In this document: piece after piece, positions 1 to 64,000 of the stretch
How the letters are laid out: the number at the start of each line of letters is the position of its first letter
Position numbering within the stretch: the first letter of the stretch is position 1
Assembly (NCBI RefSeq): GCF_018977255.1
Contig: NW_024704755.1
Location: forward strand, 15,686,001-15,750,000
DNA length: 64,000 nucleotides
Direction: 5' to 3'
Origin: Callorhinchus milii
Taxonomy: Eukaryota
Translations under genes and position numbers: made by a program
The notes under the pieces: generated by a model
The model's input: the letters and a program-made list of their open reading frames with translations, nothing else
The model's database searches: none
What the model was told of the DNA's origin: nothing

Positions 1-176
1 ACATTCCTTTGCAAGAGATGATTAGAACTTTGATTTGTACCCTTGAGTTCTACAATGAGCAGTGCCTTTATCAACCGAGCTATGGGGGGGCGCGGTAATC
101 AAAATTATAATAGGTCCTTCTCTTAGGAGATTTATGAACACTGAAATATCTAAAGCTTGAAATCTTGGTTTTACAG

Positions 177-329
177 ACCAAACAAAGGGGAGCCGATAAC
201 AAGATAATTTACAGTGTTCTGGATTTAACAGACTCAAAGAAAACAGCATGCAGCAACATTGGTGTGGAATATTCTCAAATACAGGTGAAAACCACAGCAG
301 ATCAGCAGCTATCTACTGGGAACAAATAG
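177..329 (+). CDS. Gene A: last coding exon of an upstream inhibitory family member (ITIM plus second Tyr motif)
   Basis: Acceptor ttttacag at 176. Phase-0 translation TKQRGADNKIIYSVLDLTDSKKTACSNIGVEYSQIQVKTTADQQLSTGNK* contains IIYSVL (ITIM) and VEYSQI. Homologous to the last exons of D (44846) and E (59574). Confidence 0.8.
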   Translation, partial: TKQRGADNKIIYSVLDLTDSKKTACSNIGVEYSQIQVKTTADQQLSTGNK

Positions 330-2299
330 ACACACAGAAGTAATGCGAGAAGTCAATTACTGGTGCATTTTGTTTTTAGTTCTCCATCCCTATAAAGTAA
401 TGGCTTTGATGCTTTTCAATTAGTGTCTACTTATTTGTGAAAATCCATTGCAGGAAAATATTGATGCTTAATTCTATTCATGTGTACTTATGTGATATTT
501 AGAATCTAGTTTCATGCAAATGTATTAACAGCTCTAATCATGACTAGAAGCCTTGATCGAATAGCTTTTAAATCATCGCACACCCAATTTAAAATTGTAC
601 TAAACAATGAAAAAAAATTATAAAGAGTTAAATAAAGCATATAAGCCGTTTGGCCTCATGAAGTGGTGTAGTGTATTTTCTTAACATTTCAATAAAGAAC
701 GATTGTGAAACATAAATCATGTGGTTTTCTCATTTAATCACTTTGCGTCTTTACTATTGGTAAAACAACACGTGGTATGGGTTAGCTTGAAAGCTGTTCA
801 ACAACATATGGCGCAATTCATTTACCGCAAAGGAAAGGTTAATGTGTAGGCGTTCTAATGGTCATGTGTGTGCTGATATATACCTAACAGGAAGCAACCA
901 AAATTTTGAAATGTGCTATTTCTGATGTATTTCAGTGACACCAAAAGTTCCATTACAAGCGACCCGCTTTCTTATACTAAATATAGACGTTGTTTATTGA
1001 CATCTTTATTAACAGCTTAAGCATTTATTTCAGATCAGTGTAGTGTGGATAGGTGCAGTTATAATGCACAATTTCAATATCAGTTGAACAACAAACACCT
1101 GCTTATATTTTAAGAACAAGTCAATACTGGACATCTTGAAAAATTTCCTGGATCAACATCAGTAAAGCACGGATTGTATAGAACATACACTTCCAATTGA
1201 TAGATCTTCTTTCAAGTTGTCATAAATCATGCTTAGTTTTGGTCAACAGAGTTTCTGACACATAATGCTGAACCCCATTGCTTAATAAAATTGAATCCAG
1301 ACTGAAAGTTCCACCTATCCATACCCCACACGTATGGAAAAGTCCCAATTGTCTGGAATGAAGTGGATACGAGTAGTGGATACAGGAGGGTCGCACCTGT
1401 TTACCTAATTCTGGAAAATATTAGGGCAGGTTAGCAAATGCCAATGTCTCCTTGAACATAAAGCAACAATCCAATTAGTTATTGCAACCCAGTGTCACAA
1501 ATGTGCTCCAGATAAATAAATATAAATTTCCTGAGTTAATAGTTGACTGACATAAATTAAGGAAATAATCACATTTTATTATTTCCAGTTCATCAATCAA
1601 AAACTTTAGGAGACTGTCCAACTTAAAAAGTCCATTTCAGAAATGCTCCTTCTTTAAATATCTGTTGGTGAATGACATTGGTACTAAAAAGGATGGTCTG
1701 TTTCATCTGTTTCATCTCTACAAGTTTCATCTCAGCTGTTTCATCTCTACAAAATTACTTTGTCAATTGCCCTTTTTCACAGTACAGAACATGCTTTAAC
1801 ACAGTATTTTTTTTATTCAGACGAATGCAATGAGACAATCAAACCACACACTGCTTTTACATTCCATATATGGTAAAGTTCATGTCATGCTGAATCCGCT
1901 GTAATACAAAGGAATGGTTGTAAGATAGAGGAAAGCGTAAGCAGAAAATTAATGTACAAATATAATGATATAACCGAATGGTAAACAGTGAATTGTGGTC
2001 CTCGGCACAGCACAAGAATGAAGCAATTATTAAGAGGTGAACGCCTGGTTTAATTGGGAACATCCAAATATTGTTGGACGAAACTCCATGCCTGGACTTT
2101 TAACTCACATAGTCCAGGGTGGTTGCAAGGGACAATGCTGAGGGTGTTAAAGGTCCAATCCCTCAACTTAGATGTTATGCCAAGGTCCCATCTGTCTATT
2201 CCGGTGGAAATTAAAGATCATATGATACAACTAATTAATTTAATACCATGTTATTTTTAATGTTTAATATATGTGGATCTATCACTGCACTGTATTTCC

Positions 2300-2730
2300 G
2301 TGGTCAAAGAGGAACGTCAAGATACAGCCATTGAAAGAAGTGAGGGAGAAGAGGGCAAGTCGGAGGGATTCTGGGATGGAGCTCCAGAGAGTTGGGGCAG
2401 ATAGATTGAAATCTTGACCGCTGATGGTGGGTTGAGTAATGTGTAGGCTGGTGCTTGCTGATCGAATGGCAGGGAAAGTACTGCTGAGGAGGTCTCAGAG
2501 ATATGGTAGGGCAAGAATATGGAGGGATTTGATGGTGAAGGTAAGGATCTTCAACTCGATACATTGGGGGATTGTGGAGCAAATGTAGCAGGGAGACGAT
2601 CTGGACCATAGGTACCTGGACATTATTGCAGAAATGACAAGGGCTGCAATGTTCTGGAGAGTCTGTAGCTTGCTTCAGGCAGAGTTGGACAGTCTGGTGA
2701 GCAGAGCTGGACAATAAATAGAAAGACAAT
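2300..2730 (-). mobile_element. Decayed L2-clade LINE RT C-terminal fragment
   Basis: Nucleotide similarity to the 16327-17150 copy (gagctccagagagttgggg..., cttcaactcgat...). Confidence 0.65.
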
Positions 2731-4739
2731 ATTGTTGGAAAGGTAAATGCAATTCAGACTTTGTTTAAAAGTAAACTGGCACAGAGGTTGCAGTGCCACC
2801 ATCTGACATTATAAGGCAAGTGAAGCACTTCCTCCATGAAACATTTTTTTCCATGACCAACTGACCAATAGTGAGAGTTATATTTTCCTTGGAAAAGTTG
2901 CATCATTTAAACCATTATTCAGTGATTCTGACATTAGTTTTTAAAAAGTACATTTGAAACTATACATTTAAAAATCAAAACAAATTCAACAACAATAACA
3001 AAATGCAATTATATAGCGCCTTTCACATATGGGTAACTAAATGACAAGTTGCCAGGAAGAGTAGCTGAGGCCAGGACACTCGACCTATTTAAAAAAACAG
3101 CTTGATACTGTGATGGGGAAATGGTACAATGGATGTTCTGGAAGAATGACATTGGATGGTCCAAAGGGTCAACTTCATCCATACCAATTTTGTGAACTTG
3201 TGGTAAGGTTTTGGTGCATTTTATAGGGAAATGGGTTGGACGCTGAAAAAGAGGAAGGAGGCGGTGGACATTGGTGGATCATGTAGGTTCTAAAGACACA
3301 AAGAGTTGGGTGAGACTCTTTGATAGAGAGTGTTGGATCCGGACTTTAGTCAGGTATATATAGAATGGAGATCTAATTTGATAAGCATTCCAAAGAAAAG
3401 CAACAATAGCATAAGCATTCAGGCCTGAATGGTTCATTTACAGGAAAGCGGCAGTGCAAACTTGATGGGCTGGATGGGCTCCAATTGTGCTTTGGAACTG
3501 CAATCTAAACTTCATTCTCCTCCGATTCACTCAAATCCCTTTTCAGTTTTACATGGTTTATCTTCAATTACACTGAATTAATGCACTGTATAATATATTT
3601 AACTGTTTACAAACAACAACAAATTAATGTGAAAATGTTTTTATTTAGAACAAACTTACATGATTAGAGAAATATCACAACCTTTTAAGTGATTCTTTGA
3701 GATATTTTTCAAGAAGGAATTACAATTAGTGTAACCACAGATGGATAAATAAAAATCTAACATGCATGATAAATATTTTATAGAGTACATTACTTCAGAA
3801 TCATCTCTATGACACACTTCATGCGAATTGGTAAAAGATAAATTTTAAAATTGTGCAATGAATGCAATGAAAACACATTTCAAATGGTTATATTATACAT
3901 AATGAATTTTTATTACATACCAAGTCAATCAACTTTCCAAATTTCTGAATTTGCTTATTTAGTCTATATTCCAAATTAATTACTAAACTATAATATCATT
4001 TTCCTTTTAAATATTTATGGGAAAGTTATCACAATAAGATATTTTGGTAACACGGAGTTCTGCGAACCCACCAGGCATAAGACCGGGTCTCCTGAAAGGA
4101 TTACACAGGATTGATTGAATTCCTTCGCCAGTATTTCATCTTGAAGAAAGTTTATCTCCAGGAACACCTCGTTGTAACTATCACTAAGATTAGTGCGAGA
4201 ATTTTAGTAGTCATGACAAACATTGCGTTTTTAATTTCATCTAAAAAAAACAACCATTATCATTGCTACCAATGGTATATCTGATTCTAATGAGTCATTA
4301 AAAATAGAAGCTTAGTTAGAAATAGTATTTAGACTAGACCACGTACATAATCCCCCAATATTAATGAGACACGACATGTCTCCTTCTCATATTTCACTGC
4401 AGGAAATTGTAACTCCTTGTTGCAGACAACCAGCAGATTCAGGGTTAATCTAAAGCGTGATCAGGATGGTGATGAATATTATCTTCCAATGGTCTGTAAC
4501 AGGGCTTATTTCCACAGGTATGTGTTCATACTGCAGCTTTGTTAAGCAGTTGTCTTGATGAAGCAGTTGTCTTGGCTTCTATAAAGAGTGCATTAAATCT
4601 GTTTTTGATTGGTGTATATCTATTTGAATTTCACTGCATTGTTTCTTTCAAATTGGTGTTTGGATTTATTCCTAAGAGTAGTTGGCAATACTTTGTAGAG
4701 TGACTCAACAGCCCAACTACACGACTATCCGAGGTTAAA

Positions 4740-5033
4740 GTCCTGTAGCTCAGTGGTTAGAGCACTTGCCTTTGCAAGCGAAACATCTGGGTTCAATTCC
4801 AGGCAGGGCGAAACCTTGGGCAAGTTTCCTTACTCCACACACCTAATAATAATCCCTCCCAAAAAAATATTAAATTGGTCATTTTCAATCCATGACTGTT
4901 TGTGGGACGCTGCTGTGCGCAATTGGCTGCCACATTTCGGCCACAAATATACAGTCAATTCACTTTACAGTCTACTCTGTGAAGCGCTTTGAAAAGTCGA
5001 GAAAACGTGAAAAGCGCTATATCAAATGCAAGG

Positions 5034-5065
<32 letters not shown>
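4740..5065 (+). mobile_element. tRNA-headed Deu-domain-type SINE inserted in the psi1 V exon
   Basis: A box tagctcagtgg, B box ggttcaattcc, core tgtttgtggga..gctgtgcgcaattggctgcc, (TTA)n tail, short target duplication aaag. Confidence 0.9.
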
Positions 5066-5066
<1 letters not shown>

Positions 5067-5082
5067 AAGCATCACCATCTAC

Positions 5083-5232
5083 CCCCTCCTCGCTCGCTCC
5101 CTCCCTTCCCTCCCCGCACCCTGACCATTTCCCCCCTGCGTGTGTCCTGACCCAACTGTCCAGTGCCTTGGGATATCCTCCCGACGTGAAAAGCGCTCTA
5201 TAAATGAAACCTTGTTGTTGTTGTTGTTGTTG
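5083..5232 (+). mobile_element. L2 LINE 3' end with (TTG)n tail inserted in the psi1 V exon
   Basis: cccaactgtccagtgccttggga..gcgctctataaatg..(ttg)n. Target duplication tac. Confidence 0.8.
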
Positions 5233-6916
5233 TACTGCACCATTCCCTACTTTGAAGATAATTCTTATATAAAGGTAAATTGACAGAAGCAGCGAGAGAG
5301 TGGATACCTACAAACAAGAGCAGATAACGGGAAATGGTTTGCAAGAAGCGATTCCTTCTAGCTTCCAGATTTGAATTACCAAGACTCTGGAGTTGATTTG
5401 GGGGCATTGGTGCTTCAGGGGAAAACAGCAAGAATGAAACTGGATCACATTTAATGGTGTGTGGTAACTGAGAATGCAACACAGAATGGGCCTGTAGCAA
5501 TATTCAAGTTATTGCGTAAAGAAATGTCGTCAAGAGTTATAATTAATGCTTTGAGAAAACCAAACGGTTCCAGCTATTCAAAGATTTGCCACTCATGTAA
5601 TGTTTCCCTACTTCCTACTTGCTATCTATTAATTCCAGGAACGGAATTCATTTAAATTTCTACATTTTATCAATACTATTTAATTACTATTTGAGTAATC
5701 AATACTATTGTATCAATACTATTTAAGATTTACAAGATTAAGGCTTTAATTAAATAATATTTTAAATAAGACAATGGTATTTAAGATATTTCAATGTAAT
5801 ACATTTTAAAACAAATTTGGAGTGGTTCAGCTTCAATGTTGCATATCTCCCTGCTGATATTTTATTCTGTTGTAGTTACTTTTCCTGAGTTTGCGGATAC
5901 TTTTTTTTAAAAATAAAAATTTGGGATTAAGTTAAGGATTTGTATGGTAAGAGCTTTGAAAACCAGGTGTTATTAACTTTTCAAAACATGGAAATGAACA
6001 CCACATCTTTATGCCCTCTATACTACCCATTAAATATATCAGCCATATTGTTGAGAGATCCTTCTGTTGGCCACAATTTCCCACATTCAAGCTTTGTCCA
6101 CCTCTTGAAAATAAAATGTATCTTCCCCCAGTTTCAATTTGTAACTATGAGATGATAGGGTTAATACTTTATTTACGTGCTCACGTAACAACAATTTAAA
6201 CTGTCCAATTAAGACAAGTTAGACGTTCTCTGCATTGAAATATAAAAAGATTTTCTTTTGTGGTAAAACGGAGAGGTAGTGAACGACACACAATGTGTGT
6301 CCTAAGCGCAAAATGCGCTTTATATGATGCATTTATTTACAACTTTACTAATTGCTTTGATATCTATTAACACCCTGCTGTCCATAGAGGAACAAATATA
6401 GCAAGTAATTCGCATCTCATGAAAAAAAGGTAATTTATTAAATACATAATCAAGAATCGAATGTGGCAATAAATACAAAACAGAATAAAATGTCTTCCTC
6501 ATAATGTATTCAGAACGGACTCTATGTGGAAGAGGCGCAGTCCATCCAGAGTGGGGGCTGTTTAAGTATATTATTAAGTAGATTCCAGAGATTGACAAAA
6601 TGCATAGTTACCTTTAAATACCTCCATCGACTTGACCCACTATACCTCTGCAATATCATTTACAACATACTCCACCCGCTCTGTCACTTCTTGCTTTGCT
6701 TCCACCCTCTCTAACTGCCCCCAACCCCATCTCTGACATCTTTCAACCACTCAGTCCTTACCTTCTGGAACTCTCTTTCAACATTGGTCTGTCCAATCTC
6801 TCCCTAACTTCAAAACTTGTCTAAAGACATCTCCTTGACTGCTTTTTAGTCGCTTCTCTCACCTCCTCTCCTTTCTCCTGCTCAAATTGGGTGGTTTCGA
6901 TCTTCCTTGGATTTAT

Positions 6917-7246
6917 CATAATAATAATAATAATAATAATAACAATAATAATCCTTGCATTTGATAAAGCGCTTTTCACGTCGAGAGGACGTCCCAAAGC
7001 GCTTCACAGAACACACTGTAAAGTGAGTTGACTGTATATTTGTGGGCGAACGCGGCAGCCAATTGCGCATAGCAATGTCCCACAAACAGTCGTAGATTTA
7101 TTATTGTTTGTGGTTTTGGAGGGATTATTATTAGGCTGTGTGTGGAGTAAGGAAACTTCTCCAAGGTTTCGCCCTCTGCCTGGAATTGAATTCAGGTCTC
7201 TCACTTGCAAAGCGAGTGCTCTAACCACTGAGCTACAGGACTCCAC
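6917..7246 (-). mobile_element. Full-length young SINE copy
   Basis: Reverse complement of the same head/core/(TTA)n consensus. Confidence 0.9.
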
Positions 7247-8186
7247 TTAATTCGCTGTTGACCAATGAAATTTGGTCAAATTATTGTACATCTTACCCAT
7301 TGCATAGAATGTTTGGTCTCTCCAACAATTGTGAAAATATTAATTTATGTAACATGTTATTCTAAGAGTTTTCAAACGATTCTAAATATTTTTTGGCTTG
7401 ATTTATAGAGCACATAACCCACTAAGAATACTCCAGTACCACAACAAAATATCTTATTTTTACACTCTTTGTATGGAAACTTTCAAGTGGCTGCGTTCAG
7501 CAGACTGCAGCAGGAGGAACTTTGTTGGGAAAGAACTAACACAAAATTAACCCCAGTTGTTACACTTTTAAAAATGGACTTTCAGAAGTTACACTGAGAA
7601 CAGCTATCCTGTCGATTTGCGTGAGAATGTAGTTTAATAAAGTCATAGCAAACTTTGTAAATTCCAGATATTAATTTATCTTTTAATCTGTGGATTTTTA
7701 TAAACCTTCGGATCAGACGTTAAACAGAGGGCTCGCCTGCTGCCTCTTCAGATGGATTTTAAAGATCACATCAAAAAGAGAATAAAGTGTTTACCAGTTT
7801 CCGGGTCCACAATCCCCCAAATAAAATTGGTCATTCCCTTCATGGTTGTTTATGAGACATTGATGTGCGCGAATTGTATGCCACTTACTCCCAAAGAAAT
7901 ATATAGTCACTCAACTTTACAATGTATCCTGTGAAGCACTTTGAATCGTTCTCCTGCCATGAAAGATGCTATATGCAATGTAAAGGTTATTATTATTTTA
8001 CGTATGATAAGATGAATAATTGTAGGCATCCTTCAAGTAGGTAAAGTTTTGTTTCGGGAATGACAAAGTTGAATAGTTTATTGATTAATACACAAGAAAT
8101 CAATGTCATTACCTTAAATTCATTTTATCAACCCCTTGTAGCAGACCAGCAACAGTTTCAAAGTTGTCTCCGAAGTGATCCGAAAG

Positions 8187-8238
8187 ATGGCGAGTGTTGC
8201 ATTTCAGTATTTCACGCTCATGGGGATGCTTTCCACAG
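8187..8238 (+). pseudogene. Orphan leader exon L0 with dead splice donor (probable original 5' end of gene B)
   Basis: MASVAFQYFTLMGMLST followed by g|AT instead of g|GT. Preceded by the family 5'UTR motif cagaccagca. The downstream intron copy (~8970-9053) ends in a broken V acceptor (ctgat-g ttgttgacg). Confidence 0.8.
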
Positions 8239-8319
8239 ATAGGTTCCCAGTTTGATGAGAAGAAAGATAGACAAATCTTTTATGTATATAAGCTGAGTAT
8301 CAATCTTGCTTTAGCTTTA

Positions 8320-8957
8320 GGAGTCCTGTAGCTCAGTAGTCAGAGAACATGCCTCACAAGCGAGAAACCTGGGTTCATTTCCCAGCAGGGCAAAACCTTG
8401 GGCAAGTTTTCTTACTCAACCCGCCAGATAAAAATCCCTCAAGAAAAACAAACAATAATAATTTGATCACTCAATCCACAACTGTTTGTGGGACACTGCT
8501 GTGTTCAATAGGCTGCCACGTTTCACCCACAAAATATACAGTCAATTCACTATATGGTATATAATGTGAAGTGGAGTCCTGTAGCTCAATGGTTAGAACA
8601 CTCGCTTTGCAAGCGAGAGACCTGAGTTCAATTCCAGGCAGAGGGCGAAACCTTGGGCCAGTTTCCTTACTCCACACGCCTAATAATAATCCCTCCAAAA
8701 AAAAAACAATAATAAATTGGTCATTTTCAATCTACGACTGTTTGTGGGACATTGCTGTGCGCAATTGGCTGCCGCGTTCGCCCACAAATATACAGTCAAT
8801 TCACTTTAAAGTGTGTTCTGTGAAGCGCTTTGGGACGTCCTCCTGACGTGAAAAGCGCTATATCAAATGCAAGGATTATTATTATTATTATTATTAAGTG
8901 CTTTGATATGTCTAGAAGACGTGAAAAGCTCTATATCAAATGCATTATTATCATTAT
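8320..8957 (+). mobile_element. Older SINE with a younger SINE (8571-8895) nested inside it
   Basis: The outer copy is interrupted at gtgaagtg and resumes at 8896 (aagtgctttg...aaatgcattatt). Target duplication aagtg. Confidence 0.85.
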
Positions 8958-9141
8958 CTCATTACCTTTTGATTTATATTTCTCTGTATTCGTTTTCATC
9001 AGCTCTGTATTTTACTCAATCAGTGTTTGGATTAATTTCTGATGTTGTTGACGTCACTGCCTCACATTCACTTTAGCATCTGACACCCCTCATTACAGAC
9101 CAGCAGTGGGTTCAGGGTAATCTCAGACAGTGATCCGAACC

Positions 9142-12100
9142 ATGGCGAGTGTTGTGTTTTACTGTTTCTCTCTCGTGGGGATGCTTTCCACAGGTAAGCG
9201 CTCGGTTTGTCTGCAAATATAGTCGCAGTCGTATTCATTTTTATACTAAACCAAGTGCTCTGGGGCACTACCCTGCGTGAGAGGCGTTATATAAATCCAA
9301 ATTGTTGCAAACAAAGTTCCGTTGCTTTACTTGCATCTCTTTACCTCATGCTTTATATTTTCTCTGTATTCGTTTTCATCGGCTACATATTTTACTCAAT
9401 CAGTATTTGAATTTGTTTTGATAGTTGTTGACGGCACTTCGGTCCAAGTAACTCAACTCCCCAAACACACAACTGTAATCAAAGGTGAAAGCATCACCTT
9501 CTACTGTGCCATTTCCTACTTTGAAGAAAACTCACGTACAAAAGTATACTGGTGGAAGCATGGGGAGAGGGAGTACCTGCAAACACGGCCAGATGCCAGG
9601 AAAATATTTGATATTGAAAAAGGAGGAAGCGGCTTCTTTCAGCTCCTGGATGTGAATCTTCAGGACTCTGGAGTTTATCACTGTGCTCTGGCGTTGGAGG
9701 GAAAAATAGCAAAAAATGGAACTGGATCGAATTTAACTGTATGCGGTAAGTGTTAACCCTTCGCAGAACTGGATCATTGTTATCTTTACATATTACGCAA
9801 ATATATCTAACGCACTATAATCTTAAGAGAATCAAAACTAGACTGAGAACTGCAGGTGTGTATGACATCTACATTGGGAAATTGTGCAGTATCTGAAAAG
9901 GAATGATGTTTCCTGGTTACCTAATTCTGGAGAGCAGAGGTTTGTTGTGTCCCCTGGAGTTTAATCAGATAAAGCCACATACTTGCCAACTCCTTGAAAT
10001 TTGAAAGCACATTTGGCTTCCTGCAATGCTGTGCAGGTAGGAAAAGCCCGACCGGTACCGGTTTGTCTTGAGGGTTAAACAGCAGATGAGTGGCAAGATT
10101 CCCTGCCCCTGTGACTATCTGGGGATCCAGGACAGATCTGGATCATTGCTATCTTTACATATTACGCAAATATATCTAGTAAACTATCCTCTTAAGAGAA
10201 TCAAAACTAGACTGAGAACTACATGTGTGTATGTCATCTACACTAGGAAATTGTCCAGTATCTGATAACAATAATAATCCTTGCATTTGATATAGCACTT
10301 TTCACCTCTTCTAGATATCTCAAAGCATTTTACAGAATATACTGTTGACCGTATATTTTGTGGGCGAAACTCGGCAGCCAATTGCGCACAGCAGCGTGCC
10401 ACAAACAGTCTTGGATTGAATGACCAATGTTGTTCTTTTTCTTGAGGGGTTATTATCAGGCATGTGGAGTAAGGAAACTTCCCCAAGGTTTCGCCGTGCT
10501 GGGGATCGAAACCAGGTCGCTCGCTTGCGATGTGAAGGCTCTCACCATTGAGCTACAGGATTCCACAATTGGAAAGGAATGACGTTCCTAGTTACCTAAT
10601 TCTAGAAAGCATTGGTTGGCAAATGCCAAGGCTTGTGTCCCACTGGAATTTAATCAGATAAAGCTGTATACTTGTCAGCACTTGAAACTTGAAAGCACTG
10701 TCTGACAAGCTTCCTGTTGTTTATACAGGTAGGACAAGGCCCCAGTTTACTTATTTGATGTGCAGGGTTAAACAGAATCTGAGTGGGAAGAATACCTGCC
10801 CTATGACTGTCTGCCTCTAATCCCAGGCTGGCTGGTCTGTCATCAGCAATGCCCAGGAATTTTGCAGATCTGCCAATCTCAGGAACGGAACTACTGACAC
10901 AGAGGATTGACTGAGGTGCAACAGTCTGCTGCTAAACATGTCACAGTGGAGAAAGTTCAGCTGCAAGGAAACTCTGTTAACTCCGCACCCACCCACCCCC
11001 ACCCCTCATACCCTCCCGAAGAGGGTATAAACATGATAAAACATGCAAGTAACCAAACCAACATAAATCAAAGTTCATCAATATCCGTTAGGTGTGTACT
11101 GTAAGTAATTCGAATAGAACTGTCCAAATAACACAATTTAGAGTAGCGTAACATCTCTGGAATGTCCATGTATAGGTGGGAACCATGGAATTCGCAGTTA
11201 AATATGGATATTTTTAAGCAGGTTGTGCTGGTTTTTCGCATTGAGGCCAGCCAATCAGCTGACCTCCAAAAAAATTTGTGGAAGGGAATCCTTACTTTGG
11301 TGAAGACTGAAATAGTAAATAACAGCAGATCATATTTTAATATTTTAATGCCACTCGCACCAGCTTTTTGAATGAATAATGTTGTTTCATTACTTTTGGC
11401 AACTGTGATTGCTGGAGAGTAAAGAAAATGCTATTACCGAGTAAATACAAAATATAGAAATCAGATCAATAATAATAATAATCCTTGCATTTGATACAGC
11501 GCTTTTCATGTCGGGAGGATGTCCCAAAGCGCTTCACAGAACACACTGTAAAGTGAATTGACTGTATATTTGTGGGCGAACGCGGCAGCCAATTACGCTC
11601 AGCAATGTCCCACAAACAGTCGTGGATTGAAAATGACCAATTTATTATTGTTTTTGGATTTGGAGGGATTAGATCAAGTTGTCACAGAGAAATTAATCAG
11701 ATATAAATCGGAATTAAATTTTCCTCAACTGAACAGAAATGGTGTAATTCTGCTCCATTATCTAACCCACAGTTCCACCAACGCCACTGAAGATAATCCC
11801 AAGGTTTACTAAACGTAATGCATCGGTGTCTCTGACTCTTGTGTGTCAAACGGCTGAGTATTACCCGAAGAATCTCATCCTGACTTGGTATAACAGTGTC
11901 ACCGAAATTACAACAGGAATAAATACCACTGAACAGCAGAATCCAGGGGGATTGTATGGAACTTCCAGTTCTATGGAAGTGGCACAGCCCATCCTGAGGG
12001 GGGCTGTTTATACCTGTAAGGTGTCACACATCAGCCTCAAGGCTTCAGAAATTGCCGAATACAAGGTTCAACTTTCTGAACGTTCCGATGAAGGTAGCAT

Positions 12101-12863
12101 GCCAGAAATCCTACTGTTAATCTTAACTGAATTTTCACATGATTATTGCAATTTATCGTAAAGCTCTTGATATTGTATTGTATTACCCAATAGCCTACAG
12201 ACTTCAGATATTGCCAAATATATAGTTCGCCTTCCTTAAAAATGTACCGTACTTAACTTACCAGCAATCTTGTTGTCATCTACTGTGAATTTCAAAATGT
12301 TTGTCAGAATTAATAAAGATGTCATATCTAAATTTTTCTTAAAAAACTTCTACTGGAAGATATTTGAAAGTTATATATTGATTTACAAGTTATTTGCCTC
12401 AAACAATTTAAAATCTCACTAAATATAAAAAATCATCTGAGTTGCGCTCAGGCTGTCACAGTACCATAATAATCACCATCTCATTGTTTTAATAGTGACG
12501 GTATTTTCTACAAAAAAAAACCATTCAGTGGATTCTCCTTACATGAAATTGCAGGACATTGTATTTTTAATCTATAACTGTCTCAAAGATTTTTTAAGTT
12601 TCACGATTTGAAGCTTATAATAGAGCCTTTCATGTCATTCCTTAGAGTAGTCTAAACACTGCATTTCATTTCAAATTCACCATCAATAATGTACAGTCTT
12701 GTGAACCTGTTGTTACTTTGCAGGTTTAGGTGTCAACATCTACGGAATTTCCCGTTTTCCATTGAGCGTGTTGGTAATGATTCTTTTAGTGGTTATCATT
12801 GTGGACCATTTCAGAATCACCCTCTGTAAAGGTAAGACTTTCATTCACGTCACTCTTATGTAA
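9142..12863 (+). CDS. Gene B: V(J)-C1-TM SIRP-like receptor, activating type (TM Arg, no Tyr in tail), ~277 aa
   Basis: Exons 9142-9193, 9425-9745, 11773-12093, 12724-12863 (TM exon read through its donor at 12832). All splice sites GT-AG, phase 1, total 834 nt in frame. TM IYGISRFPLSVLVMILLVVIIV. The 3' end is inferred. Confidence 0.8.
9425..9745 (+). CDS. Gene B V-set exon with J-like G strand
   Basis: 321 nt. VTQLPK..ITFYC..KVYWWK..QDSGVYHC..KNGTGSNLTVC, flanked by tgatag and gtaagt. Confidence 0.92.
10266..10566 (-). mobile_element. SINE in the gene B V-C1 intron
   Basis: Head ..gagctacaggattccac, Deu-type core, tail ataataatccttgcattt. Confidence 0.85.
11470..11670 (-). mobile_element. 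5'-truncated SINE with 7-bp TSD (agatcaa); absent from the paralogous site in gene D
   Basis: agatcaa at 11463-11469 and 11671-11677. The D empty site reads tcagatcaagttgtc. Confidence 0.9.
11773..12093 (+). CDS. Gene B C1-set exon
   Basis: 321 nt. LTLVCQTAEYYPKNLILTW..YTCKVSHISL (C1 motifs FYP-like, W, CxVxH). Confidence 0.9.
12724..12863 (+). CDS. Gene B transmembrane exon (Arg) with short read-through tail
   Basis: Acceptor tactttgcag. GLGVNIYGISRFPLSVLVMILLVVIIVDHFRITLCK, then GKTFIHVTLM* if the donor at 12832 is not used. Confidence 0.75.
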
Positions 12864-13779
12864 TTGCCACCATTTAGTTTTTAATTTATTTTGTTTCTTT
12901 AATATCAAGAGATGTTACATATATTTACCATTACGTTTTACATTTCCAAATTTTATTACATCTGTTATGTTCAATTGGCAATTAATTTTCTGATTTAAAA
13001 TAGTACTTTGGAAACTTAAATATATTAAGATACAACCTAATTTTGATTCATGATGACATATGGTCAGTGAAGACAATCATGTGATTGAAAGATTTGCAAT
13101 ATTCACAATCCGTTGCGTCTTTATAGATGTTAGAAGAGAGAAATGAAGAGAGACCGAGTTCCACTGGTGCAAATTGACCGACTGCAGTTAAAATAGATCT
13201 GAGGTAGAAGCACAGTATATCTCCAAGTAGAGCCGACAAACAAAACGGATGATTAGTATGTATGAAACCAGGTCTTAAAATGTTCCTGTTTATCTCTAAA
13301 CATGAAATGCTTTCTATATGGATAGAAAAATATATACCCTCGAGATAACGTGTACATGTAAATGACACAGCTGTGCTACCTCACTGTTGCTATTTTTTAC
13401 AAACGTTCATTAAATGGAGTAATAAACACGAACATTGCTTTGTAAAAAATGATGTCATTTTCAGAAATTAAAACTAAATTGCATCAAATCTTTGTGCTTT
13501 GTGTTTCCATATGACTTCTGTGTAATCTAACAAGGAAAACAAATTACAATATATAAATTATCTGCTCACACACATCTGATTTTATTGATTTTATACAAGG
13601 TTCAGTACTATAAGATTCAGCTGCATAGAACTGAGTAGAACAGATCTCCCACAAAATTAACCTTGGTTATTGTAAACACCAAAGAAGGATCCTGCTGTTT
13701 GCACTGATAGTATGTTCCACATTGATCTGCGCAAGAGACAATGTAGTTTAATACACTAACAGTAACAGGACAAACAGAG

Positions 13780-13930
13780 CAACTGGCTTCGCAAATCCCT
13801 CCAGCCAAAACCTATGTCCTGGGCCCTGAGAGATCGAAGGCAAACGTCAGTCATAACGTCATATTTCATTTCAAACAACCACAAACACTTATTACAGACC
13901 AGCAATGGGTTCAGGTTTAGTATCGGACCT
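13780..13930 (+). promoter_or_regulatory. Orphan family promoter/5'UTR with no downstream leader
   Basis: Aligns by eye to the gene E promoter (caactg.ctt.gcaaa, gtcagtcat.ac, aaacaac..., cagaccagca) and to the D 5'UTR (gggttcagg). Truncated by a SINE at ~13950. Confidence 0.55.
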
Positions 13931-13949
13931 TGATGAGGCTCTTGATGTG

Positions 13950-14430
13950 AGCCTGGCTGAGTGGTAGCACTCTCGCTCTGAGTCAGAAGGTTGTTGATTC
14001 AAGCCCCACTTCAGTACTTTAAATCACATAGTCTAAGCTGACACTCCAATGCAGTACTGGGGGTGTGTTGCATTGTCGGAGGAGAAGTCTTTGTAATCTA
14101 CGCATCTGATTTTTTTAATCTTATACAAGGTTCAGTACTATGAGATTCAGCTGTATAGAACTTGTCCCATCTGCCTGTTCAGGTGGACATTAAAGTTCCC
14201 TTGGCTCCAATTCAAAGAGAACTGAGTTCCTCGCAGTCTCCTGGTCAACAATCACCCAAATAAAATTGGTCACTCGCTCCATGGCTGTTTGTTGGACATT
14301 CCTGTGCGCAATCGGCTACCTTGTTTTATGCACAAAATTCAGTTACTCCACTTTACCATATATCCTGTGAAGCACTCGATGATATGCTAAACCGCTATGT
14401 CAAATGTGAGGATTATTATTATCATGAAGA
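13950..14430 (+). mobile_element. Older second SINE family (different tRNA-like head, Deu-type core)
   Basis: Head tggctgagtggtagcactctcgctctgagtcagaagg..ttcaagcccc. Related decayed copies at ~7715-8000, 14630-15060, 28680-29150 and 29770-29990. Confidence 0.65.
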
Positions 14431-15479
14431 TGATTATTATTATTCAGCGTTGTGGCTGAATATCTGTCAATAACGGATATTATTTCTTGACTTACACAAT
14501 ATCCCTGTTTGTTAAGAAATACAATAGATGAATTTGTTCCATTAGAATAACGTGAAATAAATTTCCATCATGGTCTGTATGTCTCATAATATTTTTCATT
14601 ATGTTGGTAGATTTTACTGTATATAAAATATGTGCAAAATATGGCTCAGTTGCCAGCACTGTGGAGTCAGAAAGTTGTGAAATCGAGCCCCGCATTAGAA
14701 ATGTTAAGTCATATAGTCTCGGTTCCAGACTAACATCCCATTTCAGTGCTTTGGGTAAATTGCAGTATTGGAGGTGCATTCTTTGGATGAGATGTTAAAT
14801 CGAAAAATCATCCGCCTGTTCTTGTGGATTTTAAACATCCCATGACACTATTCAAAAATGTAAGCGAATTTCTGTCGGTGGCCTGCCCAAATAAAAAATA
14901 TAATTAAAATCATGGTTGTTTGTCAGATATTGGAGTGTGCAAATTAGTTGTCCATCTTTTTCAAAATAGATAGTAACTGCATATTACAGTAAAACCTATG
15001 AAGTGTTTTGAGATGTCATCCTCATATGAAAGCCATTAGATTAAATGCAAATGCTATTTTGTTTAAATGCTACCTAAATTTGATTGATGAGAAAAAAATC
15101 AATTAACAGCTGCAGGATACGTCATAAGTAACATATTCACTTTAAGTAGACTTTATATTGAACAGCAAATTGTTTTTAATGTAGAAATTAATGATTATAG
15201 TCATGGTATTCATCACAAATACATTGTATTTCTTGCTCGTGTGAAAAAACAAATGATGAAAGTTGAGTAAGTTGCAGGACTATTGGAAATTTACTGACAC
15301 CACAAAACAAAAAGTTACAATTCTGAAGCAAATTACTCATTGTGTGACCAAATACAGCCGAGGAACAGAGAACGAATCATAAATCAGTCCTGTAAATAGT
15401 GGTGGGAGCAATGTTACTGTTGATCTCCAAACTTGTGTGCAATACTTCTTTCGTAAGAGGAGTAATTAGCAACGTTCAA

Positions 15480-16030
15480 ATATCCAAGGCCAGATTGGGG
15501 ATAGGATTCGGTTTAGGGTGCTGATTTTAATATTCCAGTTATGATTCCCATCACGGCATTAAACTGTGCATCCAGAGATTCGGTATGTGAGCTGCCCGCC
15601 CAAAATGATGCGCAATATTCAGCAGTAGAGTACACCAGGGCTAGATCGCTGTTCGAAATGTGTGCGCATCAGCACTCCATGTTGTGCCTGGGAGTTTTCG
15701 CACAAGACTCATCCTTGCTTGAATCTCTTTGCATGTCTTTTTCCAGATAACCTTTAAAAGTCAAGCTTCTGTCCACGTTTACACGGTTAGGCTCATTTAT
15801 GAACTGTTGGCCGAAAAGACGACATTAAATGGTTCCTTGGCAGCTTTGCTGTTCATGTGAAAGGCTGCTATCAAGGTTTTGGAGGTGTGGGCAGAGCTTC
15901 CAGTATTGAACGGATTCTGCCATTATCTTCAGGTCGGTAGGGAGGAGCTCGCCAATCATGGTAAGGTCTTAGCCTTTTGTGGCAAGGGTGAAGTCATCCA
16001 CATAAATTAATTTACCAGAATGATACCCTT
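15480..16030 (-). mobile_element. RTE-X-type LINE reverse-transcriptase fragment (decayed)
   Basis: Minus-strand translation gives IYVDD (15993-16007), VDRSLTFK, GTTW-ADA and LALVYSTAEYC, motifs I recall as typical of RTE-X RTs. Confidence 0.7.
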
Positions 16031-16326
16031 CAACGTGGGCTCCTGTTGGTTGCTAGTGATTAATAATAATTTGGTCACTCAATCCAAGACTGTTTGTGAG
16101 ACATTGCTGTGTGCAATTGGCTGCTGCATTTGTAATTCACTTTACAGTGCATTCTATGTACTTTGAGATGTCTCGAAGACGTGATAAGGCACTACATCAA
16201 ATGTGAGGATTATTATTATATGCTTACATAGTTTTACATTAACTGCACGGCAAATAAGAGGCCATTGGGCCTATCTAATCCGTGCCTGTGTTTACACTCC
16301 ACATATGTCCACACCCACTACTTACA

Positions 16327-17150
16327 ACAACAACAACAAGATTGCATTTATAAAGCGCCTTTCCCATCGGGAGGACGTCCCAAGGCGCTGGACAGTTGGG
16401 TCGGGACCCGAGCAGGGGGTAAATGGTCAGGGTGAGGGGAGGGGAGGGAGAGAGCGAGGAGGGGTTAGAGAGTCGAGAGGGGAGCTGAAGGCACGGTTGA
16501 AGAGAATGATCTTGAGACCGGCCTTGAAGAAGGAAAGGGAGGAAGCAAGGCGAAGGCACTGGGGGATGGAGTTCCAGAGCCTAGGGGCTGAGAGGCTGAA
16601 AGCCCGGCCACCGATGGTAGGGCGGTTAGGGCAGGAGATGTGGAGCAGACCGGAGCCAGAGGAACGGAGGGTACGGGCAGGTAAGTAGGGGGATAGTGGG
16701 TCAGAGAGGTAGGATGGAGCAAGGCCGTGAATGGCCTTGTAGGTGAGGATGAGGATCTTGAATTCGATCCTCTGGGGGATGGGGAGCCAGTGGAGGTGAG
16801 TGAGGGCGAGGGTGGGAGTGATGTGGTCCCGAAGCCTGGTGCGGGACAGTACACGAGCTGCAGAGTTTTGAATGAGCTGCAGCTTGTGGAGGGAGGTGCC
16901 GGGAAGGCCAGCGAGGAGAGAGTTCCCGTAGTCCAGCCTTGAGGTAATAAAGGCGTGGACCAGTGTTTCAGCCACGTAAGGGGTGAGGTAGTGCCGCAGT
17001 CTGGCGATGTTCCAGAGGTGGTGGAAGGTGGTGCCAGTTGTGGCGCGGATGTGGGGAAGAAAGGACAGCTCAGGGTCGAACAGAACACCGAGGTTCCTAA
17101 TTGGCTTTGAAAGGTGGAGAGTGCAGCCTTGGATGCTGATGCTGGATGCT
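16327..17150 (-). mobile_element. L2-clade LINE, 5'-truncated, RT C-terminus plus 3'UTR and (TTG)n tail
   Basis: ORF 16427-16975: AETLVHAFITSRLDYGNSLLAGLP..LHWLP..GGRAFS..PRLWNS. Confidence 0.92.
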
Positions 17151-17652
17151 GATACTTAGTCCCTCCCATAGCCTTCTTTTTCCTTGTCCCTCATATTCAT
17201 ATCCAGCTTTCCCTTAAATGAACAAGAACAACAGCAAGATTAACTTGCACTTATGTCTTGCCCTCCACGCAGGGTAGCATCAGAATGCTTAACAGTGGCA
17301 GAGCCTGAGGTAGTGGATTGGAGAGTGAGGACGACAGAGAGGTAGGGAGTTGCCAGTGAGTGAAGGGATTTTATATGTTCCAGTACAATATGTTAGAAGA
17401 AATTGAGTTTGTATTAATAAACTTCAAAAATCATGCACCTTTGGTCCTGTGTCCATGTCAGCCTTGCCTCCTCAGTCAACCTTATGTACAGCTCCCTTGC
17501 TCAACAACCTTGCTCCCATCACAACTCAAATCCATTTTTATCCCCAAAATTTGGAAAATTTGAAGAACATCTTCAAATACCATGAGAAGAATGAGAAGAA
17601 TGGTGTGGGGGGTCTGTAAAACAAAAGTACAATTACATCTTGTAATTGAGTC

Positions 17653-17974
17653 GTGGAGTCCTGTAGCTCAGTGGTTAGAGCACTCGCTTTGCAAGCAAGA
17701 GACCCGAGTTCAATTCCAGGCAGAGAGCGAAACCTTGGGCAAGTTTCCTTACTCCACACACCTAATAATAATCCCTCCAAAACCAAAAACAATAATAAAT
17801 TCGTCATTTTCAATCTACGACTGTTTGTGGGACATTGCTGTGCGCAATTGGCTGCCGCGTTCGCCCACAAATATGCAGTCAATTCACTTTACAGTGTCTT
17901 CTGTGAAGCGCTTTGGGACGTCCTCCCGACGTGAAAAGCGCTATATCAAATGCAAGGATTATTATTATTATTAT
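17653..17974 (+). mobile_element. Full-length young SINE
   Basis: Matches the consensus from gtggagtcctgtagc to the (TTA)n tail. Confidence 0.9.
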
Positions 17975-19636
17975 AAAAGTCTCCCTGATATGCCCTAATT
18001 TCCCTAATGTCCTAAGCCCATGCTGCTAAACTATGTGATTAAATCCAGTCTCCCAATCCATGCCAGATCTGGCTGGACTATACCAAAACCTACCACTGTG
18101 TCCTCAACTCAATAAAATTAATTTTCTACTCAAAGATATTCCAAGAGACCAAAGATAAATCCACACTCCTTTTCTCCCCCATTAATCAGCTCCTTTCACT
18201 TTCATATGCTGACTTCCCTTACAATATTTGAGGACATGATGGATATCTAAAATTGAGCAGATATGCGTAAGTGCCTCTGCTTCCATCTCTGCCACCTTCA
18301 CTCCTCCCCAATATGCCCCTCCATCCCCCTCAGCCCCACTCATTTCTCCTTCCTCACCTTTAACTCTGTTTTCCATCACTTGTCCTCTTTATCTCTCGCA
18401 TGAAACTGCCACTTCATTTTGACTCCAACTGCACATAATAATATTATAATAATAATAATCCTTGCTTTTGATATAGTGCCTTATCACATCTACGAGACAT
18501 CTCAAAGTGTGTCACAGAATATACTGTAAAATGAATTGACTGTATATTTTGTGGGCGAAACACATCCCTCCTCACACATTCGCCTTCCCGTATCCCTGCT
18601 CATCATTATAATCATCTCCACCTCTTTATTTTATACCGGCATAATAATAATAATTTAATAATAATAATCCTTACATTTGATATAGCGCCTTATCACATCT
18701 TCGCAAGGTCTCAAAGCACTTCACAGAATATACTGTCAAGTGAATTGACTGCATATTTTGTGTGTGAAATGGGAAAGGAAACTTGCCAGTGTTTCGCCCT
18801 GCCGGCAATCAAACCCAGGTCTTTCACTTGTGAGGCAAGTGCTCTAACCACTGAGCTACAATAATCTTTTCAGAAACACCATCATCAATCTGTTTCTCAG
18901 TAAACTCTTACTTAAGCTCTCCATGCTCTCCAGTTGCTAACCCAGCGCCAATTTGGCTTTCTTCTCTGAATGAATCATCACCTCCCATCTTCACTCCTTC
19001 CTCTCCCACCATTCCTTCATTGAGCTCCTCCAAACGTGATTCTATTCATATCGCATATGTATGCATAGTCACCACAGCCCCCAATGGATTCAATTCAAGA
19101 TTCTTGTTCTTGCATTCAAATCCTTGCAATCCACTGCAACCTTATACCCTAGTTTCTCTATCTCTCCGCCCATTCTGACCAATCATCTGTGTGTGAACTT
19201 TCAACCATTTTCTCCCAGCTTCTTGAAATCGACCCATAGTCTCCAAAATCCTTCAAATAAAATGGGTCACTCACTTCATGCCTGTTCATAGGACACAGCG
19301 TTACTGCGTGTGCATTGGCTGCCTGGTTCACCTACAACACAATCACTACCCTTCAACATAAATCCTATAAAGCGGTTTGAGGTACATTGAAATTGTTAAG
19401 AGAATAGACAATAATAATAATAATCCTTGCATTATAGATTTCCGACAAAGTTAACCCCAATGTTACAAAGAAACGTTACTGAGGCTTTAATGTACCATCA
19501 CTATTTGACAAGAGTCAACAATTTTAATTCAGTAAAGCTATAGGAAAATATATGTGAATTTCAGATCTGGTTAAGCTTTTATCTTTGCAGACAATATGAT
19601 AAGCGATTCAAGACACCTTTAAGTGGGGCATAGTCT

Positions 19637-19690
19637 CTGCAAATCATACCCAATCAAAACTTATCCATTGAGTCCAAGATAACAGGAAGT
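19637..19690 (+). promoter_or_regulatory. Gene C proximal promoter: octamer-like CTGCAAAT and ETS-type CAGGAAGT
   Basis: CTGCAAAT at 19637 (about -148 from ATG) and CAGGAAGT at 19683 (about -102). The same spacing occurs in D and E. Confidence 0.5.
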
Positions 19691-19784
19691 CAAAACCCAG
19701 TACCACCTATCTCATCTTAAGCAATCGCAAGCTCTCATTACAGACCAGTGATACATTTACAATTAGTCTCAGGCAGTGATCAGC

Positions 19785-22700
19785 ATGATGGCGAGTGTTA
19801 TTTTACAGACCCTGTCTTTCATAACGATAATTTTCAAAGGTTTGTGTTTAGAATTTTCTGAATATAAATGCAGTCATTTCAAGTGTTAATGAGTATTTTC
19901 CCTTCAGCCTCTTGCATTAGTAATGTAATCCTTACACTTTTAAGTCGTCGAGACATCTCAAAGCGCTTCACAGAAATTTTCTGCGAAGTGTAGTGCCTGT
20001 ATATTTGCCTCATGAAGAATGAGTTTATTGATGCAAAGTGAACTAACTATCTATTATGTACTGTGTGCCTTCCTTTGCTTTTGCTCTTTTTTATTGTTCC
20101 TTTCTCCCGCCTGTGAATCTTATGCATTGAGTGTTCAAATTTATTTCTGATAGTTATTGATGGTACTTTGATCGAAGTGGCACAACAACCCAAACACGGA
20201 ATTCCAAACATAGGTGCAAACATCACCTTCTATTGCATTTTTCCTGTCCGTCCAAACAACACACGCATAAAAGTGTACTGGTGGAAGCAGGGGGAGAGTG
20301 GATACCTGCAAACAAGAGCAGATAACAGGAAAATATTCGGTTTGGAAGATGGAGGGAACAGCTTCTTCCAGCTTTTGAATGTGAGTCCCCAGGACTCTGG
20401 TCTGTATTACTGTGCAGTAGCCCGTGAGGGAATAATAACAGGAAATGGATCTGGATCACATTTAACTGTATGCGGTAAGTGTGAATATTTGAAACATATT
20501 TAAACATTACACAAATAAATCAAACGAATGGCATGGAATGTTTTATTATTCTTATAAAATATTTAGGATACAATGAGTGGAGATTACAGTGGTGGAATAA
20601 ATTAAAGATGTAATGTAGTAAAATTCTTTAAAATAGTTATGCATCGCTGCCAATATTACTATGCTGTAGATGTTGAATGGTAATTTATTTATTCCGCACT
20701 AGTCGCTGTTATTCATGTTTAGCAGAATTTCTTGCAATGTAAGGACTTAGATCATGTTTTAAAAGTAAGTGATTTTTGACATTTAAGTAACTTTAATACT
20801 ATCTCCATAGATTCCTTAAATAAAATAACAGTCACAAACTCTTTATATGGCCTATTAAGAGTGGACAGAATGTATTTCCTACAGTGTTCTAGTTGTGATT
20901 GACTCTTGTGATTCCTTTGGCATTGATTCCCTTGGCATCGATTCCCTTGGTACGTCCTCCCGATGTGAAAGATGCTACACAAATATAATTTTATTGTTGA
21001 TATCCAGAATTTCAATCTGTAACTATAATACTGTCACTTTTCATTATTGATTTTGTTTCTCTTGGTCTCGAAGCAGAGAATAATTCATTTAGAATTGTAA
21101 AATCAATACAAATTACAGTCAGTCGCTTGAAAAGTGATTTTTTTCTTTCATGCTATCAGTGACAGTGATTAACAAATAATAATAATGATCCTTACATTTG
21201 TTATAACGCAGTTCACGTCCTCCCATCGTGAACTGCATTATATCAAATTTAAAAATCATTATTATTATTGCTATTATTATTGGGGTCCCCAAGTGCTTCA
21301 CAGTATACACTGTAAAGTAAATCGCTCAGATATATAACCCTCATATAACACTCATAGTCTCCGCTCCACCACAGGTGGCCTTTGGAATTCTCTCTCTCAA
21401 TCCCTCTGCCTTGCTCACTCATTCCCCCTTTCAGATCATGCCTGAAGACCTTTCTCTTCAATGGTGTTTACAGTCTTTCCCCCCATTCTTCACCCCCGGC
21501 TTAGTGTCAGCCTGCATTACTTTAGGCGCTTCAAGACCCCACCCCACGAGAAGGGCACTGCACAAATGTAAGTTGTTGTTGTACTGTAAATTGGAGTGAC
21601 TCTGTTTTGTGGACGAATATAAATCTGTTTTACGGATGAAGGGCGAGTAGCACCTTTAATTCTCCATTTATTTATTTCTATTGGAATTTCATCCATAACT
21701 GGTCTTTGCCATAAATCGATTGTGGCAGCAATAAATAGTAGCTTGTATTCAGCAATATAACTGAAAACTAAGTTATAAAGTAAACTAGAATCAAAGTTTT
21801 TTAAAGAAATGCATTGAATTCAAATCAGAATAAACTCCATTCGAAGCTAAGTTATGTGATTTTGTTCCATCATATTATTTACAGTTCCCCCAACACCACT
21901 GGAGATTTTCTCTGGCGATCCTGAAAGAGATCCATCTGTGTCTCTGACTCTTGTATGTAAAACGGCCGCATTTTACCCAGAGAATCTTCAGTTCAATTGG
22001 TATGAAAATGGCATCGAAATCACAAATGATATAATTACAAATGAACAACAGAATTCAGAGGGACTGTATGAAGCATCGAGCTCTGTGAAAATGAGACAGG
22101 ATATCAAAACCGGGACTGTTTATACCTGTGGGGTATTGCACCTCAGTCTCCGCACTGGAGGAACTGCCAACTACACAGTTGACCTTTCTGAAACAGGTGT
22201 GGTGCCAACTGTCAATTATAGTTAAGTACACCTTGACTTAGTATTTCAATTCATACCTCAAATTATAGTCATGAAAGTCACAAGCACTCCATGTTAAATA
22301 TATAAAAAAATTACTTTTAGTTGACAAGATTGGAACCGTGGGTATTGTGAGACACATTATTTTTATGCATGTAGAATAAACAATGAGATTCTAGCAACTG
22401 GTGACTATTTAAACAAGGTTACAAGATTGCAGGAGAAGTGCAGCTGAGGAAGACTCTTTTACGCATTTGATCGCATCCTTTCAAAACTGCTAACATATTA
22501 ACTTCCCAACATAACATTAAGCTGCTTTATATATCAATTAAAAGTAATGGGCTCAACCACCCTTTTGGTCACTTGTTCCAGTTCTTGATTTGAGAAACAA
22601 ATACTTTTTGGAAAAAGAAGGCAAAATATTGCAGATACTGGAAATCTGAAATAAAAACAGGAACACTCAACAGGTCAGGCAGCATCTATGGAGAGAGGAT

Positions 22701-24884
22701 AGTGAGTTTACGTTTCAGGTCGATGACCTATTGTCAGACAGATACTTTTTGGTGTCAGTCAGGTTCAATGTTGTACGGGGAAATTTCTAAAATTGCCCTG
22801 CACAGCATTAAACCTGCGTCCTCTTGTTCTGCTGCCCTGGTGCACTCGAAAATATTGTTCTGTGTTTACTATCTCAATCTCACTTAAAATTTCGATAGTT
22901 CTATATGTTCCCCGGTGTTTATGGAGATCTGAACTCATGGCAATAACCAGCTTCTTGTTTGCGTTGTTTATTTTCTGCCTCACACTATTTGACAATATGA
23001 ACACTTCAAATAACATTTCTAGATGTCCTTCAGCTTCCCCCTTGGCAAGTTATAATACATCAATGGAATCCATGTATTCCCTATTGTACTTCCTGTTTGC
23101 AGAAATCTGTTGGGTTTTCAGCCATTTGAAACTTGCTAAAGTTATATACCAATTCGGCTGTATGCTTGTTTTGAGTTGGAAATGCACTCTTAATCCCAAA
23201 AGAAAGCTATGAACTATTTCTCCAAACGCACCATATTGGTTACAAATATTTATTCAATTAACATTGAGGAATATATATATAAACCTCCTTGTAGAGCAGG
23301 CAAAATATATACATTGTTAACTTATCCACATTGACAGTGAAAGTGTCAATGCCAATCATTGCACCGTTGATTATTGAATTGTGCCTTTTGATCGCAAAAA
23401 AAACTGCCTCAAACGCAAATTTACTGCAAATTTGTATTATATTCCAGTTGTCGAAGAACAAGGCAGTCCTAGAATAAATAAGAACATAAATGACATTTAT
23501 CGGCTACATCAGCAATGCACACAGTGAATTTAGGTTACTTGGTTACAACATGTTTGACCAAATCAGTTACTAAGGTCTGAATCATCAAAGAACTAGGTTG
23601 CAAAACTTGACCCAATTTTCATCAGCCACACGATTAATAAGCCAAGTAAGTATAGACCCTTGTGGGCAAACATTAACAAATGATTGAAATCAAACAACGC
23701 TGATTGGTTAAAGGTAGGTCTTGCATAATAAATCTAAAGGAGCCCTTTGATGGAATAACTGAGTGAACAGATAAGGGGAATGCTGCAACGGATTTTCAGA
23801 ATTTTTTCACCTCTGTTAAAGCCTTTGCAAAATGTATTTAAAAGCAAAGCACACGGTATTAAAGGAAAGGTGGCAGTATGGACATAATGTTGGTTATAGG
23901 CTTGGAAACAGAGTGAGAGCACATGGTTGTTTTTGGAATGGATAGATATAGATAGTGGTGTCCTGCAGGTGTCCAAGTTAAGACTTCTACTTTTTATATA
24001 AATTATCACGAATCTGGTCCAATTTTCCCAGTGACACAAAAATAGGGAGCGTCTCTCACAGTGATGATTACTAGTAATTTAATGCATGTAGTGTTTCGCC
24101 ATTTTATTCGGATTCGTGATTTAAACGTCATTCCTCCCTCTCCATCTACACGTAAATCTTGTTCGGAATATTTTTCATTCACTAATGCAAAAAACTTGCA
24201 GATTTGTTTACTTTATCTTGAAAGGATCTGATCAAATGGTCAGGCTATTGCCGGAATCATCTAGTTTATTTTCTTAACCGTTCACATACATACAGGACAA
24301 AGGTGAAAGTGGATTGGTTTATGGCTAATATTGCAATTTTGTTGTTTTTTGAAGCTAATGACATTTAAACTGAATGTACCTGAAAAACGGTCAGTGTTAC
24401 TGCAGCCAAGGAGACTTCCCCACTGCTTTGCTTCTATGAATTATTTATTATTTATTATTTAAAGTCGGTAAAGCTAACAGAAAATGCTGGAAATATTGAA
24501 GCTAGTTTAAATAACAAAAATAGTGCCATTGTTGAGTTTATCACCTCCAACAATGTAGTACACCGAGCACTGCAAAGGCACATCAACATAGACTATATAC
24601 GTTCCAAGTCCTAGCATGCAGCTTGAACTCGGAATCTGACGGATATTTGCCTGCCTGAAAAACATGTTTAAATATGATAATTAAACTCCATAACGTGCCG
24701 CCAGTTCATGCTAGACTTGAACACAATGCAACTTTAATTCTGTTGAAAGATCCTGCCTTACTGCTGTCTTTACTTTGCAGTTATTGCTGTCGAGGTCTTG
24801 GTTTCCCTGTTCACATTGAGCGTATTAGTAATACTTATTTTGATGGTAATCATCGTAGACTATTGTAGATTTCAACCATTTTAA
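19785..24884 (+). CDS. Gene C: V(J)-C1-TM receptor with essentially no cytoplasmic tail, ~263 aa
   Basis: Exons 19785-19839, 20154-20474, 21885-22196, 24781-24884 (stop TAA just before the donor at 24887). 792 nt in frame. TM VLVSLFTLSVLVILILMVIIV followed by DYCRFQPF*. Confidence 0.82.
20154..20474 (+). CDS. Gene C V-set exon
   Basis: 321 nt. VAQQPK..ITFYC..KVYWWK..QDSGLYYC..GNGSGSHLTVC|gtaagt. Confidence 0.92.
21325..21582 (+). mobile_element. L2 3' fragment
   Basis: ..ggcctttggaattctctc..gggcactgcacaaatgtaagttgttgttg. Confidence 0.6.
21885..22196 (+). CDS. Gene C C1-set exon
   Basis: 312 nt. LTLVCKTAAFYPENLQFNWYENG..YTCGVLHLSL. Confidence 0.9.
22760..24040. mobile_element. Two decayed CR1-clade fragments in opposite orientation (gene C intron)
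   Basis: 22760-23220 (-) reads QYFRVHQGSRTRGRRF. 23560-24040 (+) resembles the CR1 RT region around ..ggtgtcctgcagg. Boundaries approximate. Confidence 0.5.
24781..24884 (+). CDS. Gene C transmembrane exon ending in a stop
   Basis: Acceptor tactttgcag as in gene B. 21-residue hydrophobic run, homologous to the B TM exon. Confidence 0.78.
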
Positions 24885-25120
24885 AGGTAAGACATTCATT
24901 ACTTCCTTCAGAAATATTGTTCTAATTTTAAAGCATTTAGAGAGGAGAATAACAGTTGGATCTGAGAATGGTAAATTCATAAATATCGTTTTTAAAAAAA
25001 ATCAGATTCATTCTTTTACCACAAGTGAAGTTGTACTGCAGAATTGTAGCAGTTGTGATCGTGACATAAAGCCTCTGCAGATTTGAAGATGGATTGCTTC
25101 TTTAATCGAAAGCAATGCGG

Positions 25121-25342
25121 ATAATAATAATAATAATAATAATAATAATCCTTGCATTTGATATAGCGCTTTTCACGTCGGGAGGACGTCTCAAAGCGCT
25201 TCACAGAACACACTGTAAAGTGAATTGATTGTATATTTGTGGGCGAACGCGGCAGCCAATTGCGCACAGCAATGTCCCACAAACAGTCGTAGATTGAAAA
25301 TGACCAATTTATTATTGTTTTTGGTTTTGGAGTGATTATTAT
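25121..25342 (-). mobile_element. 5'-truncated young SINE
   Basis: Core and tail only. Confidence 0.85.
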
Positions 25343-27619
25343 TTTATCTTAATGTAATATTTTCTCATGTATTGCAGACTGAAGATTCGTTAAATATCCA
25401 CATAGGACTGGGGAAAAAAATGGAAAATGGAGTCAGAAAGAGCCAGAAAATTAAAGATCATAACCAAATATTAATCTTAATTTGTCTTTTTTCTATCATT
25501 GATGTACCTGTTATGCTTTACTTATCATTTGTGTTTTTGGATTCTTATGAGTTAATTACCCTCATTCAACATTAAACTTTTGGATTACATCTTTTAGATT
25601 TCCCATGGTGAACATTTTTTGCTGCAAATATGACATTTGCAAACTTAAATCAAAATTCATTTTCATTTGATTCATGTTAATATTCAATTAATCAATACTG
25701 CTACAAAACAAGCATCTCTAATTACTTTACATGTGTTTGTTTTCAAAAGTAGCAATCAGAGAAAATAGTCATGTGATTATAGAATTTGCAATATTCACAA
25801 ATACATTGCGTTTTATAGAAGTTGTAAGTAACTGAACTGGAAGAGAACTGTTTTGCACCAATACAACTTTACTAATTATAAAAACAGAAGCCTGAAGGAG
25901 GATGAAGGTATAACCAAATGCAGCTGAGTCTTGTCTCATTAATGTCCGAATGTGTGGTAGGTTCCTTTGACATCACTTGTACATGTAAATTACTAAGCGA
26001 AGGTTATTACTAAGCTACCTGATATCAGGGCTTTTATTTACTATGAAATATTGTTCCTGCTGTAGACAGATATATTCATTTTGTAGTTATGATTAGAAAT
26101 AATACTTTGCAATAGAAAACGCAAACAGTTGTCATTTTCATAAATTAATCTGAATCGAATTAAAATAAATAATTTTGTATTTCTGTGTGAGGTTTTCTCA
26201 ATCTCATTTGATAATGAAAAATGTTATCTTCAAATATCTGTATATCATTCAAATTAAGTCTTATATAATGTATTTCATATATGAAATTATATCTGCACTA
26301 ATTATTTTCAATTGCATTCAATAACCTTTCTTATGTTTCAGCTCATTAATCTTTTCATCAGCTGTAATATTTCACATGACAATAAATCATGAACAGTCTG
26401 CTTTAGTAGAAAACATTCAATTATTGCAAGGTTAGAACTTTGAGCTCACAGTCTAGGCTAACACTCCAATACACGTCATTGTCCGAGACGAGACTTTAAA
26501 CCCACCTCCCGCCTCTACAGGTGTACATTTTTACTGCTGTCCTTTTCTCTCAAATTAAAAATCTCATGAAGTGTTTTAAGATGTTTTGCAGACGTGATAA
26601 AGTGCTATATCAAATGCAATAATTATTATTAATGACTTAATATAGGAAGGAACTGGGAGGATCTGTTAAAAGAACAGCTCTTGGATTAAATTAACCTCTA
26701 AATTGGTTGTTACCAGAACTTAAAACCTAGCTGGACAGTGTAACCAAGACAGTTTTCACATACATTAGTGCAAGAAATAATAATCCGGTAATGGATGACA
26801 ACTACCTTGCAAATCTTGTTGAATTGAAATCTGGATGGACAGCGACTGAAAGCAATTGCAAAATATAGTAGGATATAAATTCCATGCATTCTCTATACCA
26901 TAAGCTGTGGATCTCAGTCAGCGCTATGGAGCATTTTTAGTTTTTATCCCAATGTAAAAGACACAATATTAATGTAAATTATAATACATTGCACTCAGGC
27001 GGATGTTGAGACTTTCCTTCAAATTGTTTGGAGTGGTTTGGACACTAATGGCTACATGCTGGTAGCCATTAGTAGTCACACCCTACCCTACACGTTAGAT
27101 CTTTGCCACGACTTTGATTTCCGTGGTCGCTTGCATGACCAATTTGTTTATTGTGCTGATTTCCACGTTCCTCGTGGAATGTTTTGCTGACGTTCAACCC
27201 TTCAACTCGGCTGAGAGAACCCCTAGTGACTGGAACAGCTCCCTTTCCCCGAACTACTTCTGTGACTTCATCTCCTGCTCCACCCAACAATCCTTTCCCC
27301 AACAAGGGATGAGTGCTTTCAACACGGTATTCAAAATAGACTACCATGCAAGCAATGAACAGGCTGAGGAAGAGCTGCAGTCAACATGCAGGAAATATAT
27401 TGCTGTGTTTTTGACATTGGTCTGCAGAAACAACCCCAATCAGAAATCTACAGCTGCCCAAGAGGATAAAGTATCTTAAGTAATAATATATACTAATCCT
27501 TACATTTGATATAGCCCTTTTCAAGTCTTCTCGACGTCTCAAAGCGCTTCAAAGCATCACAATGACATGACCACAGTCTCTAGGAATTGATTTACAATCT
27601 CCTTCACATTTCACAAGAA

Positions 27620-28330
27620 CAAATTATATTTATATACAATGTTTCACAGTGCAGGGATGTCCCATGGTGCTGGACCATCAAAGGTGGGGATGGGATTGTG
27701 ACCGAAGCTGTAGTCAAAGAGGAAGTTCTTAAGATGGGCTTTAAATGAGGTGAAGATAGGGGGCGATGCGGAGAGATTCAGGAATGCAGTTCAAGAGGGT
27801 GGGAGCAGAAAAGCTGAGGGGCCATCTACAATGGTGGAGCGGGCAGGGCGGGTGACATTAAGCTGGCCAGTGCCCGCCAATCAGAGGGAGCAGGGAGGTT
27901 GGTATAGTGTTAAGAGGCTGTAGAGGTAGGGAGAGCAAGGCTGTGGAGAGATTTAAAAATGAGGTATACCATTTTAAATGGGATCCTTTGAGGAATGGGG
28001 AGCCAGTGGAGCCGAGGAAGGATGGGGGTGATCAGTTCACAGAGCTTGTTACGGGAGAGGAGAGGAGCTGCAGAGTTCTAAATAATATACAGCTTGTGGA
28101 GGGAAGAGTTGAGAAGTTTGGAGAACAGGGAGTTTGCGTAGTCGATCTTCGACATGAGGAATGCATGAATTGCAGTAGGGAGACAGGCAAATGTTGCGGA
28201 AGTGGGGAAGAAAGAACGGGTCATGGCACGGATATTGAGTTCGAAGAACAGCTGAGGGTTAAACAGGATACTGAAGTTCCATACTGACTCTGTTAGGTGG
28301 AGAGTGCAGCCATGAACAGAGATGCTGTCA
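27620..28330 (-). mobile_element. Decayed L2 RT fragment
   Basis: Similar to the 16.3-17.1 kb L2 (gggagccagtgg, gagctgcagagtt, cagcttgtggaggga). Confidence 0.75.
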
Positions 28331-29256
28331 GCGCCTGAGGTAAGGAGGCACTGACTGGAACCTCTGTCTTATCACAGAGCTCACAGACTCACAGACTCAA
28401 GATATTCTAGGACTGGATCCTCCTTAGTTTCACAATTGATATGTATATTATTTTTGTCTGCTGTCATTGTAAGTTGTAGATGGGAACAGTGCAATATACC
28501 CACAAGTTGTTGTTATTGTTCTTGTTATTGTAAGCTACCCTTATTTTCATTCTTTATATGTTGATGGACGATTTGGGGATCAATATGGGCAGGAGATAGT
28601 CAAACTGGTATGTTCTGGGGACCCAATACACAGTGCATAGGAAAGGTGGATAGGATATGTAACTTCCGAAGTCGACAGAGCATACAATGCTCTGTCACAA
28701 TGTCACTAATTGTGTCAGCCTCACTCACTCAACTGAAACACCTCCCACTTCTGAATCAGATGTTTGTGGATTCAAACCCACGCCAGGACTTTGAATTCTA
28801 ATAGTCTAGGATGACCCTCAAATGCAGTGCTATGTATGCTGTATTGATCGGGGTGTCCTCCTTAGGAAGAGACATTGAAACGAAACCCCATTTTTCTGTT
28901 CAAGAAGATATTAAATGCCCTATGCTCCAACTCGAAAAGAGAAGGGAATTCTTCCAGGTACCGCAAATAAATATCTCTTCTGGAAAGTTGTCAGTCATTA
29001 TCATTGTCATTAGAAAAATATTAAAGAAATATTGCTATTAAAATACCTCAATTGGTAGCACTCTCGCCTCTGATCCAGAATGCTGTGGGTTCAAGTCCTA
29101 AATTGTTAACACTCTAGTGTAGAGGTGCTGTCTTTCGGATAAGACGTTAAATCGACTAGGAACCTGGTTATTAGTCAATTGATGAATTGCTTTTCTGGGG
29201 ACAAGAATCAGTTAAAAAAAAGAAATAATAATAATTTGGTCACTCAATCCACTACT

Positions 29257-29620
29257 GTGAAGTCCTGTAGCTCAGTAATTAAAGCACTCGCCTTGCAAGC
29301 GAGAGACTTGTTTTTGATTCCCGGCAAGGCAAAATGTTGATCAAGTTTCCTTACTCCAGACGCCTCTGTTTACCTAGCAGTAAGTAGGAACCCGGTTGTT
29401 AGTCGATTTTGCGGATCGCTTTTCCGGGTGTAATAATTCCTTCAAAAAAAATAACTTGGTCACTTCAATGTTTGTGAGACACTGCTGTGTGCAATTGGCT
29501 GCCATGTTTTGCGCACAAAATATACAGTCAATTCACTTTACATTATATTCTATGAAGTGATTTAAAATGTCTCGGAGGTGTGATAAGACGATATATCAAA
29601 TGCAAGGATTATTATCATTA
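29257..29620 (+). mobile_element. SINE, long (older) subfamily
   Basis: Carries the extra segment ctgtttac..agtaagtaggaacccggttgttagtcgatt. Confidence 0.8.
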
Positions 29621-31304
29621 CTGTTTGTCAGACACTTCTGTACGCAATTGGCTGCCGCATTTCACTCATAAAATATAAACTCAATTCACTTTACAGTATA
29701 TTTTGTGAAGTAATTTAAGATGTCTAGAAGAACTGATAAGGCACTATATCGAATGCAAGGATTACCATTGTAACCGAGGTCCCCTCTGCCTGTTCAAGTG
29801 GACATTAAATATCCCATGGCATGATTTGGAAATAAAAGTGAATTTCTCCAGATGTTCAAGCCAATAATCGCCTAAATAAAATGATTCACTTACTCCATGG
29901 CTGCTTGTGGAATTTTGCTATGTGCAAATTGGCTGCCGTCTTAGCCCACAAGATACACACAGTCACACCACTTTACAGCAGTGGACAGCAACCTTTATGG
30001 TCGGTCAACAAAATACAATTTCTTGATTGAATATTTCTTGATTCATGCCATAAATCAAGAAATATTCAATTAAGAATAAACCGAAAACACACTACCGATC
30101 GAAAACTGATTTACTCATGCGAATGTTCTGGAGTCTGCTTCTTAACTGACCCGCGGGCCACATGTTGGCCACCATTACTTTAAAGTACATCCTGTGGAGC
30201 AGGCTATACAATGTGGTGAAGGTCTTTATTAAATGCATGGATTATTATATTATTAAAGTTTAAGTCATTCTGTAGAGGTAGTTCTTAATGGTTTTCATTG
30301 ATGGGTCTGCCAGACTAATAACACGGTCACTTTACATATGAATAAATGTTACCCTTCTTTATATATTTGAGATTCCAACAATAGCTACTTTTGCAAGAGG
30401 TTGATATTTTGTTTACCGGGTATTTTGTCAAGCCTTTTTTGAATAGCCTTATTAACAGTCCCAGCTGCACCCACAATTAGAGGAACTATGTTTGTTTTAC
30501 AGTGACACAAACGTCCACATTCAATTTGCATGCTGATATATTCCTGATTTTCTCTAATTCCTTATTTTTCACATTGTAATAACTTGTGATCGTCACATCA
30601 CTATTATTACGTTACTACATGTACAATCTATTTGAATCTTTATTTTCTTTATTATTTTATGATTCATTATTATTCATAAAAAAATATATTTTTTAAATTA
30701 TGCTTTCTTTAATGAACACATAGAACACTTGTTAATATTTGGCACGAAATACAATTTTATTGTTACACAGATTCAGTTTACACTTACAAATAGCTGAAAT
30801 CCTAATTTATCACAGACAGAAACAGACCATTTGCTCCATAAAGAGTTGAACATACTAAAATTTTAACGGTCTCTATCCCTCAGTATTGGGAAGAAAAGCA
30901 TTAGCTTTGAAGGCAGTCAAGTTTCGACAGATTCTTGTTCCATCAATAATTGCCTGAAATGGACACAATTGTGGAAGTGTATATATGCGTTCAGGTCATC
31001 TCCGTTTTGAATTCTTGAGCTGAAGTGAAGCTTTACCTGTTGAAAAGTGAATATTATTAAATAATTTCAATTCCCGGCAGGGCAAAATACATGCCTTTTT
31101 CAAGTACTATATAACCTCTCAACTTTAATTCCAACCTACCAAGCTAACGTTGCACAGCATTATTTTACTCTCACTTAACTTCAATTTATCACACTGGGTT
31201 ACTCTTTGTGCAGGGCAAGTACTTTCTGATGCCTCAAGGACACTTTCCACTATTTTGTACATAATTGTAGGAGTCTTTCTTTTACTTCAGTTATACGCGC
31301 ATTA

Positions 31305-31653
31305 GTGGATTCCTGTCGCTTTAGTGGTTAGAGTTCTGCGTTCAATTCCCAGCAGGGCAAAATGTTGAGCAATTTTCCTTACTCCACACGCCTCTGTTTA
31401 CCAGGCAGTAAGTAGAAACCCGGTTGTTAGTCGATTGGTGGATCGCTTTTCCTGGTGTAATAATTCCTTCAAAATAATAATAATAATAAATTGGTCCCTT
31501 CAATCCATGACTGTTTGTGGGACACTGCTGTGTGCAAGCTTTCCGCCCACAAAACACACAGTCAATTCACTTTACAGTGTATTCTGTGAAGTGCTTCAAG
31601 ACATCTCCAATAAATGATAAAGCACTATATCAAATGCAAGAATTATTATTATT
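31305..31653 (+). mobile_element. SINE, long (older) subfamily
   Basis: Same extra internal segment. Confidence 0.8.
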
Positions 31654-32669
31654 GTTAAGTATTATCTCATTCGAAATCATAACATTATCTGAAACATCAT
31701 ATTTCCCAACGGTGAGCAAATGGTTACTGTATTACCTTCAAAAGCGTGCAAACAACTATAAATGTACAGTGAGTTGAAAAGTTTTTGCCAGGAATTTCAC
31801 AGGAATTCCACAGAATTCCACCTCTTTAGCAACAACTATCAGGAACCGAAAGCTTAATCCTTTTAATACTAGAAGCTCTCACAAAACACCGACACTGTAC
31901 TTTACATTATATCTTGTGACGTTACTTGGGGACATACTCCCAGTGTGAAGAGCACTGTACCAAATGTGTATAAGGATTATGATGGATTGTAAGAATTCTT
32001 AATTATTATGATTACATTATATGTCTAAACCAGATGAAATATATTGTACAAAAGCTCAATTGATTTTAAAACAGCATTTGAAATTATATCTCATGAACAA
32101 ATTATATGTTTATCTTATTGGTTTATTCCATTGTCCTTGATTAACTAGTGATGGATTAATTCAGATGAAAATAAACAATTTTATTAAATTCAAGAAGCAA
32201 TTTAAAATTTATGAATATATTTGAAACATGAGTTCCGAAGCAATCAAACTAAAACTGCTATTCCCTCATATATGACTGTGCCCTAACTCAACTCCGATTT
32301 CCTTTCCTTCACAATTATTTTCTCAACAATGATAAAAAAAGTTGTAAAAAAAAATGATGTTTGGATTGCCAACCTTTTCAGTAGTGGGTTAGGAGTAGTC
32401 TGCGGAAGATATTTATATCCATTATGTGATGAGAGTGAGAACACTGAGTTGTCAATAGGAAATAAAATCCCTGCTCACATTCTGCATATAAACAGCCGTT
32501 CTAAATATTCTTTTAAGAAGTATAGCTGTAACTCAGTAACTGGTTTTGCTATTGGATGCAGATATCTTGCTTAAAATCCTTCAGGCTTATTGAACAATTG
32601 GACAGCATATGCTTCACTTTAGCCAGTTTCTCAGAACAATTTACACAAGTGTCCAGATAAGGTGGACAC

Positions 32670-32998
32670 GTGGAGTCCTGTAGCTCAATGGTTAGAGCAC
32701 TCGCTTTGCAAGCAAGAGACCTGAGTTCAATTCCAGGCAGAGGGCGAAACCTTGGGCAAGTTTCCTTACTCCACACAGAGCCTAATAATAATCCCTCCAA
32801 AAACCAAAAAACAATAATAAATTGGTCATTTTCAATCTATGACTGTTTGTGGGACATTGCTGTGCGCAATTGGCTGCCGCGTTCGCCCACAAATATACAG
32901 TCAATTCACTTTACAGTGTGTTCTGTAAAGCGCTTTGGGACGTCCTCCCGATGTGAAAAGCGCTATATCAAATGCAAGGATTATTATTATTATTATTA
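32670..32998 (+). mobile_element. Full-length young SINE
   Basis: Matches the consensus. Confidence 0.9.
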
Positions 32999-35461
32999 AG
33001 GTAATTATGGAGCCCACATAACGAGTAATACATTATCAGTGCATAACCCCTTTCATTGCATCAACAAATAAAACTCTAGGAATCTATTTTAAAATAATAT
33101 TTGCGGAATTTGCACATAAATTAAAATGTAAGACAGTTTCATAGAAGTGATAAAGTTCGAATTCAGTATAATTACACAGTCTAGGTTGGTGATAAGGAAC
33201 AACAAGATCAACCCAATGAACTCACCCGTGATAGGAAAGCTCCATTCTATTTCATTTTGGTCATCCGAATAGCTGACACATGATCATTCATAAACATAAG
33301 CAAAGTAGACTGAGTTCCACATATTCACTCCTCCTACGCTTGGAATTATCCTGGAGTCTGGAATGAAAGACACAACATCACCCTGGAGGGACATATCCTG
33401 CTTACCTACTTCCAGAAAGCACTGTGGCATGTTGGCAAGAACCGAAAAGTGTAGACTTCAGAGTTTGCATTTGTGATACTGCCAGAGTTTAACCCACTAA
33501 TACTGTACAGATGGTCATCGAGAGGACTGTTTAGCAAGCTTCCCGCTGCTTGTCCAGCTAGGACCACCCAATCAGTCACAGCTTTGTTATACAAGGTTAG
33601 CAGGAGTCATGGGAAGAACACAGCGTGCCTATTCTTGCATTAATGCTGAAACCATGTATAAAATAGCTGCCGCTACTTATCACAGAATGAGCTGCAATGA
33701 ACTTCTCGTGGCCGAAGATAACCTGATAAACCATGTTCTATATTTACAATCAGACGAGACGCTGATGTTGAAAATGATGTTAAAGGAAACTGTGAAGTTC
33801 ACCAGAAACCACACGGTAGAATGTAGTTTCCTGTTTGTTACATTTTAGCAGCTACTTGCCTGCAAGAACGCCTACAGTTTGACCTTATAACGGCAGCATT
33901 GCCCAACATATTATCAACCAGTTTTAAGTTAACTATTTATGATCACACTCAGATGCGAAGGCGCTATCAATGAAGTCAGGCTGACTCTCAATTTCAGTAA
34001 CAACTGCACCTTGAAATATGGATGACTTTTCCCAATCCACATACGTAAAATTAGTTTCTAAAATGAATCCACCCACCCCCAACTTTATTGTTCTTAAAAA
34101 TAATAAGTGCTGCAAACATTGGTAAGAAGCCAGTAATTTGTATGTACATACTATTCCAAATTGCACCAGTATTAAACCTGATATTCGCATGAACATGATT
34201 TGAATGTCACACTGAACCCAAGTAAATACTTGCAGAAAATAGGTTTAAAATGCTCTAATTTAACTGCTTTAAGACTCCCCATTCTTCACAATAATCCGAT
34301 CTATTTTGCTCCATTTGTGCACTTAAAATGAATGTAATTCAATACGTATTAACCAGTGACTTTAAAGTCAATTAAGATAAACCCCTATGTTTCATCCTCA
34401 CTGTGTTGGAATCAAAGCTTATCAGGTTGTCTCTTATTCCAACATGTCTCTTTCTGGGATCTGAAGGCTCTGGAAACCTGTACCTCCCTCAAGCACGTCT
34501 ACAGTACTTTAATGCACTGCGAACGATAGGCCGACAGCCTGGCTGTCGGTAAGGCTTAGGGTTCAGACTAAGATTGGTGATTCTTCCCATTGGGTCATGT
34601 TAGCCGAGCAAGATTAAGCCCTTGAAAGTAGCTATAAAAACAGTGATATGCTTCCCAGGTGCATTGCGGATTTGGATGTTTAAACTCCAATAGGAACCGC
34701 AACATACTTTCGGCGTCCCCAAACCTTAGCTCTGGCCAACTGGCACCTAATAATTACCAGAATTGAGTAAACAGGTACAATCATTCCCTCCAAAGAGATA
34801 ATCCTTATTCAATTTCAGATGGTAATATTTTCCATTAGTAGATGGTAAGCATATGCGACTTCATAGTCTGATTTTAATCAGTTTAAACATGGTGAAAGGT
34901 TTTTGCATGCATCAATACCCGGCTGGCCCAAAATAGGATATCATGATAAAACATGAGATTGAAATTCGGGAGAAAATCAGTTATGACCTGCAATAACAGT
35001 CAGAAGTGAAATATATGTTGAGAAATTGCTGGAAACATCATTCTATCCACACATGTGATTCTGAAGAAAGGATTTATTGCAGATATTGCACCAATGACGT
35101 TAAATATGTTAAAGGTTATTAAAGATGTCAATGTTAAGGTTGGTTAAGTGTTAATAACAAATGTCTTTAAAAGCCGCTTTATGCGAATCTTTAATTTATA
35201 ATGGCTGAACCTTCAGTGCTGGATAATTTGTTGAATGTCAGTAAGTGACCAGGAGCAAATAAAACACCAGACGCGATGAAACGCACTGTTGTTGTCAGCG
35301 CCGGCACTGGTGAATGATGCAATTTTAATGCAATGCAATTTATTATCCACATCTGGTACAGACACACAGCCCATGCAATTGAAGATCAATGACAAAGTCG
35401 CATAATAGTTGTAATATATAACACTGATGTAATAAGATAAAATAGGTTGCTCGGTCTGCAT

Positions 35462-35990
35462 GTCATTGTTTGCAGGTATCCACCCTCTACCTACTTTCAC
35501 CAGCACGTTCTTAAACTCGATTTGGGTTGAGTGATAGGAACCATGCAGTGGGAGGTCATGATTGTACCTTTGATGACCTCTATGTGTTAGGGGAGTTTAG
35601 TCATTCTGATAAATATACCGTCAACAACTTTCAGAAATACATTCAATATAATTAAAACAAAAGACAGAGACATAGAAACAGAGGCTCGGTTCACTCAATG
35701 TAATAAATAAAAGATCATAAAATATTAATAACATTAATCTATGTTATTTTATAGCAAACTTGCGTAACATAATCACTCACCCAAGGAAATCTTCCCATAA
35801 AAGACAGATACTGTGATATAACATACACCAATATTCTGATCATTGTCTGACAAATCCTGAACTGTTGCTTGTGTGTGATAAAAGGTTGCAGATGTTTGAA
35901 TTGCGACAAGTCACAGTGACTTCCAGTCTTTGTACATTCAGGAGTTATATGTTTTGGTTGGGTGTGATTGCACAGAGGGTTGTCCAGTGA
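35462..35990 (-). pseudogene. psi2: inverted family pseudogene (promoter, ATG-less leader, 5' half of V exon)
   Basis: On the minus strand: promoter resembling gene C (tgcaatcacacccaaccaaaac..ctggaagt), leader ~35834-35781 with donor gtgagt, acceptor tttctgaaag, then from 35627 VVDGIFIRMTKLP*HIEVIKGTIMTSHCMVP..RTCW*K*VEGGYLQT. Confidence 0.8.
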
Positions 35991-36444
35991 AATAGTGATT
36001 TTAATTAATTATAACAAGACTGTAGCACTCTTAATGAAGCTCTGGTAGTTCTGGCAAAGGCAACAAATGGATTAATTTTTATGGAGATCTAACAGTGTAT
36101 TAAATCAATCATATCAGTTCAATACAAGCAGTTAATTTCTACAGTTTTCCCCCATGAAGAAAAGTGTTCATAAACAACTTTCCTATGAAATAGGCAAGTT
36201 GATAACATCACAGATCAACATGACAGCGTGAGCACATACTGAGAAATATGCAGTTTCTTGATACAACAGCTACCATTCTTTCCTCAAATTCCAGGTTCTT
36301 GTTGTTGGAAGCATGTGACACAAATCAGGCCTCATGGTCTATGGCTATCTTTAGCCAGATACATACAAAGTCACTTTGCCCTCACCTCAGCCCAATCATC
36401 TTTCTACTTCAAGCTCAACTATGAGGCCAAAGACAACAACAACA

Positions 36445-36610
36445 ACAACAAGATTCCATTTATAAAGCGCCTTTCACGTCAGGAGGACGTCCCAAGGCGC
36501 TGCACAGTTGGGTCATGACCCGAGCAGGGGGGAAATGGTCAGGGTGAGGGGAGGGAAGGGAGAGAGCGAGGAGGGGGGAAATGGTCAGGGTGAGGGGAGG
36601 GAAGGGAGGG
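36445..36610 (-). mobile_element. Young L2 3' end with internal tandem duplication
   Basis: (caa)n gattccatttataaagcgcc.... The motif gggggaaatggtcagggtgaggggagggaaggga occurs twice. Target duplication gacaac. Confidence 0.8.
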
Positions 36611-37949
36611 ACAACCTTAGGTTAATTTTATCTGCCACCAATTACCTCTTTCGCCCACTTTCTCTTGCCTCCTTCACCATCATCTCAACTTCCAACTGCC
36701 AGGAGTGAAAGGCTTCTGTTTTCTTTAGTCATCGGAGTAGCACATGCAGAAAACCTCTCAGTGCTTAAGAGTATCCAAAACGGGCTGAGAATTCCTTCCA
36801 TGTCACCTACACCTGGAAATTCCAATGCCTGTAATGGCATGTTCACTCTCTCCCCGGATGATTTTAGTTTGCAGGGTTAATAGGAGATGATTGAGGAGAA
36901 TCACTGCTCAAAGTGACTGGTCTGCCCTTCCAAATTCTCCTGGTGAGACAATCTGACTGCTTTGACATCAGTAGTTTCCTATAATACCTCAGACCCGTCT
37001 GCCTGAGGAAAGGGACTTCTGAGAGCACCACAGATAATCAACTCATTGCCAACATTCCGCTGCCAAACATGCCACCTTGGAGCCAATTCAGCTTCAATGA
37101 GATCCCCTCTTGCCTCCCACAAGGATAATAGTCATTATTTGGACATTTGACAGATGGAGGTTTGAAAACTCAAAAGGTGGATGACAAGTATCAGGAACTT
37201 CCTGAAAGTTTCATGGTGAGGAGCAAAACTCAGCATGGGTTGTGTAAGAGCATTGTCCTCATCTTTCTGTTCACATCTCAGATACACATCCTTTCACATT
37301 GAGCGATGGTCCACATATTGGAGGTGTTGTGCTTTAGCAGCAGCTGTTTCCAGTTGGTGTATTCCAAGCCCAAGACATAGGAACCTGTGTTTTTGATTCT
37401 GGAGTCCATGTAATGTCTTCCATCAGCTAACGACCCAATCCTCAGAATTTCCTCATCAGATATATTACAGACACCTGCCTTTGGCATGGTGGAATGACCA
37501 TTGCAGAAAGTCTCGTAACTTGCCAGCCACCTTGATGCTCCAGAGGTTTACCTTCCTTCCTTCCTCCCCCTGCCTTGGCACCGGGATCCGTTACTGTGAA
37601 GTGCTCTGAGACACCGTCCGGCGTGGAGGGTGCTATATAAATCCAAGTTGTTGTTGTCGTTGTTTATGCCCAATGCCACATATCTGAATTACTCAGCTCT
37701 AGCACTCATAAATGGGCAAGACGAAACCTTCAGATGCACTTTAAGGACGTCAATTAGGAAAGCTGGTTGGAGATATGACTTAGATACCATAAGATTAACC
37801 TGTATTCGGACCTTCCTATCTCTCAAGATCGATAAAAATACCCAGAATTGCACTTCTCAGCATGGTCCGAAGGACAATGTTCAAGCATAAAAAGGTGGGG
37901 TTCCTGGAGTCGAGAAATTACCCTGAGCTCCGCATCTCCTCTTGTAGCA

Positions 37950-38850
37950 CAGTCCTTCCCCCTCCAGCATTACCCCATTCCTGCTTCAATAGTTTTCACC
38001 ATGTCCCGTGCATCTCTTTCCTCCCATATTCCCTAACAAATTGATCCACTGACCGAATCCCCACACCTCTCCAGGTCTTCTTCTCACCCCTTTGGTTGCT
38101 AACGCTGTAACCTTCTTCTCACCTCAGGTGCTGACTGCATCAATCTACTTTGCAGAACTCACGCCACCGAGTAGTCAATGCAGAACCTTGGGGTCTTGTT
38201 TGACCCTCAAGTACGTTTCAAGCCCTATATCTGGTTTCTCGTTCACTCTGGGCTCCCATTTAGTCAACTTTCCCTCGCCGTCACCAGTGTATTTTCCCGG
38301 GGCTGCCCAGGCCATCATTCGTGGTTTCATCACATATAAACTTGATTAATCCAGTGCCCGCTTGGTGCACTTCCCAGCTTTTCCAGACGCAAGCTTGAGG
38401 CTGCCCACAACTTTGTAACCTGCCCGTTGGCACCAAAAGTCAACCCATCACTCAAATTCACCATGGCTTCCCATCCCGCAGCAGAGCCCCACCATATCAG
38501 CAACTTCCTAACACGATTGACTGCAATGCTCCTTTTACCTCTAATTCATATCTTCCACTTAATTTGTCCTACCTTACCATAATAGAGTGAGCCATTAGTC
38601 AGTCTGCTTCCACTTTCTGGAACTCCCATTCCAGAGTCTCCCAGGTTTTTTTCTTTGCTGCCCACTTTCAAAGCACCCCTCAAAAGGTGCCTCTGATAAA
38701 TCTTTTGGTTCATTTCCCCCTCCTCGCTCCCAATGTAACCTTCGACTCCCCCATGCCTCGGCTCAGATACCCAGATAGATATCCACAGCGCGTTGAGAAG
38801 TCATCCCAATGTGAAAGGCGCCATACAAATGTAAATTGTTTTGTAATTGT
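37950..38850 (+). mobile_element. Decayed L2 RT/3' fragment
   Basis: gaaccttggggtcttgtttgaccc..., cataaacttgatta..., tail ..ggcgccatacaaatgtaaattg. Confidence 0.6.
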
Positions 38851-40121
38851 ATTGCTTATATCCCCGAGAGTTCTGCTGGTATTTTGATCATTTTCATTCA
38901 CAAACCATCAACCTGGCCTGACAACTGTCAACCTGGCCAAGCAGGGCAGACAAAAGATAAAAGATTCATCTGAAACATATTCTTTCTGGTTGGAAAAAAT
39001 CTACTTTTAAACCGCAGTACACGATGGTCATCCAATAAATCAGAGGGAGCTCAAAAACGTTTCCCTTTCACCCACAGCTAAAGGTGATGATTGCATTATA
39101 TTGATATTCTCAACTGAGCAATGATAACACTATATACTCTCCTTCCGATTTATAATCTTCTGTTTCCCTGCAGTTAGGAAATTTCCATCAAGGTAACCCA
39201 ATCACTGATGAACAATTCTTCTTTGCATTGTGTAGAAAAACTCAATGCATTTGTGAATATCCCAGAAATCGTTACACTGAGTTCTACTTCGAGACAAACA
39301 TTTTGTTGCATGTGAAATATGCTCACAGGACCTACATTCCTATTTCACTTATCATTTGCGCTCCAAATTGTATTATTATTGATCAAAATGAGAATCTTTA
39401 CTACATATTAAGTTTACACAAAAAAGGCTTCTTTTAAAGCAGCAACTCGTTTCGGTTTGAACATGATTTACAATCTCAATTCTAGAAAAATCTAGGAAGA
39501 TAATTCCAAATTTCAAATGAATGACATTTCTTCAGCTGTGAGACAAATGAGAGAAATTTAAATCGGGATTAAAACTATTACGTTTTAGCAATATACAATA
39601 AACAAGCAGCTGAAAAAATAAAGTAAAAATCGGATTTGGTCCATAAATTCCTAATTCTCCTTTAACATTTTAATCGTTGTCGAATATTTTGATTCTTCAG
39701 GCGTCCAATAATTGTAAAGTATTAATTTGTTATAATATGTTATTCTGAACGTTTTCAAATAATTAAACAAAAATAGGATTAGTTTGATGTACGAAACTAA
39801 GAATGCTTCAATAGCACAATAAAATACCTAATTCATACGCTCTTTCTAAAAGGTCCCTTCAAATGGTTCCATTCGGCAGCTACAGTTGGAGGAAACTGTT
39901 GGAACAGATCTCCTGCGATATGGGTGTCAAACCAAACTCGGTGGTCACAATCATGAACATAACTTTCAGACGTTGCAATGAGGAACTATCCTGTAGATTA
40001 TCACGAGATAATAGTTCAAACAGTAATAACGGATGTATTGTAAATTTCAGATACAATTCACCTTTCATCTGTATCGACAGTAAGTAAGTTTTAGACGCTC
40101 CTCAAGTAGACAATAACCTTT

Positions 40122-40175
40122 CTGCAAATGGCAATCAATTAAAAGGGTATTGCTCAACCTACAGAGACAGGACGT
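40122..40175 (+). promoter_or_regulatory. Gene D proximal promoter (CTGCAAAT; ETS-site variant CAGGACGT)
   Basis: Positions about -144 and -98 from ATG, matching the paralogues. Confidence 0.45.
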
Positions 40176-40265
40176 TAAACGTCACTGCCTCACATTCATT
40201 TTTAGCATCTTGCACCCCTCAGTACAGACCAGCAGTGGGTTCAGGATAATCGCAGACAGTGATCC

Positions 40266-43200
40266 ATGGCGAGTGTTGTGTTTTACTGTTTCTCTCTCGT
40301 GGGGATGCTTTCCACAGGTAGGTATTTGGTTGAATTAAATAGATACTCGCAGTCGTTTTCATTTTTATACTGAACCAAGTGCTCTGGGGCACTACCCTGC
40401 GTGAGAGGCGTTATATAAATCCAAATTGTTGCAAACAAAGTTTTGTTGCTTTACTTGCATCTTTACCTCGTGCTTTAAATTTTCTCTGTATTCATTTTCA
40501 TCGGCTACATATTTTACTCAATCAGTGTTTGAATTTGTTTTGATAGTTGTTGACGGCATTTCGGTCCAAGTAACTCAACTCCCCAAACACACAACTGTAA
40601 TCAAAGGTGAAAGCATCACCTTCTATTGTGCCATTTCCTACTTTGAAGAAAACTCACGTACAAAAGTATACTGGTGGAAGCATGGGGAGAGGGAGTACCT
40701 GCAAACACGGCCAGATGCCAGGAAAATATTTGATATTGAAAAAGGAGGAAGCGGCTTCTTTCAGCTCCTGGATGTGAATCTTCAGGACTCTGGAGTTTAT
40801 CACTGCGCTCTGGCGTTGGAGGGAAAAATAGCAAAAAATGGAACTGGATCGAATTTAACTGTATGCGGTAAGTGTTAACCCTTCGCAGAACTGGATCATT
40901 GTTATCTTTACATATTACGCAAATATATCTAACGCACTATAATCTTAAGAGAATCAAAACTAGACTGAGAACTGCAGGTGTGTATGACATCTACATTGGG
41001 AAATTGTGCAGTATCTGAAAAGGAATGATGTTTCCTGGTTACCTAATTCTGGAGAGCAGAGGTTTGTTGTGTCCCCTGGAGTTTAATCAGATTTTAAAGC
41101 CACATACTTGCCAACCCCTTGAAATTTGAAAGCACAGTTTGGCTTCCTGCAATGCTGTGCAGGTAGGAAAAGCCCGACCGGTACCGGTTTGTCTTGAGGG
41201 TTAAACAGCAGATGAGTGGCAAGATTCCCACTCACCCCTTACTGCCACCCCCGCTCCAAAGAGGGTAACTATTTTGGCACTATAAACATGATAAACATGC
41301 AAGTAATCAATCCAAATCAAAGTACATTAATATCCGTTAGGTGTACACTGAAAGCAATTCGAACACAACTAGCCAAGTCACACAATTTAGAGTTCTTAAC
41401 ATCTCTGGAATGTCCATGGATAGGTGGGAACCAAGGAATTCACAGTTAAATATGAATACTTTTAAGCAGTTTGTGATGGGTTTCCACATTGATGACCGAA
41501 ACAGAATCCTTACTTTGGTGAAGATTGTCAATAGTAAATAGCAGTCGACTGTGTTTTAATGCCGCCTGCACCAGGTTTTTGCGATGAAGTTATTTACTTA
41601 AATGTGAACTACATTTATAAATAGTAATGTCGACTCATTACTTTTGGCAACTGCGATTGCTGGAGAGTAAAGAAAATGTTATTACGAGTAATTCATTAAA
41701 TACAAAATGTAGAAATCAGATCAAGTTGTCACAGAGAAATTAATCAGATATAAATCGGAATTAAATTTTCCTCAACTGAATAGAAATGGTGTAATTCTGC
41801 TCCATTATCTAACCCACAGTTCCACCAACACCACTGAAGATAATCCCAAGGTTTACTAAACGTAATGCATCGGTGTCTCTGACTCTTGTGTGTCAAACGG
41901 CTGAGTATTACCCGAAGAATCTCATCCTGACTTGGTATAACAGTGTCACCGAAATTACAACAGGAATAAATACCACTGAACAGCAGAATCCAGGGGATTG
42001 TATGTAACTTCCAGTTCTATGGAAGTGGCACAGCCCATCCTGAGGGGGGCTGTTTATACCTGTAAGGTGTCACACATCAGCCTCAAGGCTTCAGAAATTG
42101 CCGAATACAAGGTTCAACTTCCTGAACATTCTGAAAAAGGTAGCATGCCAGAAATCCTACTGTTAATTATAAGTGTCTTTTTCCATGATTAGTTAATTTA
42201 TCGCAAAGCTAATTGCTAAATATTTTTTAAAAATCAACTTTTAGTAAAAGGTATTAGAAATGTAGGCGTATGCGCATTATCTTCCTCGAAAAGTAATGCA
42301 AGAAGACTCATTAAAATATGAAAACTTGAAATCATCAATTTAATAACAGAATCTCTATTCTGGTGAAACCTGGAGTTAATTAAATTATACATTAGTTAAC
42401 AGGCCACAAACATCGTGTTGAGAAAATAAATGAACGTCATGCACCGTAATGTATCGCTTCTTTTTTGTATCTTGCCATTTTACCAGGGTTTGACTATTGG
42501 ATCGTTGGATATGCAGTGGCTGCACTGATTTTTCTAGTAGTTTTAATTATTATTGGGAAGCGATGCAAATGGATGAAATGGAGAGGTAAGAAATATCTGT
42601 TTTTATTGAAATTAAGTGTATTATTTCCATTTTAATTCAATGTTTCAATGAGTAAATGAGACATCCCCGGATTATGCAATGGGAAGAGAGGTTTGAAGAC
42701 TAAATGTCTGTGCAGTCCACTAATGATTATTAAATATTAATCAATTTCAGAATTTGTATTCATTCTAGTCCACACATTATTTTAAATTTCTGTCATAGAA
42801 ATTTAATACATATTTCATTAATTTAGTTTCATTAATTTTAGGCTCCCATAAAGAAATTAATGGATCGCACCGTTCTGGAGAACAGGTAACTTTATATAAC
42901 TTGTCTCAGCAGGTTTGTCACCTTGCAGAGATTGATGGAATAAATAGAGATTATTCCTTATAGATTTTATAACATTTTAACTCATTCTCCTTCGAGCATT
43001 TATACGTCCTCACTTTATAATTTGCGCACAATTATTGAGCACCACGTATAATATAGTGCATTTGCTAGCAGTATATATTATCAACTATAAGTATTGTAAA
43101 ATATTCTCAAGTGATTTTTAAAATATTTTAAACTAGGCAGCTGAAGTTCACTTGTTCATCGCAGTGTTACACTCAGTGTTTACGCAGTAGTGTGAAGTCC

Positions 43201-44974
43201 TGTAACCCTGTGGTCAGAGCACTCGACTCGCAAGGGAGAGACCTGGGTTCACTTCTCGGCAGGGCGAAATGTTGAGCAAATTTCCTTACTCCACATGCCT
43301 GTTTAGCTAACAGTAAGTAGGAACTCAGTTGTTAGTCGATTGGCGGATTGCTTTTTCGGGATAACAATCCTTAAAAAAAAATAATAATTTGGTCACTCAA
43401 TCCATGACTGCTCTTCACAATTGGCTGCTGCGTTTTGCCCACAAATATAGCGAATTCACTTCACAGTATATGCTGTGAAGCGATTTGAGACGTCTAGAGG
43501 TTATGAAAAGCACTATATCAAATGCAAAGATTATTATTAGTGTGTACAGAACTAAAGACAATGAACCAATCATGGAACTACGAGTTGCATTTTACAGACT
43601 GTGCAGGGAGCACACGATGAGATGGCTTATGTCACATTGGATTTGACAAGTTCCCAGAAATCTCCAAGACCTAAATATCAGGAGAGGACAGCGTACACCC
43701 AGGTGAGAAATACTAAATTGAGATATAATTCCTTCAGATCCTAAATCATGGGATTAGAAACTAGAATGAAACTCCAGTTGTTTAACATAATATTATTTCT
43801 GTGCTTCACGCTCCTCAAATCATCTAATTCTGGTTGAATCTTGGAATGCGAGTAAGGCAAATTATTTGACTATAGGAACATTACAGATGAATAATATATG
43901 TCCTTTGGGTACTTAGAAACTGCCTAATAACTGAGTTCCCTCTTCCCTAACATCCTCGTGGAATTTTATAGTAGCTACTATTAATCGTATCTACATGAAA
44001 AGGAGTTGGAATATTTAACTCCTAGTTTTTTTATTAACCAAGCAATGGAAAGGGAAAGCGGTGCTGGAAATTCTGAGTGCATTTATTTGGGAGATTTCTG
44101 AAGTCTGACAACATAATTAAATTAATTACATTTCCAAATATTTGCTTCCCAGACAAAGGGAGCAATTGGTAACAAGCCAACATATGCAGCTCGGGATTTA
44201 TCTGGCTCCAAGAAAATAGGAAAGACTAAACCTACCTCCAAGAGTACAGAATATGCCAAGGTAAGGGTCATCAACCCATGGAGCTAAGAGACAAGAAATG
44301 TTACAATACTACATATCGAAGCTGAAAATTGGTTAATATTGAGAGTCTTCCCTGCCATATATATTGGGTGTCACTTATGGGTACGCCAGTTATATGTTGG
44401 CGTCTCGTCATCACCTGCAGTTATTAGCAATTATTTATTACCTTAGGATTTTTCATTCCACTAAAAATCTGTCTGGTACATTCATATTTGACAAACCAGA
44501 ACCATTTTAATTAACAAAATTAATTGCCATCAACATCTTCATTATTGCAGCATGCGACTACCAGGATGGTAGAAGATGACCTAGATGTACCTTAGTCTTT
44601 TTTCTTATACCAATTCTAATGCTCCTGTGTTCAAAGTAATATCTTGTACCAATCTAATAATGTTTCTTAATCTGGATGATATCTTTATCACACGTTTCAT
44701 AAAAATTATGGCTGCCATATAACTAGAACAAAGACTACCAATGCAAATCTTATAAATGGTATAAATATTTGGCAGAAATGTGGCAGAGTTGCGTAAAGTG
44801 ACTTAAACAAAGAACTAACAGTATTCCGAAATTTCGTCCTTACAGGTCAAACAAGGGGTAAACAAGCTGACTTATGCTGCTCTGGATTTGGGTAGCTCAA
44901 AAAAAACAGGAATGCCTAAATTCAACAAGAATACAGAATATGCCGAGGTACAGATGAAAACAGCAGAGCAGTAG
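40266..44974 (+). CDS. Gene D: V(J)-C1-TM inhibitory receptor with three ITIM/ITSM modules (~392 aa if the C1 frameshift is corrected)
   Basis: Exons 40266-40317, 40547-40867, 41820-42139, 42487-42585, 42842-42885, 43598-43702, 44153-44260, 44846-44974, all GT-AG. The C1 exon is 320 nt (G4 at 41993-41996 versus G5 in B), giving TAA at 42005-42007. Confidence 0.75.
40547..40867 (+). CDS. Gene D V-set exon (318/321 nt identical to gene B)
   Basis: Direct comparison gives three substitutions, one of them nonsynonymous (T/I near the N-terminus). Confidence 0.92.
41820..42139 (+). CDS. Gene D C1-set exon (1-bp deletion as sequenced)
   Basis: Near-identical to the B C1 exon. ccaggggattg versus ccagggggattg in B. 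Confidence 0.8.
42487..42585 (+). CDS. Gene D transmembrane exon (uncharged)
   Basis: GFDYWIVGYAVAALIFLVVLIIIGKRCKWMKWR, flanked by ttttaccag and gtaag. 99 nt. Confidence 0.85.
42842..42885 (+). CDS. Gene D 44-nt juxtamembrane exon (phase 1 to 0)
   Basis: GSHKEINGSHRSGEQ|gtaac. Same length as the gene E equivalent at 58495-58538. Confidence 0.75.
43192..43539 (+). mobile_element. SINE, long subfamily, in a gene D intron
   Basis: Head, extra segment, core and tail all visible. Confidence 0.8.
43598..43702 (+). CDS. Gene D cytoplasmic module 1
   Basis: TVQGAHDEMAYVTLDLTSSQKSPRPKYQERTAYTQ|gtgaga. Phase 0-0. Confidence 0.8.
44153..44260 (+). CDS. Gene D cytoplasmic module 2
   Basis: TKGAIGNKPTYAARDLSGSKKIGKTKPTSKSTEYAK|gtaagg. 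Phase 0-0. Confidence 0.8.
44846..44974 (+). CDS. Gene D last exon (ITIM LTYAAL plus ITSM TEYAEV)
   Basis: VKQGVNKLTYAALDLGSSKKTGMPKFNKNTEYAEVQMKTAEQ*, acceptor ccttacag. Confidence 0.85.
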   Translation, partial: VKQGVNKLTYAALDLGSSKKTGMPKFNKNTEYAEVQMKTAEQ

Positions 44975-46984
44975 CCAAGGTCACCACCAGGGAATCGGGA
45001 ACCATATAATGTTACTATAATTCGTTGCATATATTGTTCACAGATCTCTGTCATATAGAAGAATCTATGTTCTTTGTTACTAACCAATTAGTATCTCTCA
45101 AGCACAACTCTGGCTATTAATGATTTTACTTAACTTAAGCAATTATTTTGCAAGAAATCATTGATGGTTAAATCTATAACCATAGTTACTTACTAAAAAA
45201 AATCATCTTAATGCTTAGCAGTAGGTTTCCCCTCCTCTACACATGCAACCTCGTGTGACCCTACTGCCCCGGCTACTGCCTCTGCTCAGCAAACACGGGC
45301 CTCCTTCATGTCCCTCATCCGATCAGCAAAAGTATCAAAAGTTTTCAGTGAATTACTTAGAAATAAATCTATCAATATAAAACTTTACCCAAATTACAAA
45401 AGTTTGGAATAGTGGTGTAAACAGTTTTTATAACATTTTAATTAAGAATACTTATGAAATATAAATTGTATTGATATCTCATTTACTCATTTTATCTCTT
45501 TGGTATTAATGAAGTGACACTTGATATGCGTTATCATACGGTCTGATTAAGAATACATAGTGCCCTTCATCTACCACTGTGAAAAGGTTAACGTGTGGGC
45601 ATTCAAACTGATCAAGTATCTACAAAAATTTACCTAATAGGAAGTTACTAAACTTTTGATTGCATTAATTTTTCAGTATTTTAAAGCGATTTTTATATTG
45701 TTAGATCAGAAGTGTTGTGCTCTCAAAATGAACAGAGTATCCTGCTTATGAATTTAAAACTATTATTTGACAGTACGAACAATGGTTGTGGATCACTGTA
45801 TCGTGAGTGGCTGTAGATAGCTATTATATGTAATTTCTGTATTGATGCAACAATCGATATGAACTACAAGACCGATTTCTTTCTGTAAATTTTTAAATGC
45901 GTCTTGGTCCACTATCGCTAAATCCTGGAAGTATAGTTGGTCCAATTCGAGTTTGCATTGTCTGTTAATTTGTTCTCTATTTCTTCACAATCAAATTGCA
46001 GATCTAGTTTCTAATTACATTTTCTGGAATATTGTTTTTCGAAGTGGGATATACACATTTCATTATCAGTTAAGAATAGTAGCATTATTTATTTGGGCCC
46101 TTATCCACATTCATTGGCAAAATAAAACAGATAGAGTGAAAACATATTGAATTATGTCATATTTCTAAATCGTTATTATAGTAAGACATCTTTACCTATT
46201 ATTATTGTAATCAATATTTTTCAAATACTCCCATGTTGCAGTATTATATGCTTGGAGACAAGTCATGGGACAATCTCACAAATAGCATCAATTGTTCCAA
46301 GATCAACGGTATGGAGGAGGAAAGCATGAGAGATGGTTTGAAATATATATAGCGCCCTTCTTCGATATTGTTTTAGAGTGCTTCATACAGCAATCAGCCG
46401 CCGAGGAAGGGAACAGGTGACCATAAGCACGGATTGAGGTGGGATTTAAACATGTAGTGAGGAGTGGATGGGGCTGAGGAAGGGAAAGGGAGGGACAGTT
46501 ACAGAGGTTAGGTGTGTAATGACACGGATAATGGTGCAGAGTTTGCAGGGTCGCATGTACAAGTTAATCCAGTGGAAAGGGCTATCAATAGAGTGCCACA
46601 GATGATTGGGACAGATAATTGGGCATTGTGGGGTTTGGTGTGAGTCGATATGTGGTGGTGGAGTTTGGAATAAGATGCGTCCTGTGATGGTGAAACCAGG
46701 GAAGCTGGCGAAGAGCACATTAGAAAATTTAAAACAGTACAATATAAATTTACCATTAATAGAGCACCTTTCATGTCGGGAAGATGTCCTAAAGCATTCA
46801 AAGTACTTGGTTGGTACCCAAGCTGTGGGTGGGAGCAAGGGGGCTGGGGAAAGATGAATAACGACACAGTTAACAGGTCTTGAGCTGAGGGAAGAAACGA
46901 GTCAGAGTGACTGAGTTTCACAGATTCAATTATGAGGGGATTCGTTGGGGTGAACAAGAAGAAACGATTTCCACTGGCGGGTGG

Positions 46985-47290
46985 GTTGGTAACCCGAGGA
47001 CACCAAATTAAAATAGTTGTTAAAAGAAACAGAGGGGAGATGGGAAGAAATTTTTTTACATAGTGAGTTGTTTGGATCTGGAAAACATTGCTTGAAAGGG
47101 TGGTGGAAGCCGATTCTATAACAGATTTTAAGAGAGAAGTAGATAATTATTTGGGGAGGACAAGTTTGCAGGGCTATGGGGAGAGAGGGTGGGAGTGGGA
47201 CTGAATTGGATAGCTCTTTCCAAAGAGCTGGCACAGACATGAGGGGCCGAATGGCCTCCTTCTATGCTGTATAAGTCTACGATTCTACGA
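46985..47290 (+). mobile_element. CR1 LINE 3' end
   Basis: ..ggccgaatggcctccttctatgctgta..(attctacg) tail. Confidence 0.7.
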
Positions 47291-47965
47291 TATAGCTACA
47301 GGAAAATGATGTTTTAAATCAGCTCTGATATAATATAGGCAGGTAGAGAAAATATCAGTTGATCTGGAATCTAGCTGATAAGTGGAAAATAGATTTTGAT
47401 GTCATCTGTATGCATGAAGAAGTTATCCTTATGTTTGTGGATTATATCACCATGGAGGAGCATGCAAATGAGGAAAAGAATAGGCCAAGAATAGAGTCCT
47501 GAGGTGCTCTGCAAGTGATTGAGCAAGGGTTGGATGAGAAATAAATGGGTGAAGCCGGATAGAAACCGTAAGACTGCAGTCTCATAGAGTTGGATGAGGG
47601 AGGAAAGGCAATCGAGAAGTGTGGACTTGTCCATGGTGTCAAAAGATCGAGAAGGACAAGTTGGCAGAGGGAAACACAGAGAGAGAGTAGGTAATTGCTG
47701 AGTACGTGGAGGTAGTCTTAGTGTGGTGGATAGCGTAAAATCTAAATTGGAGTGGCCTGTCTGATGTGGGCATGGTGCAACTACAAACTGGATATTCAGT
47801 TGACGTTAGCTCCTTTATGCTCCAAAAGCTCCTTTATTGACATACTTTCCCATAAGCTCCTTACAATCTGCTCTCAAAACATTCTATGTGCAGCAGAAGA
47901 TAGTGATCCAGGAACAAACAACGATTACATATCATAACAAATGTAATTGAACAAGTATTGACACG

Positions 47966-49161
47966 CAGGGCCAGATTAAGCTTGATGGGGGTCTAAGGCT
48001 ATTATAGTTTGGGGGCCTCTCTTCCATGTTCAATTCCTTTCTTGCACTGTTTTACCACCCACAGCGAAGCCAAACACTAATTGTTAATTTACCTTGATTA
48101 TTTCAGTTCCGTTTTTTTTTAATGTGATATAACAATTGTAAAGCTCAATCAATGCTTCAATGAACAAAACATAACCATATTAATTTCAGCACAAATTGCT
48201 AGTACTAATACGCTTAGTGATGCTAAGGGTCAAAACAAACAAGGATTTCACATTAGATTTGCTGTTAAATCAGTTTTTTCCTACTTTTCTTGGCCGAAAG
48301 GTCTTCAATAATATCATTAAAATCCAGCTGCAAAGCAAATCACACTTGAATGAAGTTATTGTCAAATTATCTAATCTTGGCTGATCCATAGTTGACCTGA
48401 GTCACTCTTTAGCATCAGTGTTGAAAATGAATGACTACCTCCAGCATTAATTAATGTCAGTGTCAAAACAGTCAGACCAGATGTTGGATGTATCATGTCG
48501 TAAAGCGATGTCTACATCGGGAAATACAAAATCCAGACTCTTTTGTTGAAAAATTCAAAGCAGACTCCTCGTCTGCTGCCTTTTCTTTCTGTCTCACACT
48601 TCACACACTCTTCAATCTCTAAAGCCAGGCCGATAGAAAATTGCAGAAATTTTTGCCAAAAATTTAGGTGAAGTTTGACATTTTTTGCAGAAAGTCAGAG
48701 ACACTCAAAAAGACAGACACATTCACAGACACAGTGACAGACACCCATATACCCACATGCAGAGTCAGACACATACGGACAGAGGAGCGAGAGAGACACA
48801 TGCCCAGGGTAATCTCAACAGGAGGCGAAGCGGGAACCCTCATGGGAACGTGGGCACTCACCAGCGAAGCCCATTTCCTGCCCTTGCTGCTGCCGCCAGC
48901 CTAACACCCTGTGCCTCGCACGCCCTGGTGTAATTTTCTATTGGCCCAGTCTATCGTTTCAGCACATGCTTGAGAAGCTGAAAATGAGACAAAAGCACTT
49001 TGACCATCTGGTGAAATTTCAAGCTCTCTGGAGGTGAGAATATTAAATCGACTGTGCATGGCTCACGTTGCCATGTCTTCCCGATTCGCTCCTTGGGCGG
49101 GGAGCTCAACAGTGATGTCTTGGGCTGCAGCCCCTAAAGCCCTTGAGATAATCTGGGCCTG
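47966..49161. mobile_element. Non-autonomous DNA-transposon relic (hAT-like termini) with a nested ~325-bp TIR element at 48625-48949
   Basis: Outer inverted repeat cagggccagatta / taatctgggcctg (12/13). Inner ccaggccgatagaaaattgc / gtaattttctattggcccag (16/20). No TSD resolved. Confidence 0.5.
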
Positions 49162-49166
49162 CGGAT

Positions 49167-49493
49167 ATAATAATAATAATAATAATCCTTGCATTTGATA
49201 TAGCGCTTTTCACGTCGGGAGGACATCCCAAAGCGCTTCACAGAATATACTGTAAAGTGAGTTGACTGTATATTTGTGGGCGAACGCGGCAGCCAATTGC
49301 GCACAGCAATGTCCCACAAACAGTCATAGATTGAAAATGACCAATTTAATTATTATTTTTGTTTTTTGGAGGGATTATTATTAGGTGTGTGGAGTAAGGA
49401 AACTTGCCCAAGGTTTCGCCCTGTGCCTGGAATTGAACTCAGGTCTCTCGCTTGCAAAGCGAGTGCTCTAACCACTGAGCTACAGGACTCCAC
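49167..49493 (-). mobile_element. Full-length young SINE
   Basis: Matches the consensus on the minus strand. Confidence 0.9.
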
Positions 49494-49884
49494 TATCTGC
49501 AAAAAGGGTATTGAGAAGATAGAGATGAAGGCAATCAGAACGGTTGATAGGATAGAGGGACTGCATTAAGAGGATTGGTTAAGTAAACTAGGCATGTTCA
49601 CACTGGAAAATAGAAAGTTGAGATGATTTCTGTTTTTAAGATTCTAAAGGGAATAGATAATGTAGAGTAGACCATGACATGCCGTTTCATCGTGTCCGGA
49701 ATCGTAGAACCAGAGGACATGACCTGTGCTTGAAGTGGAGGTAAATTCAAAACCAATCTATGGAAACACTATTTCAGCGAGTGAATGGTAAATCTAAGGA
49801 ACTGGCTTCCTTGGAAGAAGCTGCAAGCAGAAAGTGTCAATTCATTCAAATGCAAATTAGATAGATAATATGTTGGGATACGAT

Positions 49885-51075
49885 TGTCATAGAATCATCG
49901 AATTGTACAGCACAAAAAGAGGCCATTCGGCCCATCGGGTTTATGCCGGCTCTTTGAAAAGAGCAATGCAACGCCAATCCCACTCCCCAGCCCTTTCCCA
50001 ATAACCCTGCAAACCCGTCCTCCTCAAATACCCTTCCACCGCGTTTTTAAAAGTTGTTATCGAATCGGCCTTGACCACCCTTTCAAGCAATGCGTTCCAG
50101 ATTCGAACAACTCACTGCATGAAAAAATTTCTTCTCACCTCCTCTCTGCTTCTTTTAGAGACTATTTGGTGACCTCGAGTCACCAACACACCCACCAGTG
50201 GGAACACTTTTTCCCTTTCTAACCTCTCAAATCCCCTCATGATTTTGAAGACCTCTATTAGATCTTCTGCTCCAATGAGAATAATCCCGGCCTCTCCAGC
50301 CTTTCCTCATAATCAAGGTCTCACATTCCTGGTACCACCCTCGTAAATCTCCTCTGCACCCTTTCCAATGCCTTAACATCCTTCCTATAGTGTGGTGCCA
50401 AGAACTGGGTGCAGTATTCCAACTGAGGCCTAACCAGTGTTTTATATAGGTTAATCATAACCTCCTGACTCTTGTACTCTATGCCCCTATTTATAAAGCG
50501 TAGTATCCCATATGCCCTTTTTAAGCTTTATCTACCTGTCCTGCCACCTTCAAGGATTCATTTACCTGCACCCCCAGGTCTCTCTGTTCTTTTACCCCCT
50601 TAAGGTTGTCTTACCAGCCGATATTGCCTCCCCTCATTCTTTCTACCAAAATGCATTATTTCGCATTTCTCTACATTGATATCATCTGCCATGTGTCTGT
50701 CCATTTTACCATTCTGCCGATGTCTTCCTGCAGTTGGCTCCTATCCTTCTCACTGTTTACCACCCGACCTAACTTTGTGTCGTCCGCAAACTTCGAAATG
50801 GTACTTGCTATACCCAAGTGCAGATCATTTATGTATATTAAGAACAGCAGTGGTCCTAATACTGATCCCTGGGGGACACCACTGTACACTTCCCTCCAGT
50901 CAGAAAAGCAGCCGTTCACCACAACTCTCTGCTTTCTGTCTCCCTGCCAGTTCTGGATCCGCTGCCACTGTCCCTTTTATACCGTGGGCTTCTATCTTTC
51001 TTACAAGTCTTTCATGTGACACTTTGTCAAATGCCTTTTGAACGTCCATATAAACTACATCAACTGCACTACCTT
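49885..51075 (-). mobile_element. CR1-clade LINE, 5'-truncated RT plus 3' end
   Basis: VDVVYMDVQKAFDKVSHERL, GVPQGSVLGPLLFLIYINDL, SKFADDTKLG, and the 3' terminus ..cgatgattctatga. Confidence 0.92.
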
Positions 51076-51565
51076 TATTATGATATAATAAATGTATATT
51101 TATAATAATATTTTGAGACATGATAAATAGTAAGTGTAGTATGCTTGGAAGAACCGGACAACTTTTAATCTTAGGTTACCAAAACTTTCCACTCTGTTAT
51201 AGACTAATCCATACAGAATTAATTTCAATCTTCATCTCCATTGTTGTAGAACGCCACTGCCAAAGTGGTGGAAGGTGAACTAGATGGGCCCTAGTCTTTT
51301 TTTCATCTAGCAATTCATATGTTCCTATGTGCTTTTCTTCAAAGGGTAATTTGTAAAACACTTCGAAAATGTAGCTACAGGGAGAAATCATAGAATTATA
51401 CAGTAGAGAAGGAGGCCATTTGGCCCATTTCTCTTTGAAAAGAGAAACAACCAACAGAAAATTGTTCAGCAGAGCAGAAATGTACAGTATAAAAAGGTAA
51501 CCATATTAGAAAAACATAAAAACAAAGAGATCCCCCCCAAAAAAAAAATCCAGAGGGGGAAATTC

Positions 51566-52255
51566 TGGAGAGAGGTGGGAGAGAGTGGGGTGCTGGTTTG
51601 GTGGGGGGAGAGTGGGGAGGGTTGGGGGGAGAAAAGGGGGACAGAGAGGAGGAGGGAGACACTCTCTCCTTCTCTCCCCCCTCCCCCTCTCTCACACACA
51701 CACCACACACAGTCTCTCCATCAATTACTCTGTCACTCCACTTCTCACACTGTCTCACACTCTCTCTTCCCTCTCACACTCCACCTCCCCCTCTCAACCA
51801 TTCTCTCCCGGCTCTCTTTCTCTCTCACACCCTCTTTCAATTATTCTCTCTCACTCCCCTTCTCTCCCACACACACTATCTCTATCCCCTCTCAAACTCT
51901 CAATCACTCTCTCTCAATCTCCCCACCTCTCTCTCTGTTTCTCTCCCCTTCTCCCTCACATTGACTCCCTCACATTGGCTCCCTCCCCCTCACACTCTCC
52001 CACTCTACCATTCTCTCTCACTCAATCTCTCTCTGTTCCTCTCTCACTCACAGTCTCTCTCCCTCACTCCCCCTTTCTTACCTCTCTTTCACACGCTTAC
52101 TGTCTCCTCTCTGTCTACCCCCTCATACCTCTCTTACTCCCGCCTTCTCTCCCACCTCTCTCTCTCTCCCCCTCAATCTCCCCCTCTCTCTGTTTCTCTC
52201 ACCCTTCTCCCTTACAATCACTCCCTCCACCTCACATTGTCCAACTCTCCCACTA
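51566..52255. repeat. Low-complexity tract: ~95-bp purine/G-rich run followed by a ~600-bp CT/CA-rich pyrimidine run
   Basis: Composition visible directly. It explains the long S/L/P/H-rich ORFs in the ORF track. Confidence 0.9.
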
Positions 52256-52299
52256 TAAATAATTCTCTGTGGGGGGAAGCTCCTGATCTTCCTCTCTGC

Positions 52300-52765
52300 C
52301 CCCTTGCTAATTGCCTTAAATTGATGCACTCTTGTCACTGATGCAATGTTGCGGAGATGGTGGTAGGCAGTACCAGTCATGGCGCGGATGTGGGGGAGAA
52401 AGGACAGTTCAGGGTCAAACAAGACACTCAAGATCCTGACTGGCTGGGTGAGGTTGAGTGTGCAACCGTGGATGCTGATGCTGTGGAGGCGCTGTGAAAG
52501 GTAGGACCTGAACCAGTCAAGGACTGAACCTTGAAGGTTGAGGTGGGAGGAGAGGCGGTGGAGGAGGATTGAATGGTCCACAGAGACAAAGGTGGCAGAG
52601 AGGTCGAGGAAGACGAGGATGCAAAGGGAACCCTCGTCGCACATGGTCAGGATGTCGTTTGTGACCTTGATCAGAGCAGTTTCCGTGCTGGGGCAGCACG
52701 GAAATCTGACTGGAGGGGTGCACAGAAGGAGTTGAAGGAGAGGAAAGAGCAAAGCTGGGAGGTGA
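52300..52765 (-). mobile_element. L2 RT fragment
   Basis: STETALIKVTNDIL..LVFLDLSATF..VDHSILLHRL..GSVLDWFRSYLSQR. Confidence 0.88.
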
Positions 52766-52809
52766 TGCTTCTCTCAAGGACAAATGAATAAATGTTATAT
52801 GAATGAAGT

Positions 52810-53500
52810 TAATGTCTTCACAAATGTTAATTACCTGATTCTCACACCAAAAGTAAGGCAGATATTTTTGCAGGTGACACTAACTTTGCATTAACTATAA
52901 CAGAAGAGGCAGCACACATCTTATAAGGAGAAATTGAAAGGGTATGTACATGGGTTGATAAGTGGCAAATGAAGTTCCATACAGATAAATGCAAGCGACA
53001 ACATATAGCAAGTAAGAAAAGGAAACATATGCACTCTATATATATTTAAGCTATATTGTGTGCTGGTTAGGCCTCACATGGAGACTGCATAGATTTCTGG
53101 TCACTAAAACATAAAGGGGCTTCCCAAACACTTGAAGCTACACTGAGGAGAGCAACAAAGATAATCTTCAGTGTTAGAAGAATGAGCTATGAACAATGAA
53201 AAGGAAAGTCAGTACTCTTCAGGCTTGAGAGAATAATCTCCAAGGGGAGCTTGTAGAGGTGTATACAATAAATGGGATTGAAAAAGTAAATCCAGAACAA
53301 TACTTTTGGATGCACCAAAACAGTAGAACAAAAAAAAATAGGTTTAGAGTTGCAAAATACAATTTTAGGACCAATACCACCAAATTTCTCTTTACCCAGA
53401 GAAAAGGGTGGTGGAGGGCAGGTCGTGGTATTAATTTGGAAAACAGCTTAAAGGTGTGATGGGAGGTCAGGGGGAATGCTGTTCTGCAAGAATGAGAACA
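52810..53500 (+). mobile_element. Highly decayed CR1 RT C-terminal fragment
   Basis: tttgcaggtgacactaa (FADDT-like), ..taggcctcacatggagactgc.., NSRTK motif. Confidence 0.55.
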
Positions 53501-53747
53501 GATGAGCTAAAGGATTAATTTTGTTAACTTGTGATATAATATCAATATAATATAAATCCTTTTATTTTAGAAGAAACATGAAATTATCTCTGATTCATAT
53601 CGACACGAAATGGACTAAGTTTGGACTAAGAGTAGTTCCCTTTGATAACTGTAGGAACAATGATATCATGTTATATTCAGATACAATTTCAACTTTGCTG
53701 CCTATATAATAAGTGACAGTAATCAACTTTTAAGTTCACAACTGTCT

Positions 53748-53806
53748 TTGCAAAACCCCACAAAACATTGAGAGCCAATCATCTGACCTGACAGAGGCAG
53801 GAAGTC
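53748..53806 (+). promoter_or_regulatory. Gene E proximal promoter (TTGCAAAA, CCAAT, CAGGAAGT)
   Basis: Positions about -146, -118 and -95 from ATG. Confidence 0.5.
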
Positions 53807-53893
53807 AGTCATCACTCCTTACATATAAAATCTTAAACAACTATAATTACTTACTGCAGACCAGCAGAGTACAATCATTAATCTCAGTACGAG

Positions 53894-56800
53894 ATGACAA
53901 TGTTGGCGAGTCTTGTGTTTCAGGGTGCATGTCTATTGGTATTGATTTCCACAGGTGTGTATTCCTTCTTTACCCCAATTTGCCAAAAAGGGACATAGAT
54001 TTCATAATTTTTTTGTGGATAGAATAAATCTGTGTCTTGCTCTGTGAATTACTTTGTCTCTTGCTGTAATTTTTTTTCTAATTAGCATTTGAATTTATTT
54101 CTGATAGTTGTTGACGATAGACTGATCAGAGTGACCCAACAGCCCGACCATGTGGAGGCAATTAGAGGCACTAACGTTACCTTCCATTGTATGTTTCCTG
54201 ATGCCCAATCCAACTCGCGTATAAAAGTGTACTGGTGGAAGCTGGAAGACAATGGAAACCTGCAAGTGCAGCCGGATAAAAGAAAACTGTTTGGGTTCGA
54301 CAGTGACCAAAAGAGCTTTTTTCAGCTCCTAAATGTGAGTTTCCAGGACTCTGGTGTGTATCAGTGTGTTCTCTCGCTTCAGGGGCAAATAGCAGGCAGT
54401 GGACGTGGATCACATCTGGTTGTACTCGGTAAGTACGGTTTCAGTGGAGAACGGAAATATTCCAAATTAGATATTGTGATAAAAATTCTGAAAAAGTGTG
54501 GAGGGTGTTTTCATTATTTTAAGAATATGAAACAATTATTTTAATTTTTTATCCTTTAAAATATATCCTCCTGGGGGCAGGTGGGCTCTGCTCGGAGCTG
54601 AACTAGCTCCAGCATGAAATGTTTAGCAATAGAATATCTGAATCAAGATAAACCTCTGCAATGGTATCGGTAGTCTGGCTCTTGAGCCCGACGGGTCTGC
54701 AGTATTCTGGGGCACTGCTGATAATAATAATATTAATAATTCTTGCATTTGATATAGTGATTTTCACATCTTCTACACGTCTCAAAGCGCTTCACAGAAT
54801 ATGCTGTCAAGTGAATTGACTGTATATTTGTGGGCGAAACGAGGCAACCAATTGCACACAGCAGTGTCCCACAAACAGTCGTGGATTGAAAATGACCAAT
54901 TTATTATTGTTTTTGCCTTTGGAGGCATTATGATCGCCCAGCCTGCCTGACTCATCAGTTTATCGGAAGTTAAATTGTAGATGTGTTCATACAAGATATC
55001 TTTGTGATGTGATTCGAGGGATGTTAACCTACCAAAGACCAATATCAAATGGAAGGATTTTTAAAAAAAAATTATTTAGACCATTTCAAACTCCAAATTG
55101 TTGGTGTTTAAATATAATTTCAGTCATAAATTTAATACACTTAGTTAAATATATTTTCAGTAATGATCTATTTCTTCATTTTACTGAGGAGGAATGCAAT
55201 AGAGCATATCAGCACTGGCTATATTGCTGTTGTAATCGTCTACATGGCTGGAACATTATTTTCTTCTCGGGAATTTAAACCTATAACTAGGAAAAATCAA
55301 GTGTTTTTTTGCTCAAGTTCCATGTAGGGAAAAAAATGAAAAGATTCAATTTGTATTAATGGGGAAACGCAATTGGAATTGTGGAAAACAATATTTTATT
55401 GAGTGGAGATTGAAACATTCGATGACAATGTGTGCTAGCTTTTCATGGTACTTATTTACTTTTGGGGGATTTGTAGTGATAAAGAATGTTTCCGATGACA
55501 CTTTTATAATTGTTATTGATGGCGAACAAATCAATGTTAGACCTAAAGATTTTTTTAAATCCAAAGCAAATAAACCAGAATCAAAATGTTGTGACTGGAA
55601 TGGTGTACAAATCGTAAAAGTTTAATCTCCACCAACTGAATGTAGGTTTGTTATTCTGCTGTACTGTTTGTTCTACAGTTCCTCCAACTCCATTGAAGAT
55701 TTTCTCCAAAGATCCTAAAATAGGTTCACCAGCGCCTCTGACTCTTGTGTGTGAAACAACAGCATTTTATCCTGAGAATCTTAACTTCACTTGGTATAAA
55801 AATGGCACCAAAATTACATCTGGAATAAATATCACTAAACAGCAGAATGCAGAGGGATTGTATGAAGCTTCAAGCTTTGTGGAAGAGAACAAGCCTATCC
55901 AAAGTGGGGTTGATTATATCTGTGAGGTTTCTCACATCAGCCTTCGGATTCCAGAAATTGCCAACTACACAGTTCAGTGTTCTAAAACAGGTAGGACGCC
56001 AACAACCTTACTGTCAATTAATCTTTATTTTTTCACAAGAATATTTCCCACTATTAATTACAGCAAATTATGTAACATTCACTTACTGTTTGCAGGCAAT
56101 CATATATACGTTTTTCTATCAAATACACTTTGCAATATATCCCCTGAAGCATTGTAAGACTTTCTCCTGACGTGAAAGGCACGATATTCAATATTCACAT
56201 TACTCAATATTCACGATATTTATTATTATTTTCTATTATGTCGCTTTACTTGTGCCTCAACACCAACTAATTATATTTGAAAAAGCGTCTTTCATAATCA
56301 TTGGCATGTTCTGCTTGCAACACTAAATGGAGTGAAGTAATGCTGTTTTACTTTTACGTTTGTATTGTCGTTATAGGAAATACGTCCCATCATATACTAA
56401 TATATGGAAGTGCAGGATTGACATTTCTTGTGCTTTTAATCATTGGAATAGCATGTCGATTAACGAAAAGTAAAGGTAAGACACATTCATGTTTTATTCA
56501 GGCTTAAATTTTAGTTTTATGTTAATGTAATACTTCAATGAGTAAATTAATGAATCACTTGGTAGCATGGCCATTAAAGCGGTTTAAAAGATAAAGAATA
56601 AAGCAATGCAATATTTTTTACTGAAATTTACATTGAATTTAGAAATGCAAAACACCAAACTGGTGAATTTAATTAGATGTTTGTTTACAGCAGAAGTTTA
56701 GGCTTGAGAGCAAATATCTCAAGTCTTCTCATATCTATAATTATCAGCAGAAATGTGAGTATAGAAATTTTAGAACTGATGTCAAACATGTCTTGTGTAT

Positions 56801-59741
56801 GGAGTCCTGTAGCTCAGTGGTTAAAAGCACTCGCTTTGCAAGCGAGAGACCTGAGTTCAATTCCCGGCAGAGGGCGAAACCTTGGGCAAGTTTCCTTACT
56901 CCACACGCCTAATAATAATCCCTCCAAAAAACCCAAACAATAATAAATTAGTCATTTTCAATCCACGACTGTTTGTGGGACATTGCTGTGCGCAATTGGC
57001 TGCCGCGTTCACCCACAAACATACAGTCAATTCACTTTACAGTGTGTTCTGTGAAGCGCTTTGGGACGTCCTCCCGACGTGAAAAGCCCTATATCAAATG
57101 CAAGGATTATTATTATTATTATGGTAGCATATATCAACATGGTGGGTGAAAATATTGCGGAATATTCCAGCAAAATGTGACATTAAAGATTTTTTTTATT
57201 AAAAAAACCTTTACCAAGACACAAAGAGGAGGAAACCAGGTTGAAAGAATAGACAGACTGCGATCATGATCGGTTTAAGTCATCTTTCAGCAGCAGCTCA
57301 GAAGGAACAAAATACTTTCTCTCATTGTTCTCTTCATGGTCTGAATGCAGGTTCAGCTTGTGGCACATGACATGTGTCCAAATAGTTCTCTTTCTTGATT
57401 CGGAGCACTGGTATATAGAATAGATTTATTTTGGGGTCATTTGTGGATTTTTTAGTTGCAGGAAGGGAGCTCTCCAGCAGAGAGAAGATTGATGATGGGC
57501 AAGTTTATTTACCAATGCCCGTTAGACTACACAACAACAACTTGCACTTATATAGCGCCCTCCATGCAAGGTAGAGTCTCAGAGCGCTTAACAGTGGCAG
57601 AGCCTGACTCTGAGTAGAAGGTGGGGGAGATAGTCATAAGCACGGTCGAAGAGGAAGGTTTTCAGCAGGACTTGAAAAAGGGGAGAGGGGGAGCAAGGTG
57701 GAGGGACTGAGGGAGAGTGTTCCAGAGGTTCAGGGCGTAATGGCTGAAAGCGCGACCTCCGATGCTGGGGCGGAGGATGCGAGGGATGAGCAGGAGACCA
57801 GTACCAGTCAAACAGAAACACCAGGTGGTGGATTGTCGAGTGAGGAAGTCGGAGAGGTAGGAAGCTGCCCGAGAGTGAAGGGATTTGAACATGAGTGTGA
57901 GGATCCTGATTAAGTAATTTGGTTTTGAGTAAGTCAAGTGCGAATCGTTGCCACTAATTTCCCAACTCAAACTTTGAAGTGCCTAAGCCTCCGCTATGGT
58001 CAAACTGCACCTAATGCTTTCCAGCATCTCTTCAGGGAAAGAGGGCAAGAGTTTACATACAAAATACCGTCATTCCACTTTGCAATGAATCCTCTGAAGC
58101 ACTTTGTGATATCCTCCTGACGTTAAAGGAAAAAACTGTTTTTTCATTCCAGCTGCAGGAAAATTTCAATGTGTAGGTGATGTACGTAGGTGGAACTCGC
58201 AGGCTGATTTGGATAATTTTTGGGTTGGTGATGTGTTTCTCCACATGTCAGATACCAGGCTCACCATAAAATAAGATGCCTAGGTTGTTTTCAATTATTG
58301 TACATTTAATGTATGCTGATCATGAAGATTATGCTGCCCTTATCCTGTAGTAGTAAGCTTTTATATTTTATAAATTGTCCCAGGAAGCACTTGGGCATTC
58401 AAACCATTTGTATTCATTCTACCTGTTTTCTTGGGTATATGGACGACATGGAAATTGAATAAACATTTCACTTTTTCAATTTGTTTCATTTCAGGTTTAC
58501 ACAGAAAGCTGAATGGATGTGACATTTGTGGAGATCAGGTAAAGTACAGAATTAATTAGAGAAGATGTTTTCATGTTACAATGGGGTATGATCATCTGTG
58601 TTATAATGTCATCACAATATTTTGAACAGAAACTGGATATTCTTACCATTGTTAACATCGAATGCTGCATTTATTCTCTTCCATTTCTTATAATTCTTTG
58701 CCCCTTCACTGTTACGTTCAAATGTTTTCTATAAGCTATTCATATGCTTAATATATAGCACATGGTGCAATGCAGCACTGTTGCATAAATCTGTGTAACA
58801 CAATGCAAGTGATATGTTAAATATGTGAAATATAGCAGCTAATCTTCATTTCTATTATCCAGCTTTCTGCATTGCTTTACCAGCAGTGGAGAACAGTGAA
58901 TACAAGGAACCAACCAAGTAACCTGATGTTGTGTTTTGCAGAAAGACCATGAAACAATGTATGAGACAGTGGGATATGTCCCATCTGATTTGAATAGTTC
59001 AAACAAGACCTCGAGAAATATATATCCACAGGAAATGCCAGTATGTGCCAAGGTATACAAAATCCTGATACAGAGCCATTATAACTAATATGATATCTTG
59101 CTATATTAAATACAATTGCACTGACATTTATTCTTTAGGGTAAGCTTGTTTGTGTAATGCGATAGTTTTCCTCCTTCTATATTTCATCCTCTCCTCAGGT
59201 GCTTGTCTGGACTCGGTTACGTTTGCAAAGTAGTGTCCAAATAGTCCAAATAGTTATTCCTCGTGTGGCAGCCTCGCCAGTGAATGTAGCAAAATATGTG
59301 ATGCTGGAGAGATCACCAATGGAACGTGTCCACAGCGAGAATAACACACCACTCCCCAGGGAATTAGCACTGACCACAAACTAAGAGATACCAAGTCTAA
59401 TTGCATTGATCCCCGCCAACTGTAATCGCTGGCTTTATATGTCTGAGTTCAGCATTAAGTGATGCTTTACCAGATGAGAAACAGGATCTGAAGATTCAAA
59501 TAGTTACTTTTGGAGATTTCTAAATGCTGACGAAATGAATTAGTAACTGAAATCTCAACCATTACCTTTACAGACCAAACAAGTGGCAGACGGTAACGTG
59601 CTGACGTATGCAAATTTGAACCTGTCTGGCTCCAAAACAAAGGGAAAGGGAAATCCGAAATGCAGTGACACAAAAACAGAGTATGCCCAGATACACGTGA
59701 GAAACCATAGAGCAGCAGAACAGACAAGGAATCAACATTAG
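53894..59741 (+). CDS. Gene E: intact V(J)-C1-TM inhibitory receptor, ~371 aa
   Basis: Exons 53894-53954, 54108-54428, 55679-55990, 56377-56475, 58495-58538, 58942-59052, 59574-59741. 1116 nt in frame. Uncharged TM. Tail motifs TMYETV, LTYANL, TEYAQI. Confidence 0.82.
54108..54428 (+). CDS. Gene E V-set exon
   Basis: 321 nt. VTQQPD..VTFHC..KVYWWK..QDSGVYQC..GSGRGSHLVVL|gtaagt. Confidence 0.92.
54721..54930 (-). mobile_element. 5'-truncated SINE in the gene E V-C1 intron
   Basis: Core and tail. Confidence 0.8.
55679..55990 (+). CDS. Gene E C1-set exon
   Basis: 312 nt. LTLVCETTAFYPENLNFTWYKNG..YICEVSHISL..TVQCSKT. Confidence 0.92.
56377..56475 (+). CDS. Gene E transmembrane exon (uncharged)
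   Basis: GNTSHHILIYGSAGLTFLVLLIIGIACRLTKSK|gtaag. 99 nt, as in D. Confidence 0.85.
56798..57121 (+). mobile_element. Full-length young SINE in a gene E intron
   Basis: Matches the consensus. Confidence 0.9.
57531..57925 (-). mobile_element. L2 3' fragment in a gene E intron
   Basis: GGRAFS..LWNTLPQSL.. followed by the 3' tail. Confidence 0.8.
58495..58538 (+). CDS. Gene E 44-nt juxtamembrane exon
   Basis: GLHRKLNGCDICGDQ|gtaaag. Homologous to D 42842-42885. Confidence 0.75.
58942..59052 (+). CDS. Gene E cytoplasmic module
   Basis: Acceptor gtgttttgcag. KDHETMYETVGYVPSDLNSSNKTSRNIYPQEMPVCAK|gtatac. 111 nt, phase 0-0, homologous to the D modules. Confidence 0.65.
59574..59741 (+). CDS. Gene E last exon (ITIM LTYANL plus ITSM TEYAQI)
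   Basis: Acceptor acctttacag. TKQVADGNVLTYANLNLSGSKTKGKGNPKCSDTKTEYAQIHVRNHRAAEQTRNQH*. Confidence 0.85.
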   Translation, partial: TKQVADGNVLTYANLNLSGSKTKGKGNPKCSDTKTEYAQIHVRNHRAAEQTRNQH

Positions 59742-61599
59742 CATAATGCTGCAAATAGAGGCTGACAGCTGATTGCTGTATGTTGGTATGTGATGCAGAG
59801 AAAATTGCATATCAGGCCTGTTTTGCTATTCTATTAAACATATCTCAAATATATCTGTACTTATTTGTGTCTTTACCTTTTCTGCCCATGGTCACCCAGC
59901 CCCCATTCCCCAGAGGAGTTCCAGATACTTGCCCTCTATTTTAAATCTCTCCACTGTCATGCCCATCCTACATCTGCAACCTTCGTCAACCCTAAAAATC
60001 CACCCTTCCCTCTGCTCAGTGAGCTCTGACCTGCTTCACATTCCCTGTCACACCATCAGCAGTCAGGCTTCCAAACTATCTGCTCACCCTCTCTGGAACT
60101 CCAACCTGAAGCCCATTTGCCTTAAAAAAATATATTGCGCTTTCAAACACTCCATCTCTAAAATAGTAACAAAGTGTTACGTATCATGAGTTAGCTTCAG
60201 ACTTTGTTAATACAGTTAGTCGCAATCAGTGATAAGGTTAAACAGTGGGTGTTCCAATGGTCATGTATTTGCTAAAACACATTGGAACGGAAATACCAGA
60301 AATTTCAAAAGGTGCTATTTTTGCTGTGTTTGCAAGTAACGTATATAATTCCACTGCAAGCGTCTTGCTGCATGTGATTAAATATAGAACATGATTTGTT
60401 ACCCTATGTCCTTCCGTTAGCAGTTAACATTCAGTGTTACTCACTGTGCAGTGATTCTATTTATTGCTGAATGAGTTCGTAAGGTTACACTGAAATTACT
60501 CTTCTCATAAGTTAAATAAGAACATTGCAGTACTATCTTTATTGTCTTAAAATCCGCCCTTCGTAAGGTCAACTTGAAGAAGAAAATGAAGCAAAAGAAA
60601 GGCATTTGAAGTCCATCATATTCCTACATATTATATAATGATATATTTCCAGTTCCACAACCATGATCATTACCAGTGCAAACTATTTGTCACAAGTTAT
60701 ATGTCACCTCCCAATTTGTAGTGTTTCATCTTATTGTATTTAGCAAAGCAGATAGTGTATGGAATTCTGTAAATATTACCATCAATAGATTCCAGCTCAA
60801 TATGGAAGTGGGTGGCATGTGGGCATTTCAGACTGACATGGAAAGGTGTTACATTCAATCCAAAACAAAGCAAAAAAGGGAAAAGGAAAATCACAGAGAA
60901 TGGATTATGAATGAAGATGAGACAGCTGATTTAAATGCAATGTGATTTTAACTGATTAAACTCCAGCAATACCACAACATACATTCTCAGCTCTTGCCTA
61001 TTATTCTCTCCCTCTGTGGCTTATCACAGCATTCTACAGCTACATGAAAGTAATCAGCAAATCCCATATCATGCTTCTTTTTTACATCTCACATAATCCT
61101 CGCCGAGGTGTCCGGATTGCAAGATAATTAGAAAACCTAAACTGAGGAAGAATGTAATGCAGTACATAAAGAGATATCTGAATCAGTAAAACAGAGAAAT
61201 GTGGTGCTGTCCACAGAGACAAAGGTGAAATACTGTTATTAACACATCTTGCTCCTCCCACCTCTCGGACCTCCTAATTCCATATCAGGCCGTCCACTTC
61301 CTGTGCTTGGCGGACACTGGCCTGCTTCAGGTCCCCCACACTTCCCGCTCCACCATTCGTGGTCGGGCATTCAGCATCTCTGCCTCCACACTCTGAACTC
61401 TATCCCGCAATCCCTCCATCACGCTCTTTCTTCCCTCCTTCAAATCCCATCTACAAACCTTCCTCTTGAACCGTGCCTTCAGCCACTTGAATCCACACCC
61501 TTCTGACTGAGATGCGACGGTCCTACTAACTGAGTCAGAAAATAATTGTATTTCAAAATACAACTGGATAATTGCCACTAAAATAATTGAATTCAGGTG

Positions 61600-62890
61600 A
61601 ACTGATGTGAAGCTTTTTGTACTCTATGCGATGCGATGTGTGCCCTGGACAAACACATTGCCTTGTGCATCAAAATCAGTTGCCCGCTCAAAGAACAACC
61701 CCGCAGGACTTCGATGCAGAAAGTACTGCAAGAACACAGCAAAATAAATTGCACTCTCAAAGGACAGTTCGACTGGACTTGGATGCAGAAAGGCATGCAA
61801 GAACACGGCAACATGACATCCAGCAGCGGAGGTCACTCCATTCAACTGTGCTCAACTATGATCCAGGCAGAGACTACTCATCAAATTTGGAATGTTTCAA
61901 ACGTATGTGCCCTCTGTGGAGCCATGAAATGGGCAAAAGAAATTCTTTCCATGTGTTGCTTGCTTGGCCTGGTGAAACCAAGATGACTAACAGAGCCACC
62001 TGAGGTCATAAGGCATCCAAACTGTGGGCATGTGTGGAGAAATGCACCTCAAGACAAACATGTGAGTCCATCTTCATGGCAGTTCCACAGATGGGGCATA
62101 TGCCGACCTCCTTCCGGAAATTGAGGATAGCAAAATCCCAGTGGATCCAACAGATGGCCAAATTGAGAGTCCCAAAGGTTGTGGGACCATTGTACAAGAT
62201 ATAGCAGAGCTCAAAACCAAAGTTTTCCCGAACCGCATCCATAACTACACAAATCATAAGTGTTCATATGAACGAGCAATCCTTGCTCCAAAAAATGAGT
62301 CTGCCAGTGAAATCAGTTTCCAGCGACTCAATGCATCCCTGGCCAAGAAATTGTTTACAAGTCCATAGATATTGTTCCTCACATCGAAAATGCTGTCAAC
62401 TACCCAAGTGAGTTTTTAAACTCTTTGCAACCATCCGGTATGCCTCCGCACAAACTCATAGCAGCTAAGGAATCTAGATGCACCAAAGCTTTGCAATGGC
62501 ACAAGGTAGGTGGTAAACCAGTTGAGGCCACAGGTTGTAGAAGCAACTATTCTGACTGGTCAGTCAAAGGGGAAGAATATATTCATTCCTCGCATCCCAC
62601 TGCTCCCAAATGATAGCCAGTTTGAGTTCAAAAGTCTCCAATTCCCTGTTCGAGTGTGCTTTACCATGTCAATTAACAAGGCACAGAGGCAGAGCTTAAA
62701 GGTTGCTGGTGTTTTCTTGAATACACCCTGCTCTTCCAATGGATTTTGTATCTTGGATGCTCACGTGTGCATTCACTTCAATACCTGTACATCATGGCCA
62801 AAGTAGGAAAAACTGCAAATATATACACGGAAGCCTTGCAATAACTCGAGTATCCGTCAGATCGCACAGTAAACCCCCTCAATTAGTGTA
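61600..62890 (+). mobile_element. Internally deleted Helitron (N-terminal Zn-finger region joined to the Pif1-helicase C-terminus)
   Basis: CALCGAMKWAKE..MCC..G (N-terminal motif), RAILAPKN, YPSEFLNSLQPSGMPPHKL (62401-62457), FIPRIPL..FKSLQFPVRVCFTMSINKAQ.QSL. Degenerate 3' hairpin/TTAG near 62855-62886. Confidence 0.85.
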
Positions 62891-63304
62891 GCTTTCATAG
62901 GAACTTCTATCGTTGATGAGCTATGACCCAAACAAGCTCATTGCACATGTATGGTAGTTTTGCTTAAGTTGCACACACAGTGTTTATGGGATGTTAGATG
63001 GTTTGTGAGTGGTATCACTGAAATCTACATTCAATATTGGATCCTTTGGTTGCAAGGATAATAATCCTTGCATTTGGTATAATGCCTTTCTGGTTGGGAG
63101 GATGTCCCAAAGCACTACACATGATTATTGCAAAGTGTAGTGACTGTATTTGTAGACAAACACAGAAGCCCAATTACTCCCAGCTACGTCCCACAAACCA
63201 GCATGAAAGGTATGACCAGTTTTAATTTGAGGGATTGTTGGCCAGGACACTGTGCAAACCTTCCTTCTCTTTTAAAGTATGCCTTTGGATCTTTAATGAC
63301 CAGA

Positions 63305-63680
63305 TTGCTGTAGCTCAGCAGAGTCCTATAGCACAATCATCAACGCACTGGACTCGCAAGCCAGAGACCTGGGTTCTATTCCCGGCAGGGCAAAATGTTG
63401 GGCAAGATTGCTTACTCCACACACCGCTGCTTACGTAGCAGTAAGCAGGAACCTCGTTGTTAGTCAATTGACGGATGGCTTTTCCGGGGATTATAATCTT
63501 CTCTAAAAAAATATAAATTGGTCACTCAATCCACAACTGTTTGTGGAACACTGCAGTGCGCAATTGGCTGCCACGTTTTGCCCACAAATATAAAGTCAAT
63601 TCATTTTACAGTATATTTTGTGAAACATTTTGAGACATCTAGAAGACATGAAAAGACATGCAAGAATATTATTATATTAT
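63305..63680 (+). mobile_element. SINE, long subfamily (decayed)
   Basis: Head, extra segment and core. Confidence 0.7.
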
Positions 63681-64000
63681 TATCTTGTTTAACATCTCAT
63701 CCTAAAGACCACACCTTTGACAATGCATCATACCCCCAACACCGCATTGGAATGTCAATGTAGACTATGTGAGTTCAAGAATGTGCACAATGTGTGAAGA
63801 AGTGAAATTGAGAAATGGAGAGCAACAAATACTCTGAATGGGAATAAGTATTGCATAATTTTAGAGAGGACAGTAATATTGTTCACCTCCAAATGCTTTT
63901 GCACTGCGTCTGGATTTCATGGTTTGGATATTCTGTCCTCGGTTTTACCAGCGGATGTAAATTATCCAGCTACTCTGGCCCGCTGCCACTCTAAGGATTT

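Follow-up and report, generated by a model that had tools for sequence, protein, structure and literature searches.

A SIRP-like family of germline-joined V-C1 paired receptors in the elephant shark Callorhinchus milii

Introduction

A tandem cluster in the genome of the elephant shark (Callorhinchus milii) encodes proteins that join a V domain to a C1-set domain, which raises the question of whether these genes are part of a rearranging antigen-receptor locus, belong to a known class of membrane receptors, or form a family of their own. We analyzed one stretch of this cluster, a window of 64 kb that is 100% identical to scaffold MU249845.1 of the C. milii assembly GCA_018977255.1, in agreement with the cartilaginous-fish origin suggested by a preliminary description of the same DNA. 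The locus holds a real SIRP-like V-C1 paired-receptor family that is apparently undescribed: no paper describing it was found in the literature, and its annotation is by machine only. The cluster probably consists of germline-joined, non-rearranging type I membrane paired receptors (one C1-set domain preceded by a V domain whose G strand is J-like) that are confined to chondrichthyans and have the tetrapod SIRPs as their nearest known relatives.

Results and Discussion

Organization of the cluster and germline-joined V-C1 genes

The cluster spans at least 0.5 Mb around the window, with paralogues at 15.257 to 15.746 Mb of MU249845.1. The + strand of the window carries four leader/V/C1/TM units (genes B, C, D, and E) and the last exon of gene A; besides these genes, there are two V relics. 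Each unit comprises a separate leader exon (phase 1), a V exon of 321 nt, one C1 exon, and a TM exon. The J-like G strand (NGTGSxLxV) lies inside the V exon, which is spliced straight to C1, and the splice sites are canonical throughout, all acceptors being AG and all donors GT. The C1 exons measure 321 nt in B, 312 nt in C, 320 nt in D, and 312 nt in E; thus, the exon plan proposed previously (321-nt V, 312/321-nt C1) holds for B, C, and E and fails at the C1 exon of D, and its single C1-set exon per gene was confirmed. The tails, absent from the earlier exon list, are assembled from two to four small exons. The NCBI models P0217 and P0218, which represent C. milii homologues, have tail units in identical order, and the exon joins are thereby indirectly supported.

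The Pfam V-set and C1-set scores exceed their cut-offs, with the C domain reaching 50-54 bits as C1-set, and the V domain has retained its canonical Cys pair as well as the J-like NGxG..L.V strand. In the AF2 model both Ig domains are predicted with confidence and are followed by a TM helix and a disordered tail; in gene E, the predicted TM helix covers residues 236-261. The best Foldseek matches are V-C1 light chains. This light-chain-like fold and the V-J-C1 layout, together with some NCBI names ("immunoglobulin lambda-1 light chain-like") and the occurrence of germline-joined Ig genes in sharks, would suit germline-joined Ig light-chain or TCR-type genes of a rearranging locus, a reading that is close to refuted by four observations. 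No RSS-like heptamer/nonamer was found anywhere in the 64-kb window, no unjoined V, D, or J segments are present in the cluster, the genes possess TM exons and ITIM-bearing tail exons, and in the phylogenetic trees the V domains of the family make up one clade and its C1 domains another, both separate from the references for Ig kappa, Ig lambda, IgH, TCR, and UrIg2. The genes are non-rearranging, as the preliminary description had proposed, and stand outside the rearranging Ig/TCR groups.

An exhaustive profile search returned 221 cluster representatives at E<=1e-30, the family-level ones being nearly all V-C1. The strong matches are all chondrichthyan and come from chimaera, sharks, skates, and rays. 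One skate model within the family, P0068, has two C1 domains.

Activating and tail-less members

Gene B consists of a leader exon at 9142-9193 (MASVVFYCFSLVGMLST, with a phase-1 donor), a V exon at 9425-9745 (321 nt, Pfam V-set, J-like strand KNGTGSNLTV), a C1 exon at 11773-12093 (321 nt, Pfam C1-set 50.6 bits), and a TM exon of activating type at 12724-12831 (GISRFPLSVLVMILLVVIIVDHFR, with a phase-1 donor at its end), all on the + strand, as are all other exons of genes A to E. The TM Arg is located at the outer end of the helix and encoded by codon 12753-12755. No ITIM-type exon was found downstream of B; the exon following the TM exon was searched for and not found, leaving the 3' end of the gene open. 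The earlier assignment of a TM Arg and no tail Tyr to B is borne out for the Arg and, as far as ITIM-type exons are concerned, for the region downstream. An R/K...(I/L)VDH TM of the B type also occurs in four other chondrichthyan proteins, and conservation of the activating-type TM (R/K...VDH) extends over C. milii, Heptranchias, Scyliorhinus, and Mustelus.

Gene C is composed of a leader exon at 19785-19839, a V exon at 20154-20474 (321 nt), a C1 exon at 21885-22196 (312 nt), and a TM exon at 24781-24884, which reads ..VSLFTLSVLVILILMVIIVDYCRFQPF up to an internal stop located 7 residues past the TM. The exon is homologous to the TM exon of B with Leu in place of the Arg, and C thus looks like a decayed activating form, having neither the TM Arg nor a tail, as had been reported. 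In both B and C the leader-V-C1-TM ORFs are intact, with canonical splice sites.

Inhibitory members

The gene D exons encode a leader (40266-40317), a V domain that differs from that of B by one amino acid (40547-40867, 321 nt), a C1 domain with a frameshift and stop (41820-42139, 320 nt), an inhibitory-type TM (42487-42585), and a tail of four exons. The latter are cytoplasmic exon 1 at 42842-42885 (44 nt, phase 1 to phase 0, matching Ensembl protein P0009), exon 2 at 43598-43702 (MAYVTL ... TAYTQ), exon 3 at 44153-44260 (PTYAAR ... TEYAK, a duplicated tail unit whose first motif is degenerate), and the last exon at 44846-44974 (LTYAAL ... TEYAEV, stop). The frame is broken by a 1-bp loss, GGGG at 41993-41996 versus GGGGG in B (11946-11950); since P0009, from the older assembly, reads intact through the D C1 exon, the missing base may reflect either an error in the assembly or an allelic difference.

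Gene E joins seven exons into a clean ORF of 371 aa that ends exactly at 59741: a leader exon (53894-53954), V and C1 exons recognized by Pfam (54108-54428, 321 nt, and 55679-55990, 312 nt), an inhibitory-type TM exon (56377-56475), cytoplasmic exons 1 (58495-58538, 44 nt) and 2 (58942-59052, with TMYETV, VGYVPS, and NIYPQE), and a last exon (59574-59741) with the ITIM LTYANL and, 25 residues later, the ITSM TEYAQI before the stop.

Gene A contributes its last cytoplasmic exon, which starts exactly at 177 and runs to 329 (TKQ...IIYSVL...VEYSQI...GNK, stop); Ensembl proteins P0006 and P0011 match it at their C-terminus with 100% identity. The remainder of the gene precedes the window (L001 10001-15463), and there, in the present assembly, the penultimate exon (L001 15371-15463) ends in an in-frame stop, at which the NCBI model P0015 also stops; thus, the A exon in the window may lack translation here. 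Hence the ITIM/ITSM motifs that had been ascribed to A, D, and E are all present, including two further upstream units in D, with the reservation that D is frameshifted and that A has a stop in its upstream exon. The previously noted relics were recovered as V pseudo-exons with stops at 5194-5532 on the + strand (by tblastn) and at 35455-35679 on the - strand.

Paired-receptor signature and evolution

Genes B and D are approximately 96% identical in DNA from position -90 of the ATG to +72 past the C1 exon and unrelated beyond, and the dS of their V exons is 0.029. This exchange of ectodomains, with a near-identical extracellular part joined to opposite signaling ends, is a textbook paired receptor, and the B/D pair is the clearest case of the mix of inhibitory, activating, and tail-less members recognized earlier. 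Pairwise comparisons gave dN of 0.2-0.44 and omega of 0.35-0.78, below 1 for all pairs; no domain-wide omega >1 was observed. Variability is highest in the CDR-like loops (2.5 bits in the FG loop, compared with 0.9 in strands C and F). The proposal of a rapidly evolving locus is thus moderately supported, by the dN values and the loop peaks and not by any domain-wide omega >1.

The frameshift in D, the stop that cuts off A, the two V relics, and the loss of both TM Arg and tail in C could also mean that the window lies at a decaying edge of the cluster, its copies mostly dead or unexpressed and the functional members elsewhere. Moreover, the searched databases contain no annotated protein >=90% identical to B, C, or E, whereas annotated proteins exist for the paralogues adjoining the window genes. 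Nevertheless, we regard this explanation as improbable in view of the intact seven-exon ORF of E, the intact ORFs and canonical splice sites of B and C, the omega values below 1 in all pairs, and the position of the D defect in a homopolymer within an exon that is intact in the older-assembly protein.

Relation to SIRP and other receptor families

By the exhaustive profile search and hhalign, the best non-chondrichthyan single-receptor matches among ten named non-family ones are tetrapod SIRPalpha/beta; bat and corvid SIRPalpha head these ten and cover C1, TM, and tail. The hhalign comparison of the family profile with bat SIRPalpha (probability 99.5, E 7e-23) places V on D1, skips D2, and places C1 on D3 and TM on TM, with both Tyr pairs aligned. 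The family tail is a twice-repeated ITIM-x23-Tyr unit collinear with SIRPalpha, with a Tyr spacing of 23-14-23 versus 24-17-26. Like the family, the SIRPs (SIRPalpha/SHPS-1, SIRPbeta1, and SIRPgamma), known in mammals as "don't-eat-me" receptors, combine a V domain that does not rearrange and has a J-like strand with C1-set domain(s), a TM, and two ITIM-x~24-Tyr units, and they too occur in clusters that mix inhibitory, activating (with a basic residue in the TM), and tail-less forms. In contrast to the two C1 domains of SIRPs, the family has one (P0068 excepted), and, unlike in SIRPs, each Tyr-pair unit is encoded by its own exon, present in one to three copies. The activating TM of the family has an Arg at the outer boundary and a conserved inner Asp-His, unlike SIRPbeta1, whose TM carries a mid-membrane Lys. 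The label SIRP-like is upheld by these matches; in the V and C1 trees, however, the family lies outside the tetrapod SIRP D1 and D2/D3 clades with deep nodes unresolved, and as it is not nested in them, orthology stays unproven.

These trees leave some room for an independent chondrichthyan V-C1 family with no specific tie to SIRP, such as an offshoot of pre-rearrangement antigen receptors, PRARP, or UrIg, in which a generic ITIM/ITSM tail resembles that of SIRP by convergence or shared IgSF ancestry. Scored per domain against the family profiles, tetrapod SIRPs reach 13-22 bits for V and 27-47 bits for C1, and SIRP C1 scores no better than human Ig lambda C (44.6 bits). Because ITIM/ITSM tails are widespread, with a spacing of ~25 residues also in PD-1, BTLA, CEACAM1, and others, the SIRP-like tail could be convergent. 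Furthermore, by sequence the gene E ectodomain finds its best PDB match in shark UrIg2, with SIRPalpha ranking lower. UrIg and UrIg2 are VJ-C1 genes of sharks that do not rearrange (Flajnik et al. 2023 and 2025; PMC12227049), and UrIg2 is an antibody-like, dimer-forming V-C1-C2-C3 heavy chain (PMC12227049). Like the family, they are cartilaginous-fish genes in which a C1 domain follows a germline VJ exon; however, the chains of the family are of the form V-C1-TM and either bear ITIM tails or have a TM of activating type, and the UrIg2 C1 falls among the C domains of Ig light chains and TCR beta, apart from the family. PRARP genes (2019, as cited in PMC10751288 and PMC11599192) are likewise described as non-rearranging joined-VJ IgSF genes and are discussed as kin of the antigen-receptor precursor. 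An independent origin is unlikely given the collinear whole-chain match to SIRPalpha, with two Tyr-pair units in the same spacing pattern, and the top rank of SIRPs among the named non-chondrichthyan single-receptor matches.

Much less credible still is membership in another V+C family with ITIM-type tails, whether B7/butyrophilin, cartilaginous-fish CEACAM, or tapasin-related. The NCBI pipeline names include "CD276 homolog" and "NCR3LG1-like", CEACAMs have been reported in cartilaginous fishes (PMC5112662), and the V tree contains a weak group (82/77) of the family, NKp30, CTLA4, and a frog V-C1-V-C1 protein. Against this, the C1-set scores given above compare with 16.8 bits for CD80-like C2-set_2 and 18 bits for BTN Ig-C, both below cut-off, and SIRPs rank first among the named profile matches. 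In addition, the canonical Cys pair and J-like strand of the family V domain are not known from the N domains of mammalian CEACAMs or the V domains of B7 proteins. Teleost NITR, KIR, LILR/PIR, CD300, and CEACAM1/3 also form tandem clusters of ITIM and charged-TM members with similar ectodomains, and NITR V domains bear a J-like motif; to our knowledge, none of these families pairs V(J) with a C1-set domain, the second domain being I-type, C2-type, or absent.

Proposed signaling by the SIRP-like receptors

For the preferred reading of a SIRP-like paired-receptor family, we propose that the inhibitory members would be E, D if its frame is truly intact, and the older-assembly allele of A. Their tandem ITIM-x22-25-ITSM units would first be phosphorylated by Src-family kinases, and the phosphorylated tails may then engage both SH2 domains of SHP-1/SHP-2-type phosphatases and so recruit them, by analogy with SIRPalpha. 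The activating member B, with its outer basic TM residue, inner Asp-His, and a putatively short tail, would signal via an ITAM adaptor of the FcRgamma/DAP12 kind, and C, without a tail, would derive from the activating type by loss of the Arg. The gene structures, domain types, motifs, ectodomain exchange between B and D, taxonomic range, and collinear likeness to SIRPalpha are observed here. Phosphatase and adaptor recruitment, expression on leukocytes, the kind of ligand, and a true orthology with SIRP are inferred, and the locus may serve innate recognition in the elephant shark.

Exon plan of the V-C1 receptor genes

The window is AT-rich (GC ~0.38, zero N runs) and, in tblastn searches with two long Ig-like ORFs as queries, contains four V-type and four C1-type blocks, all on the + strand and in V/C1 alternation; tblastn also found partial V blocks with stops at 5194-5532 (+ strand) and 35455-35679 (- strand). 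Each V block is preceded by a hydrophobic leader exon, which begins with an ATG and ends in a phase-1 GT donor. The V exon is exactly 321 nt long: its first codons are the last three of the leader, its end encodes a J-like strand (consensus NGTGSxLxV), and its phase-1 donor is spliced directly to C1. The G-x-G of the J strand and the V-domain Cys pair (C48 and C107 in the numbering of E) are invariant or nearly so in the family. Each gene in the window has one C1 exon, and not the three-domain V-C1-C1 ectodomain of SIRP, and a single hydrophobic TM exon 350-2600 nt downstream of C1; all acceptors are AG and all donors are GT.

The preliminary description gave four full gene models, B to E, with C1 exons of 312 or 321 nt, and bounded the locus at 177 and 59741. 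Both bounds are exact, as they are the first base of the last exon of A and the last base of the E stop codon. The leader, V, C1, and TM units of all four models stand, as do the C1 lengths of B (321 nt), C, and E (both 312 nt); however, the C1 exon of D is 320 nt long and frameshifted, and the last exon of B was not found. The genes had also been described as non-rearranging V(J)-C1 genes, which agrees with the fusion of V and J in one exon and with the zero RSS-like heptamer/nonamer pairs in the window (0.5 expected by chance). Pfam reports V-set above threshold and scores C1-set at 50-54 bits (cut-off, 21). An AlphaFold2 model from a 20-sequence alignment predicts two confident Ig domains (pLDDT 80-93), a TM helix (236-261), and a disordered tail. 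In the PDB, Foldseek matched only Fab light chains, that is, the two-domain V-C1 chain fold, and thus confirms this fold and nothing beyond it. The feature is real, and its description was accurate.

Genes A and D carry defects. In the C1 exon of D, one G is lost from a G5 run (GGGG at 41993-41996 versus GGGGG at 11946-11950 in B), shifting the frame into a stop. The Ensembl protein of D from an older assembly (A0A4W3HMH6, here P0009) reads the exon intact (...QQNPGGLYV...); the loss may hence stem from a sequencing error in the homopolymer or represent an allele, or D may truly be a pseudogene. The remainder of gene A is located immediately upstream of the window, at 10001-15463 of L001, a sequence of the same scaffold. 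Its penultimate cytoplasmic exon has an in-frame stop at L001 15461-15463, ~1.06 kb upstream of window base 1 (...RPKHP, stop, ERTVYAQ), and thus the NCBI model of A, P0015, ends after a single VAYVSL motif. In the older assembly, the Ensembl protein of A (P0006) reads ...RPKHPEARTVYAQ and continues into the window exon, to which its C-terminus is 100% identical. The first two thirds of the B/D V exon recur, nearly unchanged, in a further partial V exon 5' of gene A, outside the window at L001 7081-7302 (...VVDDTSVQVTQLPKHTTVIKGESITFYCAISYFEENSHTKVYWWKHGEREYLQTRPDARK).

Repeats and other sequences in the window

The window carries at least 13 members of a ~320-bp SINE family derived from a tRNA (75-97% identical), distributed over both strands at 4739-5053, 6924-7248, 8320-8571, 8571-8896, 10265-10569, 11468-11671, 17653-17974, 25121-25343, 32670-32998, 49167-49494, 54721-54934, 56800-57122, and 63505-63683; in two of these copies, ARAGORN still reads the tRNA-Ala-like head (4740-4810 and 56804-56875). 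LINE-type retrotransposon ORF fragments lie at 16200-17200 (-), 27700-28150, 50680-50826 (-), 52123-52752 (-), and 57531-57970 (-), with a recurring motif ...ITSRLDY.NSLLAGLP... and a weak RVT_1 match at 52123-52752; one of these fragments is also fused into the MetaClust model of the paralogue P0026. Simple sequence of low complexity, coding for Ser/Leu/Pro/His and strongly GC-skewed, occupies ~1 kb (51400-52350) and produces spurious long ORFs on the + strand. Past gene E, the ORFs at 61617-62806 (e.g., 62510-62806, ...IPRIPLLPNDSQFEFKSLQFPVRVCFTMSINKAQRQSL...), in which Pfam found no match, presumably resemble the C-terminal part of a Helitron/PIF1-type helicase.

Inhibitory-type, activating-type, and tail-less signaling ends

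The seven exons of E give an uninterrupted 371-aa protein, the tail of which is encoded by a 44-nt exon, a 111-nt exon, and a last exon with LTYANL and, 25 residues on, TEYAQI. The D tail follows the plan of E but has three successive units, one exon each (MAYVTL...TAYTQ, PTYAAR...TEYAK, and LTYAAL...TEYAEV), and the last exon of A carries the motifs IIYSVL...VEYSQI. The unit triplicated in the D tail (43598-44974) has the form ITIM-x22-23-Tyr in each exon, with a degenerate first motif in the middle copy (PTYAAR). Family members differ in the number of tail units, from one to three (e.g., three in P0002 and one in P0021), and the tail seems to grow and shrink via exon duplication.

In the TM exon of B, GISRFPLSVLVMILLVVIIVDHFRITLCK, an Arg marks the outer boundary and an Asp-His the inner one, and the exon closes with a phase-1 donor. 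The tail residues seen in B include no Tyr, and there is no ITIM-like exon between its TM exon and gene C. Tblastx/tblastn comparison with the paralogs gave no match for the last exon of B within 12832-19700, and poly-A signal counts are uninformative for its 3' end because the DNA is AT-rich. The homologous TM exon of C (...VSLFTLSVLVILILMVIIVDYCRFQPF, stop) has Leu in place of the Arg of B, and its stop codon lies seven residues past the membrane. The activating-type TM, with a basic residue followed by (I/L)VDH, is shared by proteins of C. milii, Heptranchias, Scyliorhinus, and Mustelus; its conservation in C. milii and sharks indicates that both backbones are older than the chimaera-shark split.

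In A, B, C, D, and several other C. milii paralogs, the V exon ends with a Cys (...LTVC, continued by VPPTPL), located at 9743-9745 in B, 20472-20474 in C, and 40865-40867 in D, beyond the two intradomain pairs. Gene E has no junction Cys; it has a stalk Cys instead (YTVQCSKTG, ~55970-55980). Judging by sequence, these extra cysteines could form interchain disulfides.

Ectodomain sharing between B and D and evolution of the family

The DNA of B and D is ~96% identical from ~90 nt 5' of the ATG to 72 nt past the C1 exon (blocks 9051-10103 with 40179-41229 and 11668-12165 with 41715-42210), and beyond this point the two genes have nothing in common. Their V exons are one amino acid apart, with dN of 0.004 and dS of 0.029, compared with dS of 0.35-1.26 in other paralog pairs. 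The two neighbors, B with an activating TM and D with an ITIM tail, join near-identical ectodomains to opposite signaling modules, in support of the initial reading of the locus as a paired-receptor family. Such a pattern marks a recent duplication or conversion, by which a single ectodomain came to stand on two backbones, one activating and one inhibitory; this is what defines paired receptors. Intron 2 of B (2027 nt) contains SINEs at 10265-10569 and 11468-11671 that are absent from intron 2 of D (952 nt), which is otherwise 96% identical; either their insertion postdates the duplication of the B/D ectodomain, or D has lost them.

For pairs other than B/D, pairwise omega, calculated with the broken D codon masked, spans 0.35-0.67 in V and 0.37-0.78 in C1, values that are raised but below 1; the B/D V omega of 0.14 reflects too few substitutions to be meaningful. 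No domain-wide omega is above 1, so positive selection is not claimed. Across the family, column entropy peaks in the FG (CDR3-like, 2.5 bits), BC, and C'-C'' loops and falls to its minimum (~0.9-1.1 bits) in strands C, F, and G. The diverse CDR-like loops suggest several ligands, or ligands that are themselves variable. In the trees, the window genes cluster with other C. milii genes (95/91), which points to a lineage-specific expansion.

Genomic cluster and taxonomic range

Bases 1-8942 of the window match scaffold MU249845.1 of C. milii (GCA_018977255.1) at 100% identity, in line with the initial guess of a cartilaginous fish. On this scaffold, paralogs encoded on the strand opposite to the window genes lie at 15.257-15.277 Mb (P0001), 15.48-15.49 Mb (P0007), 15.55-15.56 Mb (P0050), and 15.596-15.599 Mb (P0019), followed by gene A at 15.679-15.685 Mb and the window at ~15,686,001-15,750,000; these positions define a cluster of at least 0.5 Mb. 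The 10-kb flanks of the annotated paralogs contain no non-family genes. At 90% identity or more, a collection of 5.8 billion proteins contains none that belongs to B, C, or E: the best matches of C and E are paralogs at 47-61%, and that of B is P0009, the protein of gene D, at 91%.

Single-sequence and profile searches of a word-indexed database returned cartilaginous fish only, namely Callorhinchus, Heptranchias, Heterodontus, Scyliorhinus, Mustelus, Carcharodon, Cetorhinus, Stegostoma, Chiloscyllium, Mobula, Amblyraja, Hypanus, and Hemitrygon, and its profile search gave no non-chondrichthyan relatives above MUC18 noise. The SIRPs were reached only by an exhaustive HMMER search, which covered 1.84 billion cluster representatives, of which 221 matched at E<=1e-30. 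Local domain parsing of the best 150 representatives revealed an almost uniform V-C1 organization, with a TM followed by ITIM/ITSM motifs or a TM without motif. The sole V-C1-C1 model among those parsed is the skate protein P0068 (Amblyraja radiata XP_032892405.1), which with its TM and ITIM has the SIRPalpha layout. The architectural variants other than P0068 (P0090, P0121, P0136, P0144, and P0172) include several V-TM-ITIM models that lack C1 and may be exon-skipping isoforms; some V-only isoforms also occur.

The names given by annotation pipelines contradict one another (SIRPalpha-like, SIRPbeta1-like, tapasin-related, Ig lambda-like, MHC class II beta-like, CD276, and NCR3LG1-like), and the automatic names now attached to family genes are unreliable. 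Full-text literature searches turned up no account of SIRP-like genes forming such a family in sharks, although one may exist in subscription journals; the family is machine-annotated but apparently uncharacterized.

Relationship to SIRP and other Ig-superfamily receptors

Among the ten named hits below the family, the highest scores belong to SIRPalpha of a bat (504 aa) and of a corvid (502 aa), both matched from the C1 domain via the TM to the end of the tail, followed by lizard and lungfish SIRP-like proteins. Alignment of the family profile with bat SIRPalpha by hhalign (probability 99.5, E 7e-23, 339 columns) pairs V with D1, skips D2, and pairs C1 with D3 and TM with TM; both Tyr-pair units are aligned to ITYADL...TEYASI and LTYADL...SEYASV of SIRPalpha. 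Tyr spacing is 23-14-23 in the family (pairs of 22-25 residues, separated by 12-17) versus 24-17-26 in bat/corvid SIRPalpha. Further likenesses to SIRP are the N-terminal V-set domain with a J-like G strand, germline-joined in one exon, and the membrane-proximal C1-set domain, the family profile of which scores SIRP D3 at 46-47 bits. However, the family is almost always V-C1, whereas SIRP is V-C1-C1, and the basic TM residue of the B type differs from that of SIRPbeta1 in both position and identity. Per-domain scores of SIRP against the family profiles (V, 13-22 bits; C1, 27-47 bits) are no higher than that of human Ig lambda C (44.6), and ITIM/ITSM motifs are common to many receptor families.

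In the closest literature found, SIRP has been listed among the joined-VJ IgSF members (PMC11599192), a shark MHC paper cites NKp30, PRARP, and UrIg as non-rearranging VJ genes (PMC10751288), and the UrIg/UrIg2 papers do not mention SIRP (PMC12227049). Maximum-likelihood trees were built separately for C1 and V from family members, SIRP domains, UrIg2 C1 (PDB alignment), and human references (Ig/TCR/MHC/B2M/NKp30/CD8/PD-1/CTLA4). The family is monophyletic in both (C1, 100/99; V, 96/89) and stands outside the tetrapod SIRP D1 clade (100/98) and the D2/D3 group (83/83), with weak sister relations (86/63 and 82/77). IGKC, IGLC, TRBC, and UrIg2 C1 form a separate weak group, apart from the family C1 clade, and the family V clade lies outside the Ig/TCR V domains. 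Hence, the grouping inside Ig/TCR that would have spoken against the initial reading was not seen.

Rearranging Ig/TCR genes, which share the V-C1 domain types, are rejected on the fused V/J, the lack of RSS pairs in the window, and a C domain outside the Ig/TCR constant group. For B7/butyrophilin, the V domain of which is not known to carry a J motif, the CD80-like C2-set_2 (16.8 bits) and the butyrophilin-type C2-set_3 (18 bits) score below cut-off against 50+ for C1-set, and a J-like strand is present. The CEACAM N domain is not known to have an intradomain disulfide and is accompanied by C2-type A/B domains; the family V domain keeps its Cys pair, and its second domain is C1-set. Profile searches of the PDB with V-only and C1-only alignments did not discriminate between families, since their rankings are dominated by chains of many Ig domains (titin, IgA, and IgE).

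Based on sequence comparison, it is well supported that the family is built like SIRP and would work like it, and orthology to SIRP is plausible but unproven; the genes are best classed as a multigene family of paired receptors in cartilaginous fish, SIRP-like and with a single C1 domain. That the cluster genes are the cartilaginous-fish representatives of the SIRP lineage itself, retaining the ancestral two-domain form, appears unlikely. If they were, the family would be a living, signaling-competent model of a pre-rearrangement antigen-receptor chain, and its chains might pair via the unpaired Cys located where V meets C1 (in B, C, and D) or in the stalk (in E).

Proposed function and significance

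In mammals, the innate distinction of self from non-self relies centrally on paired activating and inhibitory receptors of the Ig superfamily, which are poorly charted in the oldest jawed vertebrates. In the inhibitory members, we propose that the paired motifs would be tyrosine-phosphorylated and would then recruit tandem-SH2 phosphatases in the manner of SIRPalpha. The activating members would assemble with an ITAM adaptor through the TM Arg, and perhaps the Asp, and members of the C type presumably bind ligand without signaling. Cartilaginous fish have a large paired-receptor family in all three lineages, chimaeras, sharks, and rays, that combines the domain types of an antigen-receptor chain (joined VJ and C1) with a SIRPalpha-style double ITIM tail. 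Within it, the B/D pair is a clean example of paired receptors arising via ectodomain exchange. In the debate on antigen-receptor precursors, the family can be set beside UrIg, PRARP, and NKp30, and it is a specific candidate, open to testing, for the source from which the SIRPs ultimately arose.

What the first reader, a model, noticed from the sequence alone, without database searches (positions are those of the whole stretch)
8187..10140. Gene B looks chimeric: its own V exon was replaced by a ~1.1-kb leader+V cassette from a D-like inhibitory gene
Seen in sequence, in order: (1) an orphan leader L0 with a GT>AT donor; (2) a family intron ending in a broken acceptor and the first 9 nt of a V exon (ttgttgacg, 9045-9053); (3) an abrupt switch at 9051 into sequence matching D's promoter from 40179 (microhomology acg-cact between the V start gacggcact and the promoter aacgtcact); (4) a D-like 5'UTR, leader, V exon and post-V intron to ~10103-10133; (5) a second, more diverged copy of the post-V intron starting at ~10136, exactly where B's original V exon would have ended. 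Inference: a non-allelic cassette transfer gave an activating TM the ligand-binding domain of an inhibitory receptor, which would be a fossil record of how a paired receptor is born. Two successive unequal-crossover deletions are an alternative route to the same structure.
Basis: partly seen in the sequence, partly recalled or inferred. Interest (0 to 1): 0.85.

Follow-up and report, generated by a model that had tools for sequence, protein, structure and literature searches.

The report
Mosaic activating receptor gene, repeatedly overwritten
In an elephant-shark cluster of immune receptor genes, an activating-type gene has had its ligand-binding exons overwritten several times by sequence from its inhibitory partner, leaving dead exon fragments behind; this is a new and unusually legible example of a known way in which paired immune receptors stay matched.

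Summary
Gene B has an orphan leader L0 (8187-8237, donor AT), a relic intron with a lost acceptor, and 9 nt of a V exon. At 9051 it switches abruptly into 1081 bp colinear with gene D's core promoter, leader, V exon and post-V intron. An older copy of that intron restarts at about 10132.

The window is Callorhinchus milii. B and D are V(J)-C1 Ig receptors. B has an Arg in its TM and a short tail; D (LOC103185890) has ITIM/ITSM exons.

The interpretation needs three corrections.
- **Layered identity.** B-D mismatch falls into four classes: 0.7% (V and C1 exons), about 4% (promoter, leader intron), about 17% (the "original" intron) and about 34% (5' flank, C1 relic).
- **C1 was overwritten too.**
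- **Not a birth.** L0's 5' flank is homologous to D's, so B and D were already paralogues from flank to C1. This is repeated re-homogenisation of an existing pair.

Best mechanism: paralogue-templated break repair with non-homologous ends (inferred). The main rival is tandem duplications followed by conversion. No reads, transcripts or outgroup loci could be reached. This is a new variant of a known kind, of moderate interest.

The parts
7316..7691 (+). Native 5' flank of gene B, homologous to the 5' flank of D (39700-40072); oldest layer, p = 0.315
   Evidence: nhmmer E 3e-24 in both directions; alignment; distance
8075..8186 (+). Relic promoter and 5'UTR (P0) upstream of L0
   Evidence: nhmmer versus the D promoter, E 7e-15; its homology extends 35 nt further upstream than the cassette's; alignment A1
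8187..8237 (+). Orphan leader exon L0; the donor at 8238-8239 is AT
   Evidence: tblastn 12/17 to the live leader; sequence and ORF
8238..9044 (+). Relic leader-V intron i0 with two SINE insertions (8320-8551, 8571-8896); 3' end 8956-9044; acceptor AG lost
   Evidence: Self-blast; junction print-out
9045..9053 (+). First 9 nt of the old V exon (V0). Junction J1 joins V+9 to promoter -90, with ACG microhomology at 9051-9053. TGACGTCA lies across the junction
9051..9141 (+). D-lineage core promoter and 5'UTR. It begins at the GTCACT box, which is conserved among the paralogues; p = 0.07 versus D
9142..9193 (+). Live leader exon L (identical to D's), donor GT
9194..9424 (+). Leader-V intron: divergent patch 9194-9250 (p = 0.28), 9251-9372 (p = 0.042), and from 9373 the 0.7% tract
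9425..9745 (+). V(J) exon; 3 nt and 1 aa different from D's V
   Evidence: Pfam V-set
9746..10131 (+). First, D-like copy of the post-V intron (positions +1 to about +386). The last 28 nt are absent from D. Junction J2 lies at about 10131/10132
10132..11772 (+). Older intron copy I', restarting at about +17 and running to the C1 acceptor (p = 0.10-0.21 versus D). It contains SINE 10265-10566, a dispersed repeat at about 10824-10975, and SINE 11468-11671 with the direct repeat AGATCAA
11773..12093 (+). C1 exon. 11672-12074 shows 0.7% mismatch versus D; from 12075 the mismatch is 17%
   Evidence: Pfam C1-set
12094..12165 (+). 72 nt of D-homologous intron after C1, ending at junction J3 (C1+72 joined to C1 about -100; GCT microhomology)
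12166..12404 (+). Relic: a decayed copy of the last ~100 nt of a C1 exon plus ~150 nt of its downstream intron (= D 42052-42291); p = 0.374. It shares with B and D a 9-nt stretch that C and E lack
   Evidence: nhmmer E 2e-10 versus D and 1.7e-4 versus B's own C1; alignment; distance
12724..12831 (+). TM exon of B (GLGVNIYGISRFPLSVLVMILLVVIIVDHFRITLCK), with Arg in the outer third of the hydrophobic stretch. It is homologous to the TM exon of gene C (24763-24900), not to D's
40179..41229 (+). D counterpart of the cassette: core promoter, leader 40266-40317, V 40547-40867, and post-V intron up to D's own ~185-bp deletion
41719..42291 (+). D counterpart of the C1 tract and of the C1 relic. The C1 exon is 41820-42139, with a G5-to-G4 frameshift at about 41992-41995 in this assembly

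Best explanation
Gene B is an activating-type V(J)-C1 Ig receptor gene of Callorhinchus milii, with an Arg in its TM and a short tail. It is an old paralogue of the inhibitory gene D (ITIM/ITSM tail).

The part of B that encodes the ectodomain has been overwritten by D-lineage sequence at least three times.
- **Oldest overwrite (about 17% layer).** It brought in an intron and C1 segment and ended non-homologously 72 nt past C1. The last ~100 nt of the previous C1 exon were left behind it as a relic (junction J3).
A 1081-bp piece running from the conserved promoter box to intron position +386 replaced about 330 bp (V0 from nt 10 to intron +17). Because the piece overshot the gap on both sides, it duplicated the promoter, leader and leader intron on the left (J1) and about 370 bp of intron on the right (J2). 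The now redundant L0 then lost its donor and acceptor.
- **Youngest exchange (0.7%).** Ordinary homologous gene conversion over the V and C1 exons.

The proposed mechanism for the junction-forming events is repair of a break or gap in B by DNA synthesis templated on the paralogue (SDSA or MMBIR type). Invasion was by microhomology (ACG at J1) and the far end was closed by end-joining.

The net effect is that an activating and an inhibitory receptor keep nearly the same ligand-binding domain (1 aa difference in V).

Shown: the anatomy, the layers, the junctions, the intact reading frames and the motifs. Inferred: that J1 and J2 arose in one step, the repair mechanism, the expression of B, and its activating function.
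For: - **Anatomy and junctions:**
- **Four divergence classes against the same partner D.** Mismatch is 8/1133 (0.7%), 11/258 (4.3%), 165/952 (17.3%) and 201/594 (33.8%). Adjacent classes differ with Fisher p from 1e-4 to 3e-13.
- **Each duplicated segment has one D-near and one D-far copy.**
  - Leader region: p about 0.04 versus 0.25.
  - Intron: under 0.01 versus 0.10-0.21.
  - C1 tail: 0.167 versus 0.374, p = 3e-4.
- **D-likeness runs right up to J1.** The first 19 nt after the junction are identical to D, whereas L0's version differs at 4 of 19. That leaves too little flanking homology for an ordinary conversion tract to have ended there.
- **One event accounts for three things:** J1, J2, and the D-like block that lies exactly between them. 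The old-side edges of J1 and J2 (V+9 and intron +17) bracket a single short deletion of about 330 bp.
- **All three junctions are small backward jumps** (385, 369 and about 173 bp) and all lie in B. C, D and E have none in their 5' or ectodomain parts.
- **L0 is in the native position.** Its flank is homologous to D's flank.
- **B reads open** through L, V, C1 and TM with canonical splice sites.
- **Domains and motifs:**
  - V-set and C1-set domains.
  - D's tail carries LTYAAL, TEYAKV and TEYAEV.
  - B has no ITIM exon before the next promoter relic.
- **Precedent.** Repeated conversion of the ligand-binding exons of paired receptors is documented for Siglec-11/16 (PMC5701461), Siglec-5/14 (PMC4042635), CEACAMs (PMC2832619, PMC5112662) and KIR2DS4 (PMC2768862).
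Against: - The final sequence is the same whether the junctions formed together with the transfer, or earlier as local tandem duplications that later limited conversion tracts. Nothing in one genome copy separates these.
- The layer boundaries were set after looking at the data, so the p-values are optimistic. Short segments (about 90-130 nt) have wide intervals.
- The 28% patch at 9194-9250 inside the cassette is unexplained.
- The donor is not present-day D, so a lost or unsampled paralogue, or later changes in D, must be assumed.
- No transcript or protein of B exists in the searched databases.
- No reads were available to verify the assembly.
- The left end of the oldest overwrite was not found.
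Confidence: 0.5

Rival explanations
1. Three independent small tandem duplications arose inside B:
- promoter -90 to V+9;
- intron +17 to +386;
- C1 -100 to C1+72.

Each arose by slippage or unequal exchange at short repeats. Later, ordinary homologous conversions with D overwrote the copy colinear with D. They stopped at the duplication junctions because homology ends there.
For: - Every junction is exactly of tandem-duplication type: a backward jump with short microhomology. The ACGgCACT and ACGtCACT repeats lie 385 bp apart within one gene.
- Conversion between B and D certainly occurs (the 0.7% tracts).
- It visibly stops at heterologies: the SINE at 11671 and D's deletion at 10103.
- No exotic mechanism is needed.
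Against: - It needs three duplications plus at least two conversions that each ran to within about 20 nt of a junction, where no flanking homology is left for resolution.
- All three duplications would have to fall in B and none in C, D or E.
- Two independent duplication ends would have to bracket the V exon within 9 and 17 nt by chance.
Confidence: 0.3
2. B is what remains of three or four neighbouring paralogues after successive large deletions fused them head to tail. This is the reader's 'two successive unequal-crossover deletions', extended to include J3.
For: The cluster is littered with gene fragments:
- an orphan 5' flank and promoter at 13628-13934;
- a leader plus pseudo-V at 4364-5462;
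- an inverted leader plus pseudo-V at 35926-35467.
Against: - Genes lie 11-20 kb apart, yet each junction joins points only 173-385 bp apart in gene coordinates. For non-homologous deletions that is roughly a 0.05 chance each (my estimate).
- True unequal crossing-over would be in register and leave no coordinate jump.
- The result keeps exactly one intact copy of every exon, in frame.
Confidence: 0.07
3. Assembly artefact: reads of B and D, or of two haplotypes, were mis-joined, creating the apparent chimera.
For: - Only a single assembly is available (GCA_018977255.1).
- That assembly differs from the older one by a 1-nt homopolymer length in D's C1 exon, so small errors or polymorphisms exist here.
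Against: - Mis-joins between repeats occur at homologous positions in near-identical sequence. Here all three junctions are at non-homologous positions.
- The cassette differs from D by 4-8% over its first 320 bp. It carries a CCGAA and a 28-nt tail that D lacks, so it cannot be D reads misplaced.
- The duplicated copies are 10-37% diverged from each other.
Confidence: 0.05

Closest known systems
Siglec-11/Siglec-16 and Siglec-5/Siglec-14 (primates): paired inhibitory and activating receptors kept alike by repeated gene conversion (PMC5701461, PMC4042635)
   Same: - An inhibitory (ITIM) gene and an activating-type (charged TM, short tail) gene lie in one cluster.
- The 5' part, including the ligand-binding exon, is nearly identical; the TM and tail exons are unrelated.
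- Several conversion events of different ages are visible.
- One partner may be non-functional in some genomes (compare SIGLEC16P with D's frameshift in this assembly).
   Different: - The domain family differs: V(J)-C1 here, not V-C2 sialic-acid lectins.
- The host is a holocephalan.
- Two of the events here ended non-homologously and left a duplicated promoter, leader, intron copy and a C1 relic. As far as I know, such relics are not part of the Siglec descriptions.
- Ligand, expression and adaptor are untested here.
CEACAM paired receptors in mammals and Xenopus (PMC2832619, PMC5112662) and KIR2DS4/KIR3DL2 conversion (PMC2768862)
   Same: Exon-scale exchange of the ligand-binding Ig domain between activating and inhibitory paralogues within a tandem cluster, with birth-and-death debris around them.
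   Different: Those cases were inferred mainly from exon trees and homologous tracts. Here the evidence is structural: junctions and nested relics within one gene, in a much older vertebrate lineage.
SIRP alpha/beta family (V-C1-C1 myeloid paired receptors; structure 2wng, PMC2785349)
   Same: - V domain with a J-like G-x-G motif (NGTGSNLTV) followed by a C1-set domain.
- Inhibitory and activating members exist.
- SIRP alpha and SIRP gamma are among the best full-length PDB matches (2wng E 1e-12, 4i2x E 1e-10).
- Automated names of the shark relatives are 'SIRP beta-1-like' or 'tapasin-related-like'.
   Different: - There is only one C1 domain (V-C1, not V-C1-C1).
- Sequence similarity is no better than to antibody chains.
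- Orthology to SIRPs is not shown.
Aborted SDSA / microhomology-mediated templated insertion during double-strand-break repair (established from Drosophila gap-repair and MMBIR/FoSTeS work; from my own knowledge, not checked here)
   Same: A stretch copied from a homologous or homeologous template is inserted at a break. The junctions use 0-3 nt of microhomology, and sequence is duplicated where synthesis overshot the gap.
   Different: That mechanism is known from experimental systems and human structural variants. Its use here is an inference from the end product only.

Membership tests
Paired activating/inhibitory Ig receptors | Two clustered genes with near-identical ectodomain exons but unrelated TM and cytoplasmic exons | tested here: met
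   V exons differ at 3 of 321 nt (1 aa). C1 differs by 3 substitutions plus 1 indel over 11672-12074. Colinear homology ends at 12165/42210, and the relic's homology ends at 12404/42291. The TM exons are not homologous to each other.
Paired activating/inhibitory Ig receptors | The inhibitory member carries ITIM/ITSM motifs | tested here: met
   D's tail exons at 43586-44953 encode LTYAAL, TEYAKV and TEYAEV. The full 392-aa product is XP_007902823.1.
Paired activating/inhibitory Ig receptors | The activating member has a charged TM residue, a short tail and no ITIM | tested here: met
   The B TM exon reads IYGISRFPLSVLVMILLVVIIVD. After the TM only 8 residues (HFRITLCK) lie in the exon, or 19 residues before a stop if the last donor is unused. 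There is no ITIM exon hit between 12.8 and 19.7 kb.
Paired activating/inhibitory Ig receptors | The activating member signals through an ITAM adaptor, and both members bind the same ligand in the same cells | not testable with these tools
   There are no expression, binding or adaptor data. No B protein or transcript is in the databases.
Homologous (ectopic) gene conversion | A tract of sharply higher identity inside a less similar homologous background, with both ends in homologous sequence | tested here: met
   This holds for the youngest layer only. 9373-10103 and 11672-12074 show 0.7% mismatch against 4-17% on either side.
Homologous (ectopic) gene conversion | No change in the order or copy number of sequence at the tract ends | tested here: not met
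   This fails for the cassette and for the older C1 overwrite. J1, J2 and J3 are non-homologous backward jumps that duplicate 385, 369 and about 173 bp.
SIRP family | V-C1-C1 ectodomain | tested here: not met
   Only one V-set and one C1-set domain are present, and there are four coding exons: L, V, C1 and TM.
SIRP family | Specific sequence relationship to SIRPs above other V-C1 proteins | tested here: inconclusive
   SIRP alpha scores E 1e-12, within the same range as antibody chains and UrIg2.

The most novel reading that the evidence does not exclude
B is a palimpsest of at least three successive overwrites of an activating receptor's ectodomain exons by its inhibitory partner's lineage. 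Two of them were made in one step each, by paralogue-templated break repair with non-homologous ends. This would mean that concerted evolution of paired receptors was already at work in the deepest-branching living jawed vertebrates. It would also mean that it can proceed by an error-prone 'patch' route that carries a promoter and leader along with the binding domain.
Probability: 0.4. Interest if true: 0.55.

Novelty: new variant of a known kind. Interest (0 to 1): 0.42.

Why it matters
Activating and inhibitory receptor pairs are thought to arise and stay matched under pathogen pressure. The evidence for this is mostly exon trees and smooth conversion tracts in mammals.

This locus offers something different:
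- a physical record of junctions and dated relics inside one gene;
- a holocephalan host, which extends the phenomenon to the base of the jawed vertebrates;
- a hint that imprecise templated repair, not only tidy homologous conversion, can move a ligand-binding exon together with its promoter and leader.

It also gives annotators a concrete warning. B is absent from the protein sets searched, probably because of its double leader. D is truncated in the current RefSeq model because of a 1-nt homopolymer difference.

Tried and rejected
- **A fourth relic.** nhmmer stretched the intron-copy alignment back to 9696/10069, suggesting that the tail of the first intron copy (10060-10132) is a relic of a V 3' end. 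Smith-Waterman against shuffles gives p about 0.2 for B, I' and D alike, so this was rejected as chance.
- **The segment missing from D.** I asked whether the ~185-bp segment absent from D is a transposon insertion shared by both B intron copies, which would have made the first copy native to B. The repeat does occur elsewhere (36949-37104, 54580-54725 inverted, 4053-4173). But D retains the sequence matching its right end, so D has a deletion and the test is uninformative.
- **Evidence that B is expressed or annotated.** Two protein searches found only D-derived models and one odd 100-aa model.
- **The older assembly.** Look-ups of XP_007902823.1 and A0A4W3H1P0 returned nothing. XP_007902823.2 only returns the same assembly as the window.
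- **Literature on this cluster.** Nothing specific was found.
- **tRNA genes.** ARAGORN finds none in the SINE heads.
- **Separating one-step patch from duplication-then-conversion.** I tried divergence triplets (copy 1, copy 2, D). Both models predict the same distances, so this is not decisive.
Full report
**What the window is.** The best database match of the spliced V+C1 product is a Callorhinchus milii protein at 97% identity (A0A4W3HMH6). More distant relatives occur in sharks, automatically named 'SIRP beta-1-like', 'tapasin-related-like' and similar. Gene D is LOC103185890 on MU249845.1 of GCA_018977255.1.

On the + strand the window holds a tandem cluster of V(J)-C1 Ig receptor genes:
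- a leader plus pseudo-V at 4364-5462;
- gene B;
- an orphan 5' flank and promoter at 13628-13934;
- gene C (V 20156, C1 21884, TM 24781);
- an inverted leader plus pseudo-V at 35926-35467;
- gene D (L 40266, V 40547, C1 41820, TM 42486, ITIM/ITSM exons 43586-44953);
- gene E (V 54110, C1 55681, TM about 56346, ITIM exon 59571).

Pfam finds one V-set and one C1-set domain. SIRP alpha and SIRP gamma are among the best full-length PDB matches, but they score no better than antibody chains.

**The observation.**
- L0 (8187-8237) is 12/17 identical to the live leader and is followed by AT instead of GT.
- 8956-9058 matches the 3' end of the leader-V intron plus the V start at 84.8%. The acceptor AG has been lost.
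- At 9051 the sequence switches to D's promoter: 9051-10103 = 40179-41229, 95.9%, E = 0.
- The junction TTGTTGACG|TCACTGCC sits on an ACG shared by both parental types.
- A second intron copy restarts at about 10132, equivalent to intron position +17.
- B's live exons are L 9142-9193, V 9425-9745, C1 11773-12093 and TM 12724-12831. All are open with canonical splice sites.
- The double leader is specific to B. C, D and E show no local duplication of their 5' or ectodomain parts.

**Finding 1: the match to D is layered.** Mismatch against D falls into four classes:

| Class | Mismatch | Where |
|---|---|---|
| Youngest | 0.7% (8/1133) | 9373-10103 (intron 3' end, V, first intron copy) and 11672-12074 (C1) |
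| Second | 4.3% (11/258) | cassette promoter, leader and mid-intron, with an unexplained 28% patch at 9194-9250 |
| Third | 17.3% (165/952) | i0 3' end, second intron copy I', the rest of the intron, and the C1 tail 12075-12165 |
| Oldest | 33.8% (201/594) | 5' flank and C1 relic |

Adjacent classes differ with Fisher p from 1e-4 to 3e-13. The boundaries were chosen after inspecting the data, so these p-values are optimistic.

**Finding 2: the C1 exon was overwritten as well.** Colinear B-D homology ends at 12165/42210, 72 nt past C1. What follows (12166-12404) is a decayed second copy of the last ~100 nt of a C1 exon plus ~150 nt of its intron.
- It is homologous to D 42052-42291 (nhmmer E 2e-10) and to B's own C1.
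- It shares a 9-nt stretch with B and D that C and E lack.
- The junction J3 uses GCT microhomology.

**Finding 3: L0 is native, and B and D were already a pair.** The flank upstream of L0 (7316-7691) is homologous to D's upstream flank (39700-40072). This is reciprocal in nhmmer and low-copy. B and D therefore share ancestry from the 5' flank to about 150 bp beyond C1. Only the TM and tail parts differ. B's TM exon is homologous to gene C's (12706-12845 = 24763-24900, E 1e-12). The cassette re-matched an existing pair. It did not create one.

**Finding 4: present-day D is not the literal donor.**
- B keeps CCGAA before the ATG, as do L0 and the outgroup paralogues. D has lost it.
- B keeps 10104-10131, which aligns to the second intron copy but falls within a ~185-bp deletion in D.

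**Finding 5: where the cassette starts.** Its left end coincides with the first promoter element conserved among the paralogues, the GTCACT box. The cassette therefore carries the whole conserved core promoter.

**Mechanism.** All three junctions are short backward jumps in gene coordinates (385, 369 and about 173 bp), all in B. In every duplicated pair the copy next to the live exon is the D-near one.

I favour repair of a break or gap in B by synthesis templated on the paralogue. Entry was by microhomology and closure by end-joining, so that synthesis overshooting the gap produced the duplications. This explains four things in a single event:
- J1, J2, and the D-like block lying exactly between them;
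- the fact that the old edges (V+9, intron +17) bracket one ~330-bp deletion;
- D-likeness running to within 19 nt of J1;
- the same pattern at J3 from an earlier event.

The mechanism itself is established knowledge from gap-repair and MMBIR studies, cited from memory. Applying it here is inference.

**Rivals.**
- *Three local tandem duplications followed by homologous conversions limited by the junction heterologies.* This yields the same sequence and cannot be excluded from one genome. It needs more events, needs conversion tracts that reach the junctions, and needs all duplications to fall in B.
- *Large deletions in an array.* This fits poorly, because the genes are 11-20 kb apart while the coordinate offsets are under 400 bp.
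- *Mis-assembly.* This is unlikely, because the junctions are at non-homologous positions and the copies are 4-37% diverged. No reads could be checked.

**Function.**
- *B.* It has an Arg in the outer third of its TM stretch (IYGISRFPLSVLVMILLVVIIVD), a tail of 8-19 residues, and no ITIM exon.
- *D.* It has LTYAAL, TEYAKV and TEYAEV motifs.
- *The family in sharks.* Related sharks have both kinds of receptor. One Scyliorhinus form has an R in its TM and a short tail. Heptranchias forms have several ITIM-like motifs.

The activating role of B, its adaptor and its expression are all inferred. No B product is in the databases.

**Comparison with what is known.** This works like the Siglec-11/16, Siglec-5/14, CEACAM and KIR2DS4 cases, where ligand-binding exons of paired receptors are repeatedly homogenised (PMC5701461, PMC4042635, PMC2832619, PMC5112662, PMC2768862).

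It differs in three ways:
- the domain family is V(J)-C1;
- the host is a holocephalan;
- two of the events have non-homologous ends that duplicated a promoter, a leader, an intron piece and an exon end.

It is not a SIRP by architecture, since it has one C1 domain rather than two.

**Verdict.** This is a new variant of a known kind, of moderate interest (0.42). It is limited by resting on a single assembly, with no transcripts and no outgroup loci.

Noticed in passing
41982-42011 (D C1 exon; G-run at about 41992-41995): D's C1 exon has GGGG where B has GGGGG. This causes a frameshift and a stop in this assembly. RefSeq XP_007902823.1 (older assembly) reads through as an intact 392-aa ITIM receptor, while XP_007902823.2 (this assembly) is cut to 201 aa starting at MEVAQ. 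It is either a homopolymer error or a real null allele of the inhibitory partner.
   Followed up: partly
13628-13934: An orphan copy of the family 5' flank (= 7517-7650) and core promoter/5'UTR lies about 800 bp after B's TM exon. It runs into another SINE-like element (from about 13945) where the leader should be, and no V or C1 follows before gene C's own promoter at about 19715.
   Followed up: partly
9048-9055: Junction J1 creates a perfect palindrome TGACGTCA (the consensus cAMP-response element) from V0's TTGACG and the promoter's TCACT. D has only AAACGTCA at this site. The other paralogues have GTCA-type half sites. It could be chance or could matter for B's promoter.
   Followed up: no
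9194-9250 versus 40318-40374: A 57-nt patch just after the leader donor differs from D at 16 positions (28%), inside an otherwise 0-7% diverged block. L0's intron start is unalignable here too. The cause is unknown.
   Followed up: no
4364-4525 and 5233-5462; 35926-35467 (minus strand): Two further dead gene starts, each a leader-like exon plus a pseudo-V with stop codons. The pseudo-V at 5233 shares the YFE(D/E)NS motif with the B/D V type.
   Followed up: no
24781-24886 (gene C TM exon): Gene C's TM exon is homologous to B's. It has Leu where B has Arg, a Glu a few residues earlier, and an in-frame stop just before the donor. It is therefore a short-tailed form without the basic residue.
   Followed up: partly
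8320-8551, 8571-8896, 10265-10566, 11468-11671, and about 20 more across the window: An abundant SINE family of about 320 bp with a tRNA-like head (ARAGORN calls no tRNA) and an ATT-rich tail. A young subfamily is about 95% identical between copies (8571-8896, 17653-17974, 32670-32998, 49167-49494, 56800-57122). The copy at 11468-11671 has the direct repeat AGATCAA and marks the left edge of the 0.7% C1 tract.
   Followed up: partly
43592-43704, 44123-44310, 44816-45021: D's cytoplasmic ITIM/ITSM exons are three diverged tandem copies of one unit. A similar ITIM/ITSM exon at 174-290 must belong to a gene upstream of the window.
   Followed up: no
12530-12574, and protein P0015 (A0A4W3H1P0, old assembly): An Ensembl model on the older assembly joins three pieces:
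- a C1 5' half only 57-67% identical to any C1 in this window;
- a stretch identical to the B/D C1 3' part;
- a translation of B's C1-TM intron (14/15 residues).

It may be an unconverted version of B's C1, another paralogue, or a junk model.
   Followed up: partly
10797-10984; 36949-37104; 54580-54725 (minus strand); 4053-4173: A low-copy dispersed repeat of about 150 bp lies in B's old intron copy. D has a ~185-bp deletion that removes most of it.
   Followed up: partly

What the first reader, a model, noticed from the sequence alone, without database searches (positions are those of the whole stretch)
9425..44974. B and D are a near-perfect activating/inhibitory pair with homogenised ectodomains
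The leaders are identical (52/52 nt), the V exons differ at 3 of 321 nt (one amino acid) and the C1 exons differ at only a handful of positions. Much of the intron between V and C1 is visibly more diverged, and the TM and tail exons are of different types. Patchy near-identity centred on ligand-binding exons is the gene-conversion signature known for Siglec-5/14, Siglec-11/16 and SIRPalpha/beta1. In those cases the activating twin is thought to counter pathogens that exploit the inhibitory receptor. Applying that model here is inference.
Basis: partly seen in the sequence, partly recalled or inferred. Interest (0 to 1): 0.88.

Follow-up and report, generated by a model that had tools for sequence, protein, structure and literature searches.

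The report
Elephant-shark paired receptor genes share patched ectodomains
Two neighbouring immune-receptor genes of the elephant shark, one with an inhibitory tail and one with a short tail and a charged membrane anchor, carry almost the same outer domains because pieces of DNA were copied between them several times; this pattern is well known in mammals, is clearly traceable here, and leaves open whether either gene works.

Summary
The window is Callorhinchus milii MU249845.1:15,686,001-15,750,000, part of a cluster of at least 400 kb of SIRP-like V-C1 Ig receptor genes. The leaders match 52/52, the V exons differ at 3/321 (one amino acid), and the C1 exons differ by 7 substitutions. The TM and tail exons are unrelated: B has an Arg-bearing TM and a short tail, D has an ITIM plus two ITSM-like motifs. 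The identity is a significant mosaic. Young tracts under 1% diverged (9406-10103, 11672-12074) include introns and sit in an old background 11-20% diverged. That rules out a uniform recent duplication and exon-only selection.

Two points were missed. First, the V exon did not arrive by in-register conversion. A 1,082-bp D-lineage cassette (9051-10132) was pasted out of register. It left B's dead old leader (8187-8238) and a second copy of the start of intron 2, which points to transfer from the D lineage into B. Second, D's C1 exon has a 1-nt deletion (G4 versus G5) that frameshifts it in this assembly. The older assembly's RefSeq protein is intact.

B has no protein model, a displaced promoter and a lost conserved stop, so its function is uncertain. 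This is a new member of a known kind.

The parts
7321..7691 (+). Old upstream (promoter-side) homology of B with D 39704-40072, 66.7% identity. It occurs only in this pair within the window.
8187..8238 (+). Relic of B's former leader exon (MASVAFQYFTLMGMLST). Its donor is GT>AT. The region 8102-8244 is 80% identical to D 40178-40323.
8320..8894 (+). Two tRNA-derived SINE copies (8320-8571, 8570-8894) inserted in B's former intron 1.
8959..9053 (+). Relic of the 3' end of B's former intron 1 plus the first 9 nt of the former V exon (9045-9053). The acceptor is AG>TG. It is 85.6% identical to D 40460-40558.
9051..10132 (+). D-lineage cassette pasted into B. It runs from 87 nt upstream of the ATG to about 385 nt into intron 2 and equals D 40179-41229. 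The left junction shares ACG with the old V exon; the right junction shows possible CAGA microhomology. The last 18-29 nt match B's own old intron copy (10797-10813), not present-day D.
9142..9193 (+). B leader exon, 52/52 identical to D 40266-40317.
9194..9225 (+). A 32-nt patch just after the leader donor with 14/32 mismatches to D. Unexplained.
9425..9745 (+). B V exon (phase 1-1, AG/GT), 3/321 differences from D 40547-40867.
9406..10103 (+). Young tract 1: 4 substitutions and 2 indels in about 698 nt, covering the V exon and the first 358 nt of intron 2.
10133..11025 (+). B's old intron 2 resuming at about its nt 20. 10133-10264 is 89% identical to D 40886-41017. A SINE sits at 10265-10569. 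10570-10800 is 81% identical to D 41016-41235. About 190 nt follow that D lacks.
11026..11467 (+). Old-stratum middle of intron 2, 88.1% identical to D 41281-41722, with 12 indel events covering 94 nt.
11468..11671 (-). B-only 5'-truncated SINE copy with target-site duplication AGATCAA. It marks the left edge of young tract 2.
11672..12074 (+). Young tract 2, in register: 3 substitutions and 1 indel in 403 nt, covering the last 101 nt of intron 2 and the first 302 nt of the C1 exon.
11773..12093 (+). B C1-set exon, 321 nt, open. Homology with D ends at 12165, 72 nt into intron 3.
12724..12831 (+). B TM exon: GLGVNIYGISRFPLSVLVMILLVVIIVDHFRITLCK. It has an Arg at the outer end and AG/GT borders. 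The ORF runs to a stop at 12861-12863 if unspliced. Paralogues keep an in-exon stop that B lost through a 1-nt deletion.
40266..40317 (+). D leader exon.
40547..40867 (+). D V exon.
41820..42139 (+). D C1 exon, 320 nt. The G4 run at 41993-41996 (G5 in B) causes a frameshift and an early stop in this assembly.
42487..42585 (+). D TM exon (GFDYWIVGYAVAALIFLVVLIIIGKRCKWMKWR), with an uncharged core.
42842..44974 (+). D cytoplasmic exons: 42842-42885, 43598-43702, 44153-44260 and 44846-44974 (stop included). Motifs are MAYVTL, TEYAKV, LTYAAL (ITIM) and TEYAEV (ITSM-like).

Best explanation
B and D are two members of a tandem cluster of V-C1 (SIRP-like) Ig receptor genes in the elephant shark. Their 5' modules (promoter side, leader, V, C1, up to 72 nt into intron 3) share an old common origin, now 11-20% diverged. 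Their 3' modules come from different exon lineages. B has a short-tailed TM exon with an Arg at its outer end, shared with gene C and with an annotated paralogue. D has an uncharged TM and four cytoplasmic exons carrying an ITIM and ITSM-like motifs, shared with E and other paralogues.

On this old background, DNA was copied between the two genes at least twice more.
1. A 1,082-bp cassette from the D lineage (5'UTR, leader, intron 1, V exon, start of intron 2) replaced B's V exon. The repair was out of register and used microhomology. It stranded B's former leader and intron pieces as relics, which points to D lineage into B as the direction.
2. One or two later in-register conversion tracts (9406-10103 and 11672-12074) brought the V and C1 exons and their flanking introns to under 1% divergence.

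Shown here: the mosaic, the relics, the junctions, the discordant exon trees and the motifs. Inferred: D signals through phosphatases bound at the ITIM; B pairs with an ITAM adaptor through its Arg; the two share a ligand; the exchange is kept by selection.
For: - Origin and family: C. milii, LOC103185890 is D; V-set plus C1-set; SIRP alpha is the best non-antibody PDB match across both domains.
- Mosaic: segment identities; sliding window; longest run 285 against a permutation maximum of 217, p<=2e-4; intron-in-tract 2/459 against mid-intron 47/395, p=1.5e-14; the middle stratum differs from both the young and the old strata, p=1.8e-5 and 1.7e-7.
- Relics and out-of-register junctions. Upstream old homology.
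- Discordant exon relationships: (V 99.1% and C1 97.8% for B-D against <=75% to any other copy; TM 47.5% for B-D against 69.5% B-C, 66.7% B to the L002 paralogue, 57.3% D-E).
- The B-type TM exon is a real exon type. It is the last coding exon of an annotated 302-aa C1-set paralogue and keeps the Arg (FAICRFAL...VDHFRITSL*).
- D's exon chain is confirmed independently by the older assembly's RefSeq protein XP_007902823.1.
Against: - B has no protein model in either annotation or in the 5.8-billion-protein collection.
- B's present leader sits about 1.5 kb and three SINE insertions away from the old upstream homology.
- B lost the stop codon its paralogues keep.
- B's V and C1 exons were overwritten so recently that being open says nothing about selection on B.
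- D is frameshifted in this assembly.
- The cassette's last 18-29 nt do not match present-day D, so the donor may have been an ancestral D, an allele or an unsampled paralogue.
- The direction of the youngest tracts is unknown.
- No expression, ligand or adaptor data could be reached.
- A catshark short-tailed homologue shows no such twin.
Confidence: 0.75

Rival explanations
1. B is a decaying or non-functional gene that merely receives sequence from its active neighbour. The twin resemblance would then be a by-product of ectopic repair in a repeat-rich cluster, not a maintained activating counterpart.
For: - No protein model for B exists.
- B's former leader is dead, and the new leader comes with only 87 nt of donor upstream sequence, behind three SINEs.
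- A 1-nt deletion removed the stop conserved in C and in the annotated paralogue.
- Pseudo-V exons elsewhere in the window show that members of the family do decay.
Against: - All four B exons are open with AG/GT borders and matching phases.
- The only exon specific to B (TM, 36 codons) keeps the Arg and the VDHFRIT motif seen in the annotated paralogue.
- The longer tail remains short and free of motifs either way.
Confidence: 0.35
2. A single recent segmental duplication fused a copy of D's 5' half to an activating-type 3' half. The divergence in the intron would then be only later insertions and deletions.
For: The homology has sharp ends at 9051 and 12165, and several B-only blocks are SINE insertions.
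Against: - Aligned non-repeat intron columns differ by 11.9% in the mid-intron against 0.4% in intron parts of the tracts (p=1.5e-14).
- B holds two copies of the leader region and of the start of intron 2, at different divergence from D.
- Three identity strata are statistically distinct.
Confidence: 0.03
3. Purifying selection on the ligand-binding exons keeps them alike, with no sequence exchange.
For: The exons are more alike than most of the intron.
Against: - The most identical stretch is intronic: 9746-10103 has 1 substitution in 358 nt.
- Synonymous sites in V are nearly unchanged (2 differences).
- The last 21 nt of the C1 exon are 76% identical.
Confidence: 0.02
4. Assembly artefact: the B-D near-identity, or one of the copies, was produced by misassembly or by polishing with mismapped reads.
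For: - B has no independent confirmation.
- The G4/G5 difference in D lies inside a stretch nearly identical in both copies, just where read mapping is ambiguous.
Against: - D's exon chain with its D-specific residues (Ile22, LYV, LPEHSEK) is also in the older assembly's RefSeq protein.
- Polishing cannot create out-of-register junctions, relics or SINE-bounded tracts.
- B and D have different flanks, with gene C between them, so they are not haplotigs.
Confidence: 0.05

Closest known systems
Siglec-5/Siglec-14 and Siglec-11/Siglec-16 (primate paired receptors homogenised by gene conversion; PMC4042635, PMC5701461)
   Same: - Neighbouring genes, with an inhibitory ITIM tail against a charged-TM short tail.
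- Near-identical N-terminal Ig domains, and a conversion tract with breakpoints that includes non-coding sequence.
- In those pairs one partner is a polymorphic null or pseudogene. Here one partner may likewise be broken (the D frameshift) or unannotated (B).
   Different: - A different Ig family (V-C1 rather than a sialic-acid-binding V-set plus C2 domains), and a holocephalan rather than a primate.
- The V exchange here is an out-of-register cassette replacement with relics, not an in-register tract.
- No ligand, expression or population data.
SIRP alpha / SIRP beta1 (mammalian paired V-C1-C1 receptors)
   Same: - A V-set domain followed by a C1-set domain. SIRP alpha (2wng) is the best non-antibody PDB match across both domains.
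- NCBI names relatives 'SIRP beta-1-like' or 'PTPNS1-like'.
- An ITIM-type tail set against a short tail with a basic TM residue.
   Different: - Only two Ig domains here.
- B's basic residue is an Arg at the outer edge of the TM (in the style of FcR-gamma-coupled receptors), not the mid-membrane Lys that pairs SIRP beta with DAP12 (my own knowledge).
- Orthology and CD47 binding are untested.
- Automated names for relatives also include tapasin-related, Ig lambda-like and NCR3LG1-like.
CEACAM1/CEACAM3-type paired receptors, including those of Xenopus (PMC2832619, PMC5112662)
   Same: Coevolution of ligand-binding N domains between ITIM/ITSM and activating members within a tandem cluster. It has been reported outside mammals.
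   Different: - The activating CEACAMs carry ITAM-like tails rather than a charged TM.
- The domain type differs (IgV N domain plus C2 domains).
Hagfish APAR and teleost NITR/LITR paired families (my own knowledge, not checked here)
   Same: Non-mammalian clusters with activating and inhibitory members that share very similar V domains.
   Different: Different families. I did not compare sequences, and I know of no described relic-bearing cassette replacement.

Membership tests
Paired activating/inhibitory Ig receptors homogenised by non-allelic gene conversion | Two genes in one tandem cluster | tested here: met
   B (9142-12831) and D (40266-44974) lie 31 kb apart on the same strand, in a V-C1 cluster of at least 400 kb.
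Paired activating/inhibitory Ig receptors homogenised by non-allelic gene conversion | Ectodomains nearly identical while other cluster members are far more distant | tested here: met
   V is 99.1% and C1 97.8% identical between B and D, against 63-75% to C, E and the P0015 gene.
Paired activating/inhibitory Ig receptors homogenised by non-allelic gene conversion | Mosaic identity with breakpoints, introns included, and discordant trees for ectodomain and signalling exons | tested here: met
   The V tract, however, was installed out of register.
Paired activating/inhibitory Ig receptors homogenised by non-allelic gene conversion | One partner with ITIM/ITSM motifs | tested here: met
   D's tail has LTYAAL, TEYAKV and TEYAEV. 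As assembled, D's reading frame is broken upstream of them, in C1.
Paired activating/inhibitory Ig receptors homogenised by non-allelic gene conversion | The other partner has a basic TM residue, a short tail, and associates with an ITAM adaptor | tested here: inconclusive
   The Arg in GISRFPLSVLV... and the short tail are present, and the Arg is conserved in one annotated paralogue but is Leu in C. Adaptor association cannot be tested, and B's end and expression are unknown.
Paired activating/inhibitory Ig receptors homogenised by non-allelic gene conversion | Both partners expressed and binding the same ligand | not testable with these tools
   No transcript or binding data could be reached. 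No protein model for B exists.
SIRP family (orthologues of mammalian SIRPA/SIRPB) | V-C1-C1 three-domain ectodomain | tested here: not met
   There is only one V-set and one C1-set exon between leader and TM in B, C, D and E.
SIRP family (orthologues of mammalian SIRPA/SIRPB) | Sequence closer to SIRPs than to other V-C1 proteins | tested here: inconclusive
   SIRP alpha 2wng scores E=1.2e-12 across both domains, but antibody chains and UrIg2 score as well or better. Automated names of relatives are mixed.
SIRP family (orthologues of mammalian SIRPA/SIRPB) | CD47 binding and conserved synteny | not tested
   No tool covers binding, and synteny beyond the cluster was not examined.

The most novel reading that the evidence does not exclude
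The activating-type twin of a SIRP-like pair in a holocephalan was rebuilt by a microhomology-mediated copy-paste of the inhibitory gene's 5'UTR-leader-V cassette and then re-homogenised by ordinary conversion. The stranded old leader is a physical record of the direction, inhibitory into activating. This would show that repeated retargeting of an activating decoy to its inhibitory partner's ligand-binding domain was already at work in the deepest-branching living jawed vertebrates, and that it can proceed by non-homologous templated repair as well as by classical conversion.
Probability: 0.3. Interest if true: 0.6.

Novelty: new member of a known kind. Interest (0 to 1): 0.45.

Why it matters
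Paired receptors whose activating member tracks the inhibitory member's binding domain are a textbook outcome of host-pathogen conflict in mammals. A clear case in a chimaera, in a V-C1 family that is spread across sharks, rays and chimaeras but that I could not find described in the papers searched, extends the pattern to the base of the jawed vertebrates.

The locus is also unusually readable. Relics, SINE-bounded tract edges and three divergence strata give the order and, for one event, the direction of the transfers. Practically, it flags an unannotated gene (B) and a probable homopolymer error or null allele in LOC103185890 (D) in assembly GCA_018977255.1.

Tried and rejected
- Homologues of B's TM and tail in the 5.8-billion-protein collection: nothing scored. 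The exon type was found only by tblastn in a fetched neighbouring locus.
- B's terminal exon beyond the TM exon: no convincing candidate. One 68-nt block is conserved with gene C downstream (13064-13131 and 25756-25823), and its meaning is unknown.
- Literature on this family in elephant shark or other cartilaginous fish: none found. The UrIg paper (PMC12227049) concerns another family.
- A near-identical inhibitory twin of the catshark short-tailed homologue P0008, to test generality: the next catshark hit is 51% identical.
- A donor for the 32-nt divergent patch after the leader, among the relic leader and gene C's leader intron: none found.
- Haplotig or false duplication: rejected, because the flanks and 3' exons differ and gene C lies between the two genes.
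- Exon-only selection and a single uniform duplication: both rejected on intron identity.
- Rfam found only tRNA-like SINE heads.


Full report
**Origin and setting**

The window has no N. A protein search with B's exons gave Callorhinchus milii proteins as best hits. The locus fetched for one of them is 100% identical to window 32019-54974. The window is therefore GCA_018977255.1 MU249845.1:15,686,001-15,750,000, plus strand.

Pfam finds one V-set and one C1-set domain. The best solved structures are antibody chains, shark UrIg2 and, across both domains, SIRP alpha 2wng. Relatives occur in many sharks, rays and skates under mixed automated names: SIRP beta-1-like, PTPNS1-like, tapasin-related-like. 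Further paralogues lie at 15.34 and 15.64 Mb of the same scaffold, so the cluster spans at least 400 kb.

In the window, tblastn finds the following copies:
- an ITIM tail exon of an upstream gene (about 186-293);
- a pseudo-V with stops (5233-5465);
- gene B and gene C;
- an antisense pseudo-V (35628-35467);
- gene D and gene E.

**Gene models**

B has four exons, all with AG/GT borders and phase 1:
- leader 9142-9193;
- V 9425-9745;
- C1 11773-12093;
- TM 12724-12831.

D has eight exons:
- leader 40266-40317, V 40547-40867, C1 41820-42139 and TM 42487-42585;
- cytoplasmic exons 42842-42885, 43598-43702, 44153-44260 and 44846-44974.

This chain matches RefSeq XP_007902823.1 from the older assembly. 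D's tail carries LTYAAL (ITIM), TEYAKV and TEYAEV (ITSM-like), and MAYVTL.

B's TM exon reads GLGVNIYGISRFPLSVLVMILLVVIIVDHFRITLCK. It has an Arg at the outer end of the hydrophobic core and no tyrosine motif.

**The observation**

- The leaders match 52/52.
- The V exons differ at 3/321, with one replacement (Thr>Ile).
- The C1 exons differ by 7 substitutions, five of them in the last 19 nt.
- D also lacks one G of a G5 run. D's C1 exon is thus 320 nt long and frameshifted, with a stop four codons later.

The older assembly's protein reads NPGGLYV through this point, with the D-specific Val 13 nt downstream. The current RefSeq model, XP_007902823.2, is cut to 201 aa and starts at the first Met after the shift. 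So this is either an assembly error in a stretch where B and D reads cannot be told apart, or a real null allele. I cannot tell which.

**The mosaic**

Segment identities:

| Segment (B coordinates where given) | Identity to D |
|---|---|
| 5' flank | 93.0% |
| Leader exon | 100% |
| First 32 nt of intron 1 | 14/32 mismatches |
| Rest of intron 1 | 95.9% |
| V exon | 99.1% |
| First 358 nt of intron 2 | 99.7% |
| Middle of intron 2 (11026-11467) | 88.1%, with 12 indels |
| Last 101 nt of intron 2 | 99.0% |
| C1 exon, nt 1-300 | 99.3% |
| C1 exon, last 21 nt | 76.2% |
| First 72 nt of intron 3 | 88.6% |

Beyond that point there is no homology. The longest identical run (285 columns) exceeds all 5,000 permutations, whose maximum was 217. 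Intron columns inside the tracts differ at 2/459 against 47/395 in the mid-intron (p=1.5e-14).

The 5' part of the block (9051-9405 without the patch, 14/323 differences) differs from both the young tracts (7/1100, p=1.8e-5) and the old stratum (141/970, p=1.7e-7). There are therefore three strata. A uniform recent duplication and exon-only selection are both excluded.

B holds a second, older copy of the 5' end. It consists of:
- a relic leader at 8187-8238 (ATGGCGAGTGTTGCATTTCAG...), 80% identical to D, whose donor is GT>AT;
- two SINEs;
- a relic of the end of intron 1 plus the first 9 nt of a V exon (8959-9053), with acceptor AG>TG.

At 9051-9053 (ACG, shared by both sequences) the sequence jumps to a point 87 nt upstream of D's ATG. 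It then follows D to 10103. At 10133 B's intron 2 starts again from about its nt 20:
- 10133-10264 is 89% identical to D;
- a SINE occupies 10265-10569;
- 10570-10800 is 81% identical to D.

So a 1,082-bp cassette replaced about 330 nt of B (its V exon), out of register at both ends. The cassette's last 18-29 nt match B's own old copy (10797-10813) and not present-day D. D lacks about 190 nt at that place. The donor was therefore an earlier D, an allele or an unsampled paralogue.

The relics point to transfer into B. Old homology also continues upstream (7321-7691 with 39704-40072, 66.7%, occurring only in this pair). B's present leader thus sits about 1.5 kb and three SINEs downstream of the old promoter-side sequence.

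The C1 tract, in contrast, is in register. Its left edge is a B-only SINE with target-site duplication AGATCAA (11468-11671). Its right edge lies inside the exon at 12074.

**Signalling modules**

TM-exon identities:

| Pair | TM exon nt identity |
|---|---|
| B-D | 47.5% |
| B-C | 69.5% |
| B and the last exon of an annotated 302-aa C1-set paralogue | 66.7% |
| D-E | 57.3% |

That paralogue's exon reads GVDGKLYEFAICRFALCICVILLLVIVTVDHFRITSL*. It keeps the Arg and has a stop inside the exon.

Gene C has Leu in place of the Arg, a Glu five residues earlier, and the same in-exon stop. B lost that stop through a 1-nt deletion. Its ORF continues for 10 more codons if the transcript is unspliced.

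Only exons align between B/D and C/E, while the introns of B and D still align with each other. The pair therefore first arose by joining a shared 5' module to different 3' modules, with a breakpoint in intron 3. It was later patched.

**Interpretation**

The sequence exchange is well supported. Calling it 'gene conversion' is accurate for the C1 tract and probably for the youngest V tract. For the cassette, 'templated, microhomology-mediated replacement' fits better.

The functional reading is inference from family knowledge: inhibitory D through its ITIM, activating B through Arg-adaptor pairing, and a shared ligand. The elasmobranch short-tailed homologues P0007 and P0008 also carry an Arg in their TM, which shows the family has such members. 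Their TM is of the D type, not the B type.

Whether B works is open. It has no protein model in either annotation or in the protein collection, a displaced promoter and a lost conserved stop. Its V and C1 exons are too recently overwritten to inform on selection.

**Comparison and novelty**

The pattern matches the paired-receptor coevolution described for Siglec-5/14, Siglec-11/16, CEACAM1/3 (including Xenopus), KIR and CD300A/C (papers listed). It is not a SIRP by the three-domain criterion, and orthology is untested.

I found no paper describing this family in cartilaginous fish. A catshark short-tailed member has no such twin among the hits, so this is a lineage-specific event and not a family-wide rule.

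Verdict: a real, well-resolved new member of a known kind. It adds a mechanistic detail (the relic-bearing cassette) and two annotation flags.

Noticed in passing
window 41993-41996 (D C1 exon): A G4 run where B has G5 frameshifts LOC103185890 in this assembly. RefSeq XP_007902823.2 is cut to 201 aa, while XP_007902823.1 from the older assembly is intact at 392 aa. This is either a homopolymer error in a stretch nearly identical to B, or a null allele.
   Followed up: partly
window 19785-24886 (gene C): A third V-C1 gene: leader 19785-19839, V 20154-20474, C1 21885-22196, TM 24781-24886. It has a B-type TM exon, but Leu replaces the Arg, a Glu sits five residues earlier, and there is a stop inside the exon (tail DYCRFQPF). 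It looks like a tail-less member with no basic TM residue.
   Followed up: partly
window 54108-59702 (gene E): A fourth V-C1 gene of inhibitory type: V 54108-54428, C1 55679-55990, TM 56377-56475. Its tail exons carry LTYANL and TEYAQI (about 58960-59031 and 59586-59702). Its leader was not located.
   Followed up: partly
window 5233-5465 (+) and 35628-35467 (-): Two V-exon fragments of the same family with in-frame stops, one of them on the opposite strand. They are decayed cluster members.
   Followed up: no
window 186-293: An ITIM/ITSM-type tail exon (NKIIYSVLDL...VEYSQIQV) belonging to a further gene that starts upstream of the window.
   Followed up: no
window 4739-5055, 6931-7248, 8320-8894, 10265-10569, 11468-11671, 17652-17980, 25130-25343, 32669-33002, 49167-49496, 54721-54935, 56800-57122: A young family of tRNA-derived SINEs of about 325 nt. 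The best copies are 94-97% identical to each other, and 11 tRNA-like heads pass the Rfam threshold. Three copies interrupt B's former introns, and one bounds the C1 tract.
   Followed up: partly
window 9194-9225 versus 40318-40349: A 32-nt cluster of 14 mismatches directly after the identical leader exons, inside an intron otherwise about 96% identical. No donor was found.
   Followed up: partly
window 13064-13131 and 25756-25823: A 68-nt block, 81% identical, downstream of the TM exons of B and C. It may be part of a shared 3'UTR or a conserved element.
   Followed up: no
L002 327-441 (MU249845.1 about 15,629,954-15,630,068): An annotated 302-aa C1-set paralogue ends with a B-type TM exon that keeps the Arg (FAICRFAL...VDHFRITSL*). 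It lies just upstream of the inhibitory gene XP_007902824.2, which suggests that activating-type and inhibitory-type genes alternate along the cluster.
   Followed up: partly

Follow-up and report, generated by a model that had tools for sequence, protein, structure and literature searches.

At the 3' end of one gene of the elephant shark Callorhinchus milii, a cartilaginous fish, three short exons each encode a tyrosine module, and the splice donors of the first two fall at the last codon of a signalling motif. Does such a boundary allow the motif to be switched by splicing, or is it the way in which a whole gene family is laid out? The window examined here is a stretch of 64,000 nucleotides (contig NW_024704755.1, positions 15,686,001 to 15,750,000), and all positions are counted within it. 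The three exons, at 43598-44974, form the 3' end of LOC103185890, a gene that is already annotated (RefSeq match) and that belongs to a cluster of SIRP-alpha-like receptor genes arranged in tandem. Its layout comprises a leader, a V-set Ig domain, one C1-set Ig domain, a transmembrane segment, and a tail with tyrosine motifs. The RefSeq protein XP_007902823.1 (392 aa) contains exactly the spliced tail, the leader and V part, and both pieces of the C1 domain; XP_007902823.2 also contains the spliced tail letter for letter. The RefSeq name of the former, 'tapasin-related protein-like', was set aside as uninformative, since TAPBPR matches the generic Ig part only, and more weakly than SIRP-alpha does.

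Apart from repeats, the window contains nothing but members of this cluster. The last exon of neighbouring gene A (138-326) corresponds to the C-terminus of A0A4W3HMK7_CALMI, and complete tail modules number five: three in LOC103185890 and one each in the last exons of genes A and E. A search for further modules found no tail exons of genes B and C within the window. On either strand between 43400 and 45100, other features amounted to short chance open reading frames, and there was no Rfam match.

All exons of LOC103185890 lie on the forward strand. The leader exon (40266..40317, MASVVFYCFSLVGMLST, donor CAG/gtaggt, phase 1; the slash marks the splice boundary) is followed by the V-set exon (40547..40867, 321 nt, phase 1-1), and their joint translation is found within P0092. 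Next come the C1-set exon (41820..42139, 320 nt, with a shortened G-run near 41993-41996) and the transmembrane exon (42487..42585, 99 nt, phase 1-1), which ends in IVGYAVAALIFLVVLIIIGKRCKWMKWR. A short cytoplasmic exon, c1 (42842..42885, 44 nt, GSHKEINGSHRSGEQ, donor CAG/gtaact), has a homologue in gene E at 58495-58538. Read-through of the c1 donor (42886..42963) gives VTLYNLSQQVCHLAEIDGINRDYSL and a stop, with AATAAA at 42939, and provides the C-terminus of a tail-less isoform, A0A4W3HMH6. Module 1, of the first-module type, occupies 43598..43702 (105 nt, TVQGAHDEMAYVTLDLTSSQKSPRPKYQERTAYTQ; acceptor ttttacag/, donor CAG/GTGAGA at 43703). Module 2, a putatively internalised module of the terminal type, occupies 44153..44260 (108 nt, TKGAIGNKPTYAARDLSGSKKIGKTKPTSKSTEYAK; acceptor ttcccag/, donor AAG/GTAAGG at 44261). 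Module 3 is the terminal coding exon (44846..44974, 129 nt including the stop TAG, VKQGVNKLTYAALDLGSSKKTGMPKFNKNTEYAEVQMKTAEQ; acceptor ccttacag/). The first AATAAA 3' of the stop codon, at 45362..45367, is by sequence alone a candidate poly(A) signal for the full-length mRNA. Modules 1-3 are all phase 0 and c1 turns phase 1 into phase 0; thus, every combination of modules is in frame.

Translation and splice sites, when re-derived, agreed with the exon boundaries, frames, and motifs given by a first-pass annotation of this region, and the peptides it predicted for donor read-through (VRNTKLRYNSFRS and VRVINPWS, each followed by a stop) are exact. Module 1 reads ..MAYVTLDLTSSQK..TAYTQ, module 2 ..PTYAARDLSGSKK..TEYAK, and module 3 VKQG..LTYAALDLGSSKK..TEYAEVQMKTAEQ up to the stop. 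Each has about 35 codons, with a proximal xxYxxL-DL tyrosine and, 22-23 residues on, a distal TxYxx tyrosine. The proposal that the three exons are copies of one unit is borne out by a similarity far above chance: tblastn within the window gave E = 1e-6 for module 2 against module 3 and 2e-5 for module 1 against module 3. At the DNA level, modules 2 and 3 have about 75% identity within the exon, and their local alignment, which is confined to the exon, scores 71 versus 21.5 +/- 2.4 for shuffled sequences. DNA alignment detected no similarity between the introns flanking these two modules, the resemblance ending at the exon edges. Modules 1 and 3 are not detectably similar as DNA, and intron-level similarity among the three units, which was sought for dating the duplication, was not found.

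The motifs differ in quality. The proximal tyrosine of module 3 (LTYAAL) fits the ITIM consensus (S/I/V/L)xYxx(I/V/L), and module 1 (MAYVTL) carries an M in the -2 position. The ITIM of module 2 was called dead in the first-pass annotation; its PTYAAR is off-consensus at two positions, -2 and +3, the codon CGG standing in place of the CTG of module 3. Around the distal tyrosine, module 3 (TEYAEV) fits the ITSM consensus TxYxx(V/I), module 2 meets it only across the junction (TEYAK/V), and spliced module 1 (TAYTQ/T) lies outside it. The name ITSM, and the SAP/EAT-2 binding that would go with it, are labels from a consensus only.

What kind of receptor carries this tail? The V exon matches Pfam V-set (E = 4e-8) and Ig_3 (E = 3e-8). 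There is only one C1-set exon, and the Pfam C1-set value of 3e-13 was measured in the paralogue gene E; the relatives in cartilaginous fishes have, as a rule, V followed by C1. One of the database queries for LOC103185890 was a hypothetical C1-skipped splice form, which avoids translation across a stop. Among homologues that carry a name, the best come from Callorhinchus, Heptranchias, Heterodontus, and Mustelus and are called by NCBI 'tyrosine-protein phosphatase non-receptor type substrate 1-like' (PTPNS1-like); the top non-antibody match in the PDB is SIRP-alpha (2wng) over V and C1, residues 24-216. The tail points the same way. A profile of the tails, run over 1.84 billion proteins, matched bat SIRP-alpha (3.9e-7) and a further SIRP-alpha-like protein of 502 aa (5.9e-6). 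In a pairwise BLASTP comparison of the tail with bat SIRP-alpha (E = 6e-5), modules 2 and 3 were paired with the two SIRP-alpha tyrosine pairs. When the tail of P0001 alone was searched against a database of 5.8 billion, just two proteins came up, since tails this short are unable to reach significance at such a size. The SIRP-alpha tyrosines that are homologous to those of the shark gene are known SHP-1/SHP-2 sites. From this homology and from the motif spacing, SHP-1/SHP-2 are predicted to bind the phosphorylated tyrosine pairs through their tandem SH2 domains. In module 2 the proximal tyrosine (PTYAAR) would be disabled, and in module 1 the distal site has the family-typical, non-consensus form T-x-Y-x-x-T.

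The 5' splice sites of modules 1 and 2 lie directly after the second residue past the distal tyrosine (Y+2), which leaves Y+3 to be encoded by the opening codon of the exon that follows. In the serial product this residue is T for module 1 and V for module 2. The donor does lie at the last codon of the motif, as the first-pass annotation had it, the GTA of module 2 (44261-44263) being in register with the Val codon GTA of module 3 (44948-44950). That the donor is also a Val codon is automatic after Y+2, because a phase-0 donor GT always reads GTN. When the same position was looked for in other paralogues and species, it turned up again in paralogues and also in Heptranchias, the sevengill shark. 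L001, L002 (two modules), and module 1 of L004 and of L005 have it, and the junction T[VI]Y[AS][QE]/TK[QH], typically T-V-Y-A-Q/T-K-Q, is found in about 20 distinct cartilaginous-fish proteins. The intron position after Y+2 is an old property common to the cartilaginous-fish family, and the idea that the arrangement is peculiar to LOC103185890, or recently recruited, has to be given up. The module 1 to 2 join had been called broken; TAYTQ-T was read correctly, but it is not an oddity, since TxYxx/T is common to the family and the T-V-Y-A-Q/T-K-Q junction is conserved across cartilaginous fishes, which makes it the norm. Literature searches turned up no account of SIRP-like tails in sharks and none of a donor placed at Y+3.

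How could such a tail have grown? A terminal exon ending in ..Y-A-[Q/E/K]-[V/I/L]-[Q/H]-[V/M]-[R/K].. may have been duplicated in tandem, giving rise to a multi-module tail. Its codons MAG GTR would form a latent 5' splice site, and an in-frame Val codon would become the donor of the upstream copy, at Y+3 in LOC103185890 and at Y+5 in other members. This retains the core of an earlier proposal, that duplicated terminal exons were recruited through a cryptic donor, for which module typing, intron traces, and the Y+5 donors all speak, and treats the recruitment as neither recent nor specific to this gene. In the typing, modules 2 and 3 score as the terminal-module type and module 1 as the first-module type. 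Intron positions +7 to +21, compared with terminal-exon coding sequence, are identical at 5.45 of 15 positions versus 3.96 +/- 0.26 in 56 shifted controls; the terminal-to-internal direction is based on this residual similarity among related, non-independent sequences, plus tetrapod tails. The module-1 intron of L004 reads GTA CAG CTG AAA ATA, and the module-3 coding sequence of LOC103185890 reads GTA CAG ATG AAA ACA. L004 and L005 have internalised a terminal-type module via the Y+5 Val codon (CAG/GTGAGA in L004 and CAG/GTGAGG in L005 module 2). We infer that the internal modules are former terminal exons in which an in-frame Val codon was turned into a donor. The ancestry of the module-1 donor of LOC103185890 is ambiguous between the Y+3 and the Y+5 Val, its GTG AGA AAT being a better match to the Y+5 VRN codons.

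The direction might also have been the reverse, in which case the phase-0 intron after Y+2 would be ancestral, the extra modules would be duplicated internal exons, and the terminal ..V-Q/R.. tails would stem from donor read-through. Module 2 of L002 clearly copies an internal first-type module, donor included, and the similarity between intron starts and terminal tails is symmetrical as to direction. However, tetrapod and lungfish SIRP-alpha tails end in ..EYASVQVQRK or ..EYATVKKK, with ..TEYASIQ.. internally; because these tails have the Y-x-x-[VI]-Q-V pattern of the shark terminal exons, they suggest that the coding form is older. The use of two different Val codons as donors in different genes also fits repeated recruitment, and we consider the reverse direction unlikely.

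Could exon choice, then, switch the motif? The first-pass annotation had envisaged a splice-tunable set of SHP/SAP docking sites, in which skipping from module 1 to module 3, or donor read-through, would swap T and V at Y+3. Module 3 starts with V, and therefore the 2-to-3 and 1-to-3 joins both yield YxxV; this first codon is T in every other family member except P0001, where the corresponding residue is L. All combinations stay in frame, and read-through products exist in databases: the paralogue protein A0A4W3H4Z2 and two more (Ensembl-derived) end in read-through of the module-1 donor (..ERTVYTQ/VYPRNTKSK..), and tail-less read-through isoforms are recorded for LOC103185890 and a paralogue. 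Nevertheless, both donors are near-consensus, with scores of 7.5 and 7.3 for modules 1 and 2 that are the strongest in the gene and in the top 1% of GT sites of the window, and a good pyrimidine tract precedes each acceptor. In module 3, the GTA that stands in register is weak as a donor in its context GAG/gtacag (score -0.04). XP_007902823.1 and XP_007902823.2, both RefSeq Gnomon gene-prediction models, join all three modules, 1 and 2 included, in series. Modules 1 and 2 have the symmetrical phase of alternative cassettes (105/108 nt, phase 0-0), but no database product of LOC103185890 lacks a single module; there are only the full three-module tail and the tail-less form, its sole other database isoform, which arises by read-through past c1. 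From the module-2 stop up to module 3 there is no AATAAA or ATTAAA, and past the module-1 stop there is a single ATTAAA, about 370 nt on. Intron retention would leave a stop codon 5' of a splice junction, and the conservation of the supposedly broken T junction argues for a functional form and against an off state.

Given the strong donors, the lack of any product without a single module, and the lack of a close poly(A) signal after the read-through stops, the splice-tunable set is unsupported and improbable. There is likewise only a slim chance that exon choice or read-through turns the conserved TxYxxT into TxYxxV, with the first codon downstream tuned by selection; if this were true, the junction-spanning motif would be a splicing switch of SH2 partner choice in cartilaginous-fish SIRP-like receptors. 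The default product would carry all three modules and would be an inhibitory receptor. A donor at the last motif residue is an old, family-wide gene layout, and a splicing-switch role for it is unsupported.

A separate question is whether this copy encodes a receptor at all. The G-run near 41993-41996 in the C1 exon lacks one base relative to the gene B copy and to what the older RefSeq protein implies, which results in an in-frame TAA a few codons later; because the exon is frameshifted, a full receptor is impossible from the copy as assembled. If the frameshift is real, LOC103185890 would be a pseudogene here and its tail exons recent relics without a product. In keeping with this, the C1 exon has 320 nt and an in-frame TAA, the current RefSeq product XP_007902823.2 has only 201 aa and begins past the break, and decay is seen elsewhere in the cluster as well (V relics at 5224-5462 and at 35467-35610, and the tail-less gene B). 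However, the older RefSeq protein, from another assembly, is uninterrupted at this site, a single-base homopolymer difference is typical of assembly error or polymorphism, and the remaining exons, the splice sites, and the 161-codon reading frame of the tail are all intact. A pseudogene is quite unlikely; for annotation, a one-base assembly discrepancy has shortened the current RefSeq protein. Taken together, the region is probably the 3' end of a SIRP-alpha-like receptor gene with three duplicated tail cassettes, used in series by default, that form an SHP-docking inhibitory tail.

On this reading, the locus would preserve a stepwise exon record of how an inhibitory-receptor tail grew. The codons of Y-x-[Q/E/K]-V (MAG GTR) are a near-consensus 5' splice site, and therefore a duplicated terminal exon could be threaded into the transcript without new sequence. 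Recruitment of a Val codon as donor would have happened more than once in the family, at two different Val codons. The SIRP-alpha-type paired-tyrosine tail is older than the split between cartilaginous and bony vertebrates, and the non-consensus T-x-Y-x-x-T site is conserved in both sharks and chimaeras.

Several known systems invite comparison. The SLAM-family ITSM consensus is TxYxx(V/I) (quoted in PMC5856374). The read-through and module-3-joined forms of the shark gene (TAYTQV, TEYAKV, and TEYAEV) meet it, unlike the conserved spliced form TxYxxT of the family, and homology to SLAM receptors is absent. In CEACAM1, with its long and short tails, and in equine CEACAM paralogues, the accounts cited here describe cytoplasmic mini-exons or alternative donors that set the presence of ITIM/ITSM motifs (PMC5856374; PMC2490704). 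Like the product of the shark gene, the CEACAM proteins are Ig-superfamily inhibitory receptors with small cytoplasmic exons, and their switch consists of a frame change or the loss of a whole motif, documented by cDNA. In contrast, the shark gene has symmetrical phase-0 exon copies, a motif that spans the junction, and no documented alternative use of a single module. Tyrosine motifs spread over short exons, with growth by exon duplication, are also found in the cytoplasmic mini-exons of PECAM-1 and FCRL and in the two-exon ITAMs of CD3/FcR-gamma. For PECAM-1, FCRL, and CD3/FcR-gamma, we know of no description of a 5' splice site that falls on the Y+3 codon and leaves the last motif residue to the next exon.

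The closest comparison is with SIRP-alpha itself, which in the mouse has eight exons, of which exons 6-8 are cytoplasmic (PMC12324903). Mammalian SIRP-alpha and the shark gene both have a V-set domain first and C1-set sequence after it, a single transmembrane segment, and a paired-tyrosine tail with xTYAxL ... xEYAx[VI] pairs spaced at 22-26 residues. In both, a phase-0 ..Q/GT junction lies just upstream of the tyrosine-bearing part; where the shark gene has its c1 donor, isoforms X1 and X2 of bat SIRP-alpha differ by VQSS following EITQ. To judge from these bat isoforms, the four tyrosines of mammalian SIRP-alpha appear to lie all 3' of the last mapped junction. The shark gene has one C1 domain, whereas mammalian SIRP-alpha has two. 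Unlike mammalian SIRP-alpha, the shark gene also has an additional upstream module of the first type (VAYVxLDL...ERTVYAQ), and it devotes one exon to each module, with the donor within or just after the distal motif.

Gene D (LOC103185890), which encodes a SIRP-alpha-like receptor, belongs to a tandem cluster of immunoglobulin-superfamily genes on the forward strand, in AT-rich vertebrate DNA. It consists of a leader (40266-40317), a V-set exon (40547-40867), a C1-set exon (41820-42139, 320 nt), a transmembrane exon (42487-42585), a 44-nt cytoplasmic exon, c1, that passes from phase 1 to phase 0 (42842-42885), and three tail modules (43598-43702, 44153-44260 and 44846-44974, with the stop codon at the end of the last), all on the forward strand. 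All exon boundaries carry the canonical AG or GT. Existing annotation already covers the gene with its exons. With a hypothetical C1-skipped form as the database probe, which avoids translation across a stop, three products are found: XP_007902823.1 (392 aa, named 'tapasin-related protein-like'), XP_007902823.2 (201 aa, LOC103185890) and UniRef A0A4W3HMH6 (304 aa). Both RefSeq versions carry the spliced tail (transmembrane exon, c1 and the three modules) without a single difference, and thus the three exons recognised by eye are RefSeq exons, joined in series.

Translation of open frames, together with exon searches across the window, identified the other members of the cluster. Gene A is represented by its last exon only (138-326), which encodes exactly the C-terminus of UniRef A0A4W3HMK7 from Callorhinchus milii. 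Genes B (V 9442-9744, C1 11772-12071), C (V 20171-20473, C1 21884-22180) and E (54108-59741) are likewise on the forward strand, and two V-exon relics of this family, both interrupted by in-frame stops, lie at 5224-5462 (forward) and 35467-35610 (minus). Gene B (9051-12165) duplicates gene D from the leader through V and C1 (40179-42210) at 96% identity; its introns differ in content, and the window shows neither a transmembrane exon nor a tail exon for it. Gene B either has been truncated or encodes a secreted V-C1 protein. The window carries at least 10 copies of a tRNA-derived SINE (among them 4739-5055, 6931-7248, 8565-8896, 17652-17974, 32670-32998, 49167-49494 and 56794-57122), about 320 bp long and with an (ATT)n tail. 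The youngest copies are 94-96% alike, and a partial one at about 43150-43560 lies just upstream of module 1. There are also reverse-transcriptase-like retroelement open frames on the minus strand (16430-17190 and 52126-52773) and a CT-rich low-complexity stretch (51400-52340).

In this assembly, a G-run in the C1 exon of gene D (near 41993-41996) is one base shorter than in gene B, and the older RefSeq protein (..NPGGLYVTSS..) likewise implies one more base. Past the shortened run the frame meets a TAA, which explains why the current RefSeq protein, XP_007902823.2 (MEVAQP..), begins only downstream of the break and is truncated to 201 aa. Such a break could mean that the gene is dead, but the remaining exons and splice sites are all intact, which makes a homopolymer error or a polymorphism the more likely reading.

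The first-pass annotation had described the three tail modules as phase-0 copies of one ITIM/ITSM unit, in which the valine codon of the distal motif doubles as the splice donor. This observation is real and precise. The translations and phases are reproduced from the sequence, the donors CAG/GTGAGA (module 1) and AAG/GTAAGG (module 2; a slash marks the splice junction) immediately follow the second residue after the motif tyrosine (Y+2), and module 3 has GAG GTA CAG in register with the module-2 donor. Both read-through peptides end at stops as described, and the proximal motif of module 2 does read YAAR, with CGG vs CTG in module 3. The modules resemble each other far more than expected by chance, since modules 2 and 3 align at the DNA level with a score of 71, against 21.5 +/- 2.4 for shuffles, and tblastn of the modules inside the window gives E = 1e-6 and 2e-5. 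The coincidence of donor and valine carries less weight, because any phase-0 donor reads GTN, and valine is automatic once the donor follows Y+2.

The position of this donor is widely shared. When tail exons were mapped on the genomic loci of five relatives, a donor right after Y+2 was found in both internal modules of one Callorhinchus paralogue, L002 (TVYAQ/gtatat and TVYAQ/gtataa), in module 1 of another, L004 (TVYAK/gtacag), and in two loci of the sevengill shark Heptranchias, L001 (TVYAQ/gtaggg) and L005 (TIYSE/gtacag). The internal module of gene E (58942-59052, PVCAK/gtatac) also has it; there, the distal tyrosine is lost (TGT) and the donor is weak (AAG/gtatac, score -0.6), with its position kept. 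Being common to chimaera and shark genes, the arrangement is older than the split between these lineages. The spliced junction T[VI]Y[AS][QE]/TK[QH] occurs in about 20 distinct cartilaginous-fish proteins. The module 1 to 2 product TAYTQ-T, previously read as a broken motif, is thus the conserved state of first modules rather than damage.

In the paralogues, tails have decayed. The last exon of L002 (about 16700-16820) is affected, starting T-K-stop and with Cys in place of the proximal Tyr, and that of L004 (about 13931-14070) is frameshifted, which puts its distal motif (..NAVYTEIQVRKN) out of frame. In a Heterodontus francisci protein (XP_067906074.1, isoform X4) with at least four modules, a block of two modules is repeated exactly in tandem, which suggests a very recent exon-block duplication.

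The proposal that duplicated terminal exons were recruited through an in-frame valine donor is supported across the family. Each module was scored against a set of first modules and a set of terminal modules. The first set fits better for module 1 (88 vs 50), the terminal set for both module 2 (72 vs 45) and module 3 (83 vs 53), so in gene D a terminal-type exon has turned internal. The scores also identify the additional module in L002 as a first-type copy. The pattern in the family's terminal exons is Y-x-x-[ILV]-[QH]-[VM]-[RK].., and the DNA at Y+4/Y+5 is often CAG GTG AGA or CAG GTG AAA, a latent consensus donor. In-frame sites of this kind at Y+5 lie in the last exons of gene A (279-287, CAG GTG AAA) and gene E (59694-59702, CAC GTG AGA) and in the terminal exon of L004 (about 14050, CAG GTG AGA). 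In module 2 of L004 (..IEYTAVQ/GTGAGAAAT) and of L005 (..AVYAQAQ/GTGAGG) the Y+5 valine codon is the actual donor and the YxxV/A motif lies entirely within the exon, unlike module 2 of gene D, where the donor is the Y+3 codon. Intron starts retain traces of former coding sequence: the module-1 intron of L004 begins GTA CAG CTG AAA ATA, where module 3 of gene D codes GTA CAG ATG AAA ACA, and intron positions +7 to +21, compared in register with terminal exons, agree at 5.45/15 (eight internal modules, seven terminal exons), vs 3.96 +/- 0.26 for shifted controls, none of 56 reaching 5.45; as all these sequences are relatives, this is supportive rather than proof. Since the codons of Y-x-[Q/E/K]-V (xAG GTx) already supply most of a 5' splice site, recruitment is easy and recurrent. 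The recruitment dates far back in the case of module 1 and is younger in that of module 2. The evolutionary reading was largely right, but the architecture is old and family-wide.

The first-pass annotation also proposed that these exons form a splice-tunable set of SHP/SAP docking sites. For gene D, the sequence evidence points against this. All modules are present in both RefSeq versions, and the donors of modules 1 and 2 score 7.5 and 7.3, higher than any other in the gene and within the best 1% of GT sites across the window, vs -0.04 for the in-register GTA of module 3 (simple donor matrix built on approximate vertebrate frequencies). From the read-through stop of module 2 up to module 3, no AATAAA or ATTAAA was found; a single ATTAAA lies about 370 nt past the corresponding stop of module 1. 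Elsewhere in the family, motif-completing read-through may be possible, as three Ensembl-derived proteins of another paralogue continue through the module-1 donor (..ERTVYTQ/VYPRNTKSK..). The junction past the internalised TEYAx module restores YxxV/L, as the switch idea would have it: module 3 begins with V and its counterpart in the related protein P0001 with L, while all other terminal-type exons begin with T. Two cases are too few to claim selection on this codon.

A different variant drops the whole tail. A0A4W3HMH6 reads through the c1 donor (..SGEQ/VTLYNLSQQVCHLAEIDGINRDYSL*), and the read-through at 42886-42963 gives a 25-residue ending equal to its C-terminus and contains AATAAA at 42939. 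This looks like a tail-less receptor isoform produced by intronic polyadenylation. A similar form, P0006, comes from a paralogue. In a Mustelus locus, too, a polyadenylation signal sits near the c1 donor; L002 and L004 have one at a greater distance, and gene E and L005 have none.

The relationship to SIRP-alpha extends to the tail. Pfam detects V-set and C1-set domains, and among named proteins the nearest are 'tyrosine-protein phosphatase non-receptor type substrate 1-like' (in other words, SIRP-alpha-like) ones from Callorhinchus, Heptranchias, Heterodontus and Mustelus. Over V plus C1, SIRP-alpha (2wng) is the best match among solved structures other than antibodies. A profile built from seven tails gives 66 matches among 1.84 billion representatives. 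Most of them are cartilaginous-fish proteins, whose modules number from one to four or more; bat SIRP-alpha (3.9e-7), a SIRP-alpha-like protein of 502 aa (5.9e-6) and a relative from lungfish are also among the matches. In pairwise alignment, modules 2 and 3 correspond to the two tyrosine pairs of bat SIRP-alpha (E = 6e-5), and the paired tyrosines of gene D are 22-23 residues apart. By this homology, gene D most likely has an inhibitory receptor tail, predicted to dock SHP-1/SHP-2 via paired phosphotyrosines, as SIRP-alpha does.

Mouse SIRP-alpha has eight exons, with the cytoplasmic part in exons 6-8 (PMC12324903). In bat, isoforms X1 and X2 are distinguished by VQSS directly after ..EITQ, which corresponds to an alternative phase-0 donor located where the shark c1 donor lies, and in both isoforms the four tyrosines all lie downstream of this site in one uninterrupted stretch. 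Going by the bat isoforms and the mouse gene, both tyrosine pairs of mammalian SIRP-alpha probably lie in the last exon. If so, having one exon per module is a feature of cartilaginous fishes.
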